A DNA stretch of 64,000 nt from the NCBI GenBank assembly GCA_016932315.1, contig JAFGDD010000014.1, positions 1,924 through 65,923 on the forward strand, read 5' to 3'. Positions 1 to 64,000 of this stretch are shown here, in pieces. The notes under the pieces were generated by a model. That model was given only the letters and a program-made list of their open reading frames with translations. It was not told where the DNA came from and did no database searches. Source of the stretch: Candidatus Woesearchaeota archaeon (GTDB lineage: Archaea; Nanobdellota; Nanobdellia; Woesearchaeales; SM23-78). Position 1 is the first letter of the stretch, and each line of letters begins with the position of its first letter. The translations under genes were made by a program, and so were the position numbers.

Positions 1-2
1 TA

Positions 3-746
3 AAAACAACGGAAGGAGTTTTAAGCTTTAACTCGTTTACATTAGATGACTATTTAAAAGAAAGAGTTGAACTAAACGAAAAAGAAATAAATTATCAAAA
101 TGCTAAAATAAAGATTAGAGAAAAAATTGCAGATGGAATTACCTTCATATACAAAGCAATTTTCAAGCCAAAAAAAACAGAAAACGAGGCTCTCTGCGAA
201 ATTATCAACAGGGAAAAAAACAAAAAAACACTTCTTGAAGAGGGGGCGGGAAATGACACTCTGTACCTTGATGTTCTTGGAAAAATAAAGCCAGAAAAAT
301 ATTATCGATCTGACGTTTCTGAAAATCAGTTAAATCAAGTGCAGGATTTGAGAGTTGAAAATATTATATATGATGGAATTCGACATGATATTGAAGACAA
401 CAGCATCGACATTGCTTTTTCTAAGTGCGTTCTGCACCACATAGATAATGGTTGTGAGGCAGGAAGAGAAAGGAATAGGATTGACTATCTCATAGAACAA
501 AAAAGAATTGTAAAAGAAGGAGGTAAAGTGATTACTGTCGATGTAAATGACCCTAGAAAAGGGAATTTAAAAGCTAAATTTTGGCACTACATCAAACATA
601 GGCTTATACTGGGAGAAGAAGAGCACAATTTTTTAGATGAGCAAAAAGCAGTATCCCTGTATCATAAAGCTGGCTTCAAGAATATAACGAACCAAAAGGT
701 TGAGACTTATAAAGGAACATATTTCATTGTTATAGGAGAAAAATAA
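3..746 (+). CDS. Class I SAM-dependent methyltransferase, 5'-truncated by window edge
   Basis: The frame of ORF 339..746 is open back to position 3. It has motif I LLEEGAGND, SIDIAFSKCVLHH and RIVKEGG. Confidence 0.85.
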   Translation, partial: KTTEGVLSFNSFTLDDYLKERVELNEKEINYQNAKIKIREKIADGITFIYKAIFKPKKTENEALCEIINREKNKKTLLEEGAGNDTLYLDVLGKIKPEKYYRSDVSENQLNQVQDLRVENIIYDGIRHDIEDNSIDIAFSKCVLHHIDNGCEAGRERNRIDYLIEQKRIVKEGGKVITVDVNDPRKGNLKAKFWHYIKHRLILGEEEHNFLDEQKAVSLYHKAGFKNITNQKVETYKGTYFIVIGEK

Positions 747-758
747 GGAGGGTTTAAA

Positions 759-1337
759 ATGGAAATAGAAATTCGGGCATTTATCAAAAACTTCAGTTCA
801 ATAAAAGCAAAACTAAAGAAGCTACGATGTAAGAGATTATCCAAAACAAGCATTATCGACATCTGGTTTTGTAAGCAAGAAGCCAAAAGCTTTAATGAAA
901 TAAAAATGGACTCTGTTGGTTCAACAGGAATAAGGATAAGAAAAGAAAATGGAAAGTTAGCAGAACTTAATGTTAAAACCATAACCAGAGTGAACGACCA
1001 CAATGTGTTTGAGGAGCTCCAAACAGATTTCAAGAATATTGAAGAAATGAAAAAAATACTTGGAAGGCTGGGATATAAGCCATTCTGTGTGATAAAGAAA
1101 AAAAGAGAAATTTTTCAGTTTGATGAAATGAAAATAAATCTTGAAGATATAAAAGGGTTCCCTCCTTGCCTCGAAGTTGAAATAATAGCTGAAAAAGAGT
1201 ACAATTCAAAATTAGATAAAATCAAAAAGCTCCTGTTGGATTTAGGTATAAGCGAGAAAGACCAGATTGAAAAAAGCATAACGGCACTTTATATGGAGAA
1301 ATACGCTTTCAAAACAGAAAAGGAATCTCAGAATTAA
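759..1337 (+). CDS. CYTH domain protein (class IV adenylate cyclase / triphosphate tunnel metalloenzyme)
   Basis: N-terminal EIEIR, IRIRK, IKKKREIF, INLEDIKG and LEVE motifs; GGAGG RBS. Confidence 0.85.
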   Translation: MEIEIRAFIKNFSSIKAKLKKLRCKRLSKTSIIDIWFCKQEAKSFNEIKMDSVGSTGIRIRKENGKLAELNVKTITRVNDHNVFEELQTDFKNIEEMKKILGRLGYKPFCVIKKKREIFQFDEMKINLEDIKGFPPCLEVEIIAEKEYNSKLDKIKKLLLDLGISEKDQIEKSITALYMEKYAFKTEKESQN

Positions 1338-1365
1338 CCTAAATAAATAACAGGACGGTGAAAGT

Positions 1366-2310
1366 ATGATGCAAACACAAATTAGCGAGAGCTATAAAGA
1401 AGTAAAAAATGACGTTAGCTCACAAACAGAAACTCCATTTCGTAACGCTTTGATTAGCTATCAAGCTACAAATCTTGATTTGATTATGACTCAAAGTGAA
1501 CTCATTCAATTCAAAGAACATCTTAAAGTTCACTGCAAAAGAAGAAATGATATTGCAGGAATCCTTGTCACAGGAAGCTTTGTTCAATGTGGCCCATCAC
1601 AAATAATTATTCCGCCAGTTAACTTTATTGGAAGTGCTGCAAAATATTATGAGATTTGCATGAGAAAAAAAAGAAAACCGGCACCTCACAAAAATTCAGA
1701 TCTTGATATATGGGTGTGCACTCGAGACTATAGCAAACAATCAAAATTAATAAAACAAGAAATCAATGCGAAAACTGCTTCGCTTCTTGAATGGTATGCG
1801 TCAGAACCTGAAGCCACGGCAGATGAATTTGATTATAGAACAAAGTTATACTTCGGACCATATTACAAGAACAGTGACCTGTACAGTCTTACCTGGAAAA
1901 GTGAGAACCCAACACCTTGGTTAGCAGAAGGGTTTAAGGAAGAATTCTCTGAAATACTGCAAAAATGCTCGCCACGAATCAAGGAAAAATTGCATTTAAA
2001 TGTTGATGGGAGATCATTAGATGAATTCATCGAATTAAGAGCATATCCTGAAAGCACCTTTAACCTAAAACCTCATCTGACAAAATGTTATTATGGAATA
2101 AGCAGAGAACCGTTTCCATATTTTATCAGGGATCTTGTAACTTTGGAAAGAAATTGCATGGTACTTTACGAACAGGAAGGAGGCAAGACCATCTATCCTT
2201 TCGATAAAGAAGGTTTAAAACTTGGAGAAGAAGTAGCGCAAAAAATAGGATGGGATAGACAAAAAGAAGAAATCCTATATCAAAAAAGGTTTATGGTGAA
2301 TATACAATGA
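1366..2310 (+). CDS. Pol-beta superfamily nucleotidyltransferase-like protein
   Basis: GILVTGSF and SDLDIWV motifs, separated by an unusually long insert. Confidence 0.65.
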   Translation: MMQTQISESYKEVKNDVSSQTETPFRNALISYQATNLDLIMTQSELIQFKEHLKVHCKRRNDIAGILVTGSFVQCGPSQIIIPPVNFIGSAAKYYEICMRKKRKPAPHKNSDLDIWVCTRDYSKQSKLIKQEINAKTASLLEWYASEPEATADEFDYRTKLYFGPYYKNSDLYSLTWKSENPTPWLAEGFKEEFSEILQKCSPRIKEKLHLNVDGRSLDEFIELRAYPESTFNLKPHLTKCYYGISREPFPYFIRDLVTLERNCMVLYEQEGGKTIYPFDKEGLKLGEEVAQKIGWDRQKEEILYQKRFMVNIQ

Positions 2311-2987
2311 ATCCGTTTGAAGAATACAAGTCAGTTTTTATATTTGAAGGAATAACAGGATGCGGTAAATCCACCCAAATCCCGAAGATCATTCATCATT
2401 TAGAAACAAAAGAAGAACTATTAGTAGGTATCGCGAATTCAGAAGCAGAAGCCTATTCTACATCTAAGGATTATAGACAATATCTTGCAAGGGTGAATAC
2501 GCCTCTAATCCCTTATGCTTTAATACATCAGTCAACCAACTATCTCAAAATAGAGTCAGTAAAAAAACCAGCAGATGTTTTGATAGTGGATAGATTTGTA
2601 TTGTCGGATCTAGTTTATCTTATCTCTCACTGTGAACTAAAAAAACAGCCAATAAATAAGGAAAAAGCAAGGGAACAGGTTTTGTTTCCATTAGGCATTG
2701 ATATTCTGAAGGACACTTATACTGTTTGCCTGGATGTCAACCCGGGAATTGTAAAAGGCAGAACACAATCTCGCATTCAAACAGATTCTTTTGGAAAAAC
2801 AAGGAAAGAGTTTGATTTTTCGCTTCAATCACATTCAAGAGAAAACTACTTAAAGGAGCTTAGAATAGCAAAGGAGAGAAACTTATTTGATTATACAATA
2901 ATTGATGCAAATGAATCTGAAGATGAAGTATTCAAAAAAATCATCTATCAAATTGAAGGAAGGCTAAATGACCGCTCACGACCCTAA
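2307..2987 (+). CDS. Thymidylate-kinase-like nucleoside monophosphate kinase
   Basis: FEGITGCGKST P-loop, IVDRF, IIDAN; ATGA overlap with the upstream gene. Confidence 0.8.
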   Translation: MNPFEEYKSVFIFEGITGCGKSTQIPKIIHHLETKEELLVGIANSEAEAYSTSKDYRQYLARVNTPLIPYALIHQSTNYLKIESVKKPADVLIVDRFVLSDLVYLISHCELKKQPINKEKAREQVLFPLGIDILKDTYTVCLDVNPGIVKGRTQSRIQTDSFGKTRKEFDFSLQSHSRENYLKELRIAKERNLFDYTIIDANESEDEVFKKIIYQIEGRLNDRSRP

Positions 2988-3053
2988 CAAAAAAATAGCT
3001 ATTATGAATGAAAATGATGAAAATGTCTGTCAATATTTAAAAGGTGAGATTCG

Positions 3054-3782
3054 ATGAATTCACATTTGGGTTTTAGCATAGGTGATATCAGGAGTTGGGA
3101 AAATTCGGCAAATCGCCAAGATTTGATAAAATACTTTAAAAATCTCCCGATCTCTGCAATAGAACTAACTTTTTCCAACAAAAATGATCTTTTTTCATTT
3201 AAATTAAACCCAAAAAATAAAGCTTGGCTTAAAAAATTACCTTATGTAAGCATTCACGCTCCATTTAATTTTATGGATGACTCGAGTAACAAAGCAGAAT
3301 TAACAAGACAACTAAAGCAAATAAATTTCATATACAATCAAGTGAATGCTAAAAATGTTGTTTTTCATCCCGGACAGGTTCCTCCAAAAAAATTATTGAA
3401 AAAATACCGGTTTAAAGCTTCTTTAGAAAACATGTCAAAATCCCATGGTTTCTCATTGAGAAAACTTTCCGAAATCATGAAAAAATATCCTGATCTTGGC
3501 TTTTGCCTTGATGTTGGCCATGCCTATCGGTATAGGCCTGATTATACTAAACTTATCCTTACTAAATTCAAAAAAAGATTATCGCAAATACACTTACATG
3601 GTGTGCGTAAAGGAAAAGACCATTTCCCTCTAAACCAAGGCTCAAAAAAATTCATGAAATCGCTTGAACCAATTCTCAAGGTTAACGTGCCGATAATAAT
3701 TGAATCTGATTTCAATAAAAAGGACATTAATCTCTTAAAGTCAGAGATACTTTTTATTCAAAATTATTTTGCGCTACCTTAA
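3054..3782 (+). CDS. TIM-barrel protein, AP endonuclease 2 / xylose-isomerase-like family
   Basis: SIHAPF, VFHPG, LENM, CLDVGHA, IHLH and DHFPL metal motifs. Confidence 0.8.
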   Translation: MNSHLGFSIGDIRSWENSANRQDLIKYFKNLPISAIELTFSNKNDLFSFKLNPKNKAWLKKLPYVSIHAPFNFMDDSSNKAELTRQLKQINFIYNQVNAKNVVFHPGQVPPKKLLKKYRFKASLENMSKSHGFSLRKLSEIMKKYPDLGFCLDVGHAYRYRPDYTKLILTKFKKRLSQIHLHGVRKGKDHFPLNQGSKKFMKSLEPILKVNVPIIIESDFNKKDINLLKSEILFIQNYFALP

Positions 3783-3861
3783 CAACATAAAAGAATGAAC
3801 TTGAATAAAGTTCATTAAGTCAATAAAAAAAATTTAAGTTTAGAAGCAAATTTTCAACAAC

Positions 3862-3869
3862 TTTATAAA
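3862..3869 (+). promoter_or_regulatory. TATA box of argS, probably giving a leaderless transcript
   Basis: TTTATAAA about 24 nt upstream of the ATG. Confidence 0.6.
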
Positions 3870-3892
3870 CTCTTTTTCTTTATTTCATTCCT

Positions 3893-5599
3893 ATGTTCAA
3901 GTTAGAGGTTGCTAAGCTCTTAGCCAAAGCTACGAGTCTGAAAGAATCCGAGATCGAGCCTCTCATAGAAGTGCCTCCTTCGCAGGAGCTTGGTGATTTT
4001 GCTTTTCCTTGCTTTATTCTTGCAAAGAGTTTGAAGAAGGCTCCGAATATTATTGCGCAGGAGCTTGCAAATAAAATCAAGCCTGATTCTAAGTCTTCTA
4101 TTTCAGATGTCAAGGCTGTCGGTGCTTATCTTAATTTCTTTGTTAACAAGAGCAAGCTGTCAGAAGGCGTTATCAAGGACATTATTAACTGCGGAGCTTG
4201 TTATGGCAGCTGGCCTTTGAGAAAAGAAAAGGTTATGGTTGAATATCCTGCTCCTAATACTAACAAGCCTCTTCATTTAGGCCATGTAAGGAATATTCTA
4301 TTAGGCAATTCTATCTGTAACATCCTGGCCTTTGCAGGCTTTCAAGTCATCCCTGTTGACCTGGTTAATGACAGAGGAGTTCATATTTGTAAGTCTATGC
4401 TGGCTTATCAAAAGTGGGGTAAGAACAAGGAGCCTGACAAGAAGTCTGATCATTTTGTAGGTGATTTTTATGTATTGTATTCCAAGGAGGAGAAAGAGCA
4501 TCCTGAGATGGAAGATGAAATCCAGGATTTGCTGAGAAAGTGGGAGGCTGGTGACAAGGAGACTGTTGCTTTGTGGAATAAGATGAGGAAGTGGTCTCTT
4601 GACGGCTTCAGGCAGACTTATGCGTTGTTTGATGTGCATCACAAAAAAGTTTATTATGAGTCTGAAATTTATCAGCACGGAAAAGAGCTTATCCTTGAAG
4701 GATTGAAAAAAGGATTGTTCAAGAAGGATGAGAAGGGCGCTGTTGTTGCTGACTTGGAAAAAGAAGGTTTAGGAACAAAGGTTCTTCTGAGAGAGGACGG
4801 AACAGGAATCTATATCACCCAGGACTTGTATCTTGCAAAATTAAAGTTTGATGAGTTCAAGATGGACAGCTCAGTATATGTTGTGGCCAACGAGCAAATA
4901 TATCATTTCAATGTTTTGTTCAAACTGCTTGACATGCTCGGATTTCCATTTGCAAAGAACTGCCACCACCTGGCTTACGGCATGATATCGCTGCCAGAAG
5001 GAAGGATGAAAAGCAGGGAAGGCACAGTTGTTGATGCTGATGATCTAGTCAAGGAAATGGAAGCTGAAGCAGAGGAAGAGATAAAGAAGCGACACAAGCT
5101 CGATGCAAATGAGGTGGAGAAAAGAAAAAAGATTATAGCAATGGGAGCATTAAAGTTCTTCATAATAAAATACGATCCAATGAAAGACTTCACCTATGAC
5201 CCTAAGGAGAGCATTAGCTTTGAGGGAGAGACCGGACCTTATGTGCAATATGCTCATGCAAGAATCTGCTCAATATTCAGGAATACTAAGAAGTTTGATG
5301 CTGAAAAAGCTGATAAGATAAAGCCTGAGTTCAGCCATGAATTAGAGTTCAAGCTGATAAAATTACTCGCTGATTTCAAGAACATAGTGAATGATGCTGC
5401 TGAGCAGTACAAGCCAAGCCTTGTTGCAAGATACGCTCTTGAGCTAGCCCAGGCTTTTAATGAGTTCTATCATGAATGCCCTGTATTGAAAGCAGATAAG
5501 AAATTAATGGAGTCAAGATTAGTGTTGATATTCTGCGTGAAGCAAGTATTAAAGAACTCTCTTGACTTGCTAGGAATAAAAGCACCGGAAGAGATGTAA
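3893..5599 (+). CDS. argS: Arginine--tRNA ligase
   Basis: PNTNKPLHLGH (HIGH), MKSREG, GPYVQYAHAR, C-terminal APEEM. Confidence 0.98.
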   Translation: MFKLEVAKLLAKATSLKESEIEPLIEVPPSQELGDFAFPCFILAKSLKKAPNIIAQELANKIKPDSKSSISDVKAVGAYLNFFVNKSKLSEGVIKDIINCGACYGSWPLRKEKVMVEYPAPNTNKPLHLGHVRNILLGNSICNILAFAGFQVIPVDLVNDRGVHICKSMLAYQKWGKNKEPDKKSDHFVGDFYVLYSKEEKEHPEMEDEIQDLLRKWEAGDKETVALWNKMRKWSLDGFRQTYALFDVHHKKVYYESEIYQHGKELILEGLKKGLFKKDEKGAVVADLEKEGLGTKVLLREDGTGIYITQDLYLAKLKFDEFKMDSSVYVVANEQIYHFNVLFKLLDMLGFPFAKNCHHLAYGMISLPEGRMKSREGTVVDADDLVKEMEAEAEEEIKKRHKLDANEVEKRKKIIAMGALKFFIIKYDPMKDFTYDPKESISFEGETGPYVQYAHARICSIFRNTKKFDAEKADKIKPEFSHELEFKLIKLLADFKNIVNDAAEQYKPSLVARYALELAQAFNEFYHECPVLKADKKLMESRLVLIFCVKQVLKNSLDLLGIKAPEEM

Positions 5600-5614
5600 A
5601 AAAAATGCAAAAAC

Positions 5615-5815
5615 TCATTCAGAAGCAGCTTTTGAAACATGAACTGCTCTTGCGCCCCTGTCGCCCTGCTCAACATCAAAGCTGACATCATCCTTATCCT
5701 TCAGGATAACCCCGGGGCTCAATCCCGATGTATGAACAAAATAATCCTTACCATCATCTCCTGTTATGAACCCGAAACCTTTGCTTGCATTAAAAAATTT
5801 TACTTTGCCGTTCAT
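5615..5815 (-). CDS. cspA: Cold-shock protein (CspA family)
   Basis: MNGKVKFFNASKGFGFI and YFVH RNP motifs; GGAGG RBS supports a start at 5815. Confidence 0.95.
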   Translation of the reverse strand: MNGKVKFFNASKGFGFITGDDGKDYFVHTSGLSPGVILKDKDDVSFDVEQGDRGARAVHVSKAASE

Positions 5816-5967
5816 TTTGAATCCTCCTTCTGAAACTTCTGAAACTTCTTCTGGCACGCAGCGCAATAATTAGTGATTCTCTCGCCCTTATTCAGCAAGA
5901 ACCTCTGGTGGCACTGCCTGCAATACTTTACCAGCCTGTAATTATTTGATGGTTTTAACCCTGCCAT
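5812..5967 (-). CDS. Small zinc-ribbon protein (51 aa)
   Basis: CRQC...CAAC; ATGA overlap with csp; TATA box upstream near 6046-6052. Confidence 0.7.
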   Translation of the reverse strand: MAGLKPSNNYRLVKYCRQCHQRFLLNKGERITNYCAACQKKFQKFQKEDSK

Positions 5968-6296
5968 GATTATATCCTTCAACAGAAAAAAGCACAAATC
6001 TTTATGAACAAGTTTTTCTGATAATACAAGGTAATGCAAACAACTATATAAAGGATTCTGTTTTTAAGGCATAACGACCTGTTTATGCGCAGGTTAATAG
6101 AGGGATTTCCCTTTCTGAACACAAAAAAAATTATTGCGACCTTTTCTTTTGGAAAGAAAAATTCGCGCTTAAGCGAATTTTTTTTCAAAAAATTGCGTGG
6201 AGTTTAAAGCCCTTAATTTAGGCGCAATTTTTTGTAAGAAAAGCTCGTTAAAAGAAAAAAAGATTTATTAACTCATGCCGGTTTTTTACATTTGTT

Positions 6297-6959
6297 ATGA
6301 AGCTTTCAAGCTATAAAGCCAAGATTCCTGAGAAAATCTATTCTGAGATAGAAAAACGAGGCTTTCTTGAGCTTCGCCCCTGCCAGGCCAAGAGCATCGA
6401 TGCAGGCCTTTTTGATGACAAGAACCTCTTGGTGTGCACGCCAACAGCATCTGGCAAGACTCTTGTGGCAGAGCTAGCTTTTCTTAATGCAATACTGCAT
6501 GACAAGGGCAAAGCAGTCTATGTTGTTCCTCTCCGTGCCCTGGCGAATGAGAAGTTCAAGACATTCAAGAAAGATTACCCAAACATTAAAACAGCAATCA
6601 GCTCTGGCGATATTGACAGCGCAGACTCATTCCTTGAAAGGTATGACTTAATTATTACGACGTCAGAGAAGTTTGACTCTTTAATCAGGCACAAGGCTCC
6701 CTGGCTGAGAGGAGTAAAAACAGTTATTATTGATGAAGTTCACTTACTAAATGATCCTGGCAGAGGACCAACGCTTGAAGTGCTCATCACAATTCTTCGT
6801 TCTGTTCTTAAGAACTTACAACTCATTGCACTATCTGCAACCATAGGCAATCCTAAGGAACTTGCAGAATGGTTAGAAGCAAAATTAGTCATTGATGACT
6901 GGCGGCCAGTAAGGCTTGACAAAGGAGTTTATCTTGACGGAGAAATTGAGTACAGGTAA
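6297..6959 (+). CDS. Ski2/Hel308-like helicase, N-terminal RecA domain only
   Basis: Q motif, PTASGKT, DEVH, LSAT, WRPV; then a stop at 220 aa. Confidence 0.85.
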   Translation: MKLSSYKAKIPEKIYSEIEKRGFLELRPCQAKSIDAGLFDDKNLLVCTPTASGKTLVAELAFLNAILHDKGKAVYVVPLRALANEKFKTFKKDYPNIKTAISSGDIDSADSFLERYDLIITTSEKFDSLIRHKAPWLRGVKTVIIDEVHLLNDPGRGPTLEVLITILRSVLKNLQLIALSATIGNPKELAEWLEAKLVIDDWRPVRLDKGVYLDGEIEYR

Positions 6960-7032
6960 AAAGCAATTATAATAACAAAATATAAAAATAAAATCAGATT
7001 CAGCAATTCTTAGAGGTGGGGGATGTGAGTTT

Positions 7033-8487
7033 ATGGGTGAAGCAGGAAAATCTACTGTTGGTATCGGATTGCAATATGGTGATGAAGGCAAAGGCAGAGT
7101 AACTGACACCCTGCTACCTGGCTATGGCGCCGTTGGCCAGTTCAATGGCGGCCCGAATCGCGGGCACACTGTCAATGAAGGAAATATTGAGGTTAAGCTT
7201 CACCACCTTCCCAGCGGCATATTCCACAAGAACATACTTCTTTACACCGGAAGCGGCTGCGTTATCAATCCTGTAAAATTAGTTGCAGAAGTAAAAGAAG
7301 TGGAATCCAAAGGGGTAAGCATTGATGGCAGGTTCTTTATTTCAGGCAATGTAAGCCTCATCCGGCCAGACCACTTAATATTTGATGAAATATATGGGCG
7401 TGATATCGGAAGCACCAGTAATGGCATTGGCCCAGCCTATGTTGACAGGGCCATGAGGGCAGTGGGCAAAGAGATAAAGAACATCAGACTGGGAGATTAC
7501 CTGTCAAACCCAGATAAATTCAAGCCGATTATTGCAATGAACCTTGAAAAAATAATCTGGGAGCATGACCTGGATAATCCTGAATCAGAACTTGCTAAAG
7601 AGCGTGAACTAATCAGGCAGCTTCTCGATGTTGAGAAAGTAGTTAATAAATTTCATGAAAACACTCTTGCTATTGAGAAGTATCTTTGCAAAGACCCAAT
7701 GATGATAACCAACCTTGTTGAAGGCGGGATGAATATCTTCTTTGAAGGATCCCAGTCTATAGGGCTTGATTGCACCACAGGAATGGTTCCTTATGTTACT
7801 TCAAGCAACACACTAGCAGGAGCAGCTTATTCTGGTGGAGACCTGCCCCCTGAGTATCATCACAAAATAATTGGAGTAGCCAAAGCTATTATGTCGAGAG
7901 TCGGGCATGGACCTTTTGTTTCTGAATTTGGAGTTGGAAAGTCAGAAGAATACTGGGCAGAAGGCTTGGGACGCGCCCATACCAAGGAAAAAGAGCTGGC
8001 TCAATGGAATCCTAATGAACTCATTAAATCAGATGATCCTTTTTACATAGGAATAGCCTTGCGCATGCTTCAAGGGGATGAGTACGGCGCCACAACCAAA
8101 AAGCCAAGAAGAATGGGCATGCTGGACTTGGTAATGCTTAGGCAGAACTGCAAGCTTAATGGAGTTGATGAGCTCTATATTAACAAGTTTGACTGCCTCA
8201 ACTTGTATTCAAGAACCAAGCTTCCCGGAATCCCAATGGTGATTGCGTATGAGCTGGACGGAAAACAAATTGATTACATGCCTTCATCTATGGAAGAACT
8301 AAGCAGGGTCAAGCCCGTAATCGAGTACCTGCCTTTTATCAAGAAGGATATATCTGAAATAAGGAAATATGAGAATATTAGCTCTGAAGCCAAAAATGCT
8401 ATCAAGTTCATTGAAGAACACGTTGGCACCCGGATATACGGCATCGGTGTTGGCCCAAAAAGAGAGCAGTTTATTATGATAAAATAA
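7033..8487 (+). CDS. purA: Adenylosuccinate synthetase
   Basis: GLQYGDEGKG, GHTV, GIGPAY, PYVTSS, EYGATT..PRR, GVGP. Confidence 0.93.
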   Translation: MGEAGKSTVGIGLQYGDEGKGRVTDTLLPGYGAVGQFNGGPNRGHTVNEGNIEVKLHHLPSGIFHKNILLYTGSGCVINPVKLVAEVKEVESKGVSIDGRFFISGNVSLIRPDHLIFDEIYGRDIGSTSNGIGPAYVDRAMRAVGKEIKNIRLGDYLSNPDKFKPIIAMNLEKIIWEHDLDNPESELAKERELIRQLLDVEKVVNKFHENTLAIEKYLCKDPMMITNLVEGGMNIFFEGSQSIGLDCTTGMVPYVTSSNTLAGAAYSGGDLPPEYHHKIIGVAKAIMSRVGHGPFVSEFGVGKSEEYWAEGLGRAHTKEKELAQWNPNELIKSDDPFYIGIALRMLQGDEYGATTKKPRRMGMLDLVMLRQNCKLNGVDELYINKFDCLNLYSRTKLPGIPMVIAYELDGKQIDYMPSSMEELSRVKPVIEYLPFIKKDISEIRKYENISSEAKNAIKFIEEHVGTRIYGIGVGPKREQFIMIK

Positions 8488-8523
8488 GAGTAACAGAGAA
8501 GAATAAAAGAATTATTAAACTTT

Positions 8524-9009
8524 TCATATCACACCCATAGCTGGCAGCACTCCAAGGATTATCTGTAGCAGTATGAAGAACATGTTTTTGAAAACATCTT
8601 TTCTCATGAGCTTTTTATCAGGGTAGACGTCCATGTAAGAGTAGATTATGCTCAACAACCAGCTGGTTATGAAGAATGCCATGGCTATTAGCGTGTTTAA
8701 GTAGATGGCTGCTATTATTCCGACTATATTCAGCAGGAAGGTGTAGCCGCTTAGGAAGGTTATCCAGCTAAGGAAATCCCATTCTTTTGAATGAGGCGCA
8801 TAGCTCAGTTTTGAGAATGACAATGCAGATGTTAGGAGTAAAGGTATTGCTAGTATGAGCTCTAATGCTATTATTTTCTTTTCCAGGAATATCTGCGGCC
8901 TGATGGTGATGATGAATATGAATATTGTAAACGCTACTCCTATAAGTCTGACAGTGATTGCTAGCTTGCTCGAGGATTTCCTCTTCTTGATCTCCTTATC
9001 CATAACCAT
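8524..9009 (-). CDS. Hypothetical multi-pass membrane protein
   Basis: About 5 hydrophobic segments. Confidence 0.75.
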   Translation of the reverse strand: MVMDKEIKKRKSSSKLAITVRLIGVAFTIFIFIITIRPQIFLEKKIIALELILAIPLLLTSALSFSKLSYAPHSKEWDFLSWITFLSGYTFLLNIVGIIAAIYLNTLIAMAFFITSWLLSIIYSYMDVYPDKKLMRKDVFKNMFFILLQIILGVLPAMGVI

Positions 9010-9065
9010 ATTATCATCGGTTATTAACTTGATTATTTAAACTTTTTCTCTAGCCATAAATTATT

Positions 9066-9237
9066 CAAAAAAAAAGTCGCCGCCACCAAACAAAAGCTCT
9101 GCTTTTGATGGTGCCAGAAATTTATAATTTCTGAGCACCCGCAACAGCACCGTAAAAAAATTTTGTTAAAAATTTTTAGGTGCTCGGTGGCTATGACTGG
9201 GGATGCGCCCTCCGGGCTGTCATAGACGACTTTTTGC
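9066..9237. repeat. Structured intergenic element, family A copy 1
   Basis: Terminal inverted repeats CAAAAAAAAAGTCG / CGACTTTTTG; homologous to 11972..12133. Confidence 0.75.
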
Positions 9238-9790
9238 AAGGCGCGAAATACTTTTTCTCCAGCCACTTCCTGAACTCCTCAAACGCAAGCTTTCTATGGG
9301 ATATCTTGTTCTTCTCCTCCAGCGTCATCTCTGAGAATCTTTTGGAATATCCTTCAGGCATAAATATCTGGTCCCATTGGAAACGAGTGTCGCCTGCAGG
9401 AGAGACTATTATTCCACGAATCCTGCCTTGAAAGACAAGAGGTTCATTACCAGGCTCACAATAGCCTATGCTAACCATTGCAACAGCTCCTCTGTCCTTG
9501 TACTTGTTAGCGAGTTCATAAAGCCCAGTTAATCCCATCTTTCTTAAGAAACCCTTGATGTAAGGTCCTGGTAAGCCATTCAGTGCATTGAAGCATAGGC
9601 TTGTGTCCTCAACAAAAACAGCTTTACTGGTTTTTTCTGCTGCAAGCCTCACCTTTTCCTTGACAATCTCATCAGGCTCTCCCTGCAGTTCTGGCAAGTC
9701 AATTTCTAGCTGTTCAACATCAAAACCTTTCAGTATATCTCTTACTTCCCTGAATTTTTCCTTGTTGCCTGTGACAAAGTAGAGTTTCAT
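9191..9790 (-). CDS. rdgB: Non-canonical purine NTP pyrophosphatase (HAM1/RdgB family)
   Basis: FVTGNKEK, VEDTSL, GLPGPYIK, FQWDQIF, KNKISHR. Confidence 0.95.
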   Translation of the reverse strand: MKLYFVTGNKEKFREVRDILKGFDVEQLEIDLPELQGEPDEIVKEKVRLAAEKTSKAVFVEDTSLCFNALNGLPGPYIKGFLRKMGLTGLYELANKYKDRGAVAMVSIGYCEPGNEPLVFQGRIRGIIVSPAGDTRFQWDQIFMPEGYSKRFSEMTLEEKNKISHRKLAFEEFRKWLEKKYFAPCKKSSMTARRAHPQS

Positions 9791-9813
9791 TTTGAAAATA
9801 ATAAAAAATAATA

Positions 9814-10115
9814 CGAGCGCGTCCGGACTTTCGCCAGATTTTCACATAGTTGGTAACGCGGAGGACTTAACGAAGTTAATGTCCTCCTTGCTTGTTTTTT
9901 ACCAGATTCAACAAAAGCTTTAGCTTTTGATGTGCGAAGAAAAGCCTTGCTTTTCTAGCACAACGAAACAAGTTTCGTTTGCTCAAAAACTTTTGTTTTT
10001 GCTGTTTCGCAAAAATCTGTTTCGAACCGGAGTCTCCTGGTAACCACAGGTCCTTTACAAAGCGTAAAGGCGGCTTCCGAAGCCAAGTGTGCTATCCAAG
10101 CTATACCACGCGCCC
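9814..10115 (-). tRNA. tRNA-Arg(UCG) with two introns: 10042..10076 at 37/38 and 9828..10020 at 59/60
   Basis: The spliced sequence GGGCGCG-TG-GTAT AGCTTGGATA GCAC-A-CTTGG CTTCGGA CCAGG-AGAC-TCCGG TTCGAAT CCGGA-CGCGCTC-G folds as a cloverleaf. A20 and discriminator G fit Arg identity. CCA is not encoded. Confidence 0.85.
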
Positions 10116-10224
10116 AATGAAGAGCATTAATAAAGAGATGTTTATATAATTAATCATAATTAATCAATATTTCATCTGAAATTTTAGATAATATTTATAT
10201 AGCTTCTGTGGTTTCTGGCAAAGC

Positions 10225-11322
10225 ATGAAAGCTGCAAAACTCAGTCATAATGGTCTGGAAGCCGTTCTTGAGCATAATGGGAGAACAGAGCGTTTATTAG
10301 TCAAGGATTATCCTTATATCAAGGGCTTTGAACCAGTTTTTGCTCAATTCTGCGCATTCCACCTATTGGCGCCGCACCTGCCCAAGAATGTCATTTCTAA
10401 CTTTCCAATATCAAATCCTATGATTAAACTAATTAATAAGATGTATAGTTTTGAGGGCGAGCCATCTCCCAGAATAAGTAGTCCAAAAGTAAATATTGCA
10501 GGCATTCCATTCAAAACATCGAATGATAAGGCAGTAATATCATATTCAGCAGGCAAGGATTCTATGTGGAATCTTTGGTGGGCGCAGGAAGAATTTGGCA
10601 AGGATAATGTTCTTGCAGCCCACATAAGCGGCCTGAACAGATCCAATTCTTCTGATGAAACGAGATATGCACTAAGGCAGAGCAAAAAATTTGATTTTAG
10701 CCTTGAGATGCTCCAATTATGCAATGGCTCTGGCGGGAAAGGATACCAGGTAATGCGCTCCAGAGACATGTTCATGGTTGGAATTTTAATTCCTTATGCG
10801 TTAAATTTCGGGGCGTCAAATATTATTATTGAAGGATTCGGAGAAGATGTCAGGAGCAGCGAACCATTCACAGGGCATGAACAAAACATGCTATTATTCA
10901 ATAAAACTCTGAAAGAAATGAACATTCCAATAAGGGTTAAGTGGAGAAACAGGAAAGAAATGGATGTGGTCAAGGATTTATACATCAACAAGCCAGACTG
11001 GATGTCTGAAGTATGCAATTGTTTTTCTCCAAGCCATTACAAAATTGCTCTTCATAATAGCTGGGAGAGAAGAACGCCATCAATAAGATTATATGATTCA
11101 CAATGCGGCTCCTGCGTGAAATGCAGGATAATTAACATCGGCAGGATACTTTATGACCCTAATTTCGAAGCCACAGAGGAAGATATAACATATTATATAA
11201 AATCGACAGAGAAGTGGTATGCCGAGCATAAAATTACGCATAATGATATGATTGGCGGAAGCTTCTTAGAAGCCCTGACAAAGGCAGCAAAAATCCATGA
11301 TATTGATTTATCGAAAATATAA
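10225..11322 (+). CDS. QueC-like PP-loop ATPase with N-terminal extension
   Basis: SYSAGKDS PP-loop; CNC...CGSCVKC zinc motif. Confidence 0.7.
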   Translation: MKAAKLSHNGLEAVLEHNGRTERLLVKDYPYIKGFEPVFAQFCAFHLLAPHLPKNVISNFPISNPMIKLINKMYSFEGEPSPRISSPKVNIAGIPFKTSNDKAVISYSAGKDSMWNLWWAQEEFGKDNVLAAHISGLNRSNSSDETRYALRQSKKFDFSLEMLQLCNGSGGKGYQVMRSRDMFMVGILIPYALNFGASNIIIEGFGEDVRSSEPFTGHEQNMLLFNKTLKEMNIPIRVKWRNRKEMDVVKDLYINKPDWMSEVCNCFSPSHYKIALHNSWERRTPSIRLYDSQCGSCVKCRIINIGRILYDPNFEATEEDITYYIKSTEKWYAEHKITHNDMIGGSFLEALTKAAKIHDIDLSKI

Positions 11323-11358
11323 TTTCTAAGAACGCAATAAGAAAAAATCAAAAAATCT

Positions 11359-11640
11359 TTATTTCTTTACCAGCGTTATCTCAATTGTGGATACCCGGAC
11401 GTCCTGGCCTTCCTGGTTCTTGAATCCTTCAGAGTCAATCCTTATCTCTTTCAGGGCTATCTGGTCCTTGAGGAATCTCTTCATCACGACTTCTGCTACG
11501 TCAACTGCCCTGCTGATGAATTTCCCCCTAGCTTTTATGGTTACTTCCTGGGCTCCCTTTGTCGTGAACTGCACCACGACTCCTGTGACATAGTTCATGA
11601 AAGGCTTGTTGCCTATAAATACTGAGTTGTCGTCCATCAA
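11359..11640 (-). CDS. albA: DNA/RNA-binding protein Alba
   Basis: VFIGNKPFMNYV, IKARGKFISRAVDVAE, VSTIEI. Confidence 0.97.
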   Translation of the reverse strand: MMDDNSVFIGNKPFMNYVTGVVVQFTTKGAQEVTIKARGKFISRAVDVAEVVMKRFLKDQIALKEIRIDSEGFKNQEGQDVRVSTIEITLVKK

Positions 11641-11731
11641 AAATCACCCTGTTGATTTTTGGGGACCCCAAAAGTTGCACTTTTGTTGTCTGCCATTCCA
11701 ATCCCCCTTGTTGTTGTTCGTCAATACTGCC

Positions 11732-11923
11732 TTAGCTTGCCTGAGCTTTGATCATCCTGGTAACATAGCCAGCTATGATGTTCCTTAATTTCTTGGACTT
11801 TACAGTCACAAGCTCTGCCACTTTAATCTTGTTCTCCTCGTAATTAGCGCTAAAGCTATCCCTGTGCTCTTCTAGCAATGAGTGCGTTATTGACTTCACT
11901 AGTCTAGTCTTGATTCTACCCAT
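11732..11923 (-). CDS. rps17e: 30S ribosomal protein S17e
   Basis: MGRIKT...NYEENK...SKKLRNIIAGYVTR. Confidence 0.97.
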   Translation of the reverse strand: MGRIKTRLVKSITHSLLEEHRDSFSANYEENKIKVAELVTVKSKKLRNIIAGYVTRMIKAQAS

Positions 11924-11971
11924 GGAGGGATGAGAAAGGAGAGTGGTTTATAAAGGTTTTGGGGAAAAAGT

Positions 11972-12133
11972 CAAAAAAAAAGTCGCCGCAACCAGCAACA
12001 GCGCCAAGGACGATAACAAATTTTAATTTGTTGTATGCAAGAGTATACTCAAAACGAAGTTTTGTTGAGGACTTGGTGCAAGGTTGCTTTGATGGGGGGC
12101 GCCCCCTTCGGGGTGTCAAAGGCGACTTTTTGC
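11972..12133. repeat. Structured intergenic element, family A copy 2
   Basis: Same termini and GC-rich internal hairpin as 9066..9237. Confidence 0.75.
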
Positions 12134-12135
12134 AG

Positions 12136-12513
12136 TTAGAAATACTCACTTTTCTTTCCAGATATCCGAAAGCCATAAATTGACCAGAACTTGCCTTTTA
12201 ATGCTTTTTTTGGGTCATAAACGCCTTTCTGAGCGCCCATGCAGCTCATGTTTGGCTCTCCAGTGCCCCTGCTTTCCAATAAAAAATCAGAATTTACAAA
12301 ATAGGCATCATCAGGCAAAGGGCTTTTATCCACTCTTACAAAAGATGCGTTCGGAATCAATAGCCCTTTATCTTTCATAACAAAAAAATATTTGGAGCCA
12401 AAAAAAAGGTTGTCAGCCATGCTTCCATTATATTTTCTTAAATAGTCTTCCAGACTCCCATTCCTTTTAGGAGAGTAAGGTTCTGCTCCAAACACGTCAG
12501 TTTCAAGACCCAT
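12136..12513 (-). CDS. Hypothetical protein
   Basis: 125-aa ORF with a TATA-like element upstream; no recognised motif. Confidence 0.6.
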   Translation of the reverse strand: MGLETDVFGAEPYSPKRNGSLEDYLRKYNGSMADNLFFGSKYFFVMKDKGLLIPNASFVRVDKSPLPDDAYFVNSDFLLESRGTGEPNMSCMGAQKGVYDPKKALKGKFWSIYGFRISGKKSEYF

Positions 12514-12532
12514 AAGAAAGATGAAACCTTAA

Positions 12533-13267
12533 CTAGTTTATAAAAATATCTTTTTGATTAAGAAAATCAGTTATTTCTTTTGCAGCCAGTTCTGGCTCAT
12601 CAATTATCCAAGTGTGTTTTCTTTGAGGCATCATTCTAATTTCTAAATTGTTAAAAATTCTTTCTAATTGTTGTTTTCCAGAATCATTCATTTGACAGAA
12701 TTCGTCATTCTCTGCATAAAGTATCAATGTTGGCTTCTCAATTAAATCATGATCAGCATAATCAACATTCTTTGTTTCTATGCTTATTCTTAAAGTAGTG
12801 ATTGGCTTTTTTAGGCTGTTGACAAAATAGAACTTCGCATCAAGATTCTTTTTTATTATAATACTGCCCCTGCTCAGCATGTATTTAACAAGATTTTCTT
12901 CCACTTTAACCGGAGGGCTAATTCCTACAATTTTTTGAACATTAGGCTCATTGCCAAGAAAGAATCCAACTGCTGCACCTATGGAGTACCCGATCTGATT
13001 ATGCTCTTTTATCTTAAGTTTGCTTAAAAAATCAGATGTCAACTCAGCATACCCTGTTATTGTTGTTGGCTGGTTTTTTAGGTAATTAATTCCATACATT
13101 TCTGGAGCAATTATCTCGCAATTCATTTTTTCATGAATTTTCTCAAATAACCGGCTGAAATGAAACAATCTATTGCCATAGCCGTGCAGAAAAAGCAGCG
13201 GCTCACCTTTTCCTGTGGTCTGGTATTTAATCCTGTTCTGCCCAACAGTCATAACATGGTGTTGCAT
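12533..13267 (-). CDS. Alpha/beta hydrolase
   Basis: LFLHGY, GYSIG nucleophile elbow, PTLILYAENDEF, C-terminal His. Confidence 0.9.
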   Translation of the reverse strand: MQHHVMTVGQNRIKYQTTGKGEPLLFLHGYGNRLFHFSRLFEKIHEKMNCEIIAPEMYGINYLKNQPTTITGYAELTSDFLSKLKIKEHNQIGYSIGAAVGFFLGNEPNVQKIVGISPPVKVEENLVKYMLSRGSIIIKKNLDAKFYFVNSLKKPITTLRISIETKNVDYADHDLIEKPTLILYAENDEFCQMNDSGKQQLERIFNNLEIRMMPQRKHTWIIDEPELAAKEITDFLNQKDIFIN

Positions 13268-13341
13268 AAAGCATATTCGGTCGTTTCAACTTTATAAATT
13301 TTTCGTTTAGTAATCACTAAAAAGTGGTAATCATTTATGTT

Positions 13342-14133
13342 TTAAGATAATTCAACAATTATCTTCGCAGCAAGCTTAGAAGTCATCTCATTAACGTCTT
13401 TCTCAGGGTTGACTTCGACAACATCAAACATTCCAATATTCCTGAGCATCTTGAGGCGATGGATGAAATAAATAAGTTCTCGTGTAGTTAATCCTCCTGG
13501 CTCTTGATATCCTGTGCCTGGCGCAAAAGCAGGGTCTAAGGCGTCTATATCAATGCTTATGTAAGCCTTTGGCCAGAGCCTTGCAACGCTCATCACACTG
13601 TCAGCAACCTCTATGAGACTTTCAAAACTGGTTTCTCTCATGGAATAAACCTTGATCTTGTTTTCATCAATGAACTTCTTCTCTTCCTTGCTCATATTCC
13701 TAATGCCAACGAGGATGACGTTGCTCTTGTCAACGATTTTCTCCTCAATAAGAACTCGTAAGTAATCCTCGTGAGTTGGCGGCTTGTGATATTCCTGAAC
13801 ATCAGGGTGGGCGTCAAAGATGATTATTCCTGCGCCAGGGTTCTGCTTTGCAAAAGCCTTGAATGCAGGGTAAGTTAATGAATGGTCACCGCCAAGTAAT
13901 CCAATGTAATAATTTTTTTCAAGCTCTCTTTGAATTTCATTCTGAATAGTGTTGTGAGCTTCTTCTAAGTTGGAATTGTCAATCCGAATATCAATCATGT
14001 CAAACAATGGGAGCATTCCTGTCTCTGACAAATGAAAGTCCTTCAGTGTCTCAGCTATCTTATCAGGCCCTTTCTCTAAGCCATGCCTTTTGGACAATGC
14101 CCCTGCATTAAGAGGTATTTTGAAGAGTTTCAT
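13342..14133 (-). CDS. Agmatinase / arginase family ureohydrolase
   Basis: GGDHS, FDAHPD, SIDIDALDPAFAPGTG, VEVNP. Confidence 0.93.
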   Translation of the reverse strand: MKLFKIPLNAGALSKRHGLEKGPDKIAETLKDFHLSETGMLPLFDMIDIRIDNSNLEEAHNTIQNEIQRELEKNYYIGLLGGDHSLTYPAFKAFAKQNPGAGIIIFDAHPDVQEYHKPPTHEDYLRVLIEEKIVDKSNVILVGIRNMSKEEKKFIDENKIKVYSMRETSFESLIEVADSVMSVARLWPKAYISIDIDALDPAFAPGTGYQEPGGLTTRELIYFIHRLKMLRNIGMFDVVEVNPEKDVNEMTSKLAAKIIVELS

Positions 14134-14178
14134 AATAACAAGAGAAGAAAATGGCTTGTTTTAAAGTTTTCTGAAATA

Positions 14179-14817
14179 TTAAGAATTTCTCAGTATATCC
14201 ACCGCTATCTTTGGGTCTTGGCTGTTGAAGATGTAGCTGCCAGCCACCAGGATGTCTGCTCCTGCCTCGATCACTTCATGGGCTGTGTCTGCATTTATAC
14301 CTCCATCAACCTCAATGATCAGGTCTGGCTTCTTCTTGGTTAAGCTTTTTATTTTCTTTATTGTGGCTTCAATCAGCTTCTGGCCTGGCTTGCCAGGCTT
14401 GACAGTCATCACAAGGACAAAATCAATATCATCTAGCAATTTTTCAATCTTTTTTATCGGCGTTGCAGGGCTGACAGCAATGCCTGCCAACACTCCCTTG
14501 CTTTTTATCTTCTCAATAAGCTTCTTCGGGCTCTTGGCTGCTTCTGCATGGAAGCTTATCATTGCAGCACCGGCGTCTATGAATTTATCCGCGAGCTTCT
14601 CAGGCTGCTTCGTCATCAAGTGGACATCCTTCTTTATTACGCCGGTGTTCACGCTCTTCACAAAATCAGAATCAAAAGTCTTGTCCTTGACAAACTTGCC
14701 GTCCATCACGTCAAAATGAATGAAGTCGGCGTTGCTAACGCGCATCACTGCTTGATTAATAATAGTAATATCACTATAATCCAGGCTTAATATGCTTGCA
14801 GCAACCTTGATAATCAA
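14179..14817 (-). CDS. rpe: Ribulose-phosphate 3-epimerase
   Basis: HFDVMDGKFV, DVHLM, VMTVKPG, EVDGGIN. Confidence 0.96.
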   Translation of the reverse strand: MIIKVAASILSLDYSDITIINQAVMRVSNADFIHFDVMDGKFVKDKTFDSDFVKSVNTGVIKKDVHLMTKQPEKLADKFIDAGAAMISFHAEAAKSPKKLIEKIKSKGVLAGIAVSPATPIKKIEKLLDDIDFVLVMTVKPGKPGQKLIEATIKKIKSLTKKKPDLIIEVDGGINADTAHEVIEAGADILVAGSYIFNSQDPKIAVDILRNS

Positions 14818-14884
14818 TCACACCACCTTTAGAGGATAAACTAGGCATTAATGTTTATAAAATTTGTTATTTTATTGACGAAAA

Positions 14885-15790
14885 TTATTTTCTTTCTCCA
14901 ACAAAGCTTATGAAATTTTTTCCCTCGTTTTCATAAAAATCCCCTAAAAAATAATGTGAAACCAGATTTCTGAACTGATTATGTGTTGGTTTAAACGATA
15001 TACCTACCACGATTTTATCTCCTGGTTTGATTTTTTCAAATTCTTTCAAAGTAGATTTTTTCCTAACCGTAAGAAAACTCTCTATGTTAGAAGTTTTTGG
15101 GTTGAATCTTACCCCCGCTTCAAGGTAATCTCCATCAAATCCAACTGCTTCAAGCACCGGAGTAAACATATCATCATGTTCTTGAGTCCTGTAATGGTCA
15201 ACCAATGACTCTATTGAGCTGGTTTGTGGCTCGATTGAAAGGTAAACTCTATCTTCTTTAGACAGGCTTTTATGCAGAGTTTGTAAAATGCTGTGGGGCT
15301 TAAAATTCCCCATTGTTGCCCCCAGGTAAACAAATTTAGGTGCGGAAGTGCATAACCTGGCTATTTGTTCTTCAAAATCCCCTTCCAATCCTATGGCAGG
15401 AACACCTAAAGAACTTATCTCTGCAAGTGCAATGTCTAAGAACATCTTATTGACATCAATTGCTAAATAGGATACTGATTTATTTTGCCTGAGTGCTTCT
15501 TCTATTAGAAGCTTGCTTTTCTCTGCTTTTCCAGGCCCAAGGTCGAGATAAATAGTTTTGCGTGAGAATCCTTCGCCTACAATTTCTTGGAGGTTCTGTT
15601 TTATTAGGTTCATCTCCTTGGCAAGCATTCCACAAGCATATCGCTGATCTTCATGAAGTTTCAGGTAGAACTCTGCTTGTTCATGCATCAGGTACCACGT
15701 TTTTGAGTCATTTAGGTAAAACGTTCTTTTACCATCTTCCTCTAAGTAATCCTCAAGCTTGGCTTGTAATATTCTCCTAACTTCCTCCAT
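14885..15790 (-). CDS. EgtD-like SAM-dependent methyltransferase (Methyltransf_33)
   Basis: DLGPGKAEKSKLLI, YLAIDVN, GDFE, YLGATMGNF. Confidence 0.75.
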   Translation of the reverse strand: MEEVRRILQAKLEDYLEEDGKRTFYLNDSKTWYLMHEQAEFYLKLHEDQRYACGMLAKEMNLIKQNLQEIVGEGFSRKTIYLDLGPGKAEKSKLLIEEALRQNKSVSYLAIDVNKMFLDIALAEISSLGVPAIGLEGDFEEQIARLCTSAPKFVYLGATMGNFKPHSILQTLHKSLSKEDRVYLSIEPQTSSIESLVDHYRTQEHDDMFTPVLEAVGFDGDYLEAGVRFNPKTSNIESFLTVRKKSTLKEFEKIKPGDKIVVGISFKPTHNQFRNLVSHYFLGDFYENEGKNFISFVGERK

Positions 15791-15896
15791 CTGTAATCAC
15801 CTAGCAGTAAATATATTTTTATAATATATTAATTTTTCTATCAATTTTTTTAATAAAACAAAAAATTTAAATACTAATTTTCATAAAATATTAATT

Positions 15897-16853
15897 ATGG
15901 CTAATCTGCTCCCAGACAAGAAAGACACAGCAATCCTTCAACAGCTAGACTTGAATGTGAGAGCCTCATGCAATCAGATAGGAAAAAAGACGAGGCTTAG
16001 CAAGGAGGTTGTGCAATACAGGATAAAGCAGCTTGAAAAAAATCAAGTCATCACTGGATACTGGTCAGTGCCAAGCATCAAAAACAATACTTCAGTCTAC
16101 AAACTGCTAATAAAAAACAAAAGCCTTGGAATAGTGCAAAGAAAAGAATTTATTGCGTTCATAACCTCTCAAAAAGCCACTTCCTGGGCCGCAACAACAG
16201 AAGGACAATGGGACTTTGTAATAACATCATTTGTTCAGAAAGAAACTGATTTCTATGAATTTCTAAACAAGCTACTCTTACGCTTTGGAAAGTATTTCAG
16301 TGAAAAAAATATACTCCGGTCGGTGTCAGCCATTATTCTCAATGAGAAATATCTTCATCCGGACAACAAACACATAATCAAGCAAGAAAATAATTTTCTC
16401 AATGAAGAAAAAGAAAAAGACGATGTTGATTCAGAGATAATAAAGGCTCTTTCAGAGAACTCAAGAAGCACATTCACAGAAATAGGCAAGAAAGTAGGTT
16501 TGACTTCAGAAGCCATTTCTTATCGGTACAAGCAAATAATGAAGAAAAAGCTAATAACCAGCATGAAAGTCAGGATAAACCATGAAAAACTTGGCTTAAA
16601 TTACTATCATCTTTTCTTATCATTGAATGATTATAAGGGAAAAAATGAGATAAAAAACTATTATATAATGCACCCCAACTGCGTCTTCATCATGGAACAC
16701 ATGGGATTCTATGACCTGCACTTAGAACTAGTTGTTTCTGAGAATGATGTCCAGAAAATAATAGAAGACCTGTCGGAAAGATTTGGAAATGAAATCTCAC
16801 GTTATGAACTAATAAAAATAAGGAAAGAGCATATAATCAATGTAATGAGATGA
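15897..16853 (+). CDS. Tandem Lrp/AsnC family transcriptional regulator
   Basis: Two HTH-AsnC units (DKKDTAILQQL.. and DDVDSEIIKALSENSR..). Confidence 0.88.
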   Translation: MANLLPDKKDTAILQQLDLNVRASCNQIGKKTRLSKEVVQYRIKQLEKNQVITGYWSVPSIKNNTSVYKLLIKNKSLGIVQRKEFIAFITSQKATSWAATTEGQWDFVITSFVQKETDFYEFLNKLLLRFGKYFSEKNILRSVSAIILNEKYLHPDNKHIIKQENNFLNEEKEKDDVDSEIIKALSENSRSTFTEIGKKVGLTSEAISYRYKQIMKKKLITSMKVRINHEKLGLNYYHLFLSLNDYKGKNEIKNYYIMHPNCVFIMEHMGFYDLHLELVVSENDVQKIIEDLSERFGNEISRYELIKIRKEHIINVMR

Positions 16854-16876
16854 TTTAGAAGATTTTATTTCCTAAT

Positions 16877-17452
16877 CTATTTCTTATAATTTTTTCTTCT
16901 TTTCTCAAGCTCATTAAAAAGCTCTATCAGAAAAGGCTCTTTAATGGTTGTTCCTGCATCTTCCCAGAACTCATTTAGTTTTGAAGGCTCAACATCATTC
17001 TCATAATCCAACGCCTGAAAAGCCATTTCAAGCTTGTCAATTTGTTTGAGAATAATAGCTTCTCGCGTCTTTTGCTCTTCAAATTCCAGCCAAAGCTTAA
17101 CATATTCTCCACTATGCTGTGCCTTAGAAAATAATCTAACCATGCCTGCCTTTTCTTTCTTAAATTTGTCTTTGAGAGAGCAGGTTATTTTTGTTCCTCG
17201 TTGCGAAACAATATCGCCAGTTTCTATTTCAGCCAGATCATGAATAAGCGCCATCTTCAACAATTTCTCCTTATTAACTGCAAGCTTTTCACCAATTAAG
17301 CAGCAAAGCATTGCAGTGCCAAAGCCATGATCAGCAACGCTCTCAGAATCAGGTACGCCTTCCCTCGCCCATCCTGTTCTCTTAACTCGCTTTAGCTTTA
17401 CAATCTCGCTGAAAAGGCCAATTAAATATCTCATAATAAACATAAAATACAT
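16877..17452 (-). CDS. HD-domain phosphohydrolase (YfbR/HDDC2-like)
   Basis: LKRVKRTGW, ESVADH, IHDLAE, DKLE. Confidence 0.92.
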   Translation of the reverse strand: MYFMFIMRYLIGLFSEIVKLKRVKRTGWAREGVPDSESVADHGFGTAMLCCLIGEKLAVNKEKLLKMALIHDLAEIETGDIVSQRGTKITCSLKDKFKKEKAGMVRLFSKAQHSGEYVKLWLEFEEQKTREAIILKQIDKLEMAFQALDYENDVEPSKLNEFWEDAGTTIKEPFLIELFNELEKRRKNYKK

Positions 17453-17509
17453 CAGTATTTTAATAGTTTTGGAAAATTTTATATAAAGGAAAGCTACTCA
17501 ATGGTATAG

Positions 17510-17974
17510 GTGATATTTGTGGTTAAGGAAAAAATAGTGCTGGCTGCAGACCATGCTGGTTTTGAGCTTAAGGAAAAGCTGAAGAAAGTGTTAGAGCAGA
17601 ACGAGATTGCTTTTGAAGACCTCTCCCCTAAGTTTGTTGATGGCGATGATTATCCTGATATTGCTTTCATAGCAGCTCAGAGAGTTGCCAGGAGCAAGCT
17701 GATGGGAGTTTTTATTTGCGGCACAGGATATGGAATGTGCACTGCTGCCAACAAGGTTAAGGGAATACGAGCAACTCCTGTTTATGACGAGAAAATGGCA
17801 AGGATTAGCAGGCAGGATAATGATGCTAATGTGCTCTGCCTAGGAGCAAGGCTTACTGATGAGAAGACTGCTGTTGTCATTCTTAAGACCTGGCTTAACA
17901 CAAGGTTCCTGGAAGGCAGGCATGCAAGAAGAGTTGATAAGATTAAGAGGTTTGAAGGAGGCTTACCTATTTAA
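17510..17974 (+). CDS. rpiB: Ribose-5-phosphate isomerase B
   Basis: ADHAG, DYPD, CGTGYG, ANKVKGIRA, GRHARR. Confidence 0.96.
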   Translation: MIFVVKEKIVLAADHAGFELKEKLKKVLEQNEIAFEDLSPKFVDGDDYPDIAFIAAQRVARSKLMGVFICGTGYGMCTAANKVKGIRATPVYDEKMARISRQDNDANVLCLGARLTDEKTAVVILKTWLNTRFLEGRHARRVDKIKRFEGGLPI

Positions 17975-18723
17975 TTAATTTTTACAGTTTCCCATATATG
18001 CTCAAAATATTTTCTAAAACTATCAGCTACTGCTTTGCTTTCAATCATAATAGCTACAGGGTCTGCTTCAATTAAAATAAAAATTAGAACTTTGTTTTTA
18101 TATATTTCAGTACTTGTCGGCATTTCAAAATTGTGTGGCAGAAACTTGAATTCTGTAAAAGGCAATTTTTTTCTTTTAGCATATAGAGACTTGTATTTTT
18201 CATTAAGTAAATGTCTATGCTTAATTCCTTTTTTAGCGCGTTCAATTTGCCTTTTATTGAAGTAATTTTCCCAAGATGCGGGTTGTTCAGATAAACCCAT
18301 GCTAAGCCATTCTTCTCCTTTCTTCAAGGTATTGATGATGTCCTCGTTTGCTGTTTTTAATCCATCAAAGCCTGTAAAAACCTTAACTTCGCTTTGTTTA
18401 GAAGAATTTTGTTTCAGTAGCAACTTAGGAATTATTTTTTGTACTGTTATTTTTTCTTCCTGAATCTCTTGTTCTTTTTCCATTAAATAATCTAAAATTT
18501 TATTAGGGGGTGAGGCTTCAAAGTACTTAACTCCATTTTTTACAACAAAACTTGCCAATCCTTTCTTAATTAATCTATCTAAAACTTCATAGGTTTTTGA
18601 GCCTGAAATTCCGGATTTTTTTATTATCTTACCGGTTGATGATGATCCAGTGTCTAACAAGGAGAGGTATATTTTGATTTCACCATCTGTTAATCCTATT
18701 TTTCTCAAGGCATCATTAAACAT
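17971..18723 (-). CDS. TrmB family transcriptional regulator
   Basis: LRKIGLTDGEIKIYLSLL wHTH; ADSFRKYFEHIW C-terminus. Confidence 0.88.
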   Translation of the reverse strand: MFNDALRKIGLTDGEIKIYLSLLDTGSSSTGKIIKKSGISGSKTYEVLDRLIKKGLASFVVKNGVKYFEASPPNKILDYLMEKEQEIQEEKITVQKIIPKLLLKQNSSKQSEVKVFTGFDGLKTANEDIINTLKKGEEWLSMGLSEQPASWENYFNKRQIERAKKGIKHRHLLNEKYKSLYAKRKKLPFTEFKFLPHNFEMPTSTEIYKNKVLIFILIEADPVAIMIESKAVADSFRKYFEHIWETVKIN

Positions 18724-18764
18724 ATTAACGTATGTAGGGGGGAATAATATTTAAATATTATGAT

Positions 18765-19262
18765 TTGTTTCCCTGCCTAGTCAAAATGGAACATAAAGAC
18801 GAAAAGAAACCAATAGTAAGGACAGACCTTCACGTGTATGTCGGCGTTAGACAATCGAAGAGTGACCTTTCTCAAAGTCACGACATCATTATTGCCAAAT
18901 CTTTAGAAAGTGCAATTAATAAAATCCTAGAAGATGATAGAAGTTTAGCAGAAAGAACTGGAATAGTAAGAGACGCGTTCTTGGCTAAAGAAACAAAACG
19001 CATTGAAAGATATTTTCCAGGTTACAAATTCACTGTTCGAGATGTAAGTGATTGCTTTGTTTACGAAACAAGCAAACTAAAAATTTTTACAAGCGAAGAA
19101 GTATTTCCAGAAATTACTGTAGCTTCTTCATATAAAAAGGCTTATCAAAAACTTGAATCAGGAGCAATTGAGGCAAAAGGCATATTGTTTCCTTCAGATG
19201 TAGGCTTTATAGCGCGGATTGGCCCTTATGATATATTCATTACAAGAAAGAAAAATTCTTAA
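18765..19262 (+). CDS. Hypothetical protein
   Basis: ORF only; the start may be the ATG of MEHKD. Confidence 0.6.
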   Translation: MFPCLVKMEHKDEKKPIVRTDLHVYVGVRQSKSDLSQSHDIIIAKSLESAINKILEDDRSLAERTGIVRDAFLAKETKRIERYFPGYKFTVRDVSDCFVYETSKLKIFTSEEVFPEITVASSYKKAYQKLESGAIEAKGILFPSDVGFIARIGPYDIFITRKKNS

Positions 19263-19285
19263 TAGAAACATGCTACTAATTTAAT

Positions 19286-21118
19286 CTATTTTATTACATC
19301 CTTAGCTGCTTTAACTATTGCTTCTGCATTTATTTCTTCATACTTCATTAGCTCGTCCGGCTTTCCTGAACAGGGCATTTTCTTAACAGCCAAGCAACTT
19401 ATTCTTATCCCTGAATTATTGAGTTCATTGCTTATGGCTTCTCCTATTCCACCTTCTGGGTAATGGTCTTCGACGATGACTGCTTTGCTGCTGCTCTTCT
19501 TTATCTCCTCAATAAGTTTTTTTGCGTTCAATGGCTTGACGCAGTACAAGTCAATAATGCGTGCATTGATTTTTTCTTTTTGCAAAGCATCATAAGCCTT
19601 GAGCGCTTCATGAAGGGTTACGCCCGCACCTATTATTGCGACTCTGTCTTTTCTGCTCTCACGGATTACTTTGAAGCCGCCAACCACAAATTTTTCTTTG
19701 TTGCCATAAATGACTGGAGTTTTTGGCCTGCTCGTCCTGATATACTTGATTCCCTTGGTTTTTGCTGCTAATTCAACAATCTTTTCTGTGCTCACAGCGT
19801 CTGAAGGATAGAACACGATGCTGCCTGGCAATGCCCTGAACATGGATATGTCTTCCAGTCCCATCTGGCTGGCCCCATCCTCTCCAATGCTTACCCCAAC
19901 GTGGGAGCCGCAAATCGTCAAGCTGGCCGATGAGAGCGCTGCCATTCTTATCTGATCGTGCGCTCTTGAAAGGAATGCTGCGAATGTTGAGGCAAAAGCA
20001 GTGAATCCCTTGACAGAAAGGCCAAGGGCTATGCCAAGCATGGCTTGCTCTGCAATATAAGCCTCGATGTATCTTTCAGGCTTTGCCTTGGCTAATTTTT
20101 CTGAAAAAGTAGAGTTGCTTACCTCAGCGTCAGCTGCAATGATGCTGTCATCAGCCTTTGCCAATCTCACAAGTGCATTGCCGTATGCTTCTCTAGTAGC
20201 TACCATATCGTTAATCTTGTAGCTTGCAGGCTCAGGCTCGCCATTCTGAAGATGCTTAACATTAATCTTTAAAGGATGCTTTATAGTAAAGACAGGCATC
20301 TTAGCATCAGGTATTTCTTTCAAAGCCTGCATTAATTGCTCATGGTTCAAGGGCTTGCCATGCCATCCTTCCTTGTCCTCGAGAAAAGACACTCCTCTGC
20401 CCTTATAAGTCTTGGCAAGGATTATAATTGGTCTTTCCTTTACAGTGCGAACCTTTTGAAAAGCTTTTTCCAAGGCAACAACGTCATGCCCATTAACGCT
20501 CACAACCTCTGCTCCGAGCGCAGAGAACCTGCTGGCATAAGCTATCAAGTCATGGCCAAGCATTGTCTCTTTTGATTGGCCCAAGCGGTTAACATCTACT
20601 ATAACGCAAAGATTATCAAGCTTATAATGAGCAGCTAAGGATACTGCCTCGTACACAGAGCCTTCTGAAGATTCACTATCACCCATCAATACATAAGTGC
20701 GATAATTCCTGTGCTGAAGCTTAGCAGCCAAAGCCATGCCAACGCCAACAGCAGCGCCTTGGCCTAATGATCCGGTAGCTACCTTAGCCCAAGGAAAAGA
20801 CTTAGGTACTGGATGGCCTTCAAAAGGGCTGCCAAACTTCCTCAAAGACAATAAATCATCATTGACAGCGCCAGCATGGAATAATGCAGAGTAAAGAATT
20901 GGTGCAGCATGGCCTTTGCTGAGAACGAACTCATCATTATCAGGGTTAAAAGGATTCTTAACATCATAACTCATCTCAGAGAAGAAGAGGACGCTTATTA
21001 TTTCTGCGCAAGACAAGCAGGTTGTAGGATGGCCGCTGCCAGCAGCAGTAGTCATTTTCAACACGTCACGGCGCAAGACACTAGCGACGTCATTCAAAGT
21101 ATTAGCAAACATAAACAA
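19286..21118 (-). CDS. tkt: Transketolase (single-chain)
   Basis: SGHPT, LSKGHAAP, ATGSLGQG, GDSESSEG, GEDGASQ. Confidence 0.96.
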   Translation of the reverse strand: MFMFANTLNDVASVLRRDVLKMTTAAGSGHPTTCLSCAEIISVLFFSEMSYDVKNPFNPDNDEFVLSKGHAAPILYSALFHAGAVNDDLLSLRKFGSPFEGHPVPKSFPWAKVATGSLGQGAAVGVGMALAAKLQHRNYRTYVLMGDSESSEGSVYEAVSLAAHYKLDNLCVIVDVNRLGQSKETMLGHDLIAYASRFSALGAEVVSVNGHDVVALEKAFQKVRTVKERPIIILAKTYKGRGVSFLEDKEGWHGKPLNHEQLMQALKEIPDAKMPVFTIKHPLKINVKHLQNGEPEPASYKINDMVATREAYGNALVRLAKADDSIIAADAEVSNSTFSEKLAKAKPERYIEAYIAEQAMLGIALGLSVKGFTAFASTFAAFLSRAHDQIRMAALSSASLTICGSHVGVSIGEDGASQMGLEDISMFRALPGSIVFYPSDAVSTEKIVELAAKTKGIKYIRTSRPKTPVIYGNKEKFVVGGFKVIRESRKDRVAIIGAGVTLHEALKAYDALQKEKINARIIDLYCVKPLNAKKLIEEIKKSSSKAVIVEDHYPEGGIGEAISNELNNSGIRISCLAVKKMPCSGKPDELMKYEEINAEAIVKAAKDVIK

Positions 21119-21143
21119 AATCCCCTAAAATATTATTTTACTT

Positions 21144-21581
21144 TTATCTTTCTACTTTTCCTTTTATAAAGCCGATTATCTTGTGAGCCTCATTATCATC
21201 AACCAGTTGGTAAATAATCTCAACTGTTGCTTTGAAATCAGGGCCGGATATGCAATCCGTAGCATTGAACTGCTCCTTAGCCCTACTAGCAAATAATAAT
21301 GATGATGGCTGAACTGGGCAGAAAACCTCATCTTCAGATACCATTCTTATGTTGCTTATGTTAGCATCATCCCCCAGGTTGTTTATCAGATAAAACCTTA
21401 CCATGTCAGAGCTTATCTTGTAGTCAACACAATCCAAGCCCATCCCAATAGAGCACTGGGTCGGAGGAGCTGAAAAGTTAATAATGCCAAAATAAGATAA
21501 TGCTCCTATTGCTATTATTGTAGCTAATATAGCCCAGCCATAAGTTGCCAAGAATTCAACTGCAGCTTGTGCCTTTTTCAT
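21144..21581 (-). CDS. Archaeal type IV pilin
   Basis: Class III signal peptide MKKA-QAAVEFLATYGWAIL. Confidence 0.9.
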   Translation of the reverse strand: MKKAQAAVEFLATYGWAILATIIAIGALSYFGIINFSAPPTQCSIGMGLDCVDYKISSDMVRFYLINNLGDDANISNIRMVSEDEVFCPVQPSSLLFASRAKEQFNATDCISGPDFKATVEIIYQLVDDNEAHKIIGFIKGKVER

Positions 21582-21699
21582 AAAAAATCCCTCTTTAATT
21601 ATTATAACTAGCAGACAGGTTTATATTAATTTCGGAAAGGAAAAAGAAATATAAGAAAAAAAGAAAACAAAGAAAAAAAATTAAAAAATTTTATTGTAC

Positions 21700-22158
21700 T
21701 TATTCTGCCTTACCTGAGATTGAGCCTGTTGCGATATGAGTCTCTGTCTCGCCGCTCTTGAGATAGGTAATCTGCAGGTCTGCTTTGAATGTTGAGCCGA
21801 GACATGTTGCTGTTCCATTATTAGTCACGTTTATAGCTTGGCTCTTTTGACCATTTGAAAGGAACATCACGGCTCCAGCAACAGTACAGTCAGATGAAGC
21901 TCCTCCTGATGGTGTAATAGTTAATGATGTGATGTTTGCATCATTTCCTAAATTGTTTTGGAGGTAAAACCTAACTTGTGTTGTCGTTATCTTGTATTCC
22001 ACACAGCTGAATCCTCCTGTCACCATGCACTTGCTTGGCATGAACCTGTCAGGGCTTAATACTCCGAAGTACGCCAATGCTCCTATCGCTGCCAGAACTA
22101 CTAAAATTGCCCAACCATAAGTCATTAAGAACTCCATGGCTGCTTGTCCTTTCTTCAT
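21700..22158 (-). CDS. Archaeal type IV pilin, probably the major pilin
   Basis: MKKG-QAAMEFLMTYGWAIL; GAGGTGA RBS. Confidence 0.92.
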   Translation of the reverse strand: MKKGQAAMEFLMTYGWAILVVLAAIGALAYFGVLSPDRFMPSKCMVTGGFSCVEYKITTTQVRFYLQNNLGNDANITSLTITPSGGASSDCTVAGAVMFLSNGQKSQAINVTNNGTATCLGSTFKADLQITYLKSGETETHIATGSISGKAE

Positions 22159-22271
22159 CGTTTCTTCACCTCACACCTTTTTATGTGTATTTTTAATAAT
22201 TTATTATAATCCTCGTCTTTGTTGTTTATAAATCTTTTGGTGAAAAAACTTTCTGAGCCATATAATTTCTT

Positions 22272-22420
22272 CACTGGACAGCAGAGCTAACGCTTCAGGC
22301 CTTGTAATTGCTTCACTGGACAACAAAAACTTCGTTTTTGAGTCCACTGCCTAAGGCACTGGACAACAAGAGTGCGCTCTTGAGTCCATTGGCTACGCCA
22401 CTGGACATCCTTGCGTAAGG
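22272..22420. repeat. Tandem hairpin array with 42-43 bp period
   Basis: CACTGGACA at 22272, 22314, 22357 and 22399, with inverted GTCCA copies and hairpins between them. Confidence 0.8.
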
Positions 22421-22451
22421 CTTATAAGCTTGTATTCTCTTCTGTAATGGC

Positions 22452-23309
22452 ATGACAGAAAAAATTAATGAGGATAAAGCATTGGTTGTTTTTCAGGATA
22501 AGAAGATAAGGAGAACATGGCATAATGACGAGTGGTTTTTCTCTGTTGTGGATGTTGTTCAGGCTTTGACAGAGAGTGCTGATGCTAAAGACTATTGGTA
22601 TAGGTTAAAACAAAGAGAGGTAGAATCAAGCGGAATTGAACTATCGACATTTTGTCGACAGTTGAAATTGCCAGCAGAAGATGGTAAGCTAAGGGAGACT
22701 GATTGCGCCAACACTAAGAATATGTTCAGAATCATACAGTCCATTCCTTCTCCTAAGGCTGAGCCTTTCAAGCTTTGGCTCGCCAAAGTGGGCTATGAGC
22801 GCGTGCAAGAAATCCAGAATCCTGAGCTAGCTCAGAAGAGGATGAAAGAGCTTTACAAGGCCAAGGGTTATTCTGATGAGTGGATTGAGAAGCGAGTAAG
22901 GGGCATAGCTGTCAGGCAGGAGTTAACTGATGAGTGGAAAAAGCGCGGAGTTGATGAGAAAGTCGAGTTCGCAATCCTTACTAATGAGATAAGCAAAGCC
23001 GCTTTCGGAAAAACAGTTGAGGAATACAAGCAATTCAAAGGTTTAAACAACCAGAACCTAAGGGATCACATGAATGACTTGGAAATTATATTTACCATGC
23101 TTGGGGAGGCTTCTACAACTAAGATTGCTAAGGGTAAAAACGCTCAAGGATTCGGTGAGAATAAAGCTGCTGCTAAGAAGGGCGGGAGAATTGCAGGTGA
23201 TGCGAGAAAAAATCTTGAGTTAGAGTCAGGTGAAAACGTCGTAACTCCTGAGAATTATTTACATGAACAGGAGCACTTGAGAAGGAAAAGAATTCATCAT
23301 CGAAAATGA
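22452..23309 (+). CDS. Bro-N domain protein (prophage antirepressor-like)
   Basis: KIRRTW..EWFFSVVDVV, RIIQSIPSPKAEPFKLWLA, NLRDHM. Confidence 0.9.
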   Translation: MTEKINEDKALVVFQDKKIRRTWHNDEWFFSVVDVVQALTESADAKDYWYRLKQREVESSGIELSTFCRQLKLPAEDGKLRETDCANTKNMFRIIQSIPSPKAEPFKLWLAKVGYERVQEIQNPELAQKRMKELYKAKGYSDEWIEKRVRGIAVRQELTDEWKKRGVDEKVEFAILTNEISKAAFGKTVEEYKQFKGLNNQNLRDHMNDLEIIFTMLGEASTTKIAKGKNAQGFGENKAAAKKGGRIAGDARKNLELESGENVVTPENYLHEQEHLRRKRIHHRK

Positions 23310-23357
23310 GTCATAAACATTAATCTGCTTTTTCACTGCAAGTTATAAAAACAATTA

Positions 23358-24776
23358 TCAGAAGAATCCTGAGAACATTCCTTTTATCAGGATTGATGCT
23401 ATGGTGTAAAGGATGACGGATACGACTATGTATGACGGAATGCTGGATATGCCTTCTTTCACTCTGCCTTTTTTTATAACGCTTACAATAGCTGCTGATG
23501 AGAGCGATGATATTATGAGCATCAAGTAGGAGAATAATCTGAAGTCGCTTAATTTTATTGAGTTTCCTGAGAAGCTGAAAGCAAACATTGAGCTTGATAC
23601 TGTGCTAGTAGTGCCTAGCTTGCTGGTTATACCTTGAATTATAACTAATAATTGGGTTGCTAGCGCAAATAACACTGGCGCAGCTATTATGGTTGCGAAT
23701 ATTATGAAGATGACGTAAGTCGTAACATTAGCTGCCATTTCCTTCTTTAGAATCTTAGTCTCTTCTATATCAAGTGATATCTTGTTAAGCAAGTCTGCCA
23801 TTTCCCCTCCTGCAGCCATTCCCTCAAGCAGCAAGCTTATAGACCTCTTGATTGTCTTGGACTCATACTTGTCTGCAAAGTTGGTGAGCGCCACGCCAAG
23901 GTCTTCTCCTGCCATGGTGTTCTTGGCAACAGTCTCAATCTCTTTGGCTAATACTCCAAATCCAGGCCTTACAGCATACCAAAGAGCCCTGTCTATTGGC
24001 ATGCCTGCGCTTATGTTAGAGCTGGCTAATTGCAGGAAGTCAGGGAATACTTCCTCTACTGCCCTTGTTCTTCGGAATATCTTCATGTCTAGATAAAATA
24101 AATAGCCTACCCATATGAGAGCTAGAATCAGGAAGAATGCTGTAAGCCAGAAGCCAATGAGGAATATGAAAAGGTTAGCGAGCCCTTTGTGTGAGTAAAT
24201 GTTAAGTATTATAACCAAGGCAGTCAGGATTAGGCAGAGCACTATATCTATCATGAAAATCTTTTTTGCGGCCTGTTTGGCATCAGTGTTCTCAAGACCT
24301 GCCTTTTCCAAATAGTTCTGGAGGCTTATAACTTTGACAAATCCTCGTATTGAGAACTTCTTTTTCTTCTTCTTGAACAAGTCCTTGCTTTTCAGGCTCT
24401 TAAGCTGGTTGAATTTCTTACTGAGGCTCTTGTCTTTCTTTATCTTATCCTCAATCTCCTTTTCTTCCTGCTTGGACTTTTCTGCTGCCTTGATTCTTGC
24501 TTCTGCCTTAGCAATCTTAGTCTCATGCTTATCCTGCTTAGCATCTTTTTTTATTTCTGCCTTCTGTTTATTTTCCTTTTTCCAGAAAAACCATTTTTTC
24601 TTTTTCTCAACCTGAGCCAAAGCTGGCTGCTCACCTGATTTTTTTTCTAACTTTAATTCTTCTGGTTTTTGCTCTGCTTTTTCTTTTTCTTTTTCCTGCG
24701 TTCTGCCAGCTAGCTTGTCCTCTAATGCCTGCAACTCCTTTTTTTCTTTTTTATTCTTGAAAGGATTAAGGTTCAT
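23358..24776 (-). CDS. Type II/IV secretion system F-family (TadC-like) membrane platform protein
   Basis: VEEVFPDFLQL, GMPIDRAL, GGEMADLL; Lys-rich N-terminus. Confidence 0.9.
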   Translation of the reverse strand: MNLNPFKNKKEKKELQALEDKLAGRTQEKEKEKAEQKPEELKLEKKSGEQPALAQVEKKKKWFFWKKENKQKAEIKKDAKQDKHETKIAKAEARIKAAEKSKQEEKEIEDKIKKDKSLSKKFNQLKSLKSKDLFKKKKKKFSIRGFVKVISLQNYLEKAGLENTDAKQAAKKIFMIDIVLCLILTALVIILNIYSHKGLANLFIFLIGFWLTAFFLILALIWVGYLFYLDMKIFRRTRAVEEVFPDFLQLASSNISAGMPIDRALWYAVRPGFGVLAKEIETVAKNTMAGEDLGVALTNFADKYESKTIKRSISLLLEGMAAGGEMADLLNKISLDIEETKILKKEMAANVTTYVIFIIFATIIAAPVLFALATQLLVIIQGITSKLGTTSTVSSSMFAFSFSGNSIKLSDFRLFSYLMLIISSLSSAAIVSVIKKGRVKEGISSIPSYIVVSVILYTIASILIKGMFSGFF

Positions 24777-24828
24777 TTTACAAACTCAAATGTCTGATTG
24801 TATCGATAGTATCAAACTTTGTATCAAA

Positions 24829-25623
24829 TCATATCTCCATGGGCGGCCTTGCTGATTTTATTATTGCTAGGAACATTAGCTGGACAAATCCTACCATGCA
24901 CGCAACTATTATCAGGAATACCATTGGAAGAGTGAATCCCATGAAAGTAGATAATACTATGAGTACTGTTGTTCCAAGGCTCGGCACTATTACAGCCATC
25001 ATCATGTAAAACATAGCTAAGGGATTGAGTTTTCTGCCGTACTCCTTAACTGCAATCTGCTGCTGCCTCACAATCTGGTCCAGCACAGCATTCAATGAGT
25101 CAGCAACATCTGCTCCTGTGCGCATGGCATTGAGCACCTGCCACATCATTTTTCTGAGCTCAGGTGAAGGAGTAAGGGTAATGGCCTCATTAAGGGCGTC
25201 CTCCATGGTGGTGCCAAGGTTGACTTTCTCAACAATCTCATTAAAGAAAGGCCCTATTACATCATAATTCCTGCTCAGATTAACAAAAGCATTATACAAA
25301 GGAACTCCTGACTGCAGCTCAATTATCAGGAATCTGCCTGCAAATACTATCTCTTGGTTTATATTCCTCTTCATCTTCTCTATCTTAACGTCGACAAACC
25401 TCAGGAAATAAGCGAATGATATGAAGAATACGGGCAGGAAGAGCAGGAACACAGCCGGTTTCTTGACAAATGCAAAAGCAATTATTAATAAACTAAAGCT
25501 GAGGAATAGTGACGTCTGGAAAGTTTTCTTGACATAGTGCTCAGGATCCTCATTTATTCTGGCTCTTTCCAGCTTTAGTTTTAGCTCAGGAACATTCCTT
25601 GCCAGTATCTTAAAGAAACTCAT
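24829..25623 (-). CDS. Type II/IV secretion system F-family (TadB-like) protein
   Basis: SGVPLYNA, GTTMEDAL, GADVADSL; TM helices. Confidence 0.9.
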   Translation of the reverse strand: MSFFKILARNVPELKLKLERARINEDPEHYVKKTFQTSLFLSFSLLIIAFAFVKKPAVFLLFLPVFFISFAYFLRFVDVKIEKMKRNINQEIVFAGRFLIIELQSGVPLYNAFVNLSRNYDVIGPFFNEIVEKVNLGTTMEDALNEAITLTPSPELRKMMWQVLNAMRTGADVADSLNAVLDQIVRQQQIAVKEYGRKLNPLAMFYMMMAVIVPSLGTTVLIVLSTFMGFTLPMVFLIIVACMVGFVQLMFLAIIKSARPPMEI

Positions 25624-25711
25624 CTCCTAATTGCACCCCCTCTTTGATATGATTGTAATATGATTAAAAAAAATTTGAATGATAATTTGAATGATAACAA
25701 ACTGAACAAAA

Positions 25712-27295
25712 TCATTCTGTGAACTTCTTATTAGCGTTTACATACTTCATTATTAAATCCTTGTCAGTATAATATTCTGCAATTATCTTTCCTACTTCAT
25801 CAACATTTGTGATTTCGTTCTTTACAAGATAATTAAGCACCTTCTCCTTGTCTTTCAAATCACGCTTCATCTCTGCGTCGCTCATGCCTGTGAATAGCTT
25901 GATAGTCTTGAATAAAGCCTTGGAAGGGTTCTTCTTAACCAATGTGTCTTTTTTCTCATCGTACATCATTAGAGTATTGGCAGTTGAATCATTAAGTATT
26001 TCTGCAATCTGGAAAGTCCTTCTCTTGCCAGTCCTCCTATTCCTGAACTGCACAACAATTAAGCTGATAGCTGGCAACAATATTTTTGGGACATCAATAG
26101 GCGGGTTGGTAAGCCTATCAATGGTTTGCTCTGCATTGTTAGCGTGAAAAGTAGCATAAACAGAGTGGCCGGTGTGAATGGCTTCAAACAGGGTCTCAGC
26201 CTCCCTCTTCCTTCTCACTTCTCCTACGAGAATCCTATCAGGCCTCATCCTTAAGCTGTTGACGAGCAAGTCTTCCATTGATATTTCTCCCTTGCCCTCT
26301 GCATTTGCAACTCTTGTGTTCATTGGCACCCAGTGCAGGAATTTTGGCAGTCTTATCTCCCTAGTATCCTCAATACTTATGATTCTCTGGTTTGGCGGGA
26401 AAAAGTCAGCAAGGCAGTTAAGCGCAGAAGTCTTTCCGCTGGCAGTTCCTCCTGATATTATCGCGCTCATCTCATACTGCATAGCCATCCATATTATGGC
26501 AGCTGCTTCCACTGAGATGGTCTTGGTCTGGATGAATTTTGTAATAGTCCAAGGATCTCGTGAGAATTTCCTGAAAGTGAGTGTGTTGCCATAAGTGCTT
26601 ATAGGCATTAGTGTTGCATTAACTCTATCGCCTTCTTCAAGGTGGGCGTCAAGCAAAGGCTCGAGCACAGTAATCTGCCTTCCTACTTTTCTACCAATAA
26701 TGCTGGCATAATGCCTGGTTTGCTCCTCATCCCTGACAAACACATTGGTCTTAAGCCAGCCGTGCCTTCTGTGATAAACCCATATTGGCTCTGTAGCGTC
26801 ATTAACAACAACTTCCTCAAGTTGATGATCATTCATAACAAACTCGATCATCCCAAGCCCCAAACTCTTTGTAAGCAAGTAGCTTGTAAGGAATCCCTTG
26901 GTCTCCTCGTCAAGGTCAGGAAAGTACTTGTTGATAAGGTCGGCAATTGTTTCCTCGAACTGGCTCTCAATCATCTGAGTCTTCTTAATATCAGTCAAGT
27001 CCACCATTTCAAGGTTGACAGCCTTGATAAGCTCCTGCCTAATCCTTTCTAGCATGAATTCTGTAGTCTTAGAAATGCTTGCAATACTGACCTCATAAAG
27101 TGGGACAAACTCTCCTTTCCTCTTAACTACAGTCACCTTTATAGGCACATTCTTAGCCTGATATTCATAGCTATCTATAAGCTTACCCTCACCAGAAGAG
27201 TCTGTTGTAGATGCAGCATCCTTTTCTTTTGCTTCAGAAACCTTTCTCTTCCTTTCTCGCTTAGCTTTCTTCTTAGTAGCCACTAAAAAACCCAC
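25712..27295 (-). CDS. Type IV pilus assembly ATPase (CpaF/TadA/VirB11 family)
   Basis: GGTASGKT, SIEDTRE, LRMRPDRILVGEVR, HTGH. Confidence 0.95.
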   Translation of the reverse strand: MGFLVATKKKAKRERKRKVSEAKEKDAASTTDSSGEGKLIDSYEYQAKNVPIKVTVVKRKGEFVPLYEVSIASISKTTEFMLERIRQELIKAVNLEMVDLTDIKKTQMIESQFEETIADLINKYFPDLDEETKGFLTSYLLTKSLGLGMIEFVMNDHQLEEVVVNDATEPIWVYHRRHGWLKTNVFVRDEEQTRHYASIIGRKVGRQITVLEPLLDAHLEEGDRVNATLMPISTYGNTLTFRKFSRDPWTITKFIQTKTISVEAAAIIWMAMQYEMSAIISGGTASGKTSALNCLADFFPPNQRIISIEDTREIRLPKFLHWVPMNTRVANAEGKGEISMEDLLVNSLRMRPDRILVGEVRRKREAETLFEAIHTGHSVYATFHANNAEQTIDRLTNPPIDVPKILLPAISLIVVQFRNRRTGKRRTFQIAEILNDSTANTLMMYDEKKDTLVKKNPSKALFKTIKLFTGMSDAEMKRDLKDKEKVLNYLVKNEITNVDEVGKIIAEYYTDKDLIMKYVNANKKFTE

Positions 27296-27517
27296 CTCTT
27301 TTCCTAGCCAGCACAGTAATTATAATATGAATAATCTGCTCTTAACTAACTAACCTTACGTTATGAGAAAGTATATATAAATATTACTATTAAATCTTAT
27401 TATTTAAATTATTAATTGGTTACTTGAGAGAAATTCTGTGCCTGTTCGCATTCAAATAACAGAGAAATTCTCAGATGAAACAATAGATGAAACAAGCTAA
27501 ACTAAACAAGTAAAGAA

Positions 27518-28678
27518 TTAATCCTTTCTGCTTATGTACTCTGTTAATTCATCAACTTTCTTAACGAACGAGCCTTTCTTCTTATCAAGCTCATCAAAGC
27601 TCTTCTCCAAGTCCTTGGTATAATTTTTAACATCACTGCTCTTAAGCGAGAGGTTGAAGCTCTTGGCTTTGCTGATTAATGCCTGCATCGCCTTCTCCAA
27701 CTCCATTTTGTCCTTGTCTAAATCATTAATAAGCTCCTCTGTCTTAGCTTTTTTATCAAAGAAAGTCTTGAATTTCTCAGATGCTTCCATGCTCTGAAGC
27801 CTATACTTATCAATCTCCTTGTTCTTAGCAGCAATCTTCTTGAGTACAGACTCCTGTACTGCAAGAATTTTGTCCTCCTTTTCCTTTGCAGCCTTCATTA
27901 CAGGCTCGAGTTCTGAGCTCATCCTTAACTTCAAGTCCTTCTGCAGCTTGTCCGCTTCCTTAACATCAGTGTTCATCTTTAGGAGTGACCCCCGAATGCT
28001 ACTTTTCTGAGCTAGAATCTTATTATCAATGGACTTAACGATCTCCTGCAAAGCATCAATTCTCTTCCTGAGGTTATCACCTCTTTTCTCTAAATAGCTC
28101 ATCTCAACCTTTGCTTCCTCGATCTTTGAACGTTCAATGCCAAGATCATCCATGTAATCATCATACTTTTTCTTCTGCTCATTAATCTGTTTACGGACAT
28201 TCTCTATCATGTCCTGAAAGTCAAGCCTCTGCTGGATTATGTCCTTGTCAATGTTCTTCTTCAAGTCCTCATAATGCCTTAATTCCTGTAACTCCTCTCT
28301 TACCTGGTCAATGTCGCTGCCAATTGATTCCTTAAGCTTGCCAAACTCCTCTTTTATTTTGTCCAAGCCTTCAGATTCCCTTTGCAAGGATTGCAGTGCA
28401 GTCTCAACCTTTCTTGTGAAAGCATCCTTCTTAGAAGAGTACTCTTTTGCTTTCTTCTCAACTTCTCCTTTGGAAAGCTTTCTCTCGCAAAGATAAGTCT
28501 TGCTAAGCTTGTACTCAATTGTTATTAAGCCCTCATCCTCAAGAAAATCAGCCCATTCCTGAACCACAGGTAGGCTAACACCGAGCTCAGAAGCAGCCTC
28601 GTTAATGCTCACTCTTTGGCGCCGGTTAATCAGGTCAACCAGCTTGTCAACGCCAGTCTCAATGTTCTTCTGAGCCAT
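27518..28678 (-). CDS. Coiled-coil protein with N-terminal winged helix
   Basis: IETGVDKL..ELGVSLPVVQEWADFLEDEGLI followed by heptad-rich sequence. Confidence 0.75.
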   Translation of the reverse strand: MAQKNIETGVDKLVDLINRRQRVSINEAASELGVSLPVVQEWADFLEDEGLITIEYKLSKTYLCERKLSKGEVEKKAKEYSSKKDAFTRKVETALQSLQRESEGLDKIKEEFGKLKESIGSDIDQVREELQELRHYEDLKKNIDKDIIQQRLDFQDMIENVRKQINEQKKKYDDYMDDLGIERSKIEEAKVEMSYLEKRGDNLRKRIDALQEIVKSIDNKILAQKSSIRGSLLKMNTDVKEADKLQKDLKLRMSSELEPVMKAAKEKEDKILAVQESVLKKIAAKNKEIDKYRLQSMEASEKFKTFFDKKAKTEELINDLDKDKMELEKAMQALISKAKSFNLSLKSSDVKNYTKDLEKSFDELDKKKGSFVKKVDELTEYISRKD

Positions 28679-28758
28679 AAAAAACCTCTTTTTTAACCTT
28701 AATTCCAGCCATTATTTTTGTGGGTATAAAAACTTTTCTAAAAATTAAACTGTGTTAA

Positions 28759-29097
28759 TCAAAATCGAATTAGATCCTTTATTTTTGTCTTCCCAACAAA
28801 TCCAACAGGCAGCTCAATCACATACATCGCCTTGGCTTTTGGCAAGTAGTAGCTGAAGGGCTTGAAATCTTTTTTTATGTCAACTACTTTCTTGTTCTTA
28901 TCAAGGAAAAGAACATCAATGGGAAAAAATACAAAGAGCATGTGAAGGTCTGCCCTCCTCTCATTGTTAAAAATAAAAACTAGTCCGTAGTCTGGCTTCT
29001 TGAAATGAAACATCAAGCCAAAAGCTTTTGAGAATACGTCCTTACACAACTTTGACTTTTTTACTATTATGAACTTGCATGTTTGGTTAATGATCAT
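28759..29097 (-). CDS. DUF192 family protein
   Basis: GLMF, HMLFVFFPIDVLFLD, YVIELP. Confidence 0.9.
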   Translation of the reverse strand: MIINQTCKFIIVKKSKLCKDVFSKAFGLMFHFKKPDYGLVFIFNNERRADLHMLFVFFPIDVLFLDKNKKVVDIKKDFKPFSYYLPKAKAMYVIELPVGFVGKTKIKDLIRF

Positions 29098-29133
29098 TTT
29101 TGATTGACGGAAATTCTTTCAAAACTCTTTCTT

Positions 29134-30174
29134 TCAGCATACAATGTGAGGTATATCCGCAATACAATAGTAGTCTGTCGGCGAGGTGTGGTTTGAGTCT
29201 ATCTGAAACCAGTCCTTGATAGGGTCCATATCATCATAGTCACATGTCACATTATCGTATCCGCTAGCATTTCCAAAGAGTATATAATCGACGATGCTCT
29301 TGGTACTTGTATAGTTTACCAGCTGCACTTCAAGCTCGTGTATGTTAACCAGGCTTTCTATGCCGTAGGGCGAGGATGACCAATTGCCTTCCATTCTCAT
29401 CAAGAAATCTGGCGCTAGAGGGTTGGCTATGTAGTACGAGTTGTTTATGTGAATCTGCAAGTTGGTGGTGTCGTTGCCTCCGATTACGAACTCTGTCATA
29501 TTAGTCTCCCTTATTGTGTTAGGCACCCTGCCGTAAGTGGCGACGCTGTAGACAGGATCTCTGATATTGCTGAGCGAAACTTCTGCGCTGTATATCTTAG
29601 CGAAATTCCAGTTCGCCAATCCTTTTCTGTCTGTTATGTCAACCAGCGTTGTAACGTTTACAGTCACGCTCCATGGAGACTGATGATAAAGAGTGATGTC
29701 TGTTACATTGATTGTGATGTCAATTCCTATCCTGCCAGCAATAATTTTAAGCCTGTCAAGGTAGTCCTTGTAAGTCGCGTTGATGAGCACATCAACCTGT
29801 GTGTTGTTTACTGTACCATTATAAAACGCAAGCTGGAAGGTTTCATGCAGTTGGCTGCGATTATTGAAGTATTGGCCTGAGCGCGCCACATAATCTTCCA
29901 TGGCAATTAATGCCCTGAAGCCTGAGATATATATGACTCTGTCAGAATCAGCATCTATGCTCTTGATAAAGTCATTGATGGTTCTCAGCCTGGTCTCCAC
30001 CACCTGCTGCCTTTTAGTGTACCTGTATTCCTTATATGCTATGAAAATAAATATCATTACCATTATGAATACTGAAGCGAGCAATAAGTAGAACATGCCT
30101 TTCTTGTTTTTGGATAAATTGTTGATTCTCATTCTCATTGCCAAACCTTTGCTTTCACTATTGTTGGACCCCAC
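29134..30174 (-). CDS. Pilin-like surface protein
   Basis: KKG-MFYLL class III-like leader; many NxT/S sequons. Confidence 0.75.
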   Translation of the reverse strand: MGSNNSESKGLAMRMRINNLSKNKKGMFYLLLASVFIMVMIFIFIAYKEYRYTKRQQVVETRLRTINDFIKSIDADSDRVIYISGFRALIAMEDYVARSGQYFNNRSQLHETFQLAFYNGTVNNTQVDVLINATYKDYLDRLKIIAGRIGIDITINVTDITLYHQSPWSVTVNVTTLVDITDRKGLANWNFAKIYSAEVSLSNIRDPVYSVATYGRVPNTIRETNMTEFVIGGNDTTNLQIHINNSYYIANPLAPDFLMRMEGNWSSSPYGIESLVNIHELEVQLVNYTSTKSIVDYILFGNASGYDNVTCDYDDMDPIKDWFQIDSNHTSPTDYYCIADIPHIVC

Positions 30175-32918
30175 AGGTACGGGACTGATGAAATCGTTGT
30201 TATCACAATCTCTATGTCTGTAGCATCAAGATTGACGAATATCTTGCCGTTGTCGTCAAAGTCAAGCGTCCTAAGCAGGTTAAACACTGCAACATCATAG
30301 GCATCAGTCTCATATTCGAGCGTATGGCTGGAATCAGTATAATTGCAGGCATCAGTTCCTGTATAATCTTCAGGGATGGTTTTCACGCTGTAGCTGTCAT
30401 CCTCGAACTGTATGGTCCAAATGCACCCGCCAGTAGATTCCACCACCCCTGAACGGGCAGTTGATGAAGGAACCAGCACAGTGTAAATCATTGAGTTGTT
30501 GTTTGAGCATCCTGTCCTGTTAACAGGAGAGTCTCCTGTTTCAACTATGAGGGCATGCGTGCCATTGGACAAGAGATTCACAGGTATCTGGATAGGATAA
30601 GGGTCTCCGAGGCGGGTGTAATCAGAGCTAAAAGATGATAGGTTGAATACGGTAGTGCCGTCGACAACAAGGGTGTCTGACCAATGATAGTCAGAATAGG
30701 AGACTATCTTGGCGTCCATCACCCTGATGCCGTCAGGAATTTCTATGTTTGGAGTGCAGCTGCCAAACTGCTCTGTCTGCAACACCAGGCTTATCTCATT
30801 AGGCTCAGGTGGAACAATGATAGGGTTATAAGTGAATTCTATATAGGAATCATTGTAAAGTATTGAAGGCGTTAAGTTTCCTTCGACAGTCACTATTTGT
30901 GCAGACTGTGTAGTTTCTGATACTATTTCATTTGAAACATTCCTGTAAAAATCACGGAGTATGGTGGCATTGCTACCTACAACAAAGCTCCCGTTGCCTG
31001 CTTCTGCTATGTGGCTGATAGTATAATTGGCATTAACGCAGGTCTCTAACGGACCAAAACCAATGCCATAGACTGTAACATTCAAGTCATCATGCAATCT
31101 TTGCGCCGCATTAATTGCGCTGTTAATCGGGCCGTCGCAATCAGTTCCTGAGCAATCTGCTTCATCTCCTGTGCATCCTGTAACCTGCCACCAGTCAGGC
31201 CAGGCGCTATTGGTGCTTGTTCCTGTCTCGTTGCATCGCCAATCAAGTATGCCAGCCCAGTATCCACCACAACAATAGGTTGGTACTCCATCGGTCATCA
31301 CAATAACTGATTTAGTCCTGTTCACACCGCTATAGGTATTAATTATTTCATAAGCCTGATTAATTGCACAGCAAAGGCATGTCCCTCCCTTTATCTCCTG
31401 CTGGCTCTTTGACTTGTACCTGTCATCAATCTCGTTCTCAATGTTGGTCTCTGTCAATAATGCAAGGTTAGAGCTGAAAAATGGATTAGCATCGTCTGAG
31501 AAATCAACCAACCAAAGCCTGTTAGTGTTGCCAGCCACTGAATCATTCATTATTATCGCGTTGACTTCTGAATCCAAGCAAGCTGCAACGCCGAGTCTTC
31601 TTGAATCAGGGTCGGTTATATCTTCCTCCTTGCAACCAGGAATAGCATTTCCAGGGTTACTCCAAGAATCCATCCTATACTTCATGCTGCCTGATAAGTC
31701 TGTTATGAGCACAACATCAGCATTGGTTCCGAATACTTCTATGTAAGTCTCGTTGTAAGATGCGAACCTGAGCGGGATGGTCTTATTGCTTAAATCATTA
31801 TAATTAAGGTTTATTGGGAAATTGGTCAGCTCAGCATCTGCAAGGGTTACTGTCGTCTCCCCGCTTGATTGGTTCTGATAAACAATTACATCACCCACTG
31901 ACAGATAGGTTTTGGCTGCGCTGTTAAAGTGCAGATGCACAGTCATGTTAGTCAATGTCCCTGGTATGTAAAAAGAATCATACAAGTTAGCCACGCCGAT
32001 CACGCCCGGGAAATAATCTATTTTCTCCCCTATAGACAAGTCCTGTAGCTGCTCTTCAGTCTTGTAGTTTATTTTTATGAAACCACCTGCAATGTAAGAT
32101 TCATTGATCGCACCATGGAATATTATTTTGAAATCATTCCTTCCTGAAGTTACAAATGTCTTGCAGCTCGTTATGTTCCAGTAATCAGGGCTCATGTTGG
32201 TGCCTGATGGGATGAAATCGCCACAGTGATTCTCATTGATGTAGAGAGAGAAATCAGATCCTGCATCCATCTCCATGTCAATGAGATATATCTGATCGCT
32301 GGTCACATCATCAGGGATATCATCGACAAACGCTGACAAGTTGCCCTGGCCAATGAAGCCTCCGAAATATACCAGGCTGCTGGTTCTCTTGTCGTCTATT
32401 CTTCTAAGGTAAGCTAACGAGCTGAAGCCCTGCAAAGGAGAGCCGTTCACAATGCCTGTTATCATCCTCTGCCCTACGACAAGGTTGGAAATATTTAGCT
32501 GTGACTGGTTGAAGAGCACGTGCTCTGCAGCTGATACATTGCCCTGCATTGATAGGTTAAAGCTCATGCCTTGCGGCAGTATGTCATCGAGCGTGAAGCT
32601 TGAAAGGATTCTGGCCTTGTCAACTTCTCCTGCTGCCCAATAAGTGCCTATCTGCTCGAGAACGCTGAGGTTCATGTTGGTGTATGAGCTTGACAAGTTG
32701 GTTGACACAAATGAGCTGTCTATCTCGCTCATGTTAAGCTCTGAAAGCGATGAGAGCAGGTCCATGGTTATAAACTCGATGTTCTCCTTTGGATGCTCTG
32801 AAATCAAGTGATGGGAGATAATCAGCAGCCCACCTATAAGGAGCATGGCTGCAAGTACAGCGTCGAAAGTGAACATGAAGCCTTTCCTATTCCTAATAAT
32901 GAGCCTTCCTAATCCCAT
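30135..32918 (-). CDS. Large pilin-like adhesin with VWA domain
   Basis: RKG-FMFTFD leader; DLSGSM and VMTDGVP MIDAS residues; Cys-rich inserts. Confidence 0.85.
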   Translation of the reverse strand: MGLGRLIIRNRKGFMFTFDAVLAAMLLIGGLLIISHHLISEHPKENIEFITMDLLSSLSELNMSEIDSSFVSTNLSSSYTNMNLSVLEQIGTYWAAGEVDKARILSSFTLDDILPQGMSFNLSMQGNVSAAEHVLFNQSQLNISNLVVGQRMITGIVNGSPLQGFSSLAYLRRIDDKRTSSLVYFGGFIGQGNLSAFVDDIPDDVTSDQIYLIDMEMDAGSDFSLYINENHCGDFIPSGTNMSPDYWNITSCKTFVTSGRNDFKIIFHGAINESYIAGGFIKINYKTEEQLQDLSIGEKIDYFPGVIGVANLYDSFYIPGTLTNMTVHLHFNSAAKTYLSVGDVIVYQNQSSGETTVTLADAELTNFPINLNYNDLSNKTIPLRFASYNETYIEVFGTNADVVLITDLSGSMKYRMDSWSNPGNAIPGCKEEDITDPDSRRLGVAACLDSEVNAIIMNDSVAGNTNRLWLVDFSDDANPFFSSNLALLTETNIENEIDDRYKSKSQQEIKGGTCLCCAINQAYEIINTYSGVNRTKSVIVMTDGVPTYCCGGYWAGILDWRCNETGTSTNSAWPDWWQVTGCTGDEADCSGTDCDGPINSAINAAQRLHDDLNVTVYGIGFGPLETCVNANYTISHIAEAGNGSFVVGSNATILRDFYRNVSNEIVSETTQSAQIVTVEGNLTPSILYNDSYIEFTYNPIIVPPEPNEISLVLQTEQFGSCTPNIEIPDGIRVMDAKIVSYSDYHWSDTLVVDGTTVFNLSSFSSDYTRLGDPYPIQIPVNLLSNGTHALIVETGDSPVNRTGCSNNNSMIYTVLVPSSTARSGVVESTGGCIWTIQFEDDSYSVKTIPEDYTGTDACNYTDSSHTLEYETDAYDVAVFNLLRTLDFDDNGKIFVNLDATDIEIVITTISSVPYLWGPTIVKAKVWQ

Positions 32919-33490
32919 ACATAAACCACCATTCTGACAATGTCTGAATTATAAACTGACAATCTTGTGAGTTTTATCATGTTATCATATGATATTGAGG
33001 CAAATATAGGGTTAGTGCAGTTGGTTATGCCTGGCGCCGGCGTAGTATAGTTAATGACAATCGATGGATAGCCTATTTTGCAAAGCTCATCATTGAATTC
33101 TACCATATCATTGTACCTGTTCTGGAATATCACAAGAAAATCATGCTTGGCCTGAAGCTTGGATTTTAATGCAGTGTAGTTAAGGTAGCTGTTGTTCATG
33201 GCATGGAGAACTTTTGCCTGGTCAAGGCGATTGCCAGTGAGAAGCCCAGGCCTTATGGCGCTCTCATTAGTCCAATTAACAGGGTAGCCTTCTGAAAGAA
33301 ATGTCTCGCTTATCTTCACAGCATCATCCTTCAGCTCTTCAAAAGCAGTGTTTGTATTGAAGCTGTTTATCAGGATCTTTACAGATATAAGCGCAGCTAT
33401 GATGAACAAAAGCATTGCGATTGTGTAGTCCGATATCCACACCTGCGATTTTTTATTCGATGTTTTTTTATAAGTTGTTTTGCGCGCCAT
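32909..33490 (-). CDS. Minor pilin-like protein
   Basis: KKS-QVWISD leader; SEGYPVNW motif. Confidence 0.8.
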   Translation of the reverse strand: MARKTTYKKTSNKKSQVWISDYTIAMLLFIIAALISVKILINSFNTNTAFEELKDDAVKISETFLSEGYPVNWTNESAIRPGLLTGNRLDQAKVLHAMNNSYLNYTALKSKLQAKHDFLVIFQNRYNDMVEFNDELCKIGYPSIVINYTTPAPGITNCTNPIFASISYDNMIKLTRLSVYNSDIVRMVVYVWD

Positions 33491-33548
33491 TATTTTTCAG
33501 TTCAATTAGTTATTTATGTTAGCTTGTTATATCATGTCCTTTATTCAT

Positions 33549-34001
33549 TTATGAATTCGTGATTATCACGCTGTTTTCATTAGGCTTTGATATCTTGTTA
33601 TTACCTTTCTGAAATGCGCCGCTGGTTATGTTAGGCATAGCGAAAAGATGCTCTGCGCCCCTGTAAGTAATAACAATATCATATGCAGTGCAGGTTATGG
33701 AATATTCCGAATCCCCTGCCTTCTCAGGTATCAATATCGTTCTTTCATAGCCAGGCTCAACTTCTGCTGCAAGTATTAATTCGCTCTGCAAGGCATAGCC
33801 CAAGTCCTGCAGCCTGTTGATGTTCTTCTCTTCAGAATAATCATGCGTAAGGACTAATACTACCCCCATGAACATGACCATCACTACCATGGCTAATGAC
33901 ACCATCAGCATGAACTCAATAGCCACCTGGGCTTTTCTCTCATTAATGATGCTTACCCACCCCCTAAAAAATTTGATTAAAAATTTAATAATCATAAGCA
34001 T
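33549..34001 (-). CDS. Minor type IV pilin
   Basis: RKA-QVAIEF class III signal; the true start is probably downstream of the ORF start. Confidence 0.85.
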   Translation of the reverse strand: MLMIIKFLIKFFRGWVSIINERKAQVAIEFMLMVSLAMVVMVMFMGVVLVLTHDYSEEKNINRLQDLGYALQSELILAAEVEPGYERTILIPEKAGDSEYSITCTAYDIVITYRGAEHLFAMPNITSGAFQKGNNKISKPNENSVIITNS

Positions 34002-34022
34002 AATCGCTCAAATTTATTATCA

Positions 34023-34472
34023 TTACTCACTAATCTTTACCTCACTGGATTCAAATGTTTCAACTGATTCAATAGAAATGCGATGAATGCCCTCATTATA
34101 AAGCAGAGCGCTGTCGTCTGTTATGTTGGCAGCCAGCCACTTGACCAGCTCATAATCCCCGCTCGAAGATTCCACAGTGAATACTATCGCATTATCCTGA
34201 AAAGAAATCCCCTTTACATTGTCAGGCATGTAGACAATTATGGTTTTCTTGCTCGGAGTGCCCAGGTAATAAACTTCGTCGCCAGCATCCCTTATCTCGC
34301 TGGCAATCTTGTCAACCTGGCTGGCAGTGACTTCTGTGTTGATGTTGTCAGTTTGCTGGTAGAACAGGATAATCAAAGGAATTGTTAGCAAGAAGGCGAA
34401 GCCTACCACCATCAAGAACTCCAAGCTGACCTGCGCCCTAGCCTGCTGATTGATAATACCTCTTTTTTTCAT
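34023..34472 (-). CDS. Minor type IV pilin
   Basis: RA-QVSLEF class III signal. Confidence 0.87.
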   Translation of the reverse strand: MKKRGIINQQARAQVSLEFLMVVGFAFLLTIPLIILFYQQTDNINTEVTASQVDKIASEIRDAGDEVYYLGTPSKKTIIVYMPDNVKGISFQDNAIVFTVESSSGDYELVKWLAANITDDSALLYNEGIHRISIESVETFESSEVKISE

Positions 34473-34697
34473 CTGTTAATAAAGATTGTAAAAGGAAGTT
34501 TATAAAGTTAATTGAAGATTAACAACGCTAATATGCAGAAGAGAGGAATCCAATACTATGCTGTAATTGATGTGCGGCCTGCTACAAGCTATGACACTAG
34601 TGAAAAATCATTGATAGAAATGATTAAATCTGATGCAATGCTGAGAAAACTAATTTGGCAATAACCAATAAATTGAATAAGGAGGGAATTATTTTCG

Positions 34698-35270
34698 ATG
34701 GCAACACCAACAAGCGAATGGGAAACAATCAAAAGACCAGGGTGGTTCGGCGAGGGCAGGGATAATATTCTCTCCGGGTATGATAGGCAATATGGGCCAA
34801 GCAATTGGAGGATTAGGCACATTCTCGGCCCTCGAATTCTGGACTTTAATGAATCTGTTCAGCTTTATGAATTATCATATGAGCTAGACTTTAATCATCC
34901 TGATAGGAGATACATCTGGAATAACCTCATCACGAGGGCAAAAGATGTTTGGACTGAACAGTTAACTGATATAAATTCAGGCATGGATTATTCAATCCAA
35001 AAAGCTCCAGCAGCACATTACGAGGATATTGCAATCAGGCGGATTATGGATAAATACGGTAAGAAATTTAAAGGGGAAGAATTAATCAGGGTCAGGGCGG
35101 ATAGTGAAGACTTGGTAGGAAAGGTTCTTAGTTCAATACACATTCCATTCATCTATCCTGATTATATCGAGAGCCCTCCTGATGACAAAATATACTGGTG
35201 GAACAGGCACAAGGGATCTCTGGAATGCTTCTGGCATTTTAATAAAGTCCTTCAGGTAAAAAAAGAATAA
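34698..35270 (+). CDS. Hypothetical Trp-rich soluble protein
   Basis: GGAGG RBS; 190-aa ORF; no recognised family. Confidence 0.75.
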   Translation: MATPTSEWETIKRPGWFGEGRDNILSGYDRQYGPSNWRIRHILGPRILDFNESVQLYELSYELDFNHPDRRYIWNNLITRAKDVWTEQLTDINSGMDYSIQKAPAAHYEDIAIRRIMDKYGKKFKGEELIRVRADSEDLVGKVLSSIHIPFIYPDYIESPPDDKIYWWNRHKGSLECFWHFNKVLQVKKE

Positions 35271-35292
35271 TAAATTAGAAAAGAATAATAAA

Positions 35293-36069
35293 TCACCCTA
35301 TATAGCTCGTGTCCTGGTGGCTCGCAGACGATAGTTTTTCTTCTTCGAGCAGTTCCTGCTGCTTGGCTATTGGCTTGATGTCTTTCTCCAGCTTGGTTAT
35401 GTCCTTCTCTACTTTGCTCATGTCCAGGCCAAGCTTGTATTTCTGCTCCAGAAGCTTCATTATTTCCTTGGCTTCTCTTAATCCTAAGTGCATTGGATGG
35501 GCAAATGTCTCTGACAACAAGCATGCTGCCCTTATTTTTTCTTCCTTGCTTAATCCTAGAAGAAGCCCTGATATTCCCATTATTGGCCCTACTATGCCGT
35601 GCAGCTTGTTATTTACGCCTAGCTTCACGAATTCATCGATAAATTTCTTGTCATTGCCTGTGCAAAACAGGCGCGGCTTTTCAGGCGGTGCTTGTAATCC
35701 TATGCCTCCGAGGGTTACTATTTCCTTGCATTTATACTTAACAGCAACGTCTATTACTGCGTGGGCAAAGGAGTATGAGTCTTCTTCCCTCATTGGCTGA
35801 ACGTCGCCGACTAGGAATAAGAAGTCTTGCTTGCCTTTCTTCTTGTGCTTGAACTCTATCCTTGGAAGCTCTACCATGTTGTCTTCCTGAACAAACACAG
35901 AATTGGGGAGGCAGTCTGAGAATAGTTTTATTATAGGCTCTGCTTTGAGCTGATCAACCATGATGTCTGCTGCTATCTTGCCGACGTTGCCAATCCCTGG
36001 CATTCCTACGATTAGCACTGGCTTGTTAATCTTCACTTTCTTGATAATAGTTGTTTTCCACTCTGGCAT
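35293..36069 (-). CDS. PAC2 family proteasome assembly chaperone
   Basis: GMPGIGNVGKIA, GDVQP, TLGG; conserved position after nop10. Confidence 0.92.
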   Translation of the reverse strand: MPEWKTTIIKKVKINKPVLIVGMPGIGNVGKIAADIMVDQLKAEPIIKLFSDCLPNSVFVQEDNMVELPRIEFKHKKKGKQDFLFLVGDVQPMREEDSYSFAHAVIDVAVKYKCKEIVTLGGIGLQAPPEKPRLFCTGNDKKFIDEFVKLGVNNKLHGIVGPIMGISGLLLGLSKEEKIRAACLLSETFAHPMHLGLREAKEIMKLLEQKYKLGLDMSKVEKDITKLEKDIKPIAKQQELLEEEKLSSASHQDTSYIG

Positions 36070-36202
36070 ATTACTTCTCTCATAATATTTCTTTGAATTA
36101 TAAAATTAAAACTTAAAATTATTTTTAGGCGCCTCAACAAAAACCAATGATTTTTGAGCTGTCAGCAGAGCCGACAACGCCGGCGGGGCTTTCAACGGGG
36201 AT

Positions 36203-36367
36203 TCATTTTTCTTCTTTATGCTCTTCCTTGTACTGCCGCCTATAATCTCCGTACTTATCTTCTGGGCTGTACTTGGGAGGCTTAGGCTTTGACCTTGTTC
36301 CTCCGCAGCTGCACTTGTCTTTTAATCCATAGCTTCCGCATTCGCGGCATTTAAGTATGTGAAGCAT
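36203..36367 (-). CDS. nop10: H/ACA RNP protein Nop10
   Basis: KCRECGSY..CSCGG..PPKYSPEDKYGDYRR. Confidence 0.95.
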   Translation of the reverse strand: MLHILKCRECGSYGLKDKCSCGGTRSKPKPPKYSPEDKYGDYRRQYKEEHKEEK

Positions 36368-36371
36368 GATA

Positions 36372-37154
36372 TTATTCTCCTTGCCTCTCAAAGGTTATTG
36401 CGCCTTTTTTTCCACCTACAATTTCAGTCATCTTATCCTGAGTTTTCTTGAGCAGGTTTTCTGCGAGCTTGTAATCCTTGGCAGTTATGAGCATCCTATA
36501 AGTGCCTCCTCCAAGGTAGTTGATGCTTGTGTCAGGAGCAATCTTTTTTGCTTCTTCAAAAGCCTTTTTTATTAGTTCCAAGCCTGTTTCCTCATAAGTC
36601 TGGATGGATATCTTGATAATAATCTCGACTTTTTTTGGTTTAACCTTTTCCCGGATTAATTCTTCAAGTTTTGCAGCAAGTTCTTTCTCAACGCCAAGTT
36701 TTTCGAGTGAGATATTCTTTTCAACCACGTCTTCAAAAGCTAGGTAGAGCCAGAGATAGTGCTTCATTAATGGCTGGGCTATTTCCTTGTAGAGCTGCTC
36801 CACAGGCTTCTTCAGCCTTTCAGAAAGCCCTATAATTATCTTCTCTGCCTTCTGCTCCTGCTTTATAGCATCTGTCTTGCTGCGCCTCTGAGACTCATTA
36901 ACTCTTCTCAATGAGAGGTCTATGTGCCCTCTTTCAGGATCAACCCTTATAACCTTGCAGACTATCTTCTTATCCTCGATGACAAAGTCTCTTATGTTTC
37001 TTATCCTGCCAGCGCTTACTTCAGAAATTGGGATTAAGCCTTGCTTGTTCTCATACTCGTCGAGCAGGACTGTAACTGCGTGGTATTGTATCTTGGTGAC
37101 TGTGCAGAACACCAGTTCTTCTTCCTGTGGGAATCCTTCACGCCTTAACAGCAT
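36372..37154 (-). CDS. eif2a: Translation initiation factor 2 alpha subunit
   Basis: S1 domain, ISEVSAGRIRNIRD, HIDLSLRRV. Confidence 0.96.
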   Translation of the reverse strand: MLLRREGFPQEEELVFCTVTKIQYHAVTVLLDEYENKQGLIPISEVSAGRIRNIRDFVIEDKKIVCKVIRVDPERGHIDLSLRRVNESQRRSKTDAIKQEQKAEKIIIGLSERLKKPVEQLYKEIAQPLMKHYLWLYLAFEDVVEKNISLEKLGVEKELAAKLEELIREKVKPKKVEIIIKISIQTYEETGLELIKKAFEEAKKIAPDTSINYLGGGTYRMLITAKDYKLAENLLKKTQDKMTEIVGGKKGAITFERQGE

Positions 37155-37196
37155 TTTTTTGCTCCGCTTTCAATCAAAAGTCTTTTCTTTCAAAGC

Positions 37197-37400
37197 TTAC
37201 TCTAACACCTCAAGCACCCTGGCCTTGACCCTTGTCTTTCCGCCAGTGGGGCCTGCGAGTTCCTTGCCGCAAACCAGGCACCTGACTGTTGATGCTGACT
37301 TGCCGAACACTATCTGTTCATTCTTGCACTTCGGGCATCTTAGCTTGATAAACTTGCTCTTAGGTTCTTTAGCATCCATACTACCTTCCTCCTCTTTCAT
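37197..37400 (-). CDS. rps27e: 30S ribosomal protein S27e
   Basis: SKFIKLRCPKCKNEQIVF..CLVCG..PTGGK; the start may be 37379. Confidence 0.97.
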   Translation of the reverse strand: MKEEEGSMDAKEPKSKFIKLRCPKCKNEQIVFGKSASTVRCLVCGKELAGPTGGKTRVKARVLEVLE

Positions 37401-37482
37401 ACAATATTATGAGTTAGATGAAAAGAATAAGCAGGGATTTATAAAGGTTTGTCTCAGTAATCTCAGAAAATCTCAGAAAAAA

Positions 37483-38904
37483 TTAATAGTCTTCGTAGCC
37501 TGTTATTTTCTTTATTCCTTTGTTAACTCCTAATCCTATTAAACCTCCTCCTAAGGCTCCTAAGAGGCCGAATAGAATGACTGAGGCTTCGCTGTAATCG
37601 TGCAAGTCAAATCCTTTTTTTGTGTTCTTGTTGTAAATATCAAATGTTAGTTTGGTTATCTCCCGGTAAAGTTTTTTGCTGTTGCCTTTCTTGCCGTTCA
37701 TCTCGATGTCGATTAGCTCTAGTATCATCTTGTCAAGAACAGGAATGTTCTGCTTTGTATAAGCGATGCTGCTTATTATTTCCTCAATAAGCTTGTACGC
37801 CCCTTGGCCTGCTAACAGGTTGGCTTTTGCCACTCGATACTCATATGGGCCAGCATCACTGCTCGAATTGGTTTCATAAGAGTAACGTGGTCGAGCTGTT
37901 TCTTTTGCCTCTCGCCATCTGTCTGCTCCTGACTTTAGTTGATTCAGGTATGATTTTATGTCTGGTAGGTTAGCTTTTATAGTAGAACCATCGTACCATG
38001 TATTAGCTATTGCAAAGAATTCTGCTTCTGTTGCAGGAACATCTTTCTGGTTCATCCTGCTTTTCTGAGCCGCCATTTTCCCTCCAGAATTAATTTTTGA
38101 TGTTGTGAGTATTTTTTCCTTGATATCCAGAGAAGGGAATCTAATGAGCAGTCTATCAAGGTCTTGAGACGCCCAGTCACCCATGCTTTTGTTAAAAACA
38201 TATGTGTGGTCTGTGTGATCATAAACTGGTCTTGTACTTACAACTGGTGTTGTTGTTGAGTTCCCCTCTGAATCTGTTGTGGTTTGAAAATCGATATATA
38301 TTTCTGTCCTGTATTTATTGTCATGGTCTTCATCCCAGGTATCAGCAAATTTATTGTTAACTGTATGAATATAACCCATGAATTCAGAGAAATCATCAAG
38401 TTGTTTTAATGCTGCGTCTGCCTGCTGCGGTATTGCGGGCAATAGATTTCTGAGCTCGTAATGGTGGCGTTGGAGCGCGGCAAACTTTGGGTCTCTCCTA
38501 ATTTGCAGTTCCTGCGCAAACATCTTTACTTCCTTAATCCTTTTCTTCGCGTCTGTTTCTTTTGCTTCTGTCAGGGCTTTTTGATAAGCTTCTGAATTGG
38601 CTGTGATACGGCATTCAAGTATTTTCATAAGGCAGTCACTAGTGCTTGTCAGGTAGCGCATTATTGGCCCTAGTGCTATCCCTGCCTTTTCAGCATCCCT
38701 TTCAATCTGCGTTATTTCCGAGAATCCGAGTGGTTGCAGGTTGCTTTTCTTTTTCTCGCTGTCATGCACTGCAGAGCCGATCCATAATCCTCCAACTAAT
38801 GCTCCTGTTATGAGCGCTGTAGCTGTGCCTCTAAGGACTGCCTTTAGTCCTTCTGAGAACATGATGCTTGTTCTAGGAGCCTCTTGTTTGAAATCATAAT
38901 CCAT
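37483..38904 (-). CDS. Hypothetical membrane protein with N- and C-terminal TM helices
   Basis: 473-aa ORF with hydrophobic segments at both ends. Confidence 0.8.
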   Translation of the reverse strand: MDYDFKQEAPRTSIMFSEGLKAVLRGTATALITGALVGGLWIGSAVHDSEKKKSNLQPLGFSEITQIERDAEKAGIALGPIMRYLTSTSDCLMKILECRITANSEAYQKALTEAKETDAKKRIKEVKMFAQELQIRRDPKFAALQRHHYELRNLLPAIPQQADAALKQLDDFSEFMGYIHTVNNKFADTWDEDHDNKYRTEIYIDFQTTTDSEGNSTTTPVVSTRPVYDHTDHTYVFNKSMGDWASQDLDRLLIRFPSLDIKEKILTTSKINSGGKMAAQKSRMNQKDVPATEAEFFAIANTWYDGSTIKANLPDIKSYLNQLKSGADRWREAKETARPRYSYETNSSSDAGPYEYRVAKANLLAGQGAYKLIEEIISSIAYTKQNIPVLDKMILELIDIEMNGKKGNSKKLYREITKLTFDIYNKNTKKGFDLHDYSEASVILFGLLGALGGGLIGLGVNKGIKKITGYEDY

Positions 38905-39064
38905 GAATAGAAGGATACATTGTTAATTTTTAAATCTTTTGATATAGTAACCTCTTTAAAGTAGTTATTTTTAATTAAGAGAGTATTTGAGTCTCTCGAT
39001 AAAAAAAATTCCTGCTTATAAAAAACACGAGAAACAATAAAGAAAAAAAGTTACTGACTTGTAT

Positions 39065-39376
39065 TTACACCAGCTCTACCTTTTTAGCCCTGAAACCTTT
39101 ACCTTGGGTGTGGGTCTTGTTGCACTCCTTGCAGGTAAACCTGAAGTCTGTTTTCTTGCTAAGCTTCTTACCGCTCATCTTAGGCTTGGGAGGCTTGGAA
39201 TATCTTCCAAGGTTACCATGACCCCTCCTGAGCCCTCTCGCCCGGACCCTCGCAGTTGAGCCCCTGGACATTGGCCTGGCAGCATTCCTTCCTCTCTTCT
39301 TTGCCAAGCTCACCTTTTGCTCAGTGTGCTTCCTGCAAAAAGGGCAGTATCTCCGCATAGTCTTCCTTATCTTCAT
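39065..39376 (-). CDS. rpl44e: 50S ribosomal protein L44e
   Basis: RRYCPFCRKHT...KKTDFRFTCKEC. Confidence 0.97.
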   Translation of the reverse strand: MKIRKTMRRYCPFCRKHTEQKVSLAKKRGRNAARPMSRGSTARVRARGLRRGHGNLGRYSKPPKPKMSGKKLSKKTDFRFTCKECNKTHTQGKGFRAKKVELV

Positions 39377-39425
39377 CTTATCGTCGTTGGAGAAGCCCAG
39401 GGTTTAAAAAGGTTGTTGTTTTTTA

Positions 39426-39558
39426 TTAAGTCCGTTACCGCCCTAAGGTGCAAACTTCTTAGAAAAAATTAATCGAGCGCGTAGCCGGGGGTTGCCCCAT
39501 ACGGGGAGGCAGCGCCATCAAAATAACAAGCTAAAGTTTGCAAGGCGGTAGGACTTAA
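39426..39558. repeat. Structured intergenic element, family B copy 1
   Basis: Inverted arms TTAAGTCC..TACCGCC..TGCAAAC around a GGGGGTTGCCCCATACGGGG core; homologous to the reverse complement of 62165..62288. Confidence 0.8.
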
Positions 39559-39565
39559 ACTTTTT

Positions 39566-40276
39566 TCAAGCCATCTCTGCCTTTCCTTTCTTCACAAGAA
39601 GGTCTGCAATGAAAGTGTCAAGCTCTACTTCTTCGCCCTCATTAAAGGGACCGAGAATCTCGTTGTTCCTTCCCATGAACTTAGGCATTGAGTCCAGGAT
39701 TATTACCCTTTTCTTTTCAGGAATTGTTGCAAAGGTTGCCTGGGCTCCAGGATCAGGCAGGTTTTCATCATCAGATCTCTCTTCAACAACTTCCTTTCTG
39801 ACTTCTGCTCTTGCTTTAGCTTCTTGAACTTCTTTAACTTCTTGAACTCCCTCTAGCTTTGCAGAGTCTTCTTCCTTCAGATTAAGTATTCTATCAAGCA
39901 TGGTTTCCTTGTACTTGGTGAACAGGAGAACCTGCTCATTAAAGAATTCCCTCTCAGACGGCAGAAGGGCTGACGTATCAATGACATCAGAGCCAGTTCT
40001 GGCCTTGCTCATGGCCATGGTCAGGATTTTCTTCTCTCTGCGCTCATAAAGCTCTTTTATTATTCTTCTGATGTTCTGGAATTGTATTTTGAGCTTCTCC
40101 CTCTCAGCAGAGGCAAAGAGCTCATCATCCTTCCTGCTCAATGAGTCCTTCTTCTCCTTGAGATAAGCAAGCACTTGCTCATAGAAATCCTTGTCAAGCG
40201 TCTGGAGCTCCTCACGATTCTTTTCCCTGCGCAAAAGGTCAAAGAGGGTTTCATAATTAATTCTAATGTCAACCAT
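39566..40276 (-). CDS. DNA replication complex GINS51 (GINS15) protein
   Basis: YETLFDLLRREK..LQTLDKDFY, ERREKKI, C-terminal GPF..A.LLVKKGKA. Confidence 0.88.
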   Translation of the reverse strand: MVDIRINYETLFDLLRREKNREELQTLDKDFYEQVLAYLKEKKDSLSRKDDELFASAEREKLKIQFQNIRRIIKELYERREKKILTMAMSKARTGSDVIDTSALLPSEREFFNEQVLLFTKYKETMLDRILNLKEEDSAKLEGVQEVKEVQEAKARAEVRKEVVEERSDDENLPDPGAQATFATIPEKKRVIILDSMPKFMGRNNEILGPFNEGEEVELDTFIADLLVKKGKAEMA

Positions 40277-40314
40277 AAGCTTGAAGAAAAAAAACGCTGT
40301 TTAAATAGTTTGTT

Positions 40315-40410
40315 GTCAACTACTTCGCGCTAAGCGCGGAGCGTTAGCGCAGTAGGTTACTTAAAAATTATTCGCACTCCATCCATCATCTAAAGCGCAT
40401 GGCTTTTGCA
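40315..40410 (+). mobile_element. Possible non-autonomous IS200/IS605-type remnant (two hairpin ends, no ORF)
   Basis: Starts GTCAACTAC plus hairpin TTCGCGC-TAA-GCGCGGA and ends CATCCATCATCTAAAGCGCATGGCTTTT, resembling IS605/IscB-element ends. Confidence 0.4.
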
Positions 40411-40529
40411 TTAGCAAATCCAAAACATAAGTTTTGTTATTAGGACGGTAATTTTTGTTGTAAAAAACTTGTGAAGAAAAAAGTTTATAAAGGTCTAGCC
40501 ATCACTATCACAGGCCGGAGGATGGTATT

Positions 40530-40931
40530 GTGAAACTGGAAGAAATAAAACAAGGCGAAATTGCTTTTGTAGAAAAGCTTTATGGTATTATGAACGGTTA
40601 TGAAAAGCGTGCCAAAAAAGTCAAAGCGCCATATAAAGAAACGATTGTCAAAAACCTGTCTCAAATGCTGGATGTTTCTGAGCCAACCCTTGAAAAAATA
40701 TTGAATTATTTACCAGAAAAGGTAAGCTTTGATACCATCAGGAATATAAGAGATTTAAGAGAAATTTTTCTTATACTTGATGAGTCTCTGCATAATGAAG
40801 GAATTTACGAATGGCTCAGCGGATACAATAAGTATTTAGAAGGCAAACAACCCCTGGAGTTGCTGCTGAATAAGGACTATAAGCAATTGAAGCAGGCTGC
40901 GGTTCATCTGCGGGACAATATCTCTTTTTAA
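40530..40931 (+). CDS. Xre/MbcA/ParS-type antitoxin-like protein
   Basis: HTH (LSQMLDVSEPTL) plus EWLSGYNKYLEGKQPLELL C-terminal motif. Confidence 0.7.
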   Translation: MKLEEIKQGEIAFVEKLYGIMNGYEKRAKKVKAPYKETIVKNLSQMLDVSEPTLEKILNYLPEKVSFDTIRNIRDLREIFLILDESLHNEGIYEWLSGYNKYLEGKQPLELLLNKDYKQLKQAAVHLRDNISF

Positions 40932-40995
40932 TTCATACGGCAACTACTCGCGCATCAATTAACTATTTAAACTTCTCAGAAGTCCATAATGGGTC

Positions 40996-42216
40996 ATGGC
41001 AGTCTTGCAGTTCCAGGACCTTGAATTTGTAGACGAGAAAGATAGCGTCAAAGTGTTATTCCTCAAAATATACTATTTCCGCATTGAAAAGAAAGAGCTG
41101 GAAAGGATTGGCAATTTCAAAATATCTTTGCACAGTATTGAGTTTGACTGCTCTGAGAAAAAGGCATCAAACAAGTTTGGTCAACTACTGGAGAAAGGCT
41201 TTGCAGGGCTTAAGTGCAGCCTTAACAATCTTAAAACAGTTTATGTTCACAAAAATTCAGGCATCCCCTTGGTTGGGGCAGGTGTTTTTGGCTTGATTGA
41301 CAGGAATACCAACTGCATCGAGGTCAAGCCTCTCACTGCCTGCAACCTGGACTGCTTGTTCTGCAGCGTTGATGCTGGCAAGAGCAGCAAGAAAGTGACT
41401 GATTACATCATTGAAAAGGATTATCTGGTTGAAGAATTCAATAAGCTCGCTGCAAGAAAAGAGCATCCTGTTGAAGCTCATATTGGGCCGCAAGGCGAGC
41501 CCTTGCTTTATGCTCCATTGACTGATTTAATAAGGGATTTGAGGCATAATCCAAAAGTAAAAATTGTCTCGATTGACACCAACGGAACCCTGCTCACAGA
41601 AAAACTCATTGATAATCTTGTAAGTGCCGGCCTCACGAGGCTTAACATATCAATTCATTCTCTTGACGAGAAAAAATGCAGCTACATGGCAGGCGCTAGC
41701 TACAATATAAAGCACGTCCTTAAAATGGTGGAGTATGCTAGCAAGAAACTGAATGTTCTGCTGGCACCGGTAGTTGTACCAAGCATTAATGATGAGGACT
41801 TAAAGAATATTGTTGAGGCTGGCAGGAAAATAATGTCAGAAAAATCTGAATTTCCGGTGTTGGGCATCCAGAACTATCTTAATTATAAGCGCGGAAGAAA
41901 CCCTGTTAAGCAGCGCAGCTGGGAAGAGTTCTTTGAAATGCTCAAGCCTTTTGAAAAAGTTACTGGGCTGAAGCTGAGGCTTGCAAAGGAGGACTTTGGC
42001 ATACTTGCTGACAAGAAGCTTGGTAAGCCGTTTGAAAAGAAGCAAGTCATCAAGGCAGTGGTTGTCTGTGACGGCCCTTTGCTTGGAGAGAAAGTTGCTG
42101 CTGCAAACGGGAGGACAATTATCGTCGATAAAGCAGCCAGAGCCAAAAATAATTCTGTTATTAATGTCAAGCTAATCAGGGACAAGCACAATATTTTTAG
42201 GGGGGTTATGGAGTAG
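40996..42216 (+). CDS. Radical SAM protein with C-terminal TRAM-like domain
   Basis: CNLDCLFC, GEPLLY, DTNG; C-terminal RDKHNIF. Confidence 0.9.
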   Translation: MAVLQFQDLEFVDEKDSVKVLFLKIYYFRIEKKELERIGNFKISLHSIEFDCSEKKASNKFGQLLEKGFAGLKCSLNNLKTVYVHKNSGIPLVGAGVFGLIDRNTNCIEVKPLTACNLDCLFCSVDAGKSSKKVTDYIIEKDYLVEEFNKLAARKEHPVEAHIGPQGEPLLYAPLTDLIRDLRHNPKVKIVSIDTNGTLLTEKLIDNLVSAGLTRLNISIHSLDEKKCSYMAGASYNIKHVLKMVEYASKKLNVLLAPVVVPSINDEDLKNIVEAGRKIMSEKSEFPVLGIQNYLNYKRGRNPVKQRSWEEFFEMLKPFEKVTGLKLRLAKEDFGILADKKLGKPFEKKQVIKAVVVCDGPLLGEKVAAANGRTIIVDKAARAKNNSVINVKLIRDKHNIFRGVME

Positions 42217-42256
42217 TTCAAAAGATTAGTCTGATAATTCAAAATTAACTTTTAAC

Positions 42257-44161
42257 TTAAGATTTCTTTCCGAACAGCCTGTTGAAGAAAGCAGATATTT
42301 CCTTTATTACCTTGGCAAAGAATCCTTCTTTTTTCACTGGCTCCTGTTTTGGCGGCTCTGGCTCTGGCTGCTCTTGCTGGGGGATATTGGTCTCTTGTTT
42401 TTTCTCAGCAGGTTTAACCTTGATAGTAAGATTCTTGCTGACCAGGAAATTCTTTGCCTCAATGCCTGCAAAGGTTTTTATCATTAGCTCAGTGTTATTA
42501 AAATCTTCAGGAATGAATAGTTTGTAAGTATAGGCTTGCCTGGTTTCTGCCCTGTCAAACAGCATTGTCTCGCTGGTACTCGTCATACCGCCGCCAAGGG
42601 TCGCGCCTCTTGTGTACTCATCCCTCACTGTAACCTTGATGGATTCCTGGTTGTTATTAGTTATTTTAATAGTGATGGTTACGTTGTTGCCGGCAACCAA
42701 TTCTTGTGTGTCTGCTGATTGCGATATGCTTATTGCATCTGCAACAGGAGTTACTGTAAAGCTTACTTTCTCAGAGAAGTTGCGGTTCTCGCTGGTTGAT
42801 GTCTCGTAGCTTCCGCTGGCTATGATGTCATATGTTACTTTATTGTCGACAAAAGGAGCTTCTAAAGAATCATTAACAATAATTGTCTTGGTAGCTTCTG
42901 GCATTAGCTCTGCAAGCTCTGCTGTTAAGTCAGGCAAGAATGTGCTTGTTACCTTGGCTTTGATGTTCCTGAAACCAACTATTTTGTTGGGGTTATTGAC
43001 AGAAAAGGCTATTCTAAAGATTCCTCCTTCTGACACGCTGGTCTCAAGCACTGAAAGTATTGGGTCAATTGGCTGAATGTTGGATGTTAGGCTCAGATTT
43101 TTTGTCTCAGAAAAAACCTTGCCTTCTGAATCGAGCAGGCGTAGCTCAACAAGGAAATTGTACCTGCCTGATTTGACTGGCTTGAGCAAAAGGTTTATCA
43201 TCTTGTAGTTATCTGGCTTTATTATGCCTTTCCAGGAATACTTATCATTCTTCTTTTCAAGCTCTCCTGGCAATGACTGCAGTGTTATGTAGCTAGGAAT
43301 AGTTATTTTCAGCTCTGTAACATTAATGTCAACAGAAACATCATTTTCTACTCTTAAACTAATGGCTGTTTGCTCAGAAGCTTCAATGCTCGACGGAGAA
43401 ATCGATGCTGAGAAGGTGTAAGGCTTAATTACCTTTACGCTTTGGCTTGAACTCTTTAACCCGTAAGATTTTCCTTGGTAAGTATGATTAACAATTGCTG
43501 AGTTAGAGAAGTCAAGATAGCCAGTAACCTTGAATGTGTAAGTAAATGTCTTCTCACTCTCAGATGCCAGGTTGCCTGAATAGCTTATGCTTTTAAGGCT
43601 GCGAGTTGTTCCTGAAGAAGAGGATAATATTTCAATTCCTTCAGGGTATTCCTCAAAATAGCTCAGGCTGTCTGTGCCATCACTTCCAGTGTTCTTTAGC
43701 ACTACTGAAACAGTAACTTCGCCATTAAGTTCTGGCGTGTCATCTGAGAAAGTCCTGGTAACAGTGATGTCCGGCCCATAAGTCTTTACTAGTATTGAGA
43801 TGCCTGCATAAGCCCTGCCCTCAACAAACTTGATATGGTCGCCATCCTCAGCATTAAGCACATCCCTAAAGATTTCCTCTATGCAAGTCTCCCTTATGCC
43901 TGTAACCTTGCATTCACCCTCCTTAATGATATAGGAGTTCTTGTTAATCCCGACAATAACAGATGTGTCTTCTATATCATAATGAGTTATGGTGTAAACA
44001 TCTCCTTCAACAGAGAAGGTGTCGCCAGAGTAGTGCCAGTCATTATACAAGTCTTTGGCCTGGGCAAAACAGCATAAAGTCAGCAATAATAACAGGCTTG
44101 AAATGAAAAGAAGAGTTGCCTTTACAAAGTTTTGTTTCATAAATGTTTTTCTTCTAATCAA
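42257..44161 (-). CDS. Secreted Ig-like / S-layer-associated protein
   Basis: Signal peptide, beta-rich repeats, amphipathic C-terminus FFAKVIKEISAFFNRLF. Confidence 0.8.
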   Translation of the reverse strand: MIRRKTFMKQNFVKATLLFISSLLLLLTLCCFAQAKDLYNDWHYSGDTFSVEGDVYTITHYDIEDTSVIVGINKNSYIIKEGECKVTGIRETCIEEIFRDVLNAEDGDHIKFVEGRAYAGISILVKTYGPDITVTRTFSDDTPELNGEVTVSVVLKNTGSDGTDSLSYFEEYPEGIEILSSSSGTTRSLKSISYSGNLASESEKTFTYTFKVTGYLDFSNSAIVNHTYQGKSYGLKSSSQSVKVIKPYTFSASISPSSIEASEQTAISLRVENDVSVDINVTELKITIPSYITLQSLPGELEKKNDKYSWKGIIKPDNYKMINLLLKPVKSGRYNFLVELRLLDSEGKVFSETKNLSLTSNIQPIDPILSVLETSVSEGGIFRIAFSVNNPNKIVGFRNIKAKVTSTFLPDLTAELAELMPEATKTIIVNDSLEAPFVDNKVTYDIIASGSYETSTSENRNFSEKVSFTVTPVADAISISQSADTQELVAGNNVTITIKITNNNQESIKVTVRDEYTRGATLGGGMTSTSETMLFDRAETRQAYTYKLFIPEDFNNTELMIKTFAGIEAKNFLVSKNLTIKVKPAEKKQETNIPQQEQPEPEPPKQEPVKKEGFFAKVIKEISAFFNRLFGKKS

Positions 44162-44314
44162 GAATATAAATGTTTTTCGCTTATCAAAATATGCCTATTT
44201 GAATTGGTGGTAAAAAAGAGAAAAGAAGAAAAAAAAGAAAACAAAATTGCTAGAGAAATTTTGAATATTTTTTAAAAAGAAAAAAAGAAAAAAAGAAAAA
44301 ATTTGTTTTTGGTT

Positions 44315-46852
44315 TTAGCCAACCTTGTTCACAGTGATTGTGTTCAGGTCTGCAACTACAACTTCTGCCTCAGTCCCTGAGAGGTCATAGTCTTCGTAGT
44401 CTGCTAGCACATAGCATGCGCCTAGTGTGTCCTGAGCTCCATAACCTGCTACGAGCAAGGCGTTCTTGTCAGCAAAGAGCTTGATAACTGCTTTGCCTGG
44501 AGTAAATCCTTCTGTGCAAGTTGCTGGGTTGCCCATTAACTCAGCTGCTGCTGTGTTGACGCAAGGTCCTCCAACCACTATCATGTTCTCGCTTCCGAGA
44601 GCTGGGGCTTCTGTGTCAAGCACTGCTAATCCAACTGCAATTGGGTTGAGTGTGGTGCTTGATATTGTGCCTCCTGATGTGGCTGTTCCTTCCTTGACTT
44701 CAACAACGCCTGCTGTCACAAACACTTGAGCACCCTTCTGTGTTAGCGGGTAGTCAATTGTTATTTCAGCTGCTTCTGTTCCAGAGCTTGGGTAGTACCT
44801 TGTGTACTTGGCGCCATATATGTCGTATCCGTATGAGTAGTCATCATTCTCTGGGTCGTCGACCAATGTTGGATCGTTCACTGTTGAACTGATCTTGTTA
44901 GCTGTTGCGCTGGTAATGGTCAAGTCGCTTGAGATTGGACCGTCTCCAGACTCATCAAACAGAGATGCTGGCGTTGTTATACTGACGTTAACTACATCGC
45001 TATAGTCAGTAATAGCGTATGGGTTGGTTAAGTTGTCATAACTGTCTCCTAAGCTGAAGATTTGTGTTCCGTTGCCTAGGTCAAGGACTGCTCCTCCCTT
45101 AGCTACTAGCTTTAACTCTGTGGCGTTGATTGCGTCATTTCCATCCAAGTCCATAGTCAATGCATAGTCCTCTGAAGCGGTTGCTGAGGATGCTCCTACA
45201 TAGAAGTCGTGGGTTTTTCCTGCAACAATCAGCTCACCAGTTGCTGTTGAACCTACAGTTCCTGAGTATGACACAACAATTGTGTCTCCTGCCAGGTCTC
45301 TGAAAGTTACTGTGCTGTCGCCTGTGCTTATTGACTGGTATCTCAATACGCTGCTTACTGCCTTGCTGTCATCAGTAGTGCCTGTTGCCCTGTCTGATAA
45401 CAGGAAGTAGTCATTGTCTGAGATAAAGGTGGCGTTGTTCGTTGGAGTTGTACCAACAATTGGTCCCCAGTATGTTGGTTCGGTGAAGATGAAGTCATCA
45501 TCATCGTCTCCATACTTGAAGATGCTGTTTTTGTTGGTTATGAAGGGGAAGCTGTATGCGTCTCCGTTCACATTGACAAACTCTAAGTCATAGCTGTGGT
45601 CAGATTTGGCATTAAACTTTATTGTGCTTACGCCTGTGTTCATCAGGCCTGCGTACTTAATGTCCCATGTGTCTGTCAGCAATCCTTCTGGCTCTGTCAT
45701 GTACTCCTTCACGCCTTTGCCTGCTGGCACATAGATGTCGTCGTCAGCAAGTACTTTGTACTTGATGTAGTTCAGCTTGGTTGTAGTGCTAGACTCAGCA
45801 GTTCCTTTTATTATTAAATAGGCATCGCTGATGCTTTCACTGTTAACCTTGACTGTGCCTTGTGCATAGGTGCTGTCTGTGAAGTCAGTGTCTGTCAACT
45901 CTATCTTGTTAGCTCCAAGGAAGAACTCAACAATACCTTCTCTTTGGTTTGTCAATATTTCTTGGACTCCAACAGTCACTTCTGAGCTGAGGACATCTGT
46001 CTCTCCTTCATTGAGCTCTTTGGTTAACATTCCGTTAACGCTTAGCTTTGCAGACTGGTCGTCGCTGCTAATGAACACAGCAGTCACTTCATAGTCCTTA
46101 CCATCTATAGTATAGGTCTTGGTTTCGCCGTCCTTTAAGGTGTCAGCTACTTCTCCTCCCAATAAGGTAAGGCTCATGTCGTTGCCGTTGGCCATTGAAG
46201 CAGTTGTTATGGTGAAAGGCGCGCCTAATATTGTTAAGACTTCACTTTCAAAGTCATTAAGGGCGTTACTCTCGTTGTCTGCTGCTGCTCCTTCTGTGAA
46301 CTCCATGTGGTACTCAAATATTGTTGAGCCATCAGTGATTTTCAAGAAGTCGCCAACTTCATCGTCGTCATTCTCAGCATAGGTTACTGACATCGTGGTG
46401 TTGTCGAATTTCAGGTATTGATTGACTGGTGTCGTGCTTTCTCCTGTGTCAAAAACCCCTGACTTCAACGCATCCAAGTCAGTATGTCTAAAAGTTGACT
46501 TTACGCTGCCGATTGTTTCTCCAATTCGGATAAAGTCATTTCCAGTCTTGAACTCTGCTGAGTCTCCTGTCACTGTTGCTTTTCCAGCTGCATCTGGTAG
46601 CTCTACTTCTGTGGTTGTGCTGGCTGATGCCTGCAAACTAGCTGCGAGATCAATCGCTCCTACGACGTCAGATGTAGCTGCTTTTGCTCCGACAACAATC
46701 TTGCCGTCGAAGACGCCGTTGGCAACGAAAGGCGCAGGATAGTTACTCAGGTCAAGTGCCATTGCTCCCATAATAGTGGCTCCTACCATGGTAGTTCCAG
46801 CAACCAGAGCTGCTATCTTTTTTACTGTCTTTCGCATATTCAATTTAAACAC
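44315..46852 (-). CDS. S-layer protein
   Basis: LSNYPAPFV..IVVGAKAATSDVVGAID and NMIVVGGPCVN motifs; acidic; the GGAGGTG RBS favours a start at TTG 46843 or ATG 46837. Confidence 0.93.
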   Translation of the reverse strand: MFKLNMRKTVKKIAALVAGTTMVGATIMGAMALDLSNYPAPFVANGVFDGKIVVGAKAATSDVVGAIDLAASLQASASTTTEVELPDAAGKATVTGDSAEFKTGNDFIRIGETIGSVKSTFRHTDLDALKSGVFDTGESTTPVNQYLKFDNTTMSVTYAENDDDEVGDFLKITDGSTIFEYHMEFTEGAAADNESNALNDFESEVLTILGAPFTITTASMANGNDMSLTLLGGEVADTLKDGETKTYTIDGKDYEVTAVFISSDDQSAKLSVNGMLTKELNEGETDVLSSEVTVGVQEILTNQREGIVEFFLGANKIELTDTDFTDSTYAQGTVKVNSESISDAYLIIKGTAESSTTTKLNYIKYKVLADDDIYVPAGKGVKEYMTEPEGLLTDTWDIKYAGLMNTGVSTIKFNAKSDHSYDLEFVNVNGDAYSFPFITNKNSIFKYGDDDDDFIFTEPTYWGPIVGTTPTNNATFISDNDYFLLSDRATGTTDDSKAVSSVLRYQSISTGDSTVTFRDLAGDTIVVSYSGTVGSTATGELIVAGKTHDFYVGASSATASEDYALTMDLDGNDAINATELKLVAKGGAVLDLGNGTQIFSLGDSYDNLTNPYAITDYSDVVNVSITTPASLFDESGDGPISSDLTITSATANKISSTVNDPTLVDDPENDDYSYGYDIYGAKYTRYYPSSGTEAAEITIDYPLTQKGAQVFVTAGVVEVKEGTATSGGTISSTTLNPIAVGLAVLDTEAPALGSENMIVVGGPCVNTAAAELMGNPATCTEGFTPGKAVIKLFADKNALLVAGYGAQDTLGACYVLADYEDYDLSGTEAEVVVADLNTITVNKVG

Positions 46853-46997
46853 CTCCGTGTTTAACTCTCTTTAACCATGTTTCCAACAGTAGAATGCACC
46901 AAGTTTACGCAAGATAGCTGTTCTCACAACTATATTTTAAGCCCTGATACATTCATATGTCGTCAACTAATCGTTTATCCCTCATAGTCAAGTTTTA

Positions 46998-47013
46998 TTT
47001 ATAAAGTTTTCGC
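46998..47013 (-). promoter_or_regulatory. BRE/TATA promoter of the S-layer gene, implying a long 5' UTR
   Basis: Minus strand GCGAAAAC-TTTATAAA about 150 nt upstream of the start. Confidence 0.6.
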
Positions 47014-47186
47014 AGTATGGGGAGGTGATTGGGTGATGATTTTTTTATAAGGCTTAAAAACTCTGAATTCGCTATAATTAACCATTTTTAATTTTTGAGT
47101 GATTACAACATCATTTTTTAAATAGTCAATATTATCATGTATATTATATAATTAAATTATTAGTTCTGCCTGAAAGAAAAAAAGGT

Positions 47187-47205
47187 TATGCGGGGAGAAG
47201 GATTC
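47187..47205 (-). repeat. 19-bp direct duplication of the tRNA-Leu 3' end
   Basis: TATGCGGGGAGAAGGATTC is identical to 47284..47302. Confidence 0.9.
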
Positions 47206-47285
47206 CCACCAACCTTTAGCGCAAAGGTTGACGAAAAAATGCGGCATGCGTTCGCTTCGCTCACTTAGCCCCATAAAAAAGAGTA

Positions 47286-47501
47286 TGCGGGGAGAAGGAT
47301 TCGAACCCTCGCAGGCACTACTCCAAGGTTGGCACCTTGAATTGCCAAGGCCAAGCCTTGTCTACTCCAAGACTAGCGTCTTGTCCTGCCAAGACCTACA
47401 TCTTGTCTAAGCCAACAGGTCTCTTAGACTAGAGACGCTGTCTCCTAAGCCTGTCCCGTAAAGCCACCTTTTTTTGGTTTTGGCCGCTCCGGCATCCCCG
47501 C
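47286..47501 (-). tRNA. tRNA-Leu(UAG) with introns in the D-loop (47460..47479), at 37/38 (47421..47443) and in the variable arm (47318..47406, two tandem units)
   Basis: Spliced GCGGGGATGCCGGAGCGGCCAAACGGGACAGGCTTAGGACCTGTTGGCTTAGTGCCTGCGAGGGTTCGAATCCTTCTCCCCGCA; each site forms a BHB motif. Confidence 0.92.
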
Positions 47502-47573
47502 ATTTACCAGGTTACCTATTAGTGTGCTCTGCTGGTTTAAAAAATTTACTAAATGAAAACATTTAAATATTAA

Positions 47574-47603
47574 TAGTACTAATAATGTATTAAATTAGTA
47601 CTA
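47574..47603. promoter_or_regulatory. Putative autoregulatory operator of the AbrB-like gene
   Basis: Palindrome TAGTACTA occurs twice, 22 bp apart, just downstream of a TTTAAATA TATA box. Confidence 0.5.
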
Positions 47604-47621
47604 ATTAAGCGGAGCTTATCA

Positions 47622-47810
47622 ATGAAAGTAGTTCTTAACCGAGGCCAGTATAAGATAACCATTCCTAAGGATTTAGCAGAAGAAAAAGGATGGGGAGCTG
47701 GCACCAAGATAAGATTTGTCGAGGATGCAGATGGAAAAATATTCCTCAAAGTGATAGAACTAAAACCGCTCAAGAAAGAGATTGCTGCAAAAGATAAGAC
47801 GAGAAAATGA
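47622..47810 (+). CDS. AbrB/MazE/SpoVT family DNA-binding protein
   Basis: GQYKITIPKDLAEEKGWGAG..IRF; ATGA overlap with the next gene. Confidence 0.88.
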   Translation: MKVVLNRGQYKITIPKDLAEEKGWGAGTKIRFVEDADGKIFLKVIELKPLKKEIAAKDKTRK

Positions 47811-49744
47811 ATCATAACGAGAACATAAGAAAACTTGAAGAAACCCTAAACGAAGTAATCAGATTTACAAACGAGCTAGATGAAAAGCTGGCAAGAAACG
47901 AAATCGACGGCATCCATTATCATGTCTTGCTGAATGAAAAACTCAGCGGAAGAACAAAAGAAGAAATCATCAGCCACATCGAGCAAAAAATCAAAGAAGA
48001 AAAAAACAAAGCACGAGAGGGCAAAAAGAAGACTATAACAATCAGCGCAGCAGCTATCATACTAATAATAATAGCAATAATAGGAATAATATACCCTAAT
48101 CCAGGCGCATTAACAGGCTACACCACAGCAACCAAGCAAATAGAACAAAAAATTGATTATAACAGAGTATTTGAACACTACACAGAAACACAACTAGACC
48201 TAACAAATCTAACGAGCCTCAAGATATCCGGAACACTAGAAGGAACAGGAGCAAAAATCAAACTAAGAATAAACGGAACAGAATACCTGATAGCGCAAAT
48301 AACCAATCCGACAGAACAACCAAGCCAAATAACAGGAATGGTAATAGAAGAAGAAACAACACAATACACAATAACAACAGACAAAACAACATACACCCTC
48401 GGAGAAACAGCAACAATAACAATAACACCAACAACAAACAACCAATCACTATATGTTTCCTATGGCGAAGAAACACACAAACTAGAAACAAACACATACA
48501 AACCAGAAACCACAGGAAACTATCAGATCATAGCACTAATAGTACTACCAGAAGACATCATAAGGATAAACACAAACTTCACAGTAACAAGCAAAAATAA
48601 TTCTATTTTTGCAGTTCCAGAAAAGTCAAACTTTTCTGAAACAGAAACAACCACAACAGAAGAAACGCCAAAAGAAACAAATGAAACAAACCAAACAACA
48701 CCAACAAACGAAACAACACCAACAGAAAACACAACAGTCAACGAAACAAACCAAACCAATGAAACCACACCAACAGAACCAACAACAAACGCATTCGTAT
48801 TCGAAAACCTATGCACAGAAACATGCACGCTAACAGAAAACAGTAACCCAGTATTGATAGTTGAACTGGATGACAACACAACACTAACCATAAACACACT
48901 AACAACAACGCAAACCAAAGAAAACCTTGCGCCAGAACAAAACAAAAACATACCCGACATAACACTCGCAAAAGGAGAATCAAGAACAATCAACCTAAAC
49001 AACTACTTCAAAGACCCAGAAGAAGAAACAATACAATACGACATAAACAAAATACCAGAAATAACAACCACAATAAACCAAAACGAACTAACAATAACAT
49101 CACAAAACCTCGGAAAATACACAGCTTACATATACGCAACAGACGGAAACAAAATGATAGTAAGCAACACATTCACAATCACCATAACAGAAACAACAGA
49201 AGAAACAACCACAGAAACAAACCAAACAACAAACGAAACAACAGGACTGCCAATAAGCAATGAAACCGAAATTGTTCTCACTCCAATAATTGATTGCGGC
49301 AATCCTAACCCCAACAACAGGCCTGTTGAGTGCATGATAGGACAGGAAGACAAGTACTTCAAGGACAAATCCATCTTCATAGAAAACCTTGACAAGACGC
49401 AAGTCGCAAGAATAACTGCATTCGGCAACATGGTGATAAGAGGAAAGCTATACGAGAACTCAATCTATGCTCCGAGCAGCAGGGACTTCAGGGTTAATTA
49501 CTTCATCGATGATGGAGAGACAGAAGTGGTGAGCGCATGGATAGACACAGCAACAGGAGACTTGCATCTAAGAGGCACAGCGCATGAAGAGCAGTTCAGC
49601 ATCATCCCACCAAGCACTGGAGCATTCATCATCCAGAACAGGAAAGGAACCAACCTTGGATTCATAGACAAGATTACAGGAGATTTGTATTTGAGAGGCA
49701 ATCTGATACAAGAGCAGCCTGAAGAAAACGTGATAACACAATGA
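47807..49744 (+). CDS. Membrane-anchored surface glycoprotein with Thr/Glu/Asn linkers and a 3-repeat C-terminal domain
   Basis: TM helix, NET sequon repeats, Ig-like LNNYFKDPE module. Confidence 0.85.
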   Translation: MNHNENIRKLEETLNEVIRFTNELDEKLARNEIDGIHYHVLLNEKLSGRTKEEIISHIEQKIKEEKNKAREGKKKTITISAAAIILIIIAIIGIIYPNPGALTGYTTATKQIEQKIDYNRVFEHYTETQLDLTNLTSLKISGTLEGTGAKIKLRINGTEYLIAQITNPTEQPSQITGMVIEEETTQYTITTDKTTYTLGETATITITPTTNNQSLYVSYGEETHKLETNTYKPETTGNYQIIALIVLPEDIIRINTNFTVTSKNNSIFAVPEKSNFSETETTTTEETPKETNETNQTTPTNETTPTENTTVNETNQTNETTPTEPTTNAFVFENLCTETCTLTENSNPVLIVELDDNTTLTINTLTTTQTKENLAPEQNKNIPDITLAKGESRTINLNNYFKDPEEETIQYDINKIPEITTTINQNELTITSQNLGKYTAYIYATDGNKMIVSNTFTITITETTEETTTETNQTTNETTGLPISNETEIVLTPIIDCGNPNPNNRPVECMIGQEDKYFKDKSIFIENLDKTQVARITAFGNMVIRGKLYENSIYAPSSRDFRVNYFIDDGETEVVSAWIDTATGDLHLRGTAHEEQFSIIPPSTGAFIIQNRKGTNLGFIDKITGDLYLRGNLIQEQPEENVITQ

Positions 49745-51582
49745 TGCAAAAAAATAATTTGCAAAAAATGATAAAGCAAACGCTCTGGCTAGTGCTCACT
49801 ATAATAATATTATCTAATCTTGCAATGTTGGCATCTGCTGAGAATGATCCAGGCCACGACACATTATATATAGAGCAGACAGGAGACAGCGAGCTCACAG
49901 GAATGTTCAACGTCAGCGAGAACTTCACAGTAAAAGGAGGAAATGCATTCCTGAAAGACAACCTTGACATCTTCTTCAACGGCATCACGCCAGACTTGAC
50001 TAATAGAAATGTAATATCAGGCTCAGCCACAGACTTATACCTTGACGCGAAATCAAGCGGCAATATTTATCTGAATGCTTTCAACAACGGAGGCAACATC
50101 TACGTCGGAGGAGCAGGCGACACAGTCAACCTTAACGTTACAGGAGCTCTTTATGTTGGAGGATTAGACTACTCTGCTACTAAAGTTTGCTTAGCCAACG
50201 GAAGCCATTGCCCGGCAGCAATAAGCGGAGCAAACCTCACAGCAAACAGCGCAACCTCAGGATATATTGTACAATTCCAGAATGCAAGCGTACTAAACAA
50301 CTCAGTAATTTATCAGAGCGGAAGCAACATAGGAATAGGAACAACAAGCCCAAACGTAACACTACACGTAAACGGAAGCATAAACGTAACAACAGGATAC
50401 GACGTATGCATAGAAGACGGAACATGCCTGAGTACAGTAAGCGGGGGAGACGCAAGCGAAAGAACACTAAACGCAACAACAAACCTCTTGAATACTACAA
50501 TACAAACAGCAGCAACAAACATAAGCGCAATAAACACAACAGTAACAACACTAGCAACAAACACATCAGCAATAAACGACACAAGAAAAGCAGGAGACGA
50601 CGCACTAAACGTTACAATAGTCCAAATAAACGGAAACCTAACACAAGCAGCAAGCAACATAAGCGCACTAAACACAAGCAAAGGAGGAACAGGAAACTGC
50701 GCAGAAGGAACACTAGTACAAAACACCACAACAACAGGAGTAGAATGCGCAGCAGCAGGTGGCGCCGACGAAGTTGGAACATTAACTAATACTTATGTGT
50801 GCTACACAGACGGAGACGCAGTCTTGTGCGACGACGCAGGAATGACATTCACAGCAGCAACCAACACAATAACAGCAGGAAACATCACAGTAACAACTAA
50901 CATAACAACAGGAAACTTATCAGTAACCACACTAATAACAGCAGGAGCACTTAACTGCACTGACTGCATAGACGGAGCAGACTTAGCAGACACTGTTGAA
51001 TTGGATGCTATTCTTGCAATCAATGGCTACAATGTTACTTTCAACACATCAGTCCTGCATGTTGACGTGACAAATGGAAGAGTAGGAGTAGGAACAGCAG
51101 CACCGGGCTATGCTCTAGAAGTTGTCGGCAGCGGAACTACGGTTATCAATCTAAAAGATAGTGCTGATAGCGTCGAGACAATAATTTCAGCCCAAGCAGA
51201 TAAAGGAAGAATAGGCACCAGAAGCAACCACGACTTGAATATAGTAACGAATAACGTTGCAAAGATGATTATAGCAAAATCAGGCTATGTTAGCATAAAC
51301 ACCACATCACCAGATGCTACGCTGGCAGTAGCAGGAAATCTAAGCGTTACCGGAACAACCAACAGCAGCATAGACTCAGGAACACTATTCATAGACGCAA
51401 CCAACAACAAAGTAGGAGTAGGCACTGCCGCCCCTGATTCTTTGCTTGATGTGCAGAGCAGCAATATTGCCACTCAATTAAGAGTCAGCTATGATGACAC
51501 ATATTATTCCAACATAAGCGCTGACGCAACAGGCAACCTTACTATAAAGGCTGTTAATCATGTAATTATTGATTTAAGTTAA
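49741..51582 (+). CDS. Secreted fibre/adhesin-like protein
   Basis: Signal peptide; repeated (N/R/K)(I/V)G(I/V)GT..P beta-repeats and a short coiled coil, as in trimeric fibre proteins. Confidence 0.8.
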   Translation: MMQKNNLQKMIKQTLWLVLTIIILSNLAMLASAENDPGHDTLYIEQTGDSELTGMFNVSENFTVKGGNAFLKDNLDIFFNGITPDLTNRNVISGSATDLYLDAKSSGNIYLNAFNNGGNIYVGGAGDTVNLNVTGALYVGGLDYSATKVCLANGSHCPAAISGANLTANSATSGYIVQFQNASVLNNSVIYQSGSNIGIGTTSPNVTLHVNGSINVTTGYDVCIEDGTCLSTVSGGDASERTLNATTNLLNTTIQTAATNISAINTTVTTLATNTSAINDTRKAGDDALNVTIVQINGNLTQAASNISALNTSKGGTGNCAEGTLVQNTTTTGVECAAAGGADEVGTLTNTYVCYTDGDAVLCDDAGMTFTAATNTITAGNITVTTNITTGNLSVTTLITAGALNCTDCIDGADLADTVELDAILAINGYNVTFNTSVLHVDVTNGRVGVGTAAPGYALEVVGSGTTVINLKDSADSVETIISAQADKGRIGTRSNHDLNIVTNNVAKMIIAKSGYVSINTTSPDATLAVAGNLSVTGTTNSSIDSGTLFIDATNNKVGVGTAAPDSLLDVQSSNIATQLRVSYDDTYYSNISADATGNLTIKAVNHVIIDLS

Positions 51583-51666
51583 TAATTATCTTTTCATAAA
51601 AATTATTTTCAAAAAATATTTTTCATTTTCATTATTTTATAAAAAACGATTGAGAGTTGGCGAGTA

Positions 51667-53884
51667 ATGGAAAGAACAAAAAACAACACAAAGAGTAGTA
51701 CTGCTCTGAATTTTAGCTCGCCAACTAAAAAATCTCTTTCTGTGAAAGCCAGCTCTCAGTCAGGTATTAAAATATTTTTGCTGCTCATTATCTTTTTAGC
51801 AGCTTCATCACTTGCCAGCGCAGTTTATACATGCGACTATAGTACTGACAGCACCAGCGACACCTGCATTATTAATTCTACCATGAGTATCAACAGCTCA
51901 GAAACTTTCAAAGGAATATGGATTGGGGATAATGGAACTCTTACTCATGTTAATAATACTGTTACTCAAATTAATTCCATTAACATAACCTGCACCAACT
52001 TAACAATAGAGTCTGGCGGAAAGATTAATGTTACTGGCAAAGGATTTATTGGCGGTAATTCTACAAGTATTAACGGCATCGGCCCAGGTGGGGGGAGGGG
52101 GAGGAGGAGCAGGAGGAGGAATATTTCTAGCAGTTAACACAATAACAGGAGCAGGAAGCATAACAGCTGATGGAGGTGATGGAGCAGGCTCAGGGTACAC
52201 CTCTGGAGCAGGAGGAGGAGGAAGAATAGCCATCTACTACACAACCTATGATTTCACAGGAGCCATGACAGCGCAAGGAGGCTCTTCAAATGGTGCAGAT
52301 GAAGGAGGAGCAGGAACCATTTATCTCAAAAGCAGCACAGAAACATATGGCGGACTAATGATGAACAATTATGGAAGCTCAAACAGGACAACCAATGTTG
52401 ATTATCAATATACTTTTGATTGGGCGAATGTAACTAACGCAACAATAAATGGCACTGCGATTATAACTATCATGAATAATCTTAACATATTGCCAGGCAC
52501 TCTTCATCTTAATAATCCTGTACAAGGGACGAGTTTTGTGGATGTTCAAAGCGGGGCCATATTAACGCATGCAAAAAATAATGAAACAAAATCATACACC
52601 ATTAACATAACCTGCACTAATCTAACAATACGGGGAGAAGGGAGTATAAACCTTACTGGTAAAGGATACGGCGGTGGAACTGCGACTCTTAATGGAAACG
52701 GCCCGGGAGCAGGAACCGGTGATGAAGATGACGCAGGTGGCGGTGGCGGGTATGGAGGAGCAGGAGGAGCAGGGGGAAACGGAGGAGCAGGAGGGGCAAG
52801 CTATGATAGCATAACCAATCCACTAGAGCTAGGAAGTGGAGGAGGAGGAGGGAATAGTGCCGCGCCAGGCGGAGATGGAGGCGGAGCAGTATTAATCAAC
52901 GCCACAGGTACAATAAATATAATAGGTAACATAGCCACGAATGGAAAAGATGGTTCACCTGGGACCAGTACTGATGGAGGCGGAGGAGGAGCTGCAGGCA
53001 GTATATACTTAATAACTAACACTATTACAGGATCAGGGAATATAACAGCCCAGGGTGGAAACGGAGGAGACGACACAATTAATGATGGCGGAGGAGGGGC
53101 AGGAGGGAGAATAAGCATAAATTATATTACCAACAGTTTTACAGGCATAATAACATCAACAGGCGGCACGGGTAATACTACTGGAGGGAATGGAACTGTT
53201 TTTTGGTGCAAAACAATATCTGGCATCTTCTGCCCTGGCTTGTCAGACACTGTTGTTCTCGATACGCTTTTCACCCCTAATTCCAGCACTAATGTTAACA
53301 GAACAATTGCTTTTGCTTGGAACAAGAGCTTTGTAAAATGGAATGACACCCACACTGGAAGCGCGAACTTCACCATTACTGGATTGAACGCTTCAAGAAC
53401 ATTTTATTTGTACAATAACTCTGTGAAATTTGACACAAAAAAAACAGATGCGAGCGGTAATTTAGCTGTTTTCAATATGACATTTGCCAGCGAGCACGAG
53501 GTGATACTATCAGAAAGCCCTGGCTCAGTTTGCAATAGCACTTCAAGCTGCTTCATTCTTAGAGCGAGTGGTTCGCCAGTCGCTGTATTTGACAAATGGG
53601 GTGCTCTTGACATTAAAGGCAATATAGTGCAGTCCTCAACAGACTCGCCTGGAGCTAATGATTTTATTGTCAGGAACTCCACTGGCGCACCTGTGGCGTG
53701 GGTTGATGACACAACTGGAAATATTACTTTATTGGGTGCTTTTAGCGAGAATAATGATGTGTTTTGCACTCCGCCAGAAAAGAGCTTTATCATCGTCGGC
53801 AACAACAGCGAGTGTGTAGCTTATGTTAATGAAACCGGCGACTTATGGATTAGAAGCGCTTCAAAAGAAAAACAGTTAAGCTAA
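51667..53884 (+). pseudogene. Gly-rich surface protein split by a frameshift near 52090-52101 (ORFs 51667..52137 and 52028..53884)
   Basis: The repeat INITCTNLTI..INVTGKG in ORF1 recurs in ORF2; the frame changes in a G tract. Confidence 0.7.
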
Positions 53885-53937
53885 AAAAAGAATTCAAAAA
53901 ATATATTTATATTTTATTCAGTTCTATTGTTAATATT

Positions 53938-54102
53938 CTATTTCTTCTTTCTCCAAGCGTATTTCCTTAGCCTGGCGCTCTTGCCATAACCGCAGTAGGC
54001 GCATCTCTTCTTTTTGATGTGATAAGAACGCTTACCGCACCTTCTGCATCTTATATGAGTCTTTTTGCCTGACTTCTTTCCCATTGACGGTGTTCCTTTC
54101 AT
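53938..54102 (-). CDS. rpl37e: 50S ribosomal protein L37e (not in ORF track, 54 aa)
   Basis: [40 protein letters not shown]. Confidence 0.97.
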
Positions 54103-54153
54103 ACAATTTCACCTTTTAGAATGTGGCTCTTGAACAGTTCCCAAATTCTTTTT

Positions 54154-54378
54154 TTATTGCGTTGAGATTATTGTTATTGTATCTCCTCTTACAAATACTG
54201 TCCCGAGCTTCCTCTTAACTTCACCGTCAACTCTTTCTTCAGCATCATTTAATACCACATTGATGTGAATGTCAAACGCGTCAAGCTCGCCTATGTACTG
54301 CTTGTTATTCTTCAGCTCTACAATAACTCTTTTTCCTCGCGCCTTGTTCAAGGCGTCCAATGGTCTTGATGTGTCCAT
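54154..54378 (-). CDS. Sm-like archaeal protein SmAP1
   Basis: RPLDAL, GELDAFDIHINVVL, VRGD; conserved linkage to rpl37e. Confidence 0.96.
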   Translation of the reverse strand: MDTSRPLDALNKARGKRVIVELKNNKQYIGELDAFDIHINVVLNDAEERVDGEVKRKLGTVFVRGDTITIISTQ

Positions 54379-54471
54379 AAAATCACCTACAAATCAAATT
54401 AAACTATTTCCTAGCAGTTCTGGTTGATTTATAAATGTTGTTATATTAAATTAATGAAAATTATCTTTTAG

Positions 54472-54659
54472 GAAATGCGCCGCCTGGGCCTTAAGGTGAG
54501 CGAGACCAATGTAAACTATGCATATAGTTTACTCAAAAATTAGCGCAATTGTGTTAATTTTTGTTGTAAAGCGGCAAAGCTCTGCACGCAAGGAACAGAT
54601 TTTCTTCAGAGCAGGATGCAATTGGAAAATCTGGCGAGCGAACGGCCAAGGCGCATTTC
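54472..54659. repeat. Structured intergenic element with nested hairpin modules
   Basis: Terminal inverted repeat GAAATGCGCC / GGCGCATTTC; several internal hairpins. Confidence 0.7.
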
Positions 54660-54744
54660 TTGTACAAGCCCATTCTAAAGCGAAACTTTTATATGCTAAA
54701 CATTACTTACGAGTATTAGTAATATTAAATTATTAAGGGGGATT

Positions 54745-54954
54745 GTGATGGAAGAGAAGGAGATTGGAAGGATTAAGAAGACCGACTCCACCAGCGTTGT
54801 TGTCAGGATTAACGAGTTTCAGGGTGAGGCTGGCGTCGATATCCGTGAGTACGTTGAGACGACCAAGTACACTGGCTTGACCAAGAAGGGCACTCGTATT
54901 CCTAAGAGCAAGTGGAAGGACTTCAAGGAGCTTATCAACAAGGTTGATTTCTAA
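54745..54954 (+). CDS. PC4/YdbC-like ssDNA-binding protein
   Basis: VRINEFQG..VDIREY..TKKG..W pattern. Confidence 0.85.
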   Translation: MMEEKEIGRIKKTDSTSVVVRINEFQGEAGVDIREYVETTKYTGLTKKGTRIPKSKWKDFKELINKVDF

Positions 54955-55017
54955 TTAAAATTTTTTTTAGTTGCTTTTATCGTAATATTTATAAAGCGCT
55001 TATTTTTTCTGCGACTC

Positions 55018-55398
55018 ATGGTTATTATTCACGGTAAAGCAAAGAGAAAGCCTAGCGGCGGTAGGTATACTGCTTGTCGACCTAAGAGGCGCGCCCAGAA
55101 AGGAAGCATGCCTACTCATACCAAGGTTGGTGAGCAGGTTGCTAAGAATTCTAAGACTAAGGGCGGCGGTTTAAAGACTAAACTTTTGTTCGCTGACAAG
55201 GTTAATCTGCTTGATCCTGCAACCAGGAAGTATAGCATCGAGTCGATTAAGACTGTTCTTGAGAATCCTGCCAACAGGCATTTTGTCAGGCGTAATATTA
55301 TGACCCACGGAACTATCATTGAAACTTCTAAGGGCAAGGCAAGAGTCACTGGAAGGCCTGGCCAGGAAGGTATGGTTAATGCTGTTCTGATAAAGTAA
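55018..55398 (+). CDS. rps8e: 30S ribosomal protein S8e
   Basis: RKPSGGR, NPANRHFVRRNIMT, RPGQEG.VNAVL. Confidence 0.97.
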   Translation: MVIIHGKAKRKPSGGRYTACRPKRRAQKGSMPTHTKVGEQVAKNSKTKGGGLKTKLLFADKVNLLDPATRKYSIESIKTVLENPANRHFVRRNIMTHGTIIETSKGKARVTGRPGQEGMVNAVLIK

Positions 55399-55474
55399 GT
55401 GTTTTATTATGTTTTCACTTCTCAGTGGTTAAAAAATCGAAAGATTTATAAATGAAAGAATCAATATCAGAGGC

Positions 55475-56155
55475 ATGGCATTAAAACCGCAAAGAAAAAT
55501 CAAATGCTCTGAATGGCCGGAGTACCTAAAAAATCTATCTTTTCTCGGCAACATCGAGTTGCTGATAGAATATTACACTAATCACCCCGAAAGGATTCTA
55601 AACAAGAATGAAAGCGACAGGGAAATACTGGCTGCAAAGAAAGCCCTAATCAAAACCCAGTACTCACACCTGACAGGAGTTGCAGGCGAGAAGGTTCCTG
55701 TGGATTTCGCCCATAACCCAAGGATTAACGAAGCCTTCAGGAAAATGTTCACAGACAAGAAAAACCTCTTTGACTATCTTCAGCCATTAAGAGAAACAGC
55801 AGGAGTATACGCTTCTCCAGTAAGCAGATATGAAGAAAAAGTTCTAGTCGCATCACAGAAGCCGCAAGCCGAGCTTACCGACCTAATTGCTGCAGAAAGA
55901 ATTGCAGGCATAAGAAAGAATAGAGAGAAAAAGCGCAATCGCTTCCATCTGGCTCCTCCTAGTCCTGAGGAAATGGCGTACCAACGGCTTGAAAATAAAT
56001 TGCATGAAATAATTGAAAAAATTCTCGAAACTTGCCCTGAAAAGGAGATTGCAGCAACAACAAAAGTTTTTGGTCAGTACACCATGCACACGTACAGGTC
56101 GTATGCTGACAGGGATTTTTACAGAAGGCACGGAATAAAAAAAGACCAGGCATGA
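55475..56155 (+). CDS. Hypothetical protein
   Basis: 226-aa ORF with a TATA box upstream. Confidence 0.7.
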   Translation: MALKPQRKIKCSEWPEYLKNLSFLGNIELLIEYYTNHPERILNKNESDREILAAKKALIKTQYSHLTGVAGEKVPVDFAHNPRINEAFRKMFTDKKNLFDYLQPLRETAGVYASPVSRYEEKVLVASQKPQAELTDLIAAERIAGIRKNREKKRNRFHLAPPSPEEMAYQRLENKLHEIIEKILETCPEKEIAATTKVFGQYTMHTYRSYADRDFYRRHGIKKDQA

Positions 56156-56193
56156 TTTTCTTAAGCTCTTCTTAAGTTATTCTTAAGATTATT

Positions 56194-57399
56194 CTAAACC
56201 AAACCAAGTATCATCGCTATGCCTAGGAGAACCAGTATCGCACCCGCTACTAGGTGAAGGTATTTTATGTTCCTCTCCTTCCACCCAGAAACATTCTCAA
56301 CAGTAGTGAAGCCAAGATAAACTATTAGAGTTATGACGATCATTGGAATGATGAATATTAGGTTATACAGCACCAGCCAAGGAATTGTCTTAAGCAGCTC
56401 AATTGAAGAAAGCAATCCTCCCGCAATGAAATAAGGGCCCATGGTGCAGGGGATAAGGAATAAGGTAACCAGTAAGCCAATCACAAAAGCTCCTCTTACA
56501 CTAGTTACAGATGCTATTAATTTTTTGACTTTAGGCCTTAGGAATATAGGCATCTCGGTTGCGAATCCCCCTGGCTTATAGCTTACAAAGTCCCTTATGT
56601 TGAAGACTCCAAGGATTATTGCCAGGACCGCAAGCACATTGTAAATAACAGATCCTACCCCCTTAAGGGTCTGAGCCAATTGAAAGAATCGGATTATTAT
56701 CAGGCCATAAACAATGTACATTAACACAATGGCAAGAGAAAATGCCAGGCCAACATGTAAAACCTTCTTCCTATTTGTAGGGTCTGCAGTCAGAATAGCA
56801 ATCAGAATCATGGTCAGCACGGCTATCTCGCAAGGGTTGACAGCGTCAACAGCTGCCAATGAAAGAATCTTAACAATGGTTAATTCCTGCTTTGGCTCAA
56901 CACAGGCTCCGCCGCCAGAAACACTCTCATTCTCAACCAGCACTTCTGGCTTGCCAGGCAAGGAATCGCATGCCAGCTCGTTGAAATTCATGGCAGAGCC
57001 ATTCATCAATGGGCAGGGATTCTCGCCTAAAGAGGCTACAGTAGACCCTAAGTTATCAATTATAGGGGAATCGCCGCGAAGATAAACATCTTTGCTGAAT
57101 ATTATCAATGGGATTCCCGGAGGGATGCCGTAGCTAGAAATATAGGAATCCATTACAGGCACATTGCTCTGCTCTTGGTAAAGCTCATACTTCAACAAAA
57201 CCAGGTTAGGAGTGGCATTAAGGAAATCCTTTAGGAAAGCCTCAACTTTTGCACAATGGGGGCAACCAATCCCTGTGAAGTAGACTGCGCACACATAAGT
57301 CGCATTAGGCTCTCCAGCATGGCTTGCTGATGAAAAAGGGATGATAGCTAGCATTAATGATATCAGCAAAAACAAGTGTGGTTTTTTCATTTTAATCAT
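56194..57399 (-). CDS. Thioredoxin-fold plus CcdA/DsbD-like membrane protein
   Basis: CPHC; DAVNPC and IPCTMGPY TM cysteine motifs. Confidence 0.88.
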   Translation of the reverse strand: MIKMKKPHLFLLISLMLAIIPFSSASHAGEPNATYVCAVYFTGIGCPHCAKVEAFLKDFLNATPNLVLLKYELYQEQSNVPVMDSYISSYGIPPGIPLIIFSKDVYLRGDSPIIDNLGSTVASLGENPCPLMNGSAMNFNELACDSLPGKPEVLVENESVSGGGACVEPKQELTIVKILSLAAVDAVNPCEIAVLTMILIAILTADPTNRKKVLHVGLAFSLAIVLMYIVYGLIIIRFFQLAQTLKGVGSVIYNVLAVLAIILGVFNIRDFVSYKPGGFATEMPIFLRPKVKKLIASVTSVRGAFVIGLLVTLFLIPCTMGPYFIAGGLLSSIELLKTIPWLVLYNLIFIIPMIVITLIVYLGFTTVENVSGWKERNIKYLHLVAGAILVLLGIAMILGLV

Positions 57400-57440
57400 T
57401 GGGTTTTTATGAATTTATTTTTAAATTTTACTATTGATTA

Positions 57441-58199
57441 TTAATGCTCCAACAAAAATTTAAGCATAAGCATAAATATTATTCCAAGAAGAAAAAAGCC
57501 AAATGATATCAACGACTTCTTTAATTTTGGCTCCTTATGCAATTCAGGTATTAGGTCAGAGGCAGCTATATATATGAATCCTCCTGCTGCAAAAGGCAGG
57601 ATGAAAGGAACTGCTCCTTCAATGCTCTTTGAGAAAAAATATGCTGCGATTCCACCAATCACACACGTAAGTTGGGATATAAAGCTGTAAATCAATGCCT
57701 TAGTCTTGCCAAAACCGCCATACACCAACACACCAAAATTCCCGAGCTCCTGCGGAATCTCGTGCCCAATGATTAGCAGCGTCGTGATGATGCCGAAAGG
57801 AACGCTCACAATAAAGCTGATGCCAATGATTATGCCGTCAATAAGGTTATGCACTCCGTCGCCAAAAAGGATCAGGTAAGATACTGGGTGGACTGCGCAC
57901 TTGCCCCCGTGCTGGTGGCAGTGATGCCAGTGCAGGAACCTTTCTATTATAAAAAACATGATAAAACCAGCTAACAAGCATGCAAAAACATTCATTGCAG
58001 GAAGCTCTTCAAGGGCTTCTGGCAGGAGATGAAAGAAAGCGCCGCTCAGGAGCGCGCCTGCAGAGAAAGCCACTAGAATCATTAAGAGCTTGTTGAAAAG
58101 CTTCTCATTCATCCATAAGGAAAAAACTCCAACAAGGCCTACGAGGCCATTAACAATGGTTGCGAAAAGTATCCAAAATAAAACGTTCATGAAAGTCAC
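57441..58199 (-). CDS. ZIP family metal transporter
   Basis: HLLPEA, HWHHCH loop, HNLIDG, HEIPQE. Confidence 0.95.
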   Translation of the reverse strand: MTFMNVLFWILFATIVNGLVGLVGVFSLWMNEKLFNKLLMILVAFSAGALLSGAFFHLLPEALEELPAMNVFACLLAGFIMFFIIERFLHWHHCHQHGGKCAVHPVSYLILFGDGVHNLIDGIIIGISFIVSVPFGIITTLLIIGHEIPQELGNFGVLVYGGFGKTKALIYSFISQLTCVIGGIAAYFFSKSIEGAVPFILPFAAGGFIYIAASDLIPELHKEPKLKKSLISFGFFLLGIIFMLMLKFLLEH

Positions 58200-58204
58200 C
58201 TGTG

Positions 58205-58531
58205 CTAATGCATTCGGCGTCCTGGTCCTCTCCCAGGTCCAGTCATCGTGTAGTTGCCGCCATGTATTTTTATAGCTTTCCCATTCACTATTGCATCGGT
58301 TATTTTTTTCCTTGCAGACAAGAGAAGCCTGTGAAAGGTCGGCTGGGATATGTTCATCTTCTGCGCGGCATCTTCCTGCTCCAAGCCTTCAACATCCTTA
58401 AGTCTTATTGCCTCGTACTCTTCCACAGAAATTATTGATTCATCTAATTCTCTTAACCTTACTCCTGCCGGCTTAAAGTAAGTAAAGCCTGGAACTCCCA
58501 TTACTCTCCTGCAGATTCTTGGCCTGGGCAT
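58205..58531 (-). CDS. DUF134 family HTH regulator
   Basis: MPRPR, FKPAG, EEYEAIRLKD, MNISQPTF. Confidence 0.93.
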   Translation of the reverse strand: MPRPRICRRVMGVPGFTYFKPAGVRLRELDESIISVEEYEAIRLKDVEGLEQEDAAQKMNISQPTFHRLLLSARKKITDAIVNGKAIKIHGGNYTMTGPGRGPGRRMH

Positions 58532-58534
58532 CTT

Positions 58535-58768
58535 CTAATCATGCTCCTCAAAAGCCTTGTCCTGCTCCTTGTCGTTTTTTCTTAGCCATTCCATGAGCAT
58601 GGCAGCATGCTCTTTCTCCTCGTCACGGTTGTGCCCGAGGATATTCTTTAGAACAGGGTCTTTGGCATCTTCCATTCTGGTCTCGTACCAGTTGATGGCC
58701 TCAAGCTCCTCTATCATGCTCTGCCTTGCTTTCTTTAAGTCAGTGTTTTCAACTTCTTTTGCGTACAT
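58535..58768 (-). CDS. Encapsulated-ferritin-like (EncFtn) protein
   Basis: SMIEELEAINWY..HNRDEEKEHAAMLMEWLRKND. Confidence 0.88.
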   Translation of the reverse strand: MYAKEVENTDLKKARQSMIEELEAINWYETRMEDAKDPVLKNILGHNRDEEKEHAAMLMEWLRKNDKEQDKAFEEHD

Positions 58769-58836
58769 TTTTATGCCACCCCTATTTTATTAAACCTATT
58801 TTTAATGAAAATTAATCCTATTTTTAAATATTAGCA

Positions 58837-59721
58837 TCACTCTTCTACATTTCTTTGCCTAATATTTTTTAAAGTATTCGAAAAAATCCCTGTGAACTGC
58901 TTATCATAAGCATTAACAGGCTTCATCTTGATGGTTGACTCCATTATTCTCTTGCTATAAGGTATCCTTCCTATTACAGGTATCTTGTTCTTACTTGCAA
59001 ATGCCTCTATCTTCCTGCAAAAGCTCTTTGAAAGGTTGTGCTTGTTTATCATTAGACCGCAGGGAATCCTGAAATGCCTTATAACCAGCAATACCCTTTG
59101 CAAGTCGCTTAATGCAGAGGGTGATGGCTCTGTTACTGCCACTGCATAGTCTGAGCCTGCTATAGAAGCAATTACTGGGCATCCGATTCCTGCTGCAGAG
59201 TCCACAATCATTGCTTCCATCTTTCTATTTGCTGCTATTTTCTCAGCCACCCTTATAGTCTCTACAACCAGCTCCCCTGATACTGGCTCTCCTACTTTAA
59301 GCTCTCCTGACACCAGGTTTATTCCAAAGTTTTTCCCATCATAGACAGAGCCTATTTTTTTGCTGCCTTCTTTTATGGCTCCTGAAGGGCAGACTGCCAT
59401 GCAGGCCTTGCACCCAGTGCAGGTTTCAGGCACAAAAGCAGGGTATTTCCCAGGCACAAACACTATGGAATGCTGCTTGCAGATTTCAGCGCATTTGCCG
59501 CACTTAGTGCACTCGTCCAGTTTGAACTCTGGTATGAACTGAAGCACATCCTTAATCTTCTTTCTTTTCACAGAAAGTATAAGGTGGTCATTAGGGCAGT
59601 CAACATCAGCATCTACAAGCAAAGTTTTCTTTGTCTTTGAAAGCTCATACGCCAAGGCTGCTGCTACAGTCGACTTACCTGTTCCGCCTTTTCCTCCAGT
59701 CACCACTATTCTCATTGCCAT
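58837..59721 (-). CDS. MinD-superfamily P-loop ATPase with inserted 2x[4Fe-4S] ferredoxin (COG1149)
   Basis: GGKGGTGKS, DADVDCPN, two CxxCxxCxxxC motifs, GIGCPVIAS. Confidence 0.93.
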   Translation of the reverse strand: MAMRIVVTGGKGGTGKSTVAAALAYELSKTKKTLLVDADVDCPNDHLILSVKRKKIKDVLQFIPEFKLDECTKCGKCAEICKQHSIVFVPGKYPAFVPETCTGCKACMAVCPSGAIKEGSKKIGSVYDGKNFGINLVSGELKVGEPVSGELVVETIRVAEKIAANRKMEAMIVDSAAGIGCPVIASIAGSDYAVAVTEPSPSALSDLQRVLLVIRHFRIPCGLMINKHNLSKSFCRKIEAFASKNKIPVIGRIPYSKRIMESTIKMKPVNAYDKQFTGIFSNTLKNIRQRNVEE

Positions 59722-59781
59722 AATATCACCTTTGTAATGGTAATAATCTCAGATGCACACCCCTTATTATTTATATTATCT

Positions 59782-60171
59782 TTATCTATATTGATGGTGC
59801 ATCATCGGCCCTGTTGGTTCATCAATCTTCTTGAGCTTGCCATCAGCAAATGCTTTGATAGCATCAATTATTTTCCCAGTCACAGGGTAAATGCCTATGT
59901 TGAACTGGCTGAAGACGCTAAAAGCTCTTGGTCCCACATTTCCTGTGAGGACTGCCTGAGCTCCTTTTTTTGCCACTAGCTCTGCTGATGTTATGCCAAC
60001 TCCTCCTGTTTGGTTGGCGCTTGTGTTCTCAACTACCTCGTGCCCTTTGATTTCTTTGCCCTCTAATTCCACAAATATAAAATAAGGGCACCTACCGAAT
60101 CTCATATCGACTTCGCTCTCCAAGCTATTGCCTGCTGCACTTATGGCTATTTTCATGTTTTCACCTTGCAA
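59782..60171 (-). CDS. NifB/NifX family (COG1433) protein
   Basis: MKIAIS, RFGRCPYF, GNVGPRA. Confidence 0.92.
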   Translation of the reverse strand: MQGENMKIAISAAGNSLESEVDMRFGRCPYFIFVELEGKEIKGHEVVENTSANQTGGVGITSAELVAKKGAQAVLTGNVGPRAFSVFSQFNIGIYPVTGKIIDAIKAFADGKLKKIDEPTGPMMHHQYR

Positions 60172-60218
60172 GTTTATTTCTCAAAGTTATTTCTGATTCT
60201 AGTCTGGTTTCAGCAATT

Positions 60219-60470
60219 TTACTCAAGCTCTTTCAGCCGTTTGTCTATAGCTGCTTTCTCTGCTTCAAGTATTTTCTTTTGCTCTTCCTTACTTAATTCA
60301 ACTGGCTCATTCAAGCCAAAGTCTCTGGCAAATCCAAATCCTCTGCCAAAGCCCCTGCCTTGACCTCTTCCGAATCCTCGGCCTCGAGCAAGCCCTCTTC
60401 CGCAAGGCCCTAAGCCCCTGCCTGTTGCAGGTCCTTGTCCTAAGGGTCCTGTTCCGTCTCCTCCTGGCAT
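60219..60470 (-). CDS. DUF5320 family protein
   Basis: MPGGDGTGPLGQGPATGRGLGPC, GRG repeats, C-terminal coiled coil; GGAGGTG RBS. Confidence 0.9.
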   Translation of the reverse strand: MPGGDGTGPLGQGPATGRGLGPCGRGLARGRGFGRGQGRGFGRGFGFARDFGLNEPVELSKEEQKKILEAEKAAIDKRLKELE

Positions 60471-60509
60471 AATTTTCACCTCCTGCATTTTTATTGTTTT
60501 CTCTCGGAA

Positions 60510-60549
60510 TTGAATACAAATTCAAAACCAATAATGAATAAGTATTCAT
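60510..60549. promoter_or_regulatory. Paired palindromic operators of the DUF5320-NifX operon
   Basis: TTGAAT-ACAA-ATTCAA (60510) and ATGAATA-AG-TATTCAT (60534) directly downstream of a minus-strand BRE/TATA. Confidence 0.6.
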
Positions 60550-60639
60550 AACTAGTATATAAAGTTTTCGGAATTAGAGCGAAAAAAAGTTTAGAAAACC
60601 ATATATTCAAGCCATGTTAAAATAGAAAAAAGAAAAAAT

Positions 60640-61032
60640 TTATTGTTTAGGCTCCTCTTTGGCTTTCCGGTAATCGTTAATAATATCTTTTGTATGCGCC
60701 AGCACTTCATTAGCCGACTCCATTATTTTGGCAACTGCTTCAGTTATTTTTTCTAAATTAGAGCCCTGCCCCAAATCCTGCTCCTGCCTTCCATCATAGG
60801 GCCAAGGCGCATTAGGCCCAAATCCAAGCCCTCTACCAAAGCCCATGCCTCTACCAAAGCCAGCGCCCCTGCCGCCGCCAAAAGCTCTTCCTCTGCCGCC
60901 TCCATAAGGAGCAGATCCTCTTCCTGCCCCGCGAGGCGCATAACCCGCCCCTCCTGTGGGTCTGCAATAACCCATACCACGGCCGGTCCGCGACCCTTCT
61001 CCTCTCGGCCCTGTTCCATCATATCCTGGCAT
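60640..61032 (-). CDS. DUF5320-like Gly/Arg-rich protein
   Basis: MPGYDGTGPRGEGSRTGRGMGYC. Confidence 0.88.
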   Translation of the reverse strand: MPGYDGTGPRGEGSRTGRGMGYCRPTGGAGYAPRGAGRGSAPYGGGRGRAFGGGRGAGFGRGMGFGRGLGFGPNAPWPYDGRQEQDLGQGSNLEKITEAVAKIMESANEVLAHTKDIINDYRKAKEEPKQ

Positions 61033-61036
61033 AATA

Positions 61037-61411
61037 TCACCTCCTTTTATTCATAAATTGCCTTAATTTATTTAGAGTAATGTTGCTCAGGCCATGCTCC
61101 ATTTCGCAGGCATCCTTAAGAGCAATAGATTTGTTTACACCCAATATTTTGTGCAGAAAATTAAACAAGGTTTTATGTTTTTTATAGACTTCTTTTGCAA
61201 ATATTTTTCCGTGCCCAGTCAATTTTATCAAGCCATACCTCTCAAACTCAATCAGGCGAGCCTTTGACATTTTCCTGACGGCCTCAGTTACGCTAGGCAG
61301 CTTTACACCAAGGCTTTTTGCAACGTCCTTTACCCTCACCGCGCCTTTTTCCTGCTCTAAAAGATAAATAGCCTCAAGATAATCCTCAAAGCTTTTTGTT
61401 AGGCTACCCAT
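61037..61411 (-). CDS. DtxR/MntR family metal-dependent regulator
   Basis: EDYLEAIY, LGVKLPSVTE, DACEMEH. Confidence 0.95.
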   Translation of the reverse strand: MGSLTKSFEDYLEAIYLLEQEKGAVRVKDVAKSLGVKLPSVTEAVRKMSKARLIEFERYGLIKLTGHGKIFAKEVYKKHKTLFNFLHKILGVNKSIALKDACEMEHGLSNITLNKLRQFMNKRR

Positions 61412-61416
61412 ACAAT

Positions 61417-61435
61417 GTTAGGTTACACTAACTAA
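61417..61435. promoter_or_regulatory. DtxR-box-like operator
   Basis: GTTAGGTTACACTAACTAA between the TATA box and the dtxR start; resembles the DtxR/IdeR box. Confidence 0.65.
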
Positions 61436-61486
61436 TATTTAAAATTTTCGATAAATTTTATATACTCAAAAAAAAACACTTTTCAT

Positions 61487-62155
61487 ATGAATAAAATAAA
61501 GCTAACATATACCCTGCTCTACAACTCCTACGGCCCCCAGGGATGGTGGCCTCTTACTTCTAAGTATAAGTTCATCCCGGAGCACAAGGGCGAAAAGCCT
61601 GACACTGAGCAGAGGAAGTTTGAAATAATTATCGGTGCAATAATGACGCAGAACACTGCTTGGGCTAATGTTGAAAAGGCAATAATCAACCTCAACAAGA
61701 AAAAGCTGCTTAGCATTGAAAAGATTAGGAAGCTGCCGGAAAAGAAGCTTGCAGAGCTAATCAAGCCGAGTGGATATTACAATCAGAAGGCTAAGAAGAT
61801 AAAGGCAATGATTAAGTTTCTTGATTCAAAAAAGCCAATTACCAGGGAAAACATTCTTTCTGTCTGGGGCGTTGGCCCTGAAACTGCTGATTCCATGCTT
61901 CTTTACGCTTATGAACAGCCTTATTTTGTTGTTGACGCTTACACCAAAAGATTATTTTCTCGGTTAGGTTTTTGCAATGAAAAAGATAGCTATGAATTTT
62001 TACAAGCATTATTCCATCAGAATCTTGACAAGAACGTTGATGTGTTCAAGGAGTATCATGCATTGATTGTCGAGCACTGCAAAAGGTTTTGCAGGAAAAA
62101 GCCTGATTGCAAAGGTTGCGTGCTGATGGAGGAATGCAGACATAATAAAAAATAA
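61487..62155 (+). CDS. Endonuclease III-related HhH-GPD protein
   Basis: GPQGWWP, TQNTAW, GVGPETAD, VVDAY, C-terminal Fe-S cysteines. Confidence 0.93.
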   Translation: MNKIKLTYTLLYNSYGPQGWWPLTSKYKFIPEHKGEKPDTEQRKFEIIIGAIMTQNTAWANVEKAIINLNKKKLLSIEKIRKLPEKKLAELIKPSGYYNQKAKKIKAMIKFLDSKKPITRENILSVWGVGPETADSMLLYAYEQPYFVVDAYTKRLFSRLGFCNEKDSYEFLQALFHQNLDKNVDVFKEYHALIVEHCKRFCRKKPDCKGCVLMEECRHNKK

Positions 62156-62164
62156 TTTTGACTG

Positions 62165-62288
62165 GTGAGCGAGCGCCTCAAAATGCTCGCTCATGATTCC
62201 GAAGGCGCTGCTCCCCGTATGGGGCAACCCCCGCGACGCGCTAGATTATTTTATCGAAGGCATTTTGCCTTAAGGCGCTCTTGCTCAC
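62165..62288. repeat. Structured intergenic element, family B copy 2 (inverted)
   Basis: Core GGCGCTGCTCCCCGTATGGGGCAACCCCC is the reverse complement of the 39471..39516 core. Confidence 0.8.
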
Positions 62289-62350
62289 AAAAAAATCCCA
62301 AAGGTTTATATAATCCTGAGGAAAAGGTAAGTGCATGTTGAGGTGAGGAT

Positions 62351-63079
62351 TTGGAGCTGGGCGTTGTCGTGCTAATACTTCTGGGAGTTATCATCATCCT
62401 GGCAGTCTCAAAATTCTTTGGCAAAACAATCAAGCTTGTAGTGCACATAATGCTCTTTGTTATTGTGGTTCTAATCATTCTCACAGTGATAGTCTACAAA
62501 GACATGACAGAGATTAAGCAGAGCTTTAACACGCGCAACAACACATTCCTGCTTTATGAGAATAATCAGCTTTACACTGCAGTAACCCTTAAGCCATTGG
62601 TCAGCACCAACCTGAACCTTGAAAGCTTTTTGTACTTCACAAAATACGAGATGGATGGTATGAGGGAATCTATGAACAAAAAAAATTATCAGGCTATCCT
62701 GGAATCTCAAGCTCATAATTACAAGGTATTCATAATCAAGCCTATTATACTTAACAAGCCTTACAAACTTGATCTCGGAGTTGAACTTGACCAGAACGAC
62801 TTGCTTAACATCATCATGAGCAACGACTCATTCAAGGCATTAGCAGAGAAGACCAATGACACTTATGGCTTGTCTGTTGGCGACGTTCAGAGAGGATTAG
62901 TGGATTTGTACGGCAGCAGGGAGAAGCTTAAAGGCTACTTGCTCGCAGGACTCTTGGCAAATTATTTCCAGAGCCAGCAGCCAGGAGAATTAGTGCAGGG
63001 CATCAAGGAAAAAAGCATGATAGTATATCCTGAAAGCATCAGTTTCAAAGTAATTAAGTACATGCCCTGGATGGATTGA
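62351..63079 (+). CDS. Hypothetical membrane protein
   Basis: Two N-terminal TM helices; GAGGTGAGG RBS before the TTG start. Confidence 0.8.
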   Translation: MELGVVVLILLGVIIILAVSKFFGKTIKLVVHIMLFVIVVLIILTVIVYKDMTEIKQSFNTRNNTFLLYENNQLYTAVTLKPLVSTNLNLESFLYFTKYEMDGMRESMNKKNYQAILESQAHNYKVFIIKPIILNKPYKLDLGVELDQNDLLNIIMSNDSFKALAEKTNDTYGLSVGDVQRGLVDLYGSREKLKGYLLAGLLANYFQSQQPGELVQGIKEKSMIVYPESISFKVIKYMPWMD

Positions 63080-63168
63080 GAAGGATAAAGTTAATAAGAG
63101 CTTGACGAATTCAAGAAGAAAAGTTTTTATACTCAAACCACGCTTATTGATTAAAAAAGAGGTTAACT

Positions 63169-63612
63169 ATGGGTCTTCTTGACAGGCTGAGAGGAAAGAA
63201 AAGCGACGAGTTAGGACTAGATAACCTAGGCCCAGATCTTGGATCAATGCCTGATATGAACGCTCCTCTAGGCAGCCCTGACCCTAATTTTGGGATGCCG
63301 CCACCTGATATGCAGCAGCCAATGGGAGGACCAATGCCCATGGATATGCAACAGCAGGGCCCGCCAGGCAATTTCTCACCTGAATCAATGGGATTTGAAA
63401 GAGTCCAGCAAAATGGACTTCAAGGAAGCCAGGGTTATCCTCAGCCGCAGCAGAACTTAAATGAGATAAACATGGGCAAGGACTTGGAAATAATTAGCGC
63501 GAAGCTCGACGCCATCAAGGCAGAGCTTGACAGCATGAGCCAGAGAATGAAAAGGCTTGAAAGGATGGCTGAGGGAGAAGGCTCTTCTTTCAAGGACAAG
63601 TGGAATTATTAA
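63169..63612 (+). CDS. Hypothetical Pro/Met/Gln-rich protein with C-terminal coiled coil
   Basis: MGLLDRL N-terminus; KDLEIISAKLDAIKAELDS. Confidence 0.8.
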   Translation: MGLLDRLRGKKSDELGLDNLGPDLGSMPDMNAPLGSPDPNFGMPPPDMQQPMGGPMPMDMQQQGPPGNFSPESMGFERVQQNGLQGSQGYPQPQQNLNEINMGKDLEIISAKLDAIKAELDSMSQRMKRLERMAEGEGSSFKDKWNY

Positions 63613-63656
63613 ATTACTAGAAACATTTTTATTCTAAGAAAAAGTATGAATTATTA

Positions 63657-64000
63657 ATGAAGTCTTTTGCCCGCAACACAATAATATTAATAGCATTAGT
63701 TATTATTGATCAGCTTCTCAAATATTTTTTCGAGAAAACAAGGTTCTTTGCAGATCTTGGAATTTTTGCACTGCACTACGCCACCAACACTGGCGCAAGC
63801 TTTGGAATGCTGCAAGGCAATAATATCCTCTTCATATGGATAAGCATCATGGTTTTGGGCATTATAATGTTAAATGCCGACAAGATAAAGAAAGAGCACA
63901 CTATTCCATTAATTCTTATTGTTTCAGGCATCATAGGCAACCTTATTGACAGGATATTCCGCGGCTATGTTGTTGACTTCATTGACTTCAAGTTCTGGCC
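63657..64000 (+). CDS. lspA: Signal peptidase II (LspA), 3'-truncated by window edge
   Basis: IDQLLK, NTGASFG, GNLIDR, GYVVDFID. Confidence 0.9.
   Translation, partial: MKSFARNTIILIALVIIDQLLKYFFEKTRFFADLGIFALHYATNTGASFGMLQGNNILFIWISIMVLGIIMLNADKIKKEHTIPLILIVSGIIGNLIDRIFRGYVVDFIDFKFW

Follow-up and report, generated by a model that had tools for sequence, protein, structure and literature searches.

The window, a 64,000-nt stretch of a 1.34-Mb MAG that is 91% complete (the source genome, G000), carries short, perfect A/T-rich hairpins in several kinds of non-coding sequence. Two copies of an intergenic repeat, family A, lie on the plus strand at 9063..9245 and 11969..12141, the first overlapping the last ~45 nt of a minus-strand ORF (9191..9790) and the second standing beside the rpS17e promoter. 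Between them are a minus-strand tRNA-Arg(TCG) gene with two introns (9814..10115) and two neighbouring hairpin modules (11638-11661 and 11669-11685, together 11638..11688) at the 3' end of ORF 11359..11640, in a short spacer that parts this ORF from the gene read as rpS17e. Further on come a tandem hairpin unit closed by TGGAC/GTCCA (22314..22407), a single module in an intergenic gap (36135..36157, plus strand, CAA-CAAAAAC..TTTTTG-AG, from the perfect-stem scan), a minus-strand tRNA-Gly(GCC) gene (47285..47502), a structured element on the plus strand (54469..54661) and a copy of a second repeat, family D (62156..62320).

The nine CAAAA modules listed in an earlier note on this DNA all exist. 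A perfect-stem scan recovered eight, at 9909, 22321, 22364 and 36135 on the plus strand and at 54533, 12049, 11668 and 9983 on the minus strand, and the ninth was located at 9091-9107. Their format is C-A4-5-N1-4, a 3-4-nt loop, then N'-T4-5-G. Counted on both strands of the whole genome, perfectly paired CAAA..TTTG hairpins (stem at least 6, loop 3-12) number 466 against 120-158 in 10 dinucleotide shuffles, and CA[AG]..[AG]-flanked hairpins 42 against 1-7 in 10 such shuffles. The non-coding class (281,305 of 1,338,846 bases) contains 201 perfect C-A4-5...T4-5-G hairpins, whereas 30 dinucleotide shuffles made per segment average 18.2 (range 11-31). The modules are thus enriched over composition-matched sequence and form a real, dispersed family of about 200 hairpins, with 205 of 233 loci outside long ORFs. 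These 205 hairpins comprise 150 different sequences, every one perfectly paired, so that there is no evident master copy. When single mismatches were admitted, 126 perfect hairpins stood against 24 with one mismatch, only 3 of the 24 being G.T; module pairing is Watson-Crick only, with G-U pairs nearly absent.

Family A is a three-way-junction repeat of ~115 nt with ~73 copies in the genome, as found with a covariance model (R1). Its 33 pairs are well defined: 97.7% of cells are paired (39-50% in slid controls), 110 cells are changed on both sides versus 4 on one side, and 20 of the 33 pairs covary, with a covariation score reached by none of 500 shuffles. Copies are positioned at gene ends and have a T-run end on both strands. 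The two intergenic elements (9063-9245 and 11969-12141) are homologous to each other, as had been claimed, and turn out to be members of this larger family. Copy 1 (68.3 bits, E 1.5e-14) consists of P1 (AAAAAGTCGCC/GACGACTTTTT), P2 (GCCACC/GGTGGC), P3 and a P4 hairpin with GGGG..CCC..GGG; copy 2 scores 109.8 bits.

Comparison of these copies shows that the hairpins were inserted secondarily. In copy 1, a 52-nt two-hairpin cassette (9088..9139), also picked up by the scan for the X-hairpin-inverted X-hairpin-X signature, interrupts the 5' strand of P2 with the layout CACC-AAA-[CAAAAGC TCT GCTTTTG]-AT-GGTG-CC-[AGAAATT..AATTTCT]-GAG-CACC. Pairwise comparison with cassette-free copies shows the block to be missing from other copies of family A, a clean insertion with CACC...CACC flanks, as had been proposed; C21:8332-8510, near-identical to copy 1, has CACC as a 4-nt boundary direct repeat. 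In copy 2, a ~36-nt insertion at the tip of P3 (12024..12067) carries the module at 12049-12067, and sister copy C10:24984 has a 33-nt insertion with a 7-nt boundary direct repeat, TTTGTTA. For family A itself, the comparison of orthologous loci suggested by the earlier note yielded filled and empty sites, since beside the rpS17e promoter G000 and genome G012 both carry the repeat and G005 has a 13-nt gap.

Cassettes most commonly arrive as two-hairpin units of 33-56 nt, in helices of repeats and in tRNA introns. The insertion re-uses a strand of the local helix. The cassette is often bordered by a 4-7-nt direct repeat, whose reverse complement makes up the linker separating the two hairpins. 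The helix of the host is thereby preserved, and the cassette adds arms to a junction. Boundary repeats of 7, 5, 6, 4, 4 and 7 nt were seen, and for about half of the insertion types they span 0-2 nt. The X-hairpin-inverted X-hairpin-X signature described in the earlier note exceeds chance: 16 of 176 adjacent perfect-hairpin pairs fit it strictly, compared with an average of 2.64 and a maximum of 7 over 200 linker permutations, and with 2, 0, 0, 1 and 1 fits in five shifted-flank controls. It is present at three independent family A helices. The note's example at 22317-22406 (TGGAC-hp-GTCCA-hp-TGGAC) does contain the modules, and the block proves to be a tandem repeat (TRF: period 42, 2.2 copies, 80% matches), whose two hairpins have a common base and an inner 10 nt that differs wholly, with pairing kept in both. 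At 54511-54570 the arrangement is GTAAAC-hp-GTTTAC-hp-GTAAAG, within the element 54469..54661, which is closed by AAATGCGCC/GGCGCATTT, also contains an intron-like unit (CAGATTTTC..GAAAATCTGGCGAG) and has partial relatives at 9 further places. The predicted RNA fold of 54455-54725 has an energy of -78.2 kcal/mol (z = -3.6); the element had no Rfam match up to E = 10.

The same cassettes are found in unrelated hosts, which include, besides family A, the repeat family D (at least 16 copies), other repeats and long tRNA BHB introns. The tRNA-Arg(TCG) gene was missed by default ARAGORN and by Rfam, and is called by ARAGORN, as tRNA-Arg (tcg) i(40,35), only once its T-loop intron has been removed in silico, which bears out the identity first given to it. 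The same call places a canonical 37/38 intron of 35 nt at 10042..10076 (minus strand; coordinates counted from the 5' end at 10115). The T-loop (59/60) intron, found in a regex census, spans 193 nt (9828..10020, minus strand), and its removal restores a callable tRNA. Inspection of the sequence suggests a BHB motif, in the order T stem, H = TTCG, bulge AA|A, h' = CAGATTTT/AAAATCTG, one extra G, H' = CGAA and bulge AG|T. Inside it, comparison with paralogous introns delimits a four-hairpin cassette, A-B-C-D (9909..10004), that takes in two of the listed modules, 9909 and 9983(rc), as well as the TGTGC-hp-GCACA hairpin. This cassette also occurs in family D, the core being 87-90% identical to five family D copies over 58-68 nt; the claim that intergenic repeats and tRNA introns have modules in common therefore holds. 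The family D copy at 62156..62320, with 16 further genome matches by BLAST, lacks the cassette and, on our reading of the sequences, serves as the empty-site reference for cassette-bearing C14:48560, C23:9800 and C28:23100. Among paralogous introns, those on C12 (tRNA-Ile) and C18 lack the cassette and that on C6 has hairpins A and D only, at the same site, which suggests stepwise accretion from none through two to the four seen in the window. Public contigs of the source run end at 9110 and at 9882-9952, so assembly across cassettes is fragile.

The modules are concentrated in a few related genomes. The pattern CAAAAGC-N3-4-GCTTTTG occurs 34 times in G000, 24 in G007, 22 in G005 and 16 in G012. 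The remaining ten genomes of the genus have 0-10 occurrences each, those of the sister genus 1-2, and 23 genomes from other families 0-1; the reversed-pattern control gave 0 in all genomes. Family A is likewise patchy among species of the genus, with 73 matches in G000, 48 in G012, 1-6 in five others and 0 in eight. We hold, with moderate confidence, that the hairpins make up a population of short, perfect DNA palindromes specific to the genus, which has piled up in already-structured non-coding sequence. The strictly Watson-Crick pairing points to DNA-level template switching or copy-paste, and accords with the template-switch origin put forward in the earlier note. To judge from the end products, it is about an even call that replication-linked template switching in palindrome-rich DNA makes the cassettes and keeps them perfect. 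Quasi-palindrome correction would combine with micro inverted triplication and microhomology-driven ectopic copying, and neither a dedicated transposase nor selection on an RNA motif would be needed.

Published work documents that perfect hairpins can arise and be repaired through template switching (Monttinen and Loytynoja 2022, PMC8794818) and that inverted triplications of small size occur (PMC13334657). The events in these papers resemble the present case in that stems are perfect and strictly Watson-Crick, several bases change in compensation with no G-U intermediate, words follow an X-invX-X order, and no enzyme is dedicated to the process. They are, however, rare and scattered over genomes, whereas here ~200 hairpins of one stereotyped format occupy one small genome; unlike in the triplications of PMC13334657, the triplicated words measure just 4-6 nt and are spaced by hairpins, and they are seen as end products. 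Several observations sit uneasily with template switching. A single fold-back does not yield the two hairpins of X-hp1-invX-hp2-X, since these are palindromes of different sequence; the invariant C-A-run head goes without explanation and could be a recognition site; an enzyme-driven mobile unit would also account for the near-identical cassettes seen in different hosts; and the strict signature is limited to 16 of 176 pairs, with boundary repeats of only 0-2 nt in about half of the insertion types.

Such a unit would be a non-autonomous mobile element, REP/REPIN- or MITE-like, moved by an unrecognised enzyme or one encoded elsewhere (in the 9% that the MAG lacks, on a virus or in the host on which this archaeon probably lives as a symbiont) that recognises the C-A-run/T-run-G hairpin as single-stranded DNA. 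We consider this unlikely, though the stereotyped hairpin head and tail, the same cassette in unrelated hosts, the lineage-dependent copy number and the direct repeats around some insertions all favour it. REP/REPIN (with RAYT), BIME, ERIC and RU sequences are likewise short palindromes or structured repeats, intergenic only, in tens to hundreds of copies, lineage-specific and often at gene ends; REPINs, as doublets of inverted palindromes, resemble the two-hairpin cassettes, whose modules have inverted orientation on our own reading of the introns. In contrast to REPs, with their GTAG/CGTC heads (PMC3733652), these units have a C-A-run head, are highly diverse yet perfectly paired, and enter helices of other repeats and tRNA introns with an inverted local word. 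The earlier note saw no candidate enzyme in the window, and searches of G000 for Y1_Tnp (HUH, hence also RAYT), OrfB_IS605 (TnpB) and DDE_Tnp_1 gave no match, the only recombinases being two of Xer-like tyrosine type; this speaks against the mobile-element reading. The RT-driven insertion that the note had offered is disfavoured because RT presence does not follow module copy number: searches found no RT in G012, G005 and G007, which are rich in modules, whereas the module-poor G013 and G001 do have it. As the MAG is 91% complete, an enzyme gene could lie in the part not recovered, or its product could work in trans. A mobile element is also at odds with boundary repeats that vary from 0 to 7 nt, with the lack of an evident master copy and with the linker's inverted copy of the local target, unexpected from cut-and-paste. 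Family A has MITE-like traits (multi-copy, non-coding, a terminal inverted sequence in P1, filled and empty orthologous sites), but its P1 covaries between copies rather than forming a conserved TIR, no target duplication or autonomous partner was seen, and its interior is a conserved, covarying three-way junction.

It is improbable that the hairpins are selected RNA or transcription elements (protein-binding stem-loops, stabilisers or bidirectional terminators) whose spread reflects function. Their strong confinement to non-coding DNA, the gene-end position and two-strand T-runs of family A and the covarying outer stems would suit such a role, but G-U pairs are nearly absent, both module orientations occur within one transcript (the tRNA-Arg intron), and modules lie in tRNA introns, a setting in which T5 runs would bring no benefit. 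Orientation is not fixed either: next to co-directional neighbours, family A runs antisense 35 times and sense 16 times. G001 and G013, of the same genus, are nearly module-free (1 each).

We also doubt strongly that new tRNA introns originate, as the earlier note proposed, when insertion of a hairpin plus an inverted target copy creates the BHB motif. The part of that idea concerning the 4-bp helix stands for the intron family, in which the helix pairs an exon word with an inverted copy at the intron 3' end, covarying with the exon (TTCG/CGAA, TTCA/TGAA, TTGC/GTAA); it fails for family A cassettes, for which BHB geometry was rejected because the sequence appears to hold no exon helix past the inverted word and, by inspection, a hairpin-to-invX gap of 2 nt rather than BHB bulge spacing. 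The intron's first hairpin (AGATTTTT-GCN-AAAAATCT) does recur as a module in family A copies at contig ends, and a CAAAAG module directly opens the G012 T-loop intron. Orthologues of tRNA-Arg(TCG) were found in G012, G001, G013, G003, G010, G033 and G038, and the 59/60 intron, also in G010, G002 and G033 (another family of the order), is absent from G013, G003 and G038. It lacks CAAAA modules in G001 and, on our reading, in G010 and G033. Its presence in another family of the order shows that it is either older than the module expansion or independent of it; the cassette-free paralogue on C12 likewise indicates that modules enlarged a pre-existing intron. The tRNA introns are a distinct entity: a family of BHB introns, found in at least five tRNAs at position 59/60 or 37/38 (termini 5' NCAGATTTT..., 3' ...AAAATCT-N-NNAA-AG|), which the cassettes only expand. 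The orthologous tRNA-Arg T-loop introns range from 32 nt in G001 and ~44 nt in G012 to 193 nt in G000. Site 59/60 is a known non-canonical position, shared with the Thermoproteales intron transposition of Fujishima et al. 2010 (as relayed in the review PMC4090602); in contrast to that case, the lineage is DPANN (Woesearchaeota-like), introns reach 193 nt, and they grow by nested hairpin cassettes common to intergenic repeats. The 131-nt intron of tRNA-Gly(GCC), called by ARAGORN with introns allowed, is made up of arrayed hairpins of a sister type, CAAG..CTTG.

The hairpin modules that the earlier note had described as a dispersed family, each a perfect hairpin with a C-A4-5 head and a T4-5-G tail, were recovered by a perfect-stem scan at window positions 9909, 22321, 22364 and 36135 on the forward strand and at 54533, 12049, 11668 and 9983 on the reverse strand, with a further module at 9091-9107. 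Across the genome under study (G000), a metagenome-assembled genome (MAG) of 1.34 Mb in 28 contigs that is 91% complete, perfect CAAA..TTTG hairpins (stem of at least 6, loop of 3-12) number 466 on both strands, compared with 120-158 in ten dinucleotide shuffles; with a CA[AG]..[AG] flank, the figures are 42 and 1-7. Outside long ORFs lie 205 of 233 hairpin loci, which represent 150 different sequences, with stems mostly of 6-9 bp and loops of 3 nt in 101 cases and 4 nt in 63. The non-coding class, 21% of bases, contains 201 hairpins versus 18.2 (range 11-31) in 30 segment-by-segment shuffles. The proposed arrangement of a short word, a hairpin, the reverse complement of the word, a second hairpin and the word again (X-hairpin-inverted X-hairpin-X) was likewise borne out, being present in 16 of 176 adjacent hairpin pairs, compared with a mean of 2.64 and a maximum of 7 in 200 linker permutations, and with 0-2 pairs when flanks were shifted by 10-30 nt.

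Two intergenic elements in the window, at 9063-9245 and 11969-12141, are homologous and belong to a repeat that we call family A, for which nhmmer returned 84 matches in the genome at E <= 0.01 and a covariance model at least 73 among the candidates scored. The core of about 115 nt forms a three-way junction in which a closing helix P1 (AAAAAGTCGCC/GGCGACTTTTT) is joined by P2 (GC[CA]ACC/GGT[GT]GC), a variable P3 arm and a P4 hairpin around GGGGG-NNN-CCCC-NNN-GGGG. In 20 minimal copies, 33 pairs were paired in 97.7% of cells and 20 had changed on both sides; the covariation score was reached by none of 500 shuffles, and sliding the partners lowered pairing to 39-50%. All 71 strong copies (nhmmer E < 1e-6) are intergenic or at gene ends by our crude ORF call, and between co-directional genes 35 are antisense and 16 sense. 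The covariance model, applied to no more than 80 candidates in each genome, counted 73 copies in G000, 48 in G012, 6 in G014, 5 in G007, 4 in G013, 2 in G005 and 1 in the unpublished G002, with 0 matches in the eight other genus genomes; outside the genus, there were weak partial matches only, in two other families. In viral contigs, a family A word matched once by chance, without confirmation from the model, and the flanked module had 0 matches.

The rpS17e promoter provides an orthologous filled and empty site: family A occupies it in G000 and G012, a gap of 13 nt takes its place in G005, and G001 and G013 have other sequence. In the syntenic stretches of G005, G001 and G013 the covariance model detected none of the family. 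In its copy number and its presence or absence at orthologous sites family A is like a MITE. It differs in P1, where pairing is kept while the sequence covaries from copy to copy (two-sided changes in 5 of 11 pairs), in the lack of a visible target duplication at the filled/empty site, and in that searches turned up neither a DDE nor a TnpB gene. Family A thus behaves as a lineage-specific MITE-like structured repeat without conserved termini or visible target duplication. At this same site upstream of rpS17e, G013 (locus L126) has a lone module, CTCAAAAC-AATG-GTTTTGTTG; elsewhere that genome has just one match to the common module pattern.

In both hairpins and family A, pairing is Watson-Crick only. 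Non-coding CAAA-type hairpins with 7-9-bp stems comprise 126 that are perfect and 24 with one mismatch, which is G.T in only 3 and A.C in 8, while the changes in family A are two-sided in 110 cases versus 4 one-sided (G-U). The scarcity of G.T mismatches and the 110:4 ratio are unlike the usual outcome of RNA-structure selection, and fit copying of one arm from the other. At 22314-22407, a tandem repeat with a period of 42 (2.2 copies) holds two hairpins with a common base, the inner 10 nt of which are wholly unlike each other, with pairing kept.

Pairwise alignment of the long copies of family A to the most similar short ones (the nhmmer alignment being too fragmented) revealed that the modules are, as had been proposed, DNA insertions: cassettes of 33-56 nt, plus one of 99 nt, usually with two hairpins. 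These are found in the 5' strand of P2 (window 9088-9139; C21:8332, C numbers being contigs of the genome), at the P3 tip (window ~12024-12067; C10:24984), on both sides of P4, and in the inner CCCC/GGGG hairpin. Boundary direct repeats measure 7, 5, 6, 4, 4 and 7 nt in six insertion types and 0-2 nt in others. At three different helices the cassette carries an inverted copy of the local word, in the order X-hairpin-inverted X-hairpin-X (CACC..GGTG..CACC, GTGAC..GGCAC..GTGAC and GCCCT..AGGGC..GCCCC). X being one strand of a host helix, its added inverted and direct copies allow that helix to persist while the hairpins become extra arms, and this is how the minimum-free-energy fold of copy 1 (9063-9245) looks. 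Cassettes are also common to intergenic repeats and tRNA introns. Insertions in five copies of a second repeat, family D, match the four-hairpin cassette of the tRNA-Arg intron at 87-90% identity over 58-68 nt. Family D is represented at window 62156-62320 and by at least 16 more matches across the genome, and its core is GGCGCT..CCCCG.ATGG-GGCAACCCCC..ACGCGC; the window copies lack the cassette, and some copies elsewhere have it. A second window copy of family D lies at about 39439-39519.

Introns interrupt the tRNA genes of this genome heavily. Neither ARAGORN on default settings nor Rfam at gathering thresholds found a tRNA in the window; with introns allowed, ARAGORN returned only 22 in the whole genome, mostly interrupted, and the Rfam tRNA model 14 matches above cut-off. 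The tRNA-Arg(TCG) gene (9814-10115, reverse strand) has a canonical intron of 35 nt (10042-10076, reverse strand) and a T-loop intron of 193 nt at 59/60 (9828-10020, reverse strand), in silico removal of which restores a callable tRNA-Arg(tcg); ARAGORN called this gene, and likewise tRNA-Ile(tat) on C12, only after intron removal. The bulge-helix-bulge (BHB) motif of archaeal tRNA introns has 3-nt bulges around a 4-bp helix at both splice sites. By eye, the 5' junction of the T-loop intron runs T stem, TTCG, bulge AA|A and CAGATTTT/AAAATCTG, and the 3' junction one extra G, CGAA, bulge AG|T and T stem, so that the junctions read as a putative BHB relaxed by one nucleotide. Among orthologous genes, the T-loop intron is absent from G013 and G003 in the genus and from G038 in another family. 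It measures 32 nt in G001 (same ends, no CAAAA module), about 44 nt in G012 (one CAAAAG module), about 40 nt in G010 (T loop TTCAAAT, end ..TGAATG), about 95 nt in the unpublished G002 and about 44 nt in G033, from another family of the order (end ..CGAAAG). This spread marks the 59/60 site as old or recurrent; intron interiors are unrelated between species.

Within the genome, an intron family with a 5' end of NCAGATTTT and a 3' end of AAAATCT-N-NNAA-AG| is present at 59/60 or 37/38 in at least five tRNAs, among them tRNA-Ile(TAT) on C12 (T loop, 99 nt), a triply interrupted tRNA on C18 (T loop, 95 nt), tRNA-Gly(CCC) on C14 (37/38, 149 nt) and a tRNA on C6 (37/38). In three of five members, the 4-bp helix of the BHB and the exon covary (TTCG/CGAA, and TTCA/TGAA twice); the remaining pairs are TTGC/GTAA with one G.U and TTCC/AGAA with one mismatch. 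No cassettes are nested in the family's first hairpin in the C12 and C18 introns, the C6 intron has two hairpins at GAAA|..|AATCT, and the window copy has those two with two more between them. Hairpins are also found in introns of tRNA-Ala(CGC) and tRNA-Gly(CCC), and tRNA-Gly(GCC) (47285-47502) has an intron with a CAAG-type hairpin array. The earlier note had proposed that a hairpin with an inverted target word founds spliceable tRNA introns. This main claim is not supported: cassettes expand existing introns and repeats, no cassette-founded intron was found, and the cassette at 9088-9139 has no outer exon helix and so does not make a BHB.

A tRNA-splicing endonuclease is encoded, with a single PF01974 match of 105 bits, one catalytic domain, in a 358-aa ORF (C14:178366-178626, reverse strand). 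The non-canonical introns of this genome lie in the T loop and the D loop, and introns at such sites need an endonuclease of broad specificity. The introns of tRNA-Trp(CCA) and tRNA-Met(CAT) (C14:8055-8206 and C19:19287-19415) contain paired ATGA...CTG/ATGA words and look like candidate C/D-box guide RNAs; intron-encoded C/D-box guides are known from other archaeal tRNA-Trp genes.

We give roughly even chances to the reading that the palindromic cassettes were accreted by replication-linked template switching and copy-paste, a mechanism inferred from its end products. Template switching in replication creates perfect stems and multi-base compensatory changes, according to one report (PMC8794818), and small inverted triplications (DUP/INV/DUP with spacers) are described as replication errors in another (PMC13334657). 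The inverted repeats studied here resemble such products in being perfect, with both arms changed together and no G-U intermediates. With coding DNA only 68-80% identical, the relatives are too distant for reconstruction of template switches event by event. The exact path of the cassettes depends on the original assembly, since public contigs of the sequencing run stop at 9110 and at 9882-9952.

The main rival is an unrecognised enzyme-driven, REPIN-like system that moves the cassettes. The modules are, like REP elements and REPINs, short, intergenic palindromes in high copy. Nevertheless, Y1_Tnp (RAYT/HUH; PF01797), the gene expected of a REPIN-RAYT system, has 0 matches in this 91%-complete genome, the control being positive in 6 of 14 reference genomes, and we regard the rival as unlikely. 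As the earlier note had remarked of the window, no candidate enzyme emerged: OrfB_IS605 and DDE_Tnp_1 also have 0 matches in the genome, a TnpB zinc-ribbon model gave only two sub-threshold matches, and there are two tyrosine recombinases.

Quite improbable, in our judgement, is a broader reading in which enzyme-independent template switching makes perfect hairpins and pastes them, with an inverted local word, into tolerated helices. The palindrome-rich DNA of the genus would continuously yield perfect hairpins, and hairpin plus inverted word could be pasted into any tolerated helix. One process would then build multi-arm repeats and inflate tRNA introns stepwise, and insertion into a tRNA loop would occasionally give an exon-word/hairpin/inverted-word acceptable to the splicing endonuclease, founding a BHB intron. 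If this were true, new BHB introns would have a natural source.

A reverse transcriptase was rejected as the driver of the modules, since its distribution does not follow their counts. Two paralogous, group-II-like reverse transcriptases, 63% identical, are encoded (C13:33666-34859, reverse strand; C28:37818-39065, forward strand) and score 175 and 167 bits, below the group II maturase cut-off of 300. Used as query, they have homologues in 5 of 14 other genus genomes (G013, G011, G006, G009 and G001), and none was found in G012, G005 or G007. One common module, CAAAAGC-N3-4-GCTTTTG, was counted 34 times in G000, 24 in G007, 22 in G005, 16 in G012, 10 in G006, 9 each in the unpublished G002 and in G003, and 0-5 times in the other eight genus genomes; outside the genus, it occurs 1-2 times in three sister-genus genomes and 0-1 times in 23 genomes of other families, and a reversed-pattern control gave 0 in every genome. 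Module counts and family A counts do not go together across genomes. Upstream of each reverse transcriptase lies an ORF of 277-287 aa with 0 NCBIfam matches. The reading of the hairpins as gene-end intrinsic terminators is not borne out, with modules in both orientations inside tRNA introns and family A mixed in orientation. Inspection by eye also led us to dismiss the CAA/AG internal loop as a K-turn, C/D-box or BHB (no tandem G.A pairs; bulges on the wrong strands).

It is still an open question how tRNA introns arise and lengthen in archaea: a 2026 census of Asgard tRNA introns states that "how they arrive remains open" (bioRxiv 10.64898/2026.10.13.758758). The intron family described here, present in several tRNAs, matches the intron transposition of Thermoproteales, the mechanism of which is described as unknown (PMC4090602). 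The genus offers a compact natural series, in which five or more tRNAs of one genome share a single intron family at two positions, its BHB helix covaries with the exon, nested cassettes enlarge introns stepwise from 0 to 2 to 4 hairpins, and orthologous introns measure 0, 32, about 44 and 193 nt in sister species. Perfect hairpins that diversify genome-wide without G-U intermediates are the pattern predicted for template-switch mutation, which makes the idea testable in a 1.3-Mb genome. A limited literature search found no comparable system in print.

Because of the repeats, standard finders miss most tRNA genes, and such MAG assemblies also break at them. The same cassette-bearing repeats stand at several contig ends (the ends of C2, C6, C20, C7 and C21; the starts of C19, C6 and C12), which indicates that they limit assembly, and true copy numbers are probably above those counted. 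Gene context comes from our own crude ORF calling, and BHB motifs, like several boundaries, were identified by eye. A DNA sequencing run of the organism yielded contigs and no usable polymorphism, and two metatranscriptomes from that study gave hardly any RNA cover and have no bearing on expression. The window is C24:1924-65923. The closest relatives of the arginyl-tRNA synthetase are from MAGs labelled Nanoarchaeia, Woesearchaeota or "Euryarchaeota archaeon SM23-78" (83-74% identity), which places the organism among Woesearchaeota-like DPANN archaea.

Other structured repeats include a family of ~120 nt with six copies seen and an element of ~190 nt at 54469-54661, closed by AAATGCGCC/GGCGCATTT, which has no Rfam match and partial relatives at 9 other places in the genome; the fold of 54455-54725 has z = -3.6. 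Rfam found no meaningful family in the window in gathering mode, or in 8900-12300 and 54380-54800 in E-value mode. Inside the element is a unit whose termini, CAGATTTTC..GAAAATCTGGCGAG, are those of the tRNA intron family; the unit may represent an insertion of BHB type into an RNA other than a tRNA. Finally, window 47807-51582 contains two long ORFs (645 and 613 aa) with a strong A-over-T skew, many imperfect AAC/AAA-rich tandem repeats and no Pfam match; these likely encode surface proteins of low complexity, and S-layer-like and DUF11 proteins are encoded beside them.

Follow-up and report, generated by a model that had tools for sequence, protein, structure and literature searches.

Multiple introns in a single archaeal tRNA gene are best known from the Thermoproteales, whose multi-intron tRNA genes and 'transposing' introns (Sugahara 2008; Fujishima 2010) are summarised in two reviews (PMC4033280, PMC4090602). 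In these summaries, very similar introns are found in different tRNA genes, their spread being restricted to places where the junction can form a BHB. Where the reviews give a maximum number of introns per archaeal tRNA gene, that number is three (PMC4033280, PMC8450103, PMC4090602). The tRNAscan-SE 2.0 paper also describes introns spaced so closely that the BHB of one becomes available only after the other has been taken out (PMC8450103). More intervening sequences, up to five per tRNA gene, are described for Asgard archaea in the main text of a preprint (bioRxiv 10.64898/2026.10.13.758758). For several DPANN lineages, alpha4 EndAs with an 'L3' loop have been reported together with many disrupted tRNA genes (Kaneta et al., 2018, PMC5829648).

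The window studied here (the whole stretch of DNA analysed, 64,000 nucleotides) carries a tRNA-Leu(UAG) gene interrupted by four inserts, two of them homologous and directly following each other at one site of the variable arm. The parts of the gene are as follows; index numbers (idx) count along the minus strand, with idx 1 at window position 47501, and in all motifs below a caret marks an exon-intron or intron-intron junction.

47286..47501, minus strand: tRNA-Leu(UAG) gene, 216 nt with introns, 84 nt spliced
47480..47501, minus strand: exon 1 (acceptor 5' strand, D-stem 5' strand, most of the D-loop)
47460..47479, minus strand: D-loop intron, 20 nt, HBh' type (idx 23-42)
47444..47459, minus strand: exon 2 (D-stem 3' strand, anticodon stem 5' strand, anticodon UAG, position 37)
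47421..47443, minus strand: canonical 37/38 intron, 23 nt, full hBHBh' (idx 59-81)
47407..47420, minus strand: exon 3 (position 38, anticodon stem 3' strand, variable arm 5' half, ending ..GGCUUAG)
idx 96-184, minus strand: variable-loop insert, 89 nt, consisting of units 1 and 2
47362..47406, minus strand: variable-loop intron unit 1, 45 nt, 'A-type' (idx 96-140)
47318..47361, minus strand: variable-loop intron unit 2, 44 nt, 'B-type' (idx 141-184)
47286..47317, minus strand: exon 4 (variable arm 3' half, T arm, acceptor 3' strand, discriminator A)
47273..47285, minus strand: T-run TACTCTTTTTTAT directly past the gene, read from the sequence

CCA is not encoded, and the T-run TACTCTTTTTTAT is likely to act as the transcription stop.

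In the raw 64-kb window, neither ARAGORN nor the Rfam gathering search reported a tRNA, because of the introns and not because the gene is absent. When the D-loop, 37/38 and 89-nt stretches were cut out by script, the canonical tRNA was restored, and ARAGORN returned an 84-nt tRNA-Leu(tag) with a regular cloverleaf. With only the 23-nt stretch retained, its intron mode gave Leu(tag) with a 23-nt canonical intron; with either variable-loop unit retained, there was no Leu call. An earlier note on this DNA had claimed a tRNA-Leu with four intervening sequences, and its coordinates, lengths and unit boundaries were all reproduced. We regard the gene and its same-site tandem as almost certainly real. 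The genome to which the window belongs (G000; 1.34 Mb, 28 contigs, 91% complete) was found to contain five Leu genes, only one of them for Leu(UAG), and the other four have the intron-free variable arm GGCTTAGTGCC. The tRNA-Leu(UAG) gene with its four BHB introns is probably essential.

Like the Thermoproteales genes, as the reviews summarise them, the locus has EndA/BHB introns at non-canonical positions, with several in one gene. The Thermoproteales genes have at most three introns, each at its own position, whereas here there are four (five in the gene shared by G005 and contig L147), two of them homologous and at one position. The lineage is DPANN-like and has a single alpha-type EndA, in contrast to the crenarchaeal (alpha-beta)2 enzyme of the Thermoproteales, and the intron family, unlike the Thermoproteales introns, is confined to one site of one isotype. 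The motif behaviour of unit 2 (see below) is that of the iterative removal outlined in the tRNAscan-SE 2.0 paper for introns in close proximity (PMC8450103), but here the introns are homologous, abut at the same nucleotide and regenerate the junction. With the Asgard tRNA genes described in the main text of the preprint, the locus shares insertions in the class II variable region and a gene missed by standard annotators, as many are there. The Asgard archaea belong to a different phylum, and their same-site insertions occur in different genomes, with no stacking within a gene; that main text does not use the words 'tandem', 'nested', 'recursive' or 'sequential' (bioRxiv 10.64898/2026.10.13.758758). 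No description of same-site stacking of homologous tRNA introns was found in the full texts searched, and supplementary tables of intron positions could contain such a case. The novelty put forward in the earlier note needs tempering: the same-site homologous tandem appears new, but tRNA genes with up to five inserts (the preprint) and the ordered removal of close introns (PMC8450103) had already been described.

In twintrons and recursive splicing (group II/III and spliceosomal introns), removal of one intron likewise creates the substrate for the next. Twintrons are nested, one intron lying inside another, and their chemistry and machinery differ from those of BHB splicing. The units found here abut and neither interrupts the other, and each is complete and homologous to lone units in relatives. 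Some introns, as in tRNA-Trp, carry a C/D-box guide RNA, marked by a C box (RUGAUGA) and a D box (CUGA). Reading of unit 1 and unit 2 found neither box in either of them, which argues against guide-RNA introns of this type.

Intron motifs were judged by the BHB rule in the wording of the 2026 Asgard preprint. Four exon nucleotides 5' of a 3-nt bulge pair with four intron nucleotides 5' of a 3-nt bulge (central helix, H), and the flanking helices h and h' count from 2 pairs upwards, at least one such helix being asked for. The values obtained were:

D-loop intron: H GGCC/GGCU, 4/4; bulges AA^A and UU^A; h' 3, h 0
37/38 intron: H CUUA/UAAG, 4/4; bulges GG^A and AG^A; h' 3, h 6
Unit 1 in the tandem context: H GCUU/GAGU, 4/4; bulges AG^A and AG^A; h' 6, h 3
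Unit 2 with unit 1 present: H GAGU/GAGU, 2/4; h' 5, h 0; no BHB
Unit 2 with unit 1 removed in the script: H 4/4; bulges AG^A and AG^U; h' 5, h 0
Whole 89-nt insert as one intron: H 4/4; 3-nt bulges; h' 4, h 0

A central helix of 4/4 is thus available to the D-loop intron, the 37/38 intron, unit 1 and, after removal of unit 1, unit 2, and all four introns have two 3-nt bulges on opposite strands with h or h' of at least 2 pairs. The D-loop and 37/38 introns had been described as having clean BHBs. Both do have H of 4/4 and h' of 3, but the D-loop motif lacks an outer exon helix and belongs to the HBh' class, not to full hBHBh'. G012 has an intron at the same D-loop site, with an altered h' (ACUU/AAGU) that still pairs. 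The pairing of the GAGU at the end of each unit with exon GCUU as the central helix, also proposed from the sequence, was found at 4/4 in the motif check, and script splicing of unit 1 regenerated an identical 5' junction for unit 2, as had been claimed. The outer helix h of unit 1 (3 pairs) is borrowed from the first bases of unit 2. Two other ways of dividing the insert were tried. With each hairpin of about 20 nt taken as its own intron, the four nucleotides after hairpin 1 fail to pair with GCUU; among the cut registers in the repeated UAG, checked by hand, a 4-bp central helix arises only in the ..UUAG^ register.

Globally, unit 1 and unit 2 are 71% identical. A repeat search found two copies 44 nt apart (35 nt, 74% ungapped), a half-unit repeat inside one unit (19 nt, 79%) and a likeness between the junction of exon with intron and that of intron with intron. 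The 89-nt insert consists of two homologous abutting units of 45 and 44 nt. Tandem Repeats Finder gave 0 rows for the units, as expected for copies about 70% alike. Searching the G000 genome by blastn-short with each unit and with the other two introns revealed no second copy, only chance-level 11-18-mers.

The fold of the units is less clear-cut than their boundaries. The four arms of the CAAG..CTTG hairpins of a unit are all mutually complementary, so that two folds are possible, either two hairpins or one long hairpin, the closing helix of the latter being the h' of a canonical BHB. In an alignment (A1) of 21 units from 17 genes, RNAfold gave the long imperfect hairpin as the minimum-energy fold for 18/21 units (-15.4 kcal/mol for unit 1 as one long hairpin), other folds for two, and the two-hairpin fold for the G006 unit. 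In 20/21 units, the long hairpin was more stable than the two-hairpin fold. Covariation at the sole pair that discriminates between the folds favours two side-by-side hairpins: columns 14:22, paired in the two-hairpin fold, are AU in 10 units, GC in 10 and other in 1, and the counterpart pair of the long hairpin, 22:37, is unpaired in 7/21. The closing pair of the long hairpin (14:45) is paired in 20/21 units, in six of them by G-U. Swapping the middle segments changed the energy from -15.7 (native) to -14.25 kcal/mol, a gain of about 1.4 for the native combination with mixed ranks, which is too weak to choose a fold. Two more distant introns at the same site show the topology of the long hairpin, with an inner hairpin enclosed by a plain closing helix: L179, which belongs to G004, and L019, which comes from a different family of the order. 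Of the two hairpins per unit claimed in the earlier note, there remains a possible fold with the better covariation at the discriminating pair, but predicted energies favour one long imperfect hairpin as the description of each unit. In these models, formation of the closing helix that the BHB requires is always possible, and both unit folds are predicted to be accessible.

The central helix itself varies between relatives. It is GCUU/GAGU in most units, ACUU/GAGU in one G008 gene, GCUC/GAGC in G003 and GUUU/GAAU in the unpublished genome G002, where the mature variable stem, too, compensates for this exon change. This covariation of exon and intron is the strongest comparative sign that the GCUU/GAGU pairing is real.

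Leu genes of the genus share the variable arm GGCTTAG^TGCC, with the inserts at the caret. Comparing the number of units in relatives, as suggested in the earlier note, we found none in the Leu(UAG) genes of G009, G003 and G008 (nor in the four other Leu genes of G000), one in those of G012 and G002, and two in those of G000, G005 and L166. Over the compared stretch, the G005 locus and L147 are identical. Among Leu genes with other anticodons, one unit is present in G005, G006, G008, G010, G011, G014 and G003. L158 is a further tandem on a contig without the 5' half of the gene, the anticodon lying off the contig. In the Leu(UAG) gene of G012, the D-loop and 37/38 introns also occupy the same sites as in G000. 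Searched with a covariance model for the unit, 11/18 genomes of the family gave a match, with matches in 10/14 of the other genus genomes and in 0/3 of the sister-genus genomes. The unit appears to represent a genus-wide family of introns of about 45 nt, confined to this site of Leu tRNAs and present in zero, one or two copies.

Tandems were sought in contig collections with a gapped junction pattern, which needs exact motifs, so that diverged tandems would escape it. Of 10 stretches in genome_contigs one was real, namely L147 (Euryarchaeota archaeon SM23-78), and of 18 in metagenome_contigs three were (L160, L166 and L158). L160 is the L147 sequence again, L166 lies on a 570-kb contig and is close to the window tandem, and L158 represents a third lineage. 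No triple unit was seen with this pattern, as no locus in either collection had two junctions. A 15-mer junction scan of the contig collection gave no tRNA among the at least 120 stretches listed; two were flagged by the context filter, and neither was a tRNA.

In 4/4 tandems, a unit of the CAAGA..UCUUG subtype comes first and one of the CAAGGCYUGGCCUUG subtype second, with the internal GAGUAG^ACAAG junction intact. Across the tandem lineages, unit 1s are 87-93% alike and unit 2s 84-93%. Within a gene, unit 1 and unit 2 are 71-83% alike, but 93% in L158, and in G000 each unit is closer to the same-position units of the other tandems than to its own partner. Because of the common order in the four tandems and the likeness of unit 1s and of unit 2s across lineages, the arrangement has been inherited, or rebuilt in the same order, and does not reflect a recent slip in the window strain. 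Its recurrence in three further independent assemblies makes it appear older than the lineages that carry it. The motifs also behave in the same way: in the other three tandems unit 1 has H of 4/4 with h' of 5-6 and h of 2-3, and removal of unit 1 raises H of unit 2 from 1-2/4 to 3-4/4 (1/4 to 3/4 in L147, 2/4 to 4/4 in L166 and L158).

A single-gene rpoB tree groups G000 with the 0-unit genomes G003 and G009 (SH-aLRT 93-94) and G005 with the 1-unit genome G002 (SH-aLRT 97). G008 is missing from this tree and four of its forks are unsupported, and we rely on it solely for the observation that genomes with 0, 1 and 2 units are interleaved. Such interleaving implies at least three changes of state, be they gains or losses. 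Variation is also visible within a single sample, since sequencing run X1 yielded a contig of a G012-like organism without exactly the 44 nt of unit 2, so that both states coexist there. In the Logan contigs of the same run, window positions 47337-47353 are uncovered at the set likeness, a gap on which no conclusion rests.

Both enzymes of BHB splicing, the endonuclease and the ligase, are encoded in G000. The EndA gene (G000:C14:178342-178941) has the N-terminal PF02778 domain, the catalytic PF01974 domain and a lysine-rich extension. Its product is closest to the alpha subunit of N. equitans (3IEY_A), followed by the M. kandleri and M. jannaschii enzymes, and is 6 residues shorter than 3IEY_A in one C-terminal loop. 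Searching the 91%-complete assembly with the EndA protein itself gave no second paralogue at E<=10; the same query does match the N. equitans beta subunit in PDB (4.6e-17). RtcB (PF01139) is encoded at C27:19256-20557.

Taking these data together, we lean, with some reserve, towards a functional DPANN-type tRNA-Leu(UAG) with four EndA/RtcB BHB introns, including a same-site tandem that is removed stepwise. The transcript would lose the D-loop intron, the 37/38 intron and the two introns at the variable-arm site (..UUAG^U..) by protein-catalysed splicing. At that site, exon GCUU would be the sole 5' half of the central helix and would pair with the GAGU that ends unit 1. This pairing would give a complete hBHBh' in which h' is the long hairpin of unit 1 and the short outer helix comes from the start of unit 2. 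EndA would cut at ..UUAG^A and ..GUAG^A, and RtcB would join the exon to unit 2, recreating an identical junction. In another round, with GCUU now paired to the GAGU that ends unit 2, this unit would be taken out and the UUAGU loop common to all Leu tRNAs of the genus would be restored. We infer this order of cuts from the motifs: in silico, the BHB of unit 2 forms only once unit 1 is gone. Since unit 2 has no BHB (2/4) while unit 1 is present, it cannot leave first, and removal is therefore either unit 1 followed by unit 2 or all 89 nt at once.

In the second of these routes, the 89 nt form one composite intron. EndA would act in one round, at the two outer boundaries of the insert (..UUAG^A and the final ..GUAG^U), GCUU would pair with the distal GAGU, the unit hairpins would be mere internal structure, and the internal junction would never be used. 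We consider this unlikely, though it is the most serious competitor. The whole insert does pass the motif rule (H 4/4, 3-nt bulges, h' of 4 contiguous pairs, reaching 6 in M158), a single 4-bp helix would lie between the two bulges, the arrangement that EndA needs, and the two GAGU copies are identical, so that GCUU has no sequence preference between them. The folds needed are less stable, however. When the cloverleaf is imposed, folding with the BHB of unit 1 reaches -87.9 kcal/mol and folding with a BHB spanning 89 nt only -78.2, a difference of about 10 kcal/mol (for comparison, -88.7 with the cloverleaf alone and -92.4 for the unconstrained minimum). With both units as long hairpins, GCUU gives -85.9 on the proximal GAGU and -81.8 kcal/mol on the distal one. 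Once the units are folded on themselves, the 5' cut site of a composite intron would lie in a three-way junction and not in a 3-nt bulge. In addition, the distal helix of G005 has only 3/4 pairs compared with 4/4 for the proximal helix, and the internal GAGUAG^ACAAG junction, which a composite intron would never use, is kept in 4/4 tandems. The stepwise route is preferred because it needs only canonical motifs and the more stable fold, and removal of unit 1 and then unit 2 is in our judgement the somewhat more probable course.

Some observations weigh against this stepwise reading. Once unit 1 has been removed, the last BHB is without an outer helix h, and in G005 it has only 3/4 central pairs. 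Alpha-type EndAs are classically thought to require strict BHBs, and the single EndA of G000 is of the alpha type, which speaks against its handling the relaxed motif of the last step.

A more far-reaching reading takes the tandem as the trace left by a mobile BHB intron that inserted again at its specific site, combined with obligately recursive, protein-catalysed tRNA splicing. A unit brings its own GAGU and ends in ..UAG, so that insertion would regenerate the ..UAG^U target at the 3' junction, where a second unit of a different subtype could land. Consistent with 'transposing' introns, units occur in Leu genes with the anticodons TAG, TAA, CAA, CAG and GAG, with 86% mean column identity, and the lone unit in the Leu(CAA) gene of G005 is letter-identical to unit 2 of L158. 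All units, however, sit at one site of one isotype, and because of this, gene conversion among Leu paralogues may be an alternative to intron mobility. For the tandem itself, we infer either a second insertion at the target regenerated by the first intron or an old duplication, which would in both cases have been kept in at least three lineages. Overall, the mobility reading is doubtful. If true, it would offer a natural record of archaeal tRNA intron gain, an unresolved question on which the tandem bears, for example by a reversed EndA/ligase reaction with reverse transcription or by targeted recombination. The system combines a single intron family and a single target site with five paralogous host genes, and 0-, 1- and 2-copy alleles occur naturally in close relatives. 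With its forced order of removal, the two-copy state is a compact case for asking whether a BHB intron re-enters the site that it regenerates. The system also suits the questions of whether a single-subunit DPANN EndA can handle relaxed last-step motifs and of how many cut-and-ligate rounds a pre-tRNA undergoes.

Much less probable is a decaying or non-spliced copy, in which the insert would stay as a giant variable arm, or in which the gene would be a pseudogene and another tRNA would read the Leu codon CUA. None of the RNA runs listed contained the stretch, and neither expression nor a splicing intermediate showed up in two metatranscriptome runs of the study to which X1 belongs; in an assembly 91% complete, moreover, a second Leu(UAG) gene could be missing. 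The gene itself does not look decayed: its exons are intact and give a normal cloverleaf, a BHB is kept at every junction, exon and intron covary in the central helix, and the tandem structure is preserved in three further lineages. No other Leu(UAG) gene was found in the same 91%-complete assembly. Archaeal LeuRS uses the tip of the long variable arm as an identity element, and an unspliced insert would split the UUAGU loop, which is invariant in the Leu genes examined.

Least probable of all is an assembly artefact, a single unit doubled or the alleles of two strains merged by the assembler: the Logan contigs of X1, the run that covers the stretch best, do fail to span the units at 100% identity and one X1 contig of a related organism has one unit only, but units 71% alike do not make a collapsed or expanded exact repeat, the same A-then-B tandem recurs in L166 (on its 570-kb contig), L147/L160 and L158, and an X2 contig from another study spans the T arm, the whole of unit 2 and 30 nt of unit 1, one letter below the bridging rule. 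The misassembled repeat that the earlier note had itself raised against its claim is thus countered by the three further independent assemblies together with the X2 contig. The note had also named relatives that never show a single unit as evidence against it, and the single units of G012 and G002 contradict this as well.

The locus also bears on annotation. The entire G000 genome gives only 14 tRNA matches, and since standard finders (ARAGORN, Rfam) miss a gene such as this one, the tRNA complements of such MAGs are under-called.

Both the one-unit and the two-unit form of the interrupted tRNA-Leu(UAG) gene are represented in the sequencing run that best covers the window (X1). Contig record 7 of this run, aligned to window 47362-47501, derives from a relative resembling G012, a genome of the same genus, that carries just a single unit in its Leu(UAG) gene. 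One sediment sample therefore harbours both forms.

In another genome of the genus, G005, the Leu(UAG) gene (L147 / L003) has an intron in the D-loop, a long one at 37/38 and two tandem units, and an additional insert of about 42 nt is located in the T-loop, so that this gene contains five intervening sequences. Two further loci, L006 (G006:C29) and the metagenome contig L158, contain only the 3' part of a Leu gene, which begins at the end of the anticodon-loop intron and includes the unit(s). No recognisable 5' half was found within 150-200 nt upstream of the 3' part at either locus, and the upstream DNA of L158 has a much higher GC content. These genes could be split, could have a very long intron or could lie on chimeric contigs.

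The Rfam tRNA model gave only 14 matches in G000, the genome of the window (assembly 91% complete), and many of them were 100-140 nt long. The majority of tRNA genes in this genome are probably interrupted and overlooked by standard tools.

Many Leu tRNA genes are directly preceded by an element in which tRNA positions 1-13 are repeated; an A5-6..T5-6 hairpin and a GGNCCGYCAC box come after this copy:

G000:C9:100239-100309, upstream element; also in L166, L007, L171, L172, L173 and L180

At these loci the hairpin sequence varies by species, with pairing retained. The element looks like a 5' piece, D-loop intron included, that has decayed.

In window 47180-47285 (minus strand), a 31-nt copy (87%) of the tRNA-Leu(UAG) 3' end lies 97 nt downstream of the gene and is preceded by a perfect 9-bp hairpin; a second short piece, ending in ..GCCGCA and a T-run, sits between gene and copy. 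Together these look like a row of pseudo-3' ends, which may represent an att remnant, minihelix RNAs or decoys.

A series of elements follows the Leu(GAG) gene of G000:

G000:C15, from reverse-complement position ~26,780, minus strand, array of three successive elements

Each element starts like a T arm, contains a hairpin of 7-9 bp and ends in an acceptor-like ..YYRCCCGCA. Three-element arrays are also present in L171 and L192. The first hairpin pairs with the 3' end of the tRNA itself. In both G005 and G003, similar arrays are located downstream of Leu(CAA) genes. The stems vary between species yet remain paired, and this suggests small structured RNAs.

The following protein-coding genes flank tRNA-Leu(UAG):

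Window 47622-51582, plus strand, 62-aa MazE/AbrB-like ORF and two large ORFs (645 and 613 aa), adjoining the tRNA
Window 42257-46852, minus strand, S-layer-like 845-aa protein and DUF11 protein, on the opposite side

The 62-aa ORF overlaps the start of the two large ORFs, for which no Pfam matches were found. AT skew is strongly positive across window 48-52 kb.

An EndA gene was located in L181:

L181 1474-2547, minus strand, EndA open frame

Ahead of the likely start (MPKKKSKK..), the frame stays open for about 120 codons, and in the protein a lysine/glutamate-rich N-terminal extension of about 65 residues precedes the EndA N-terminal domain.
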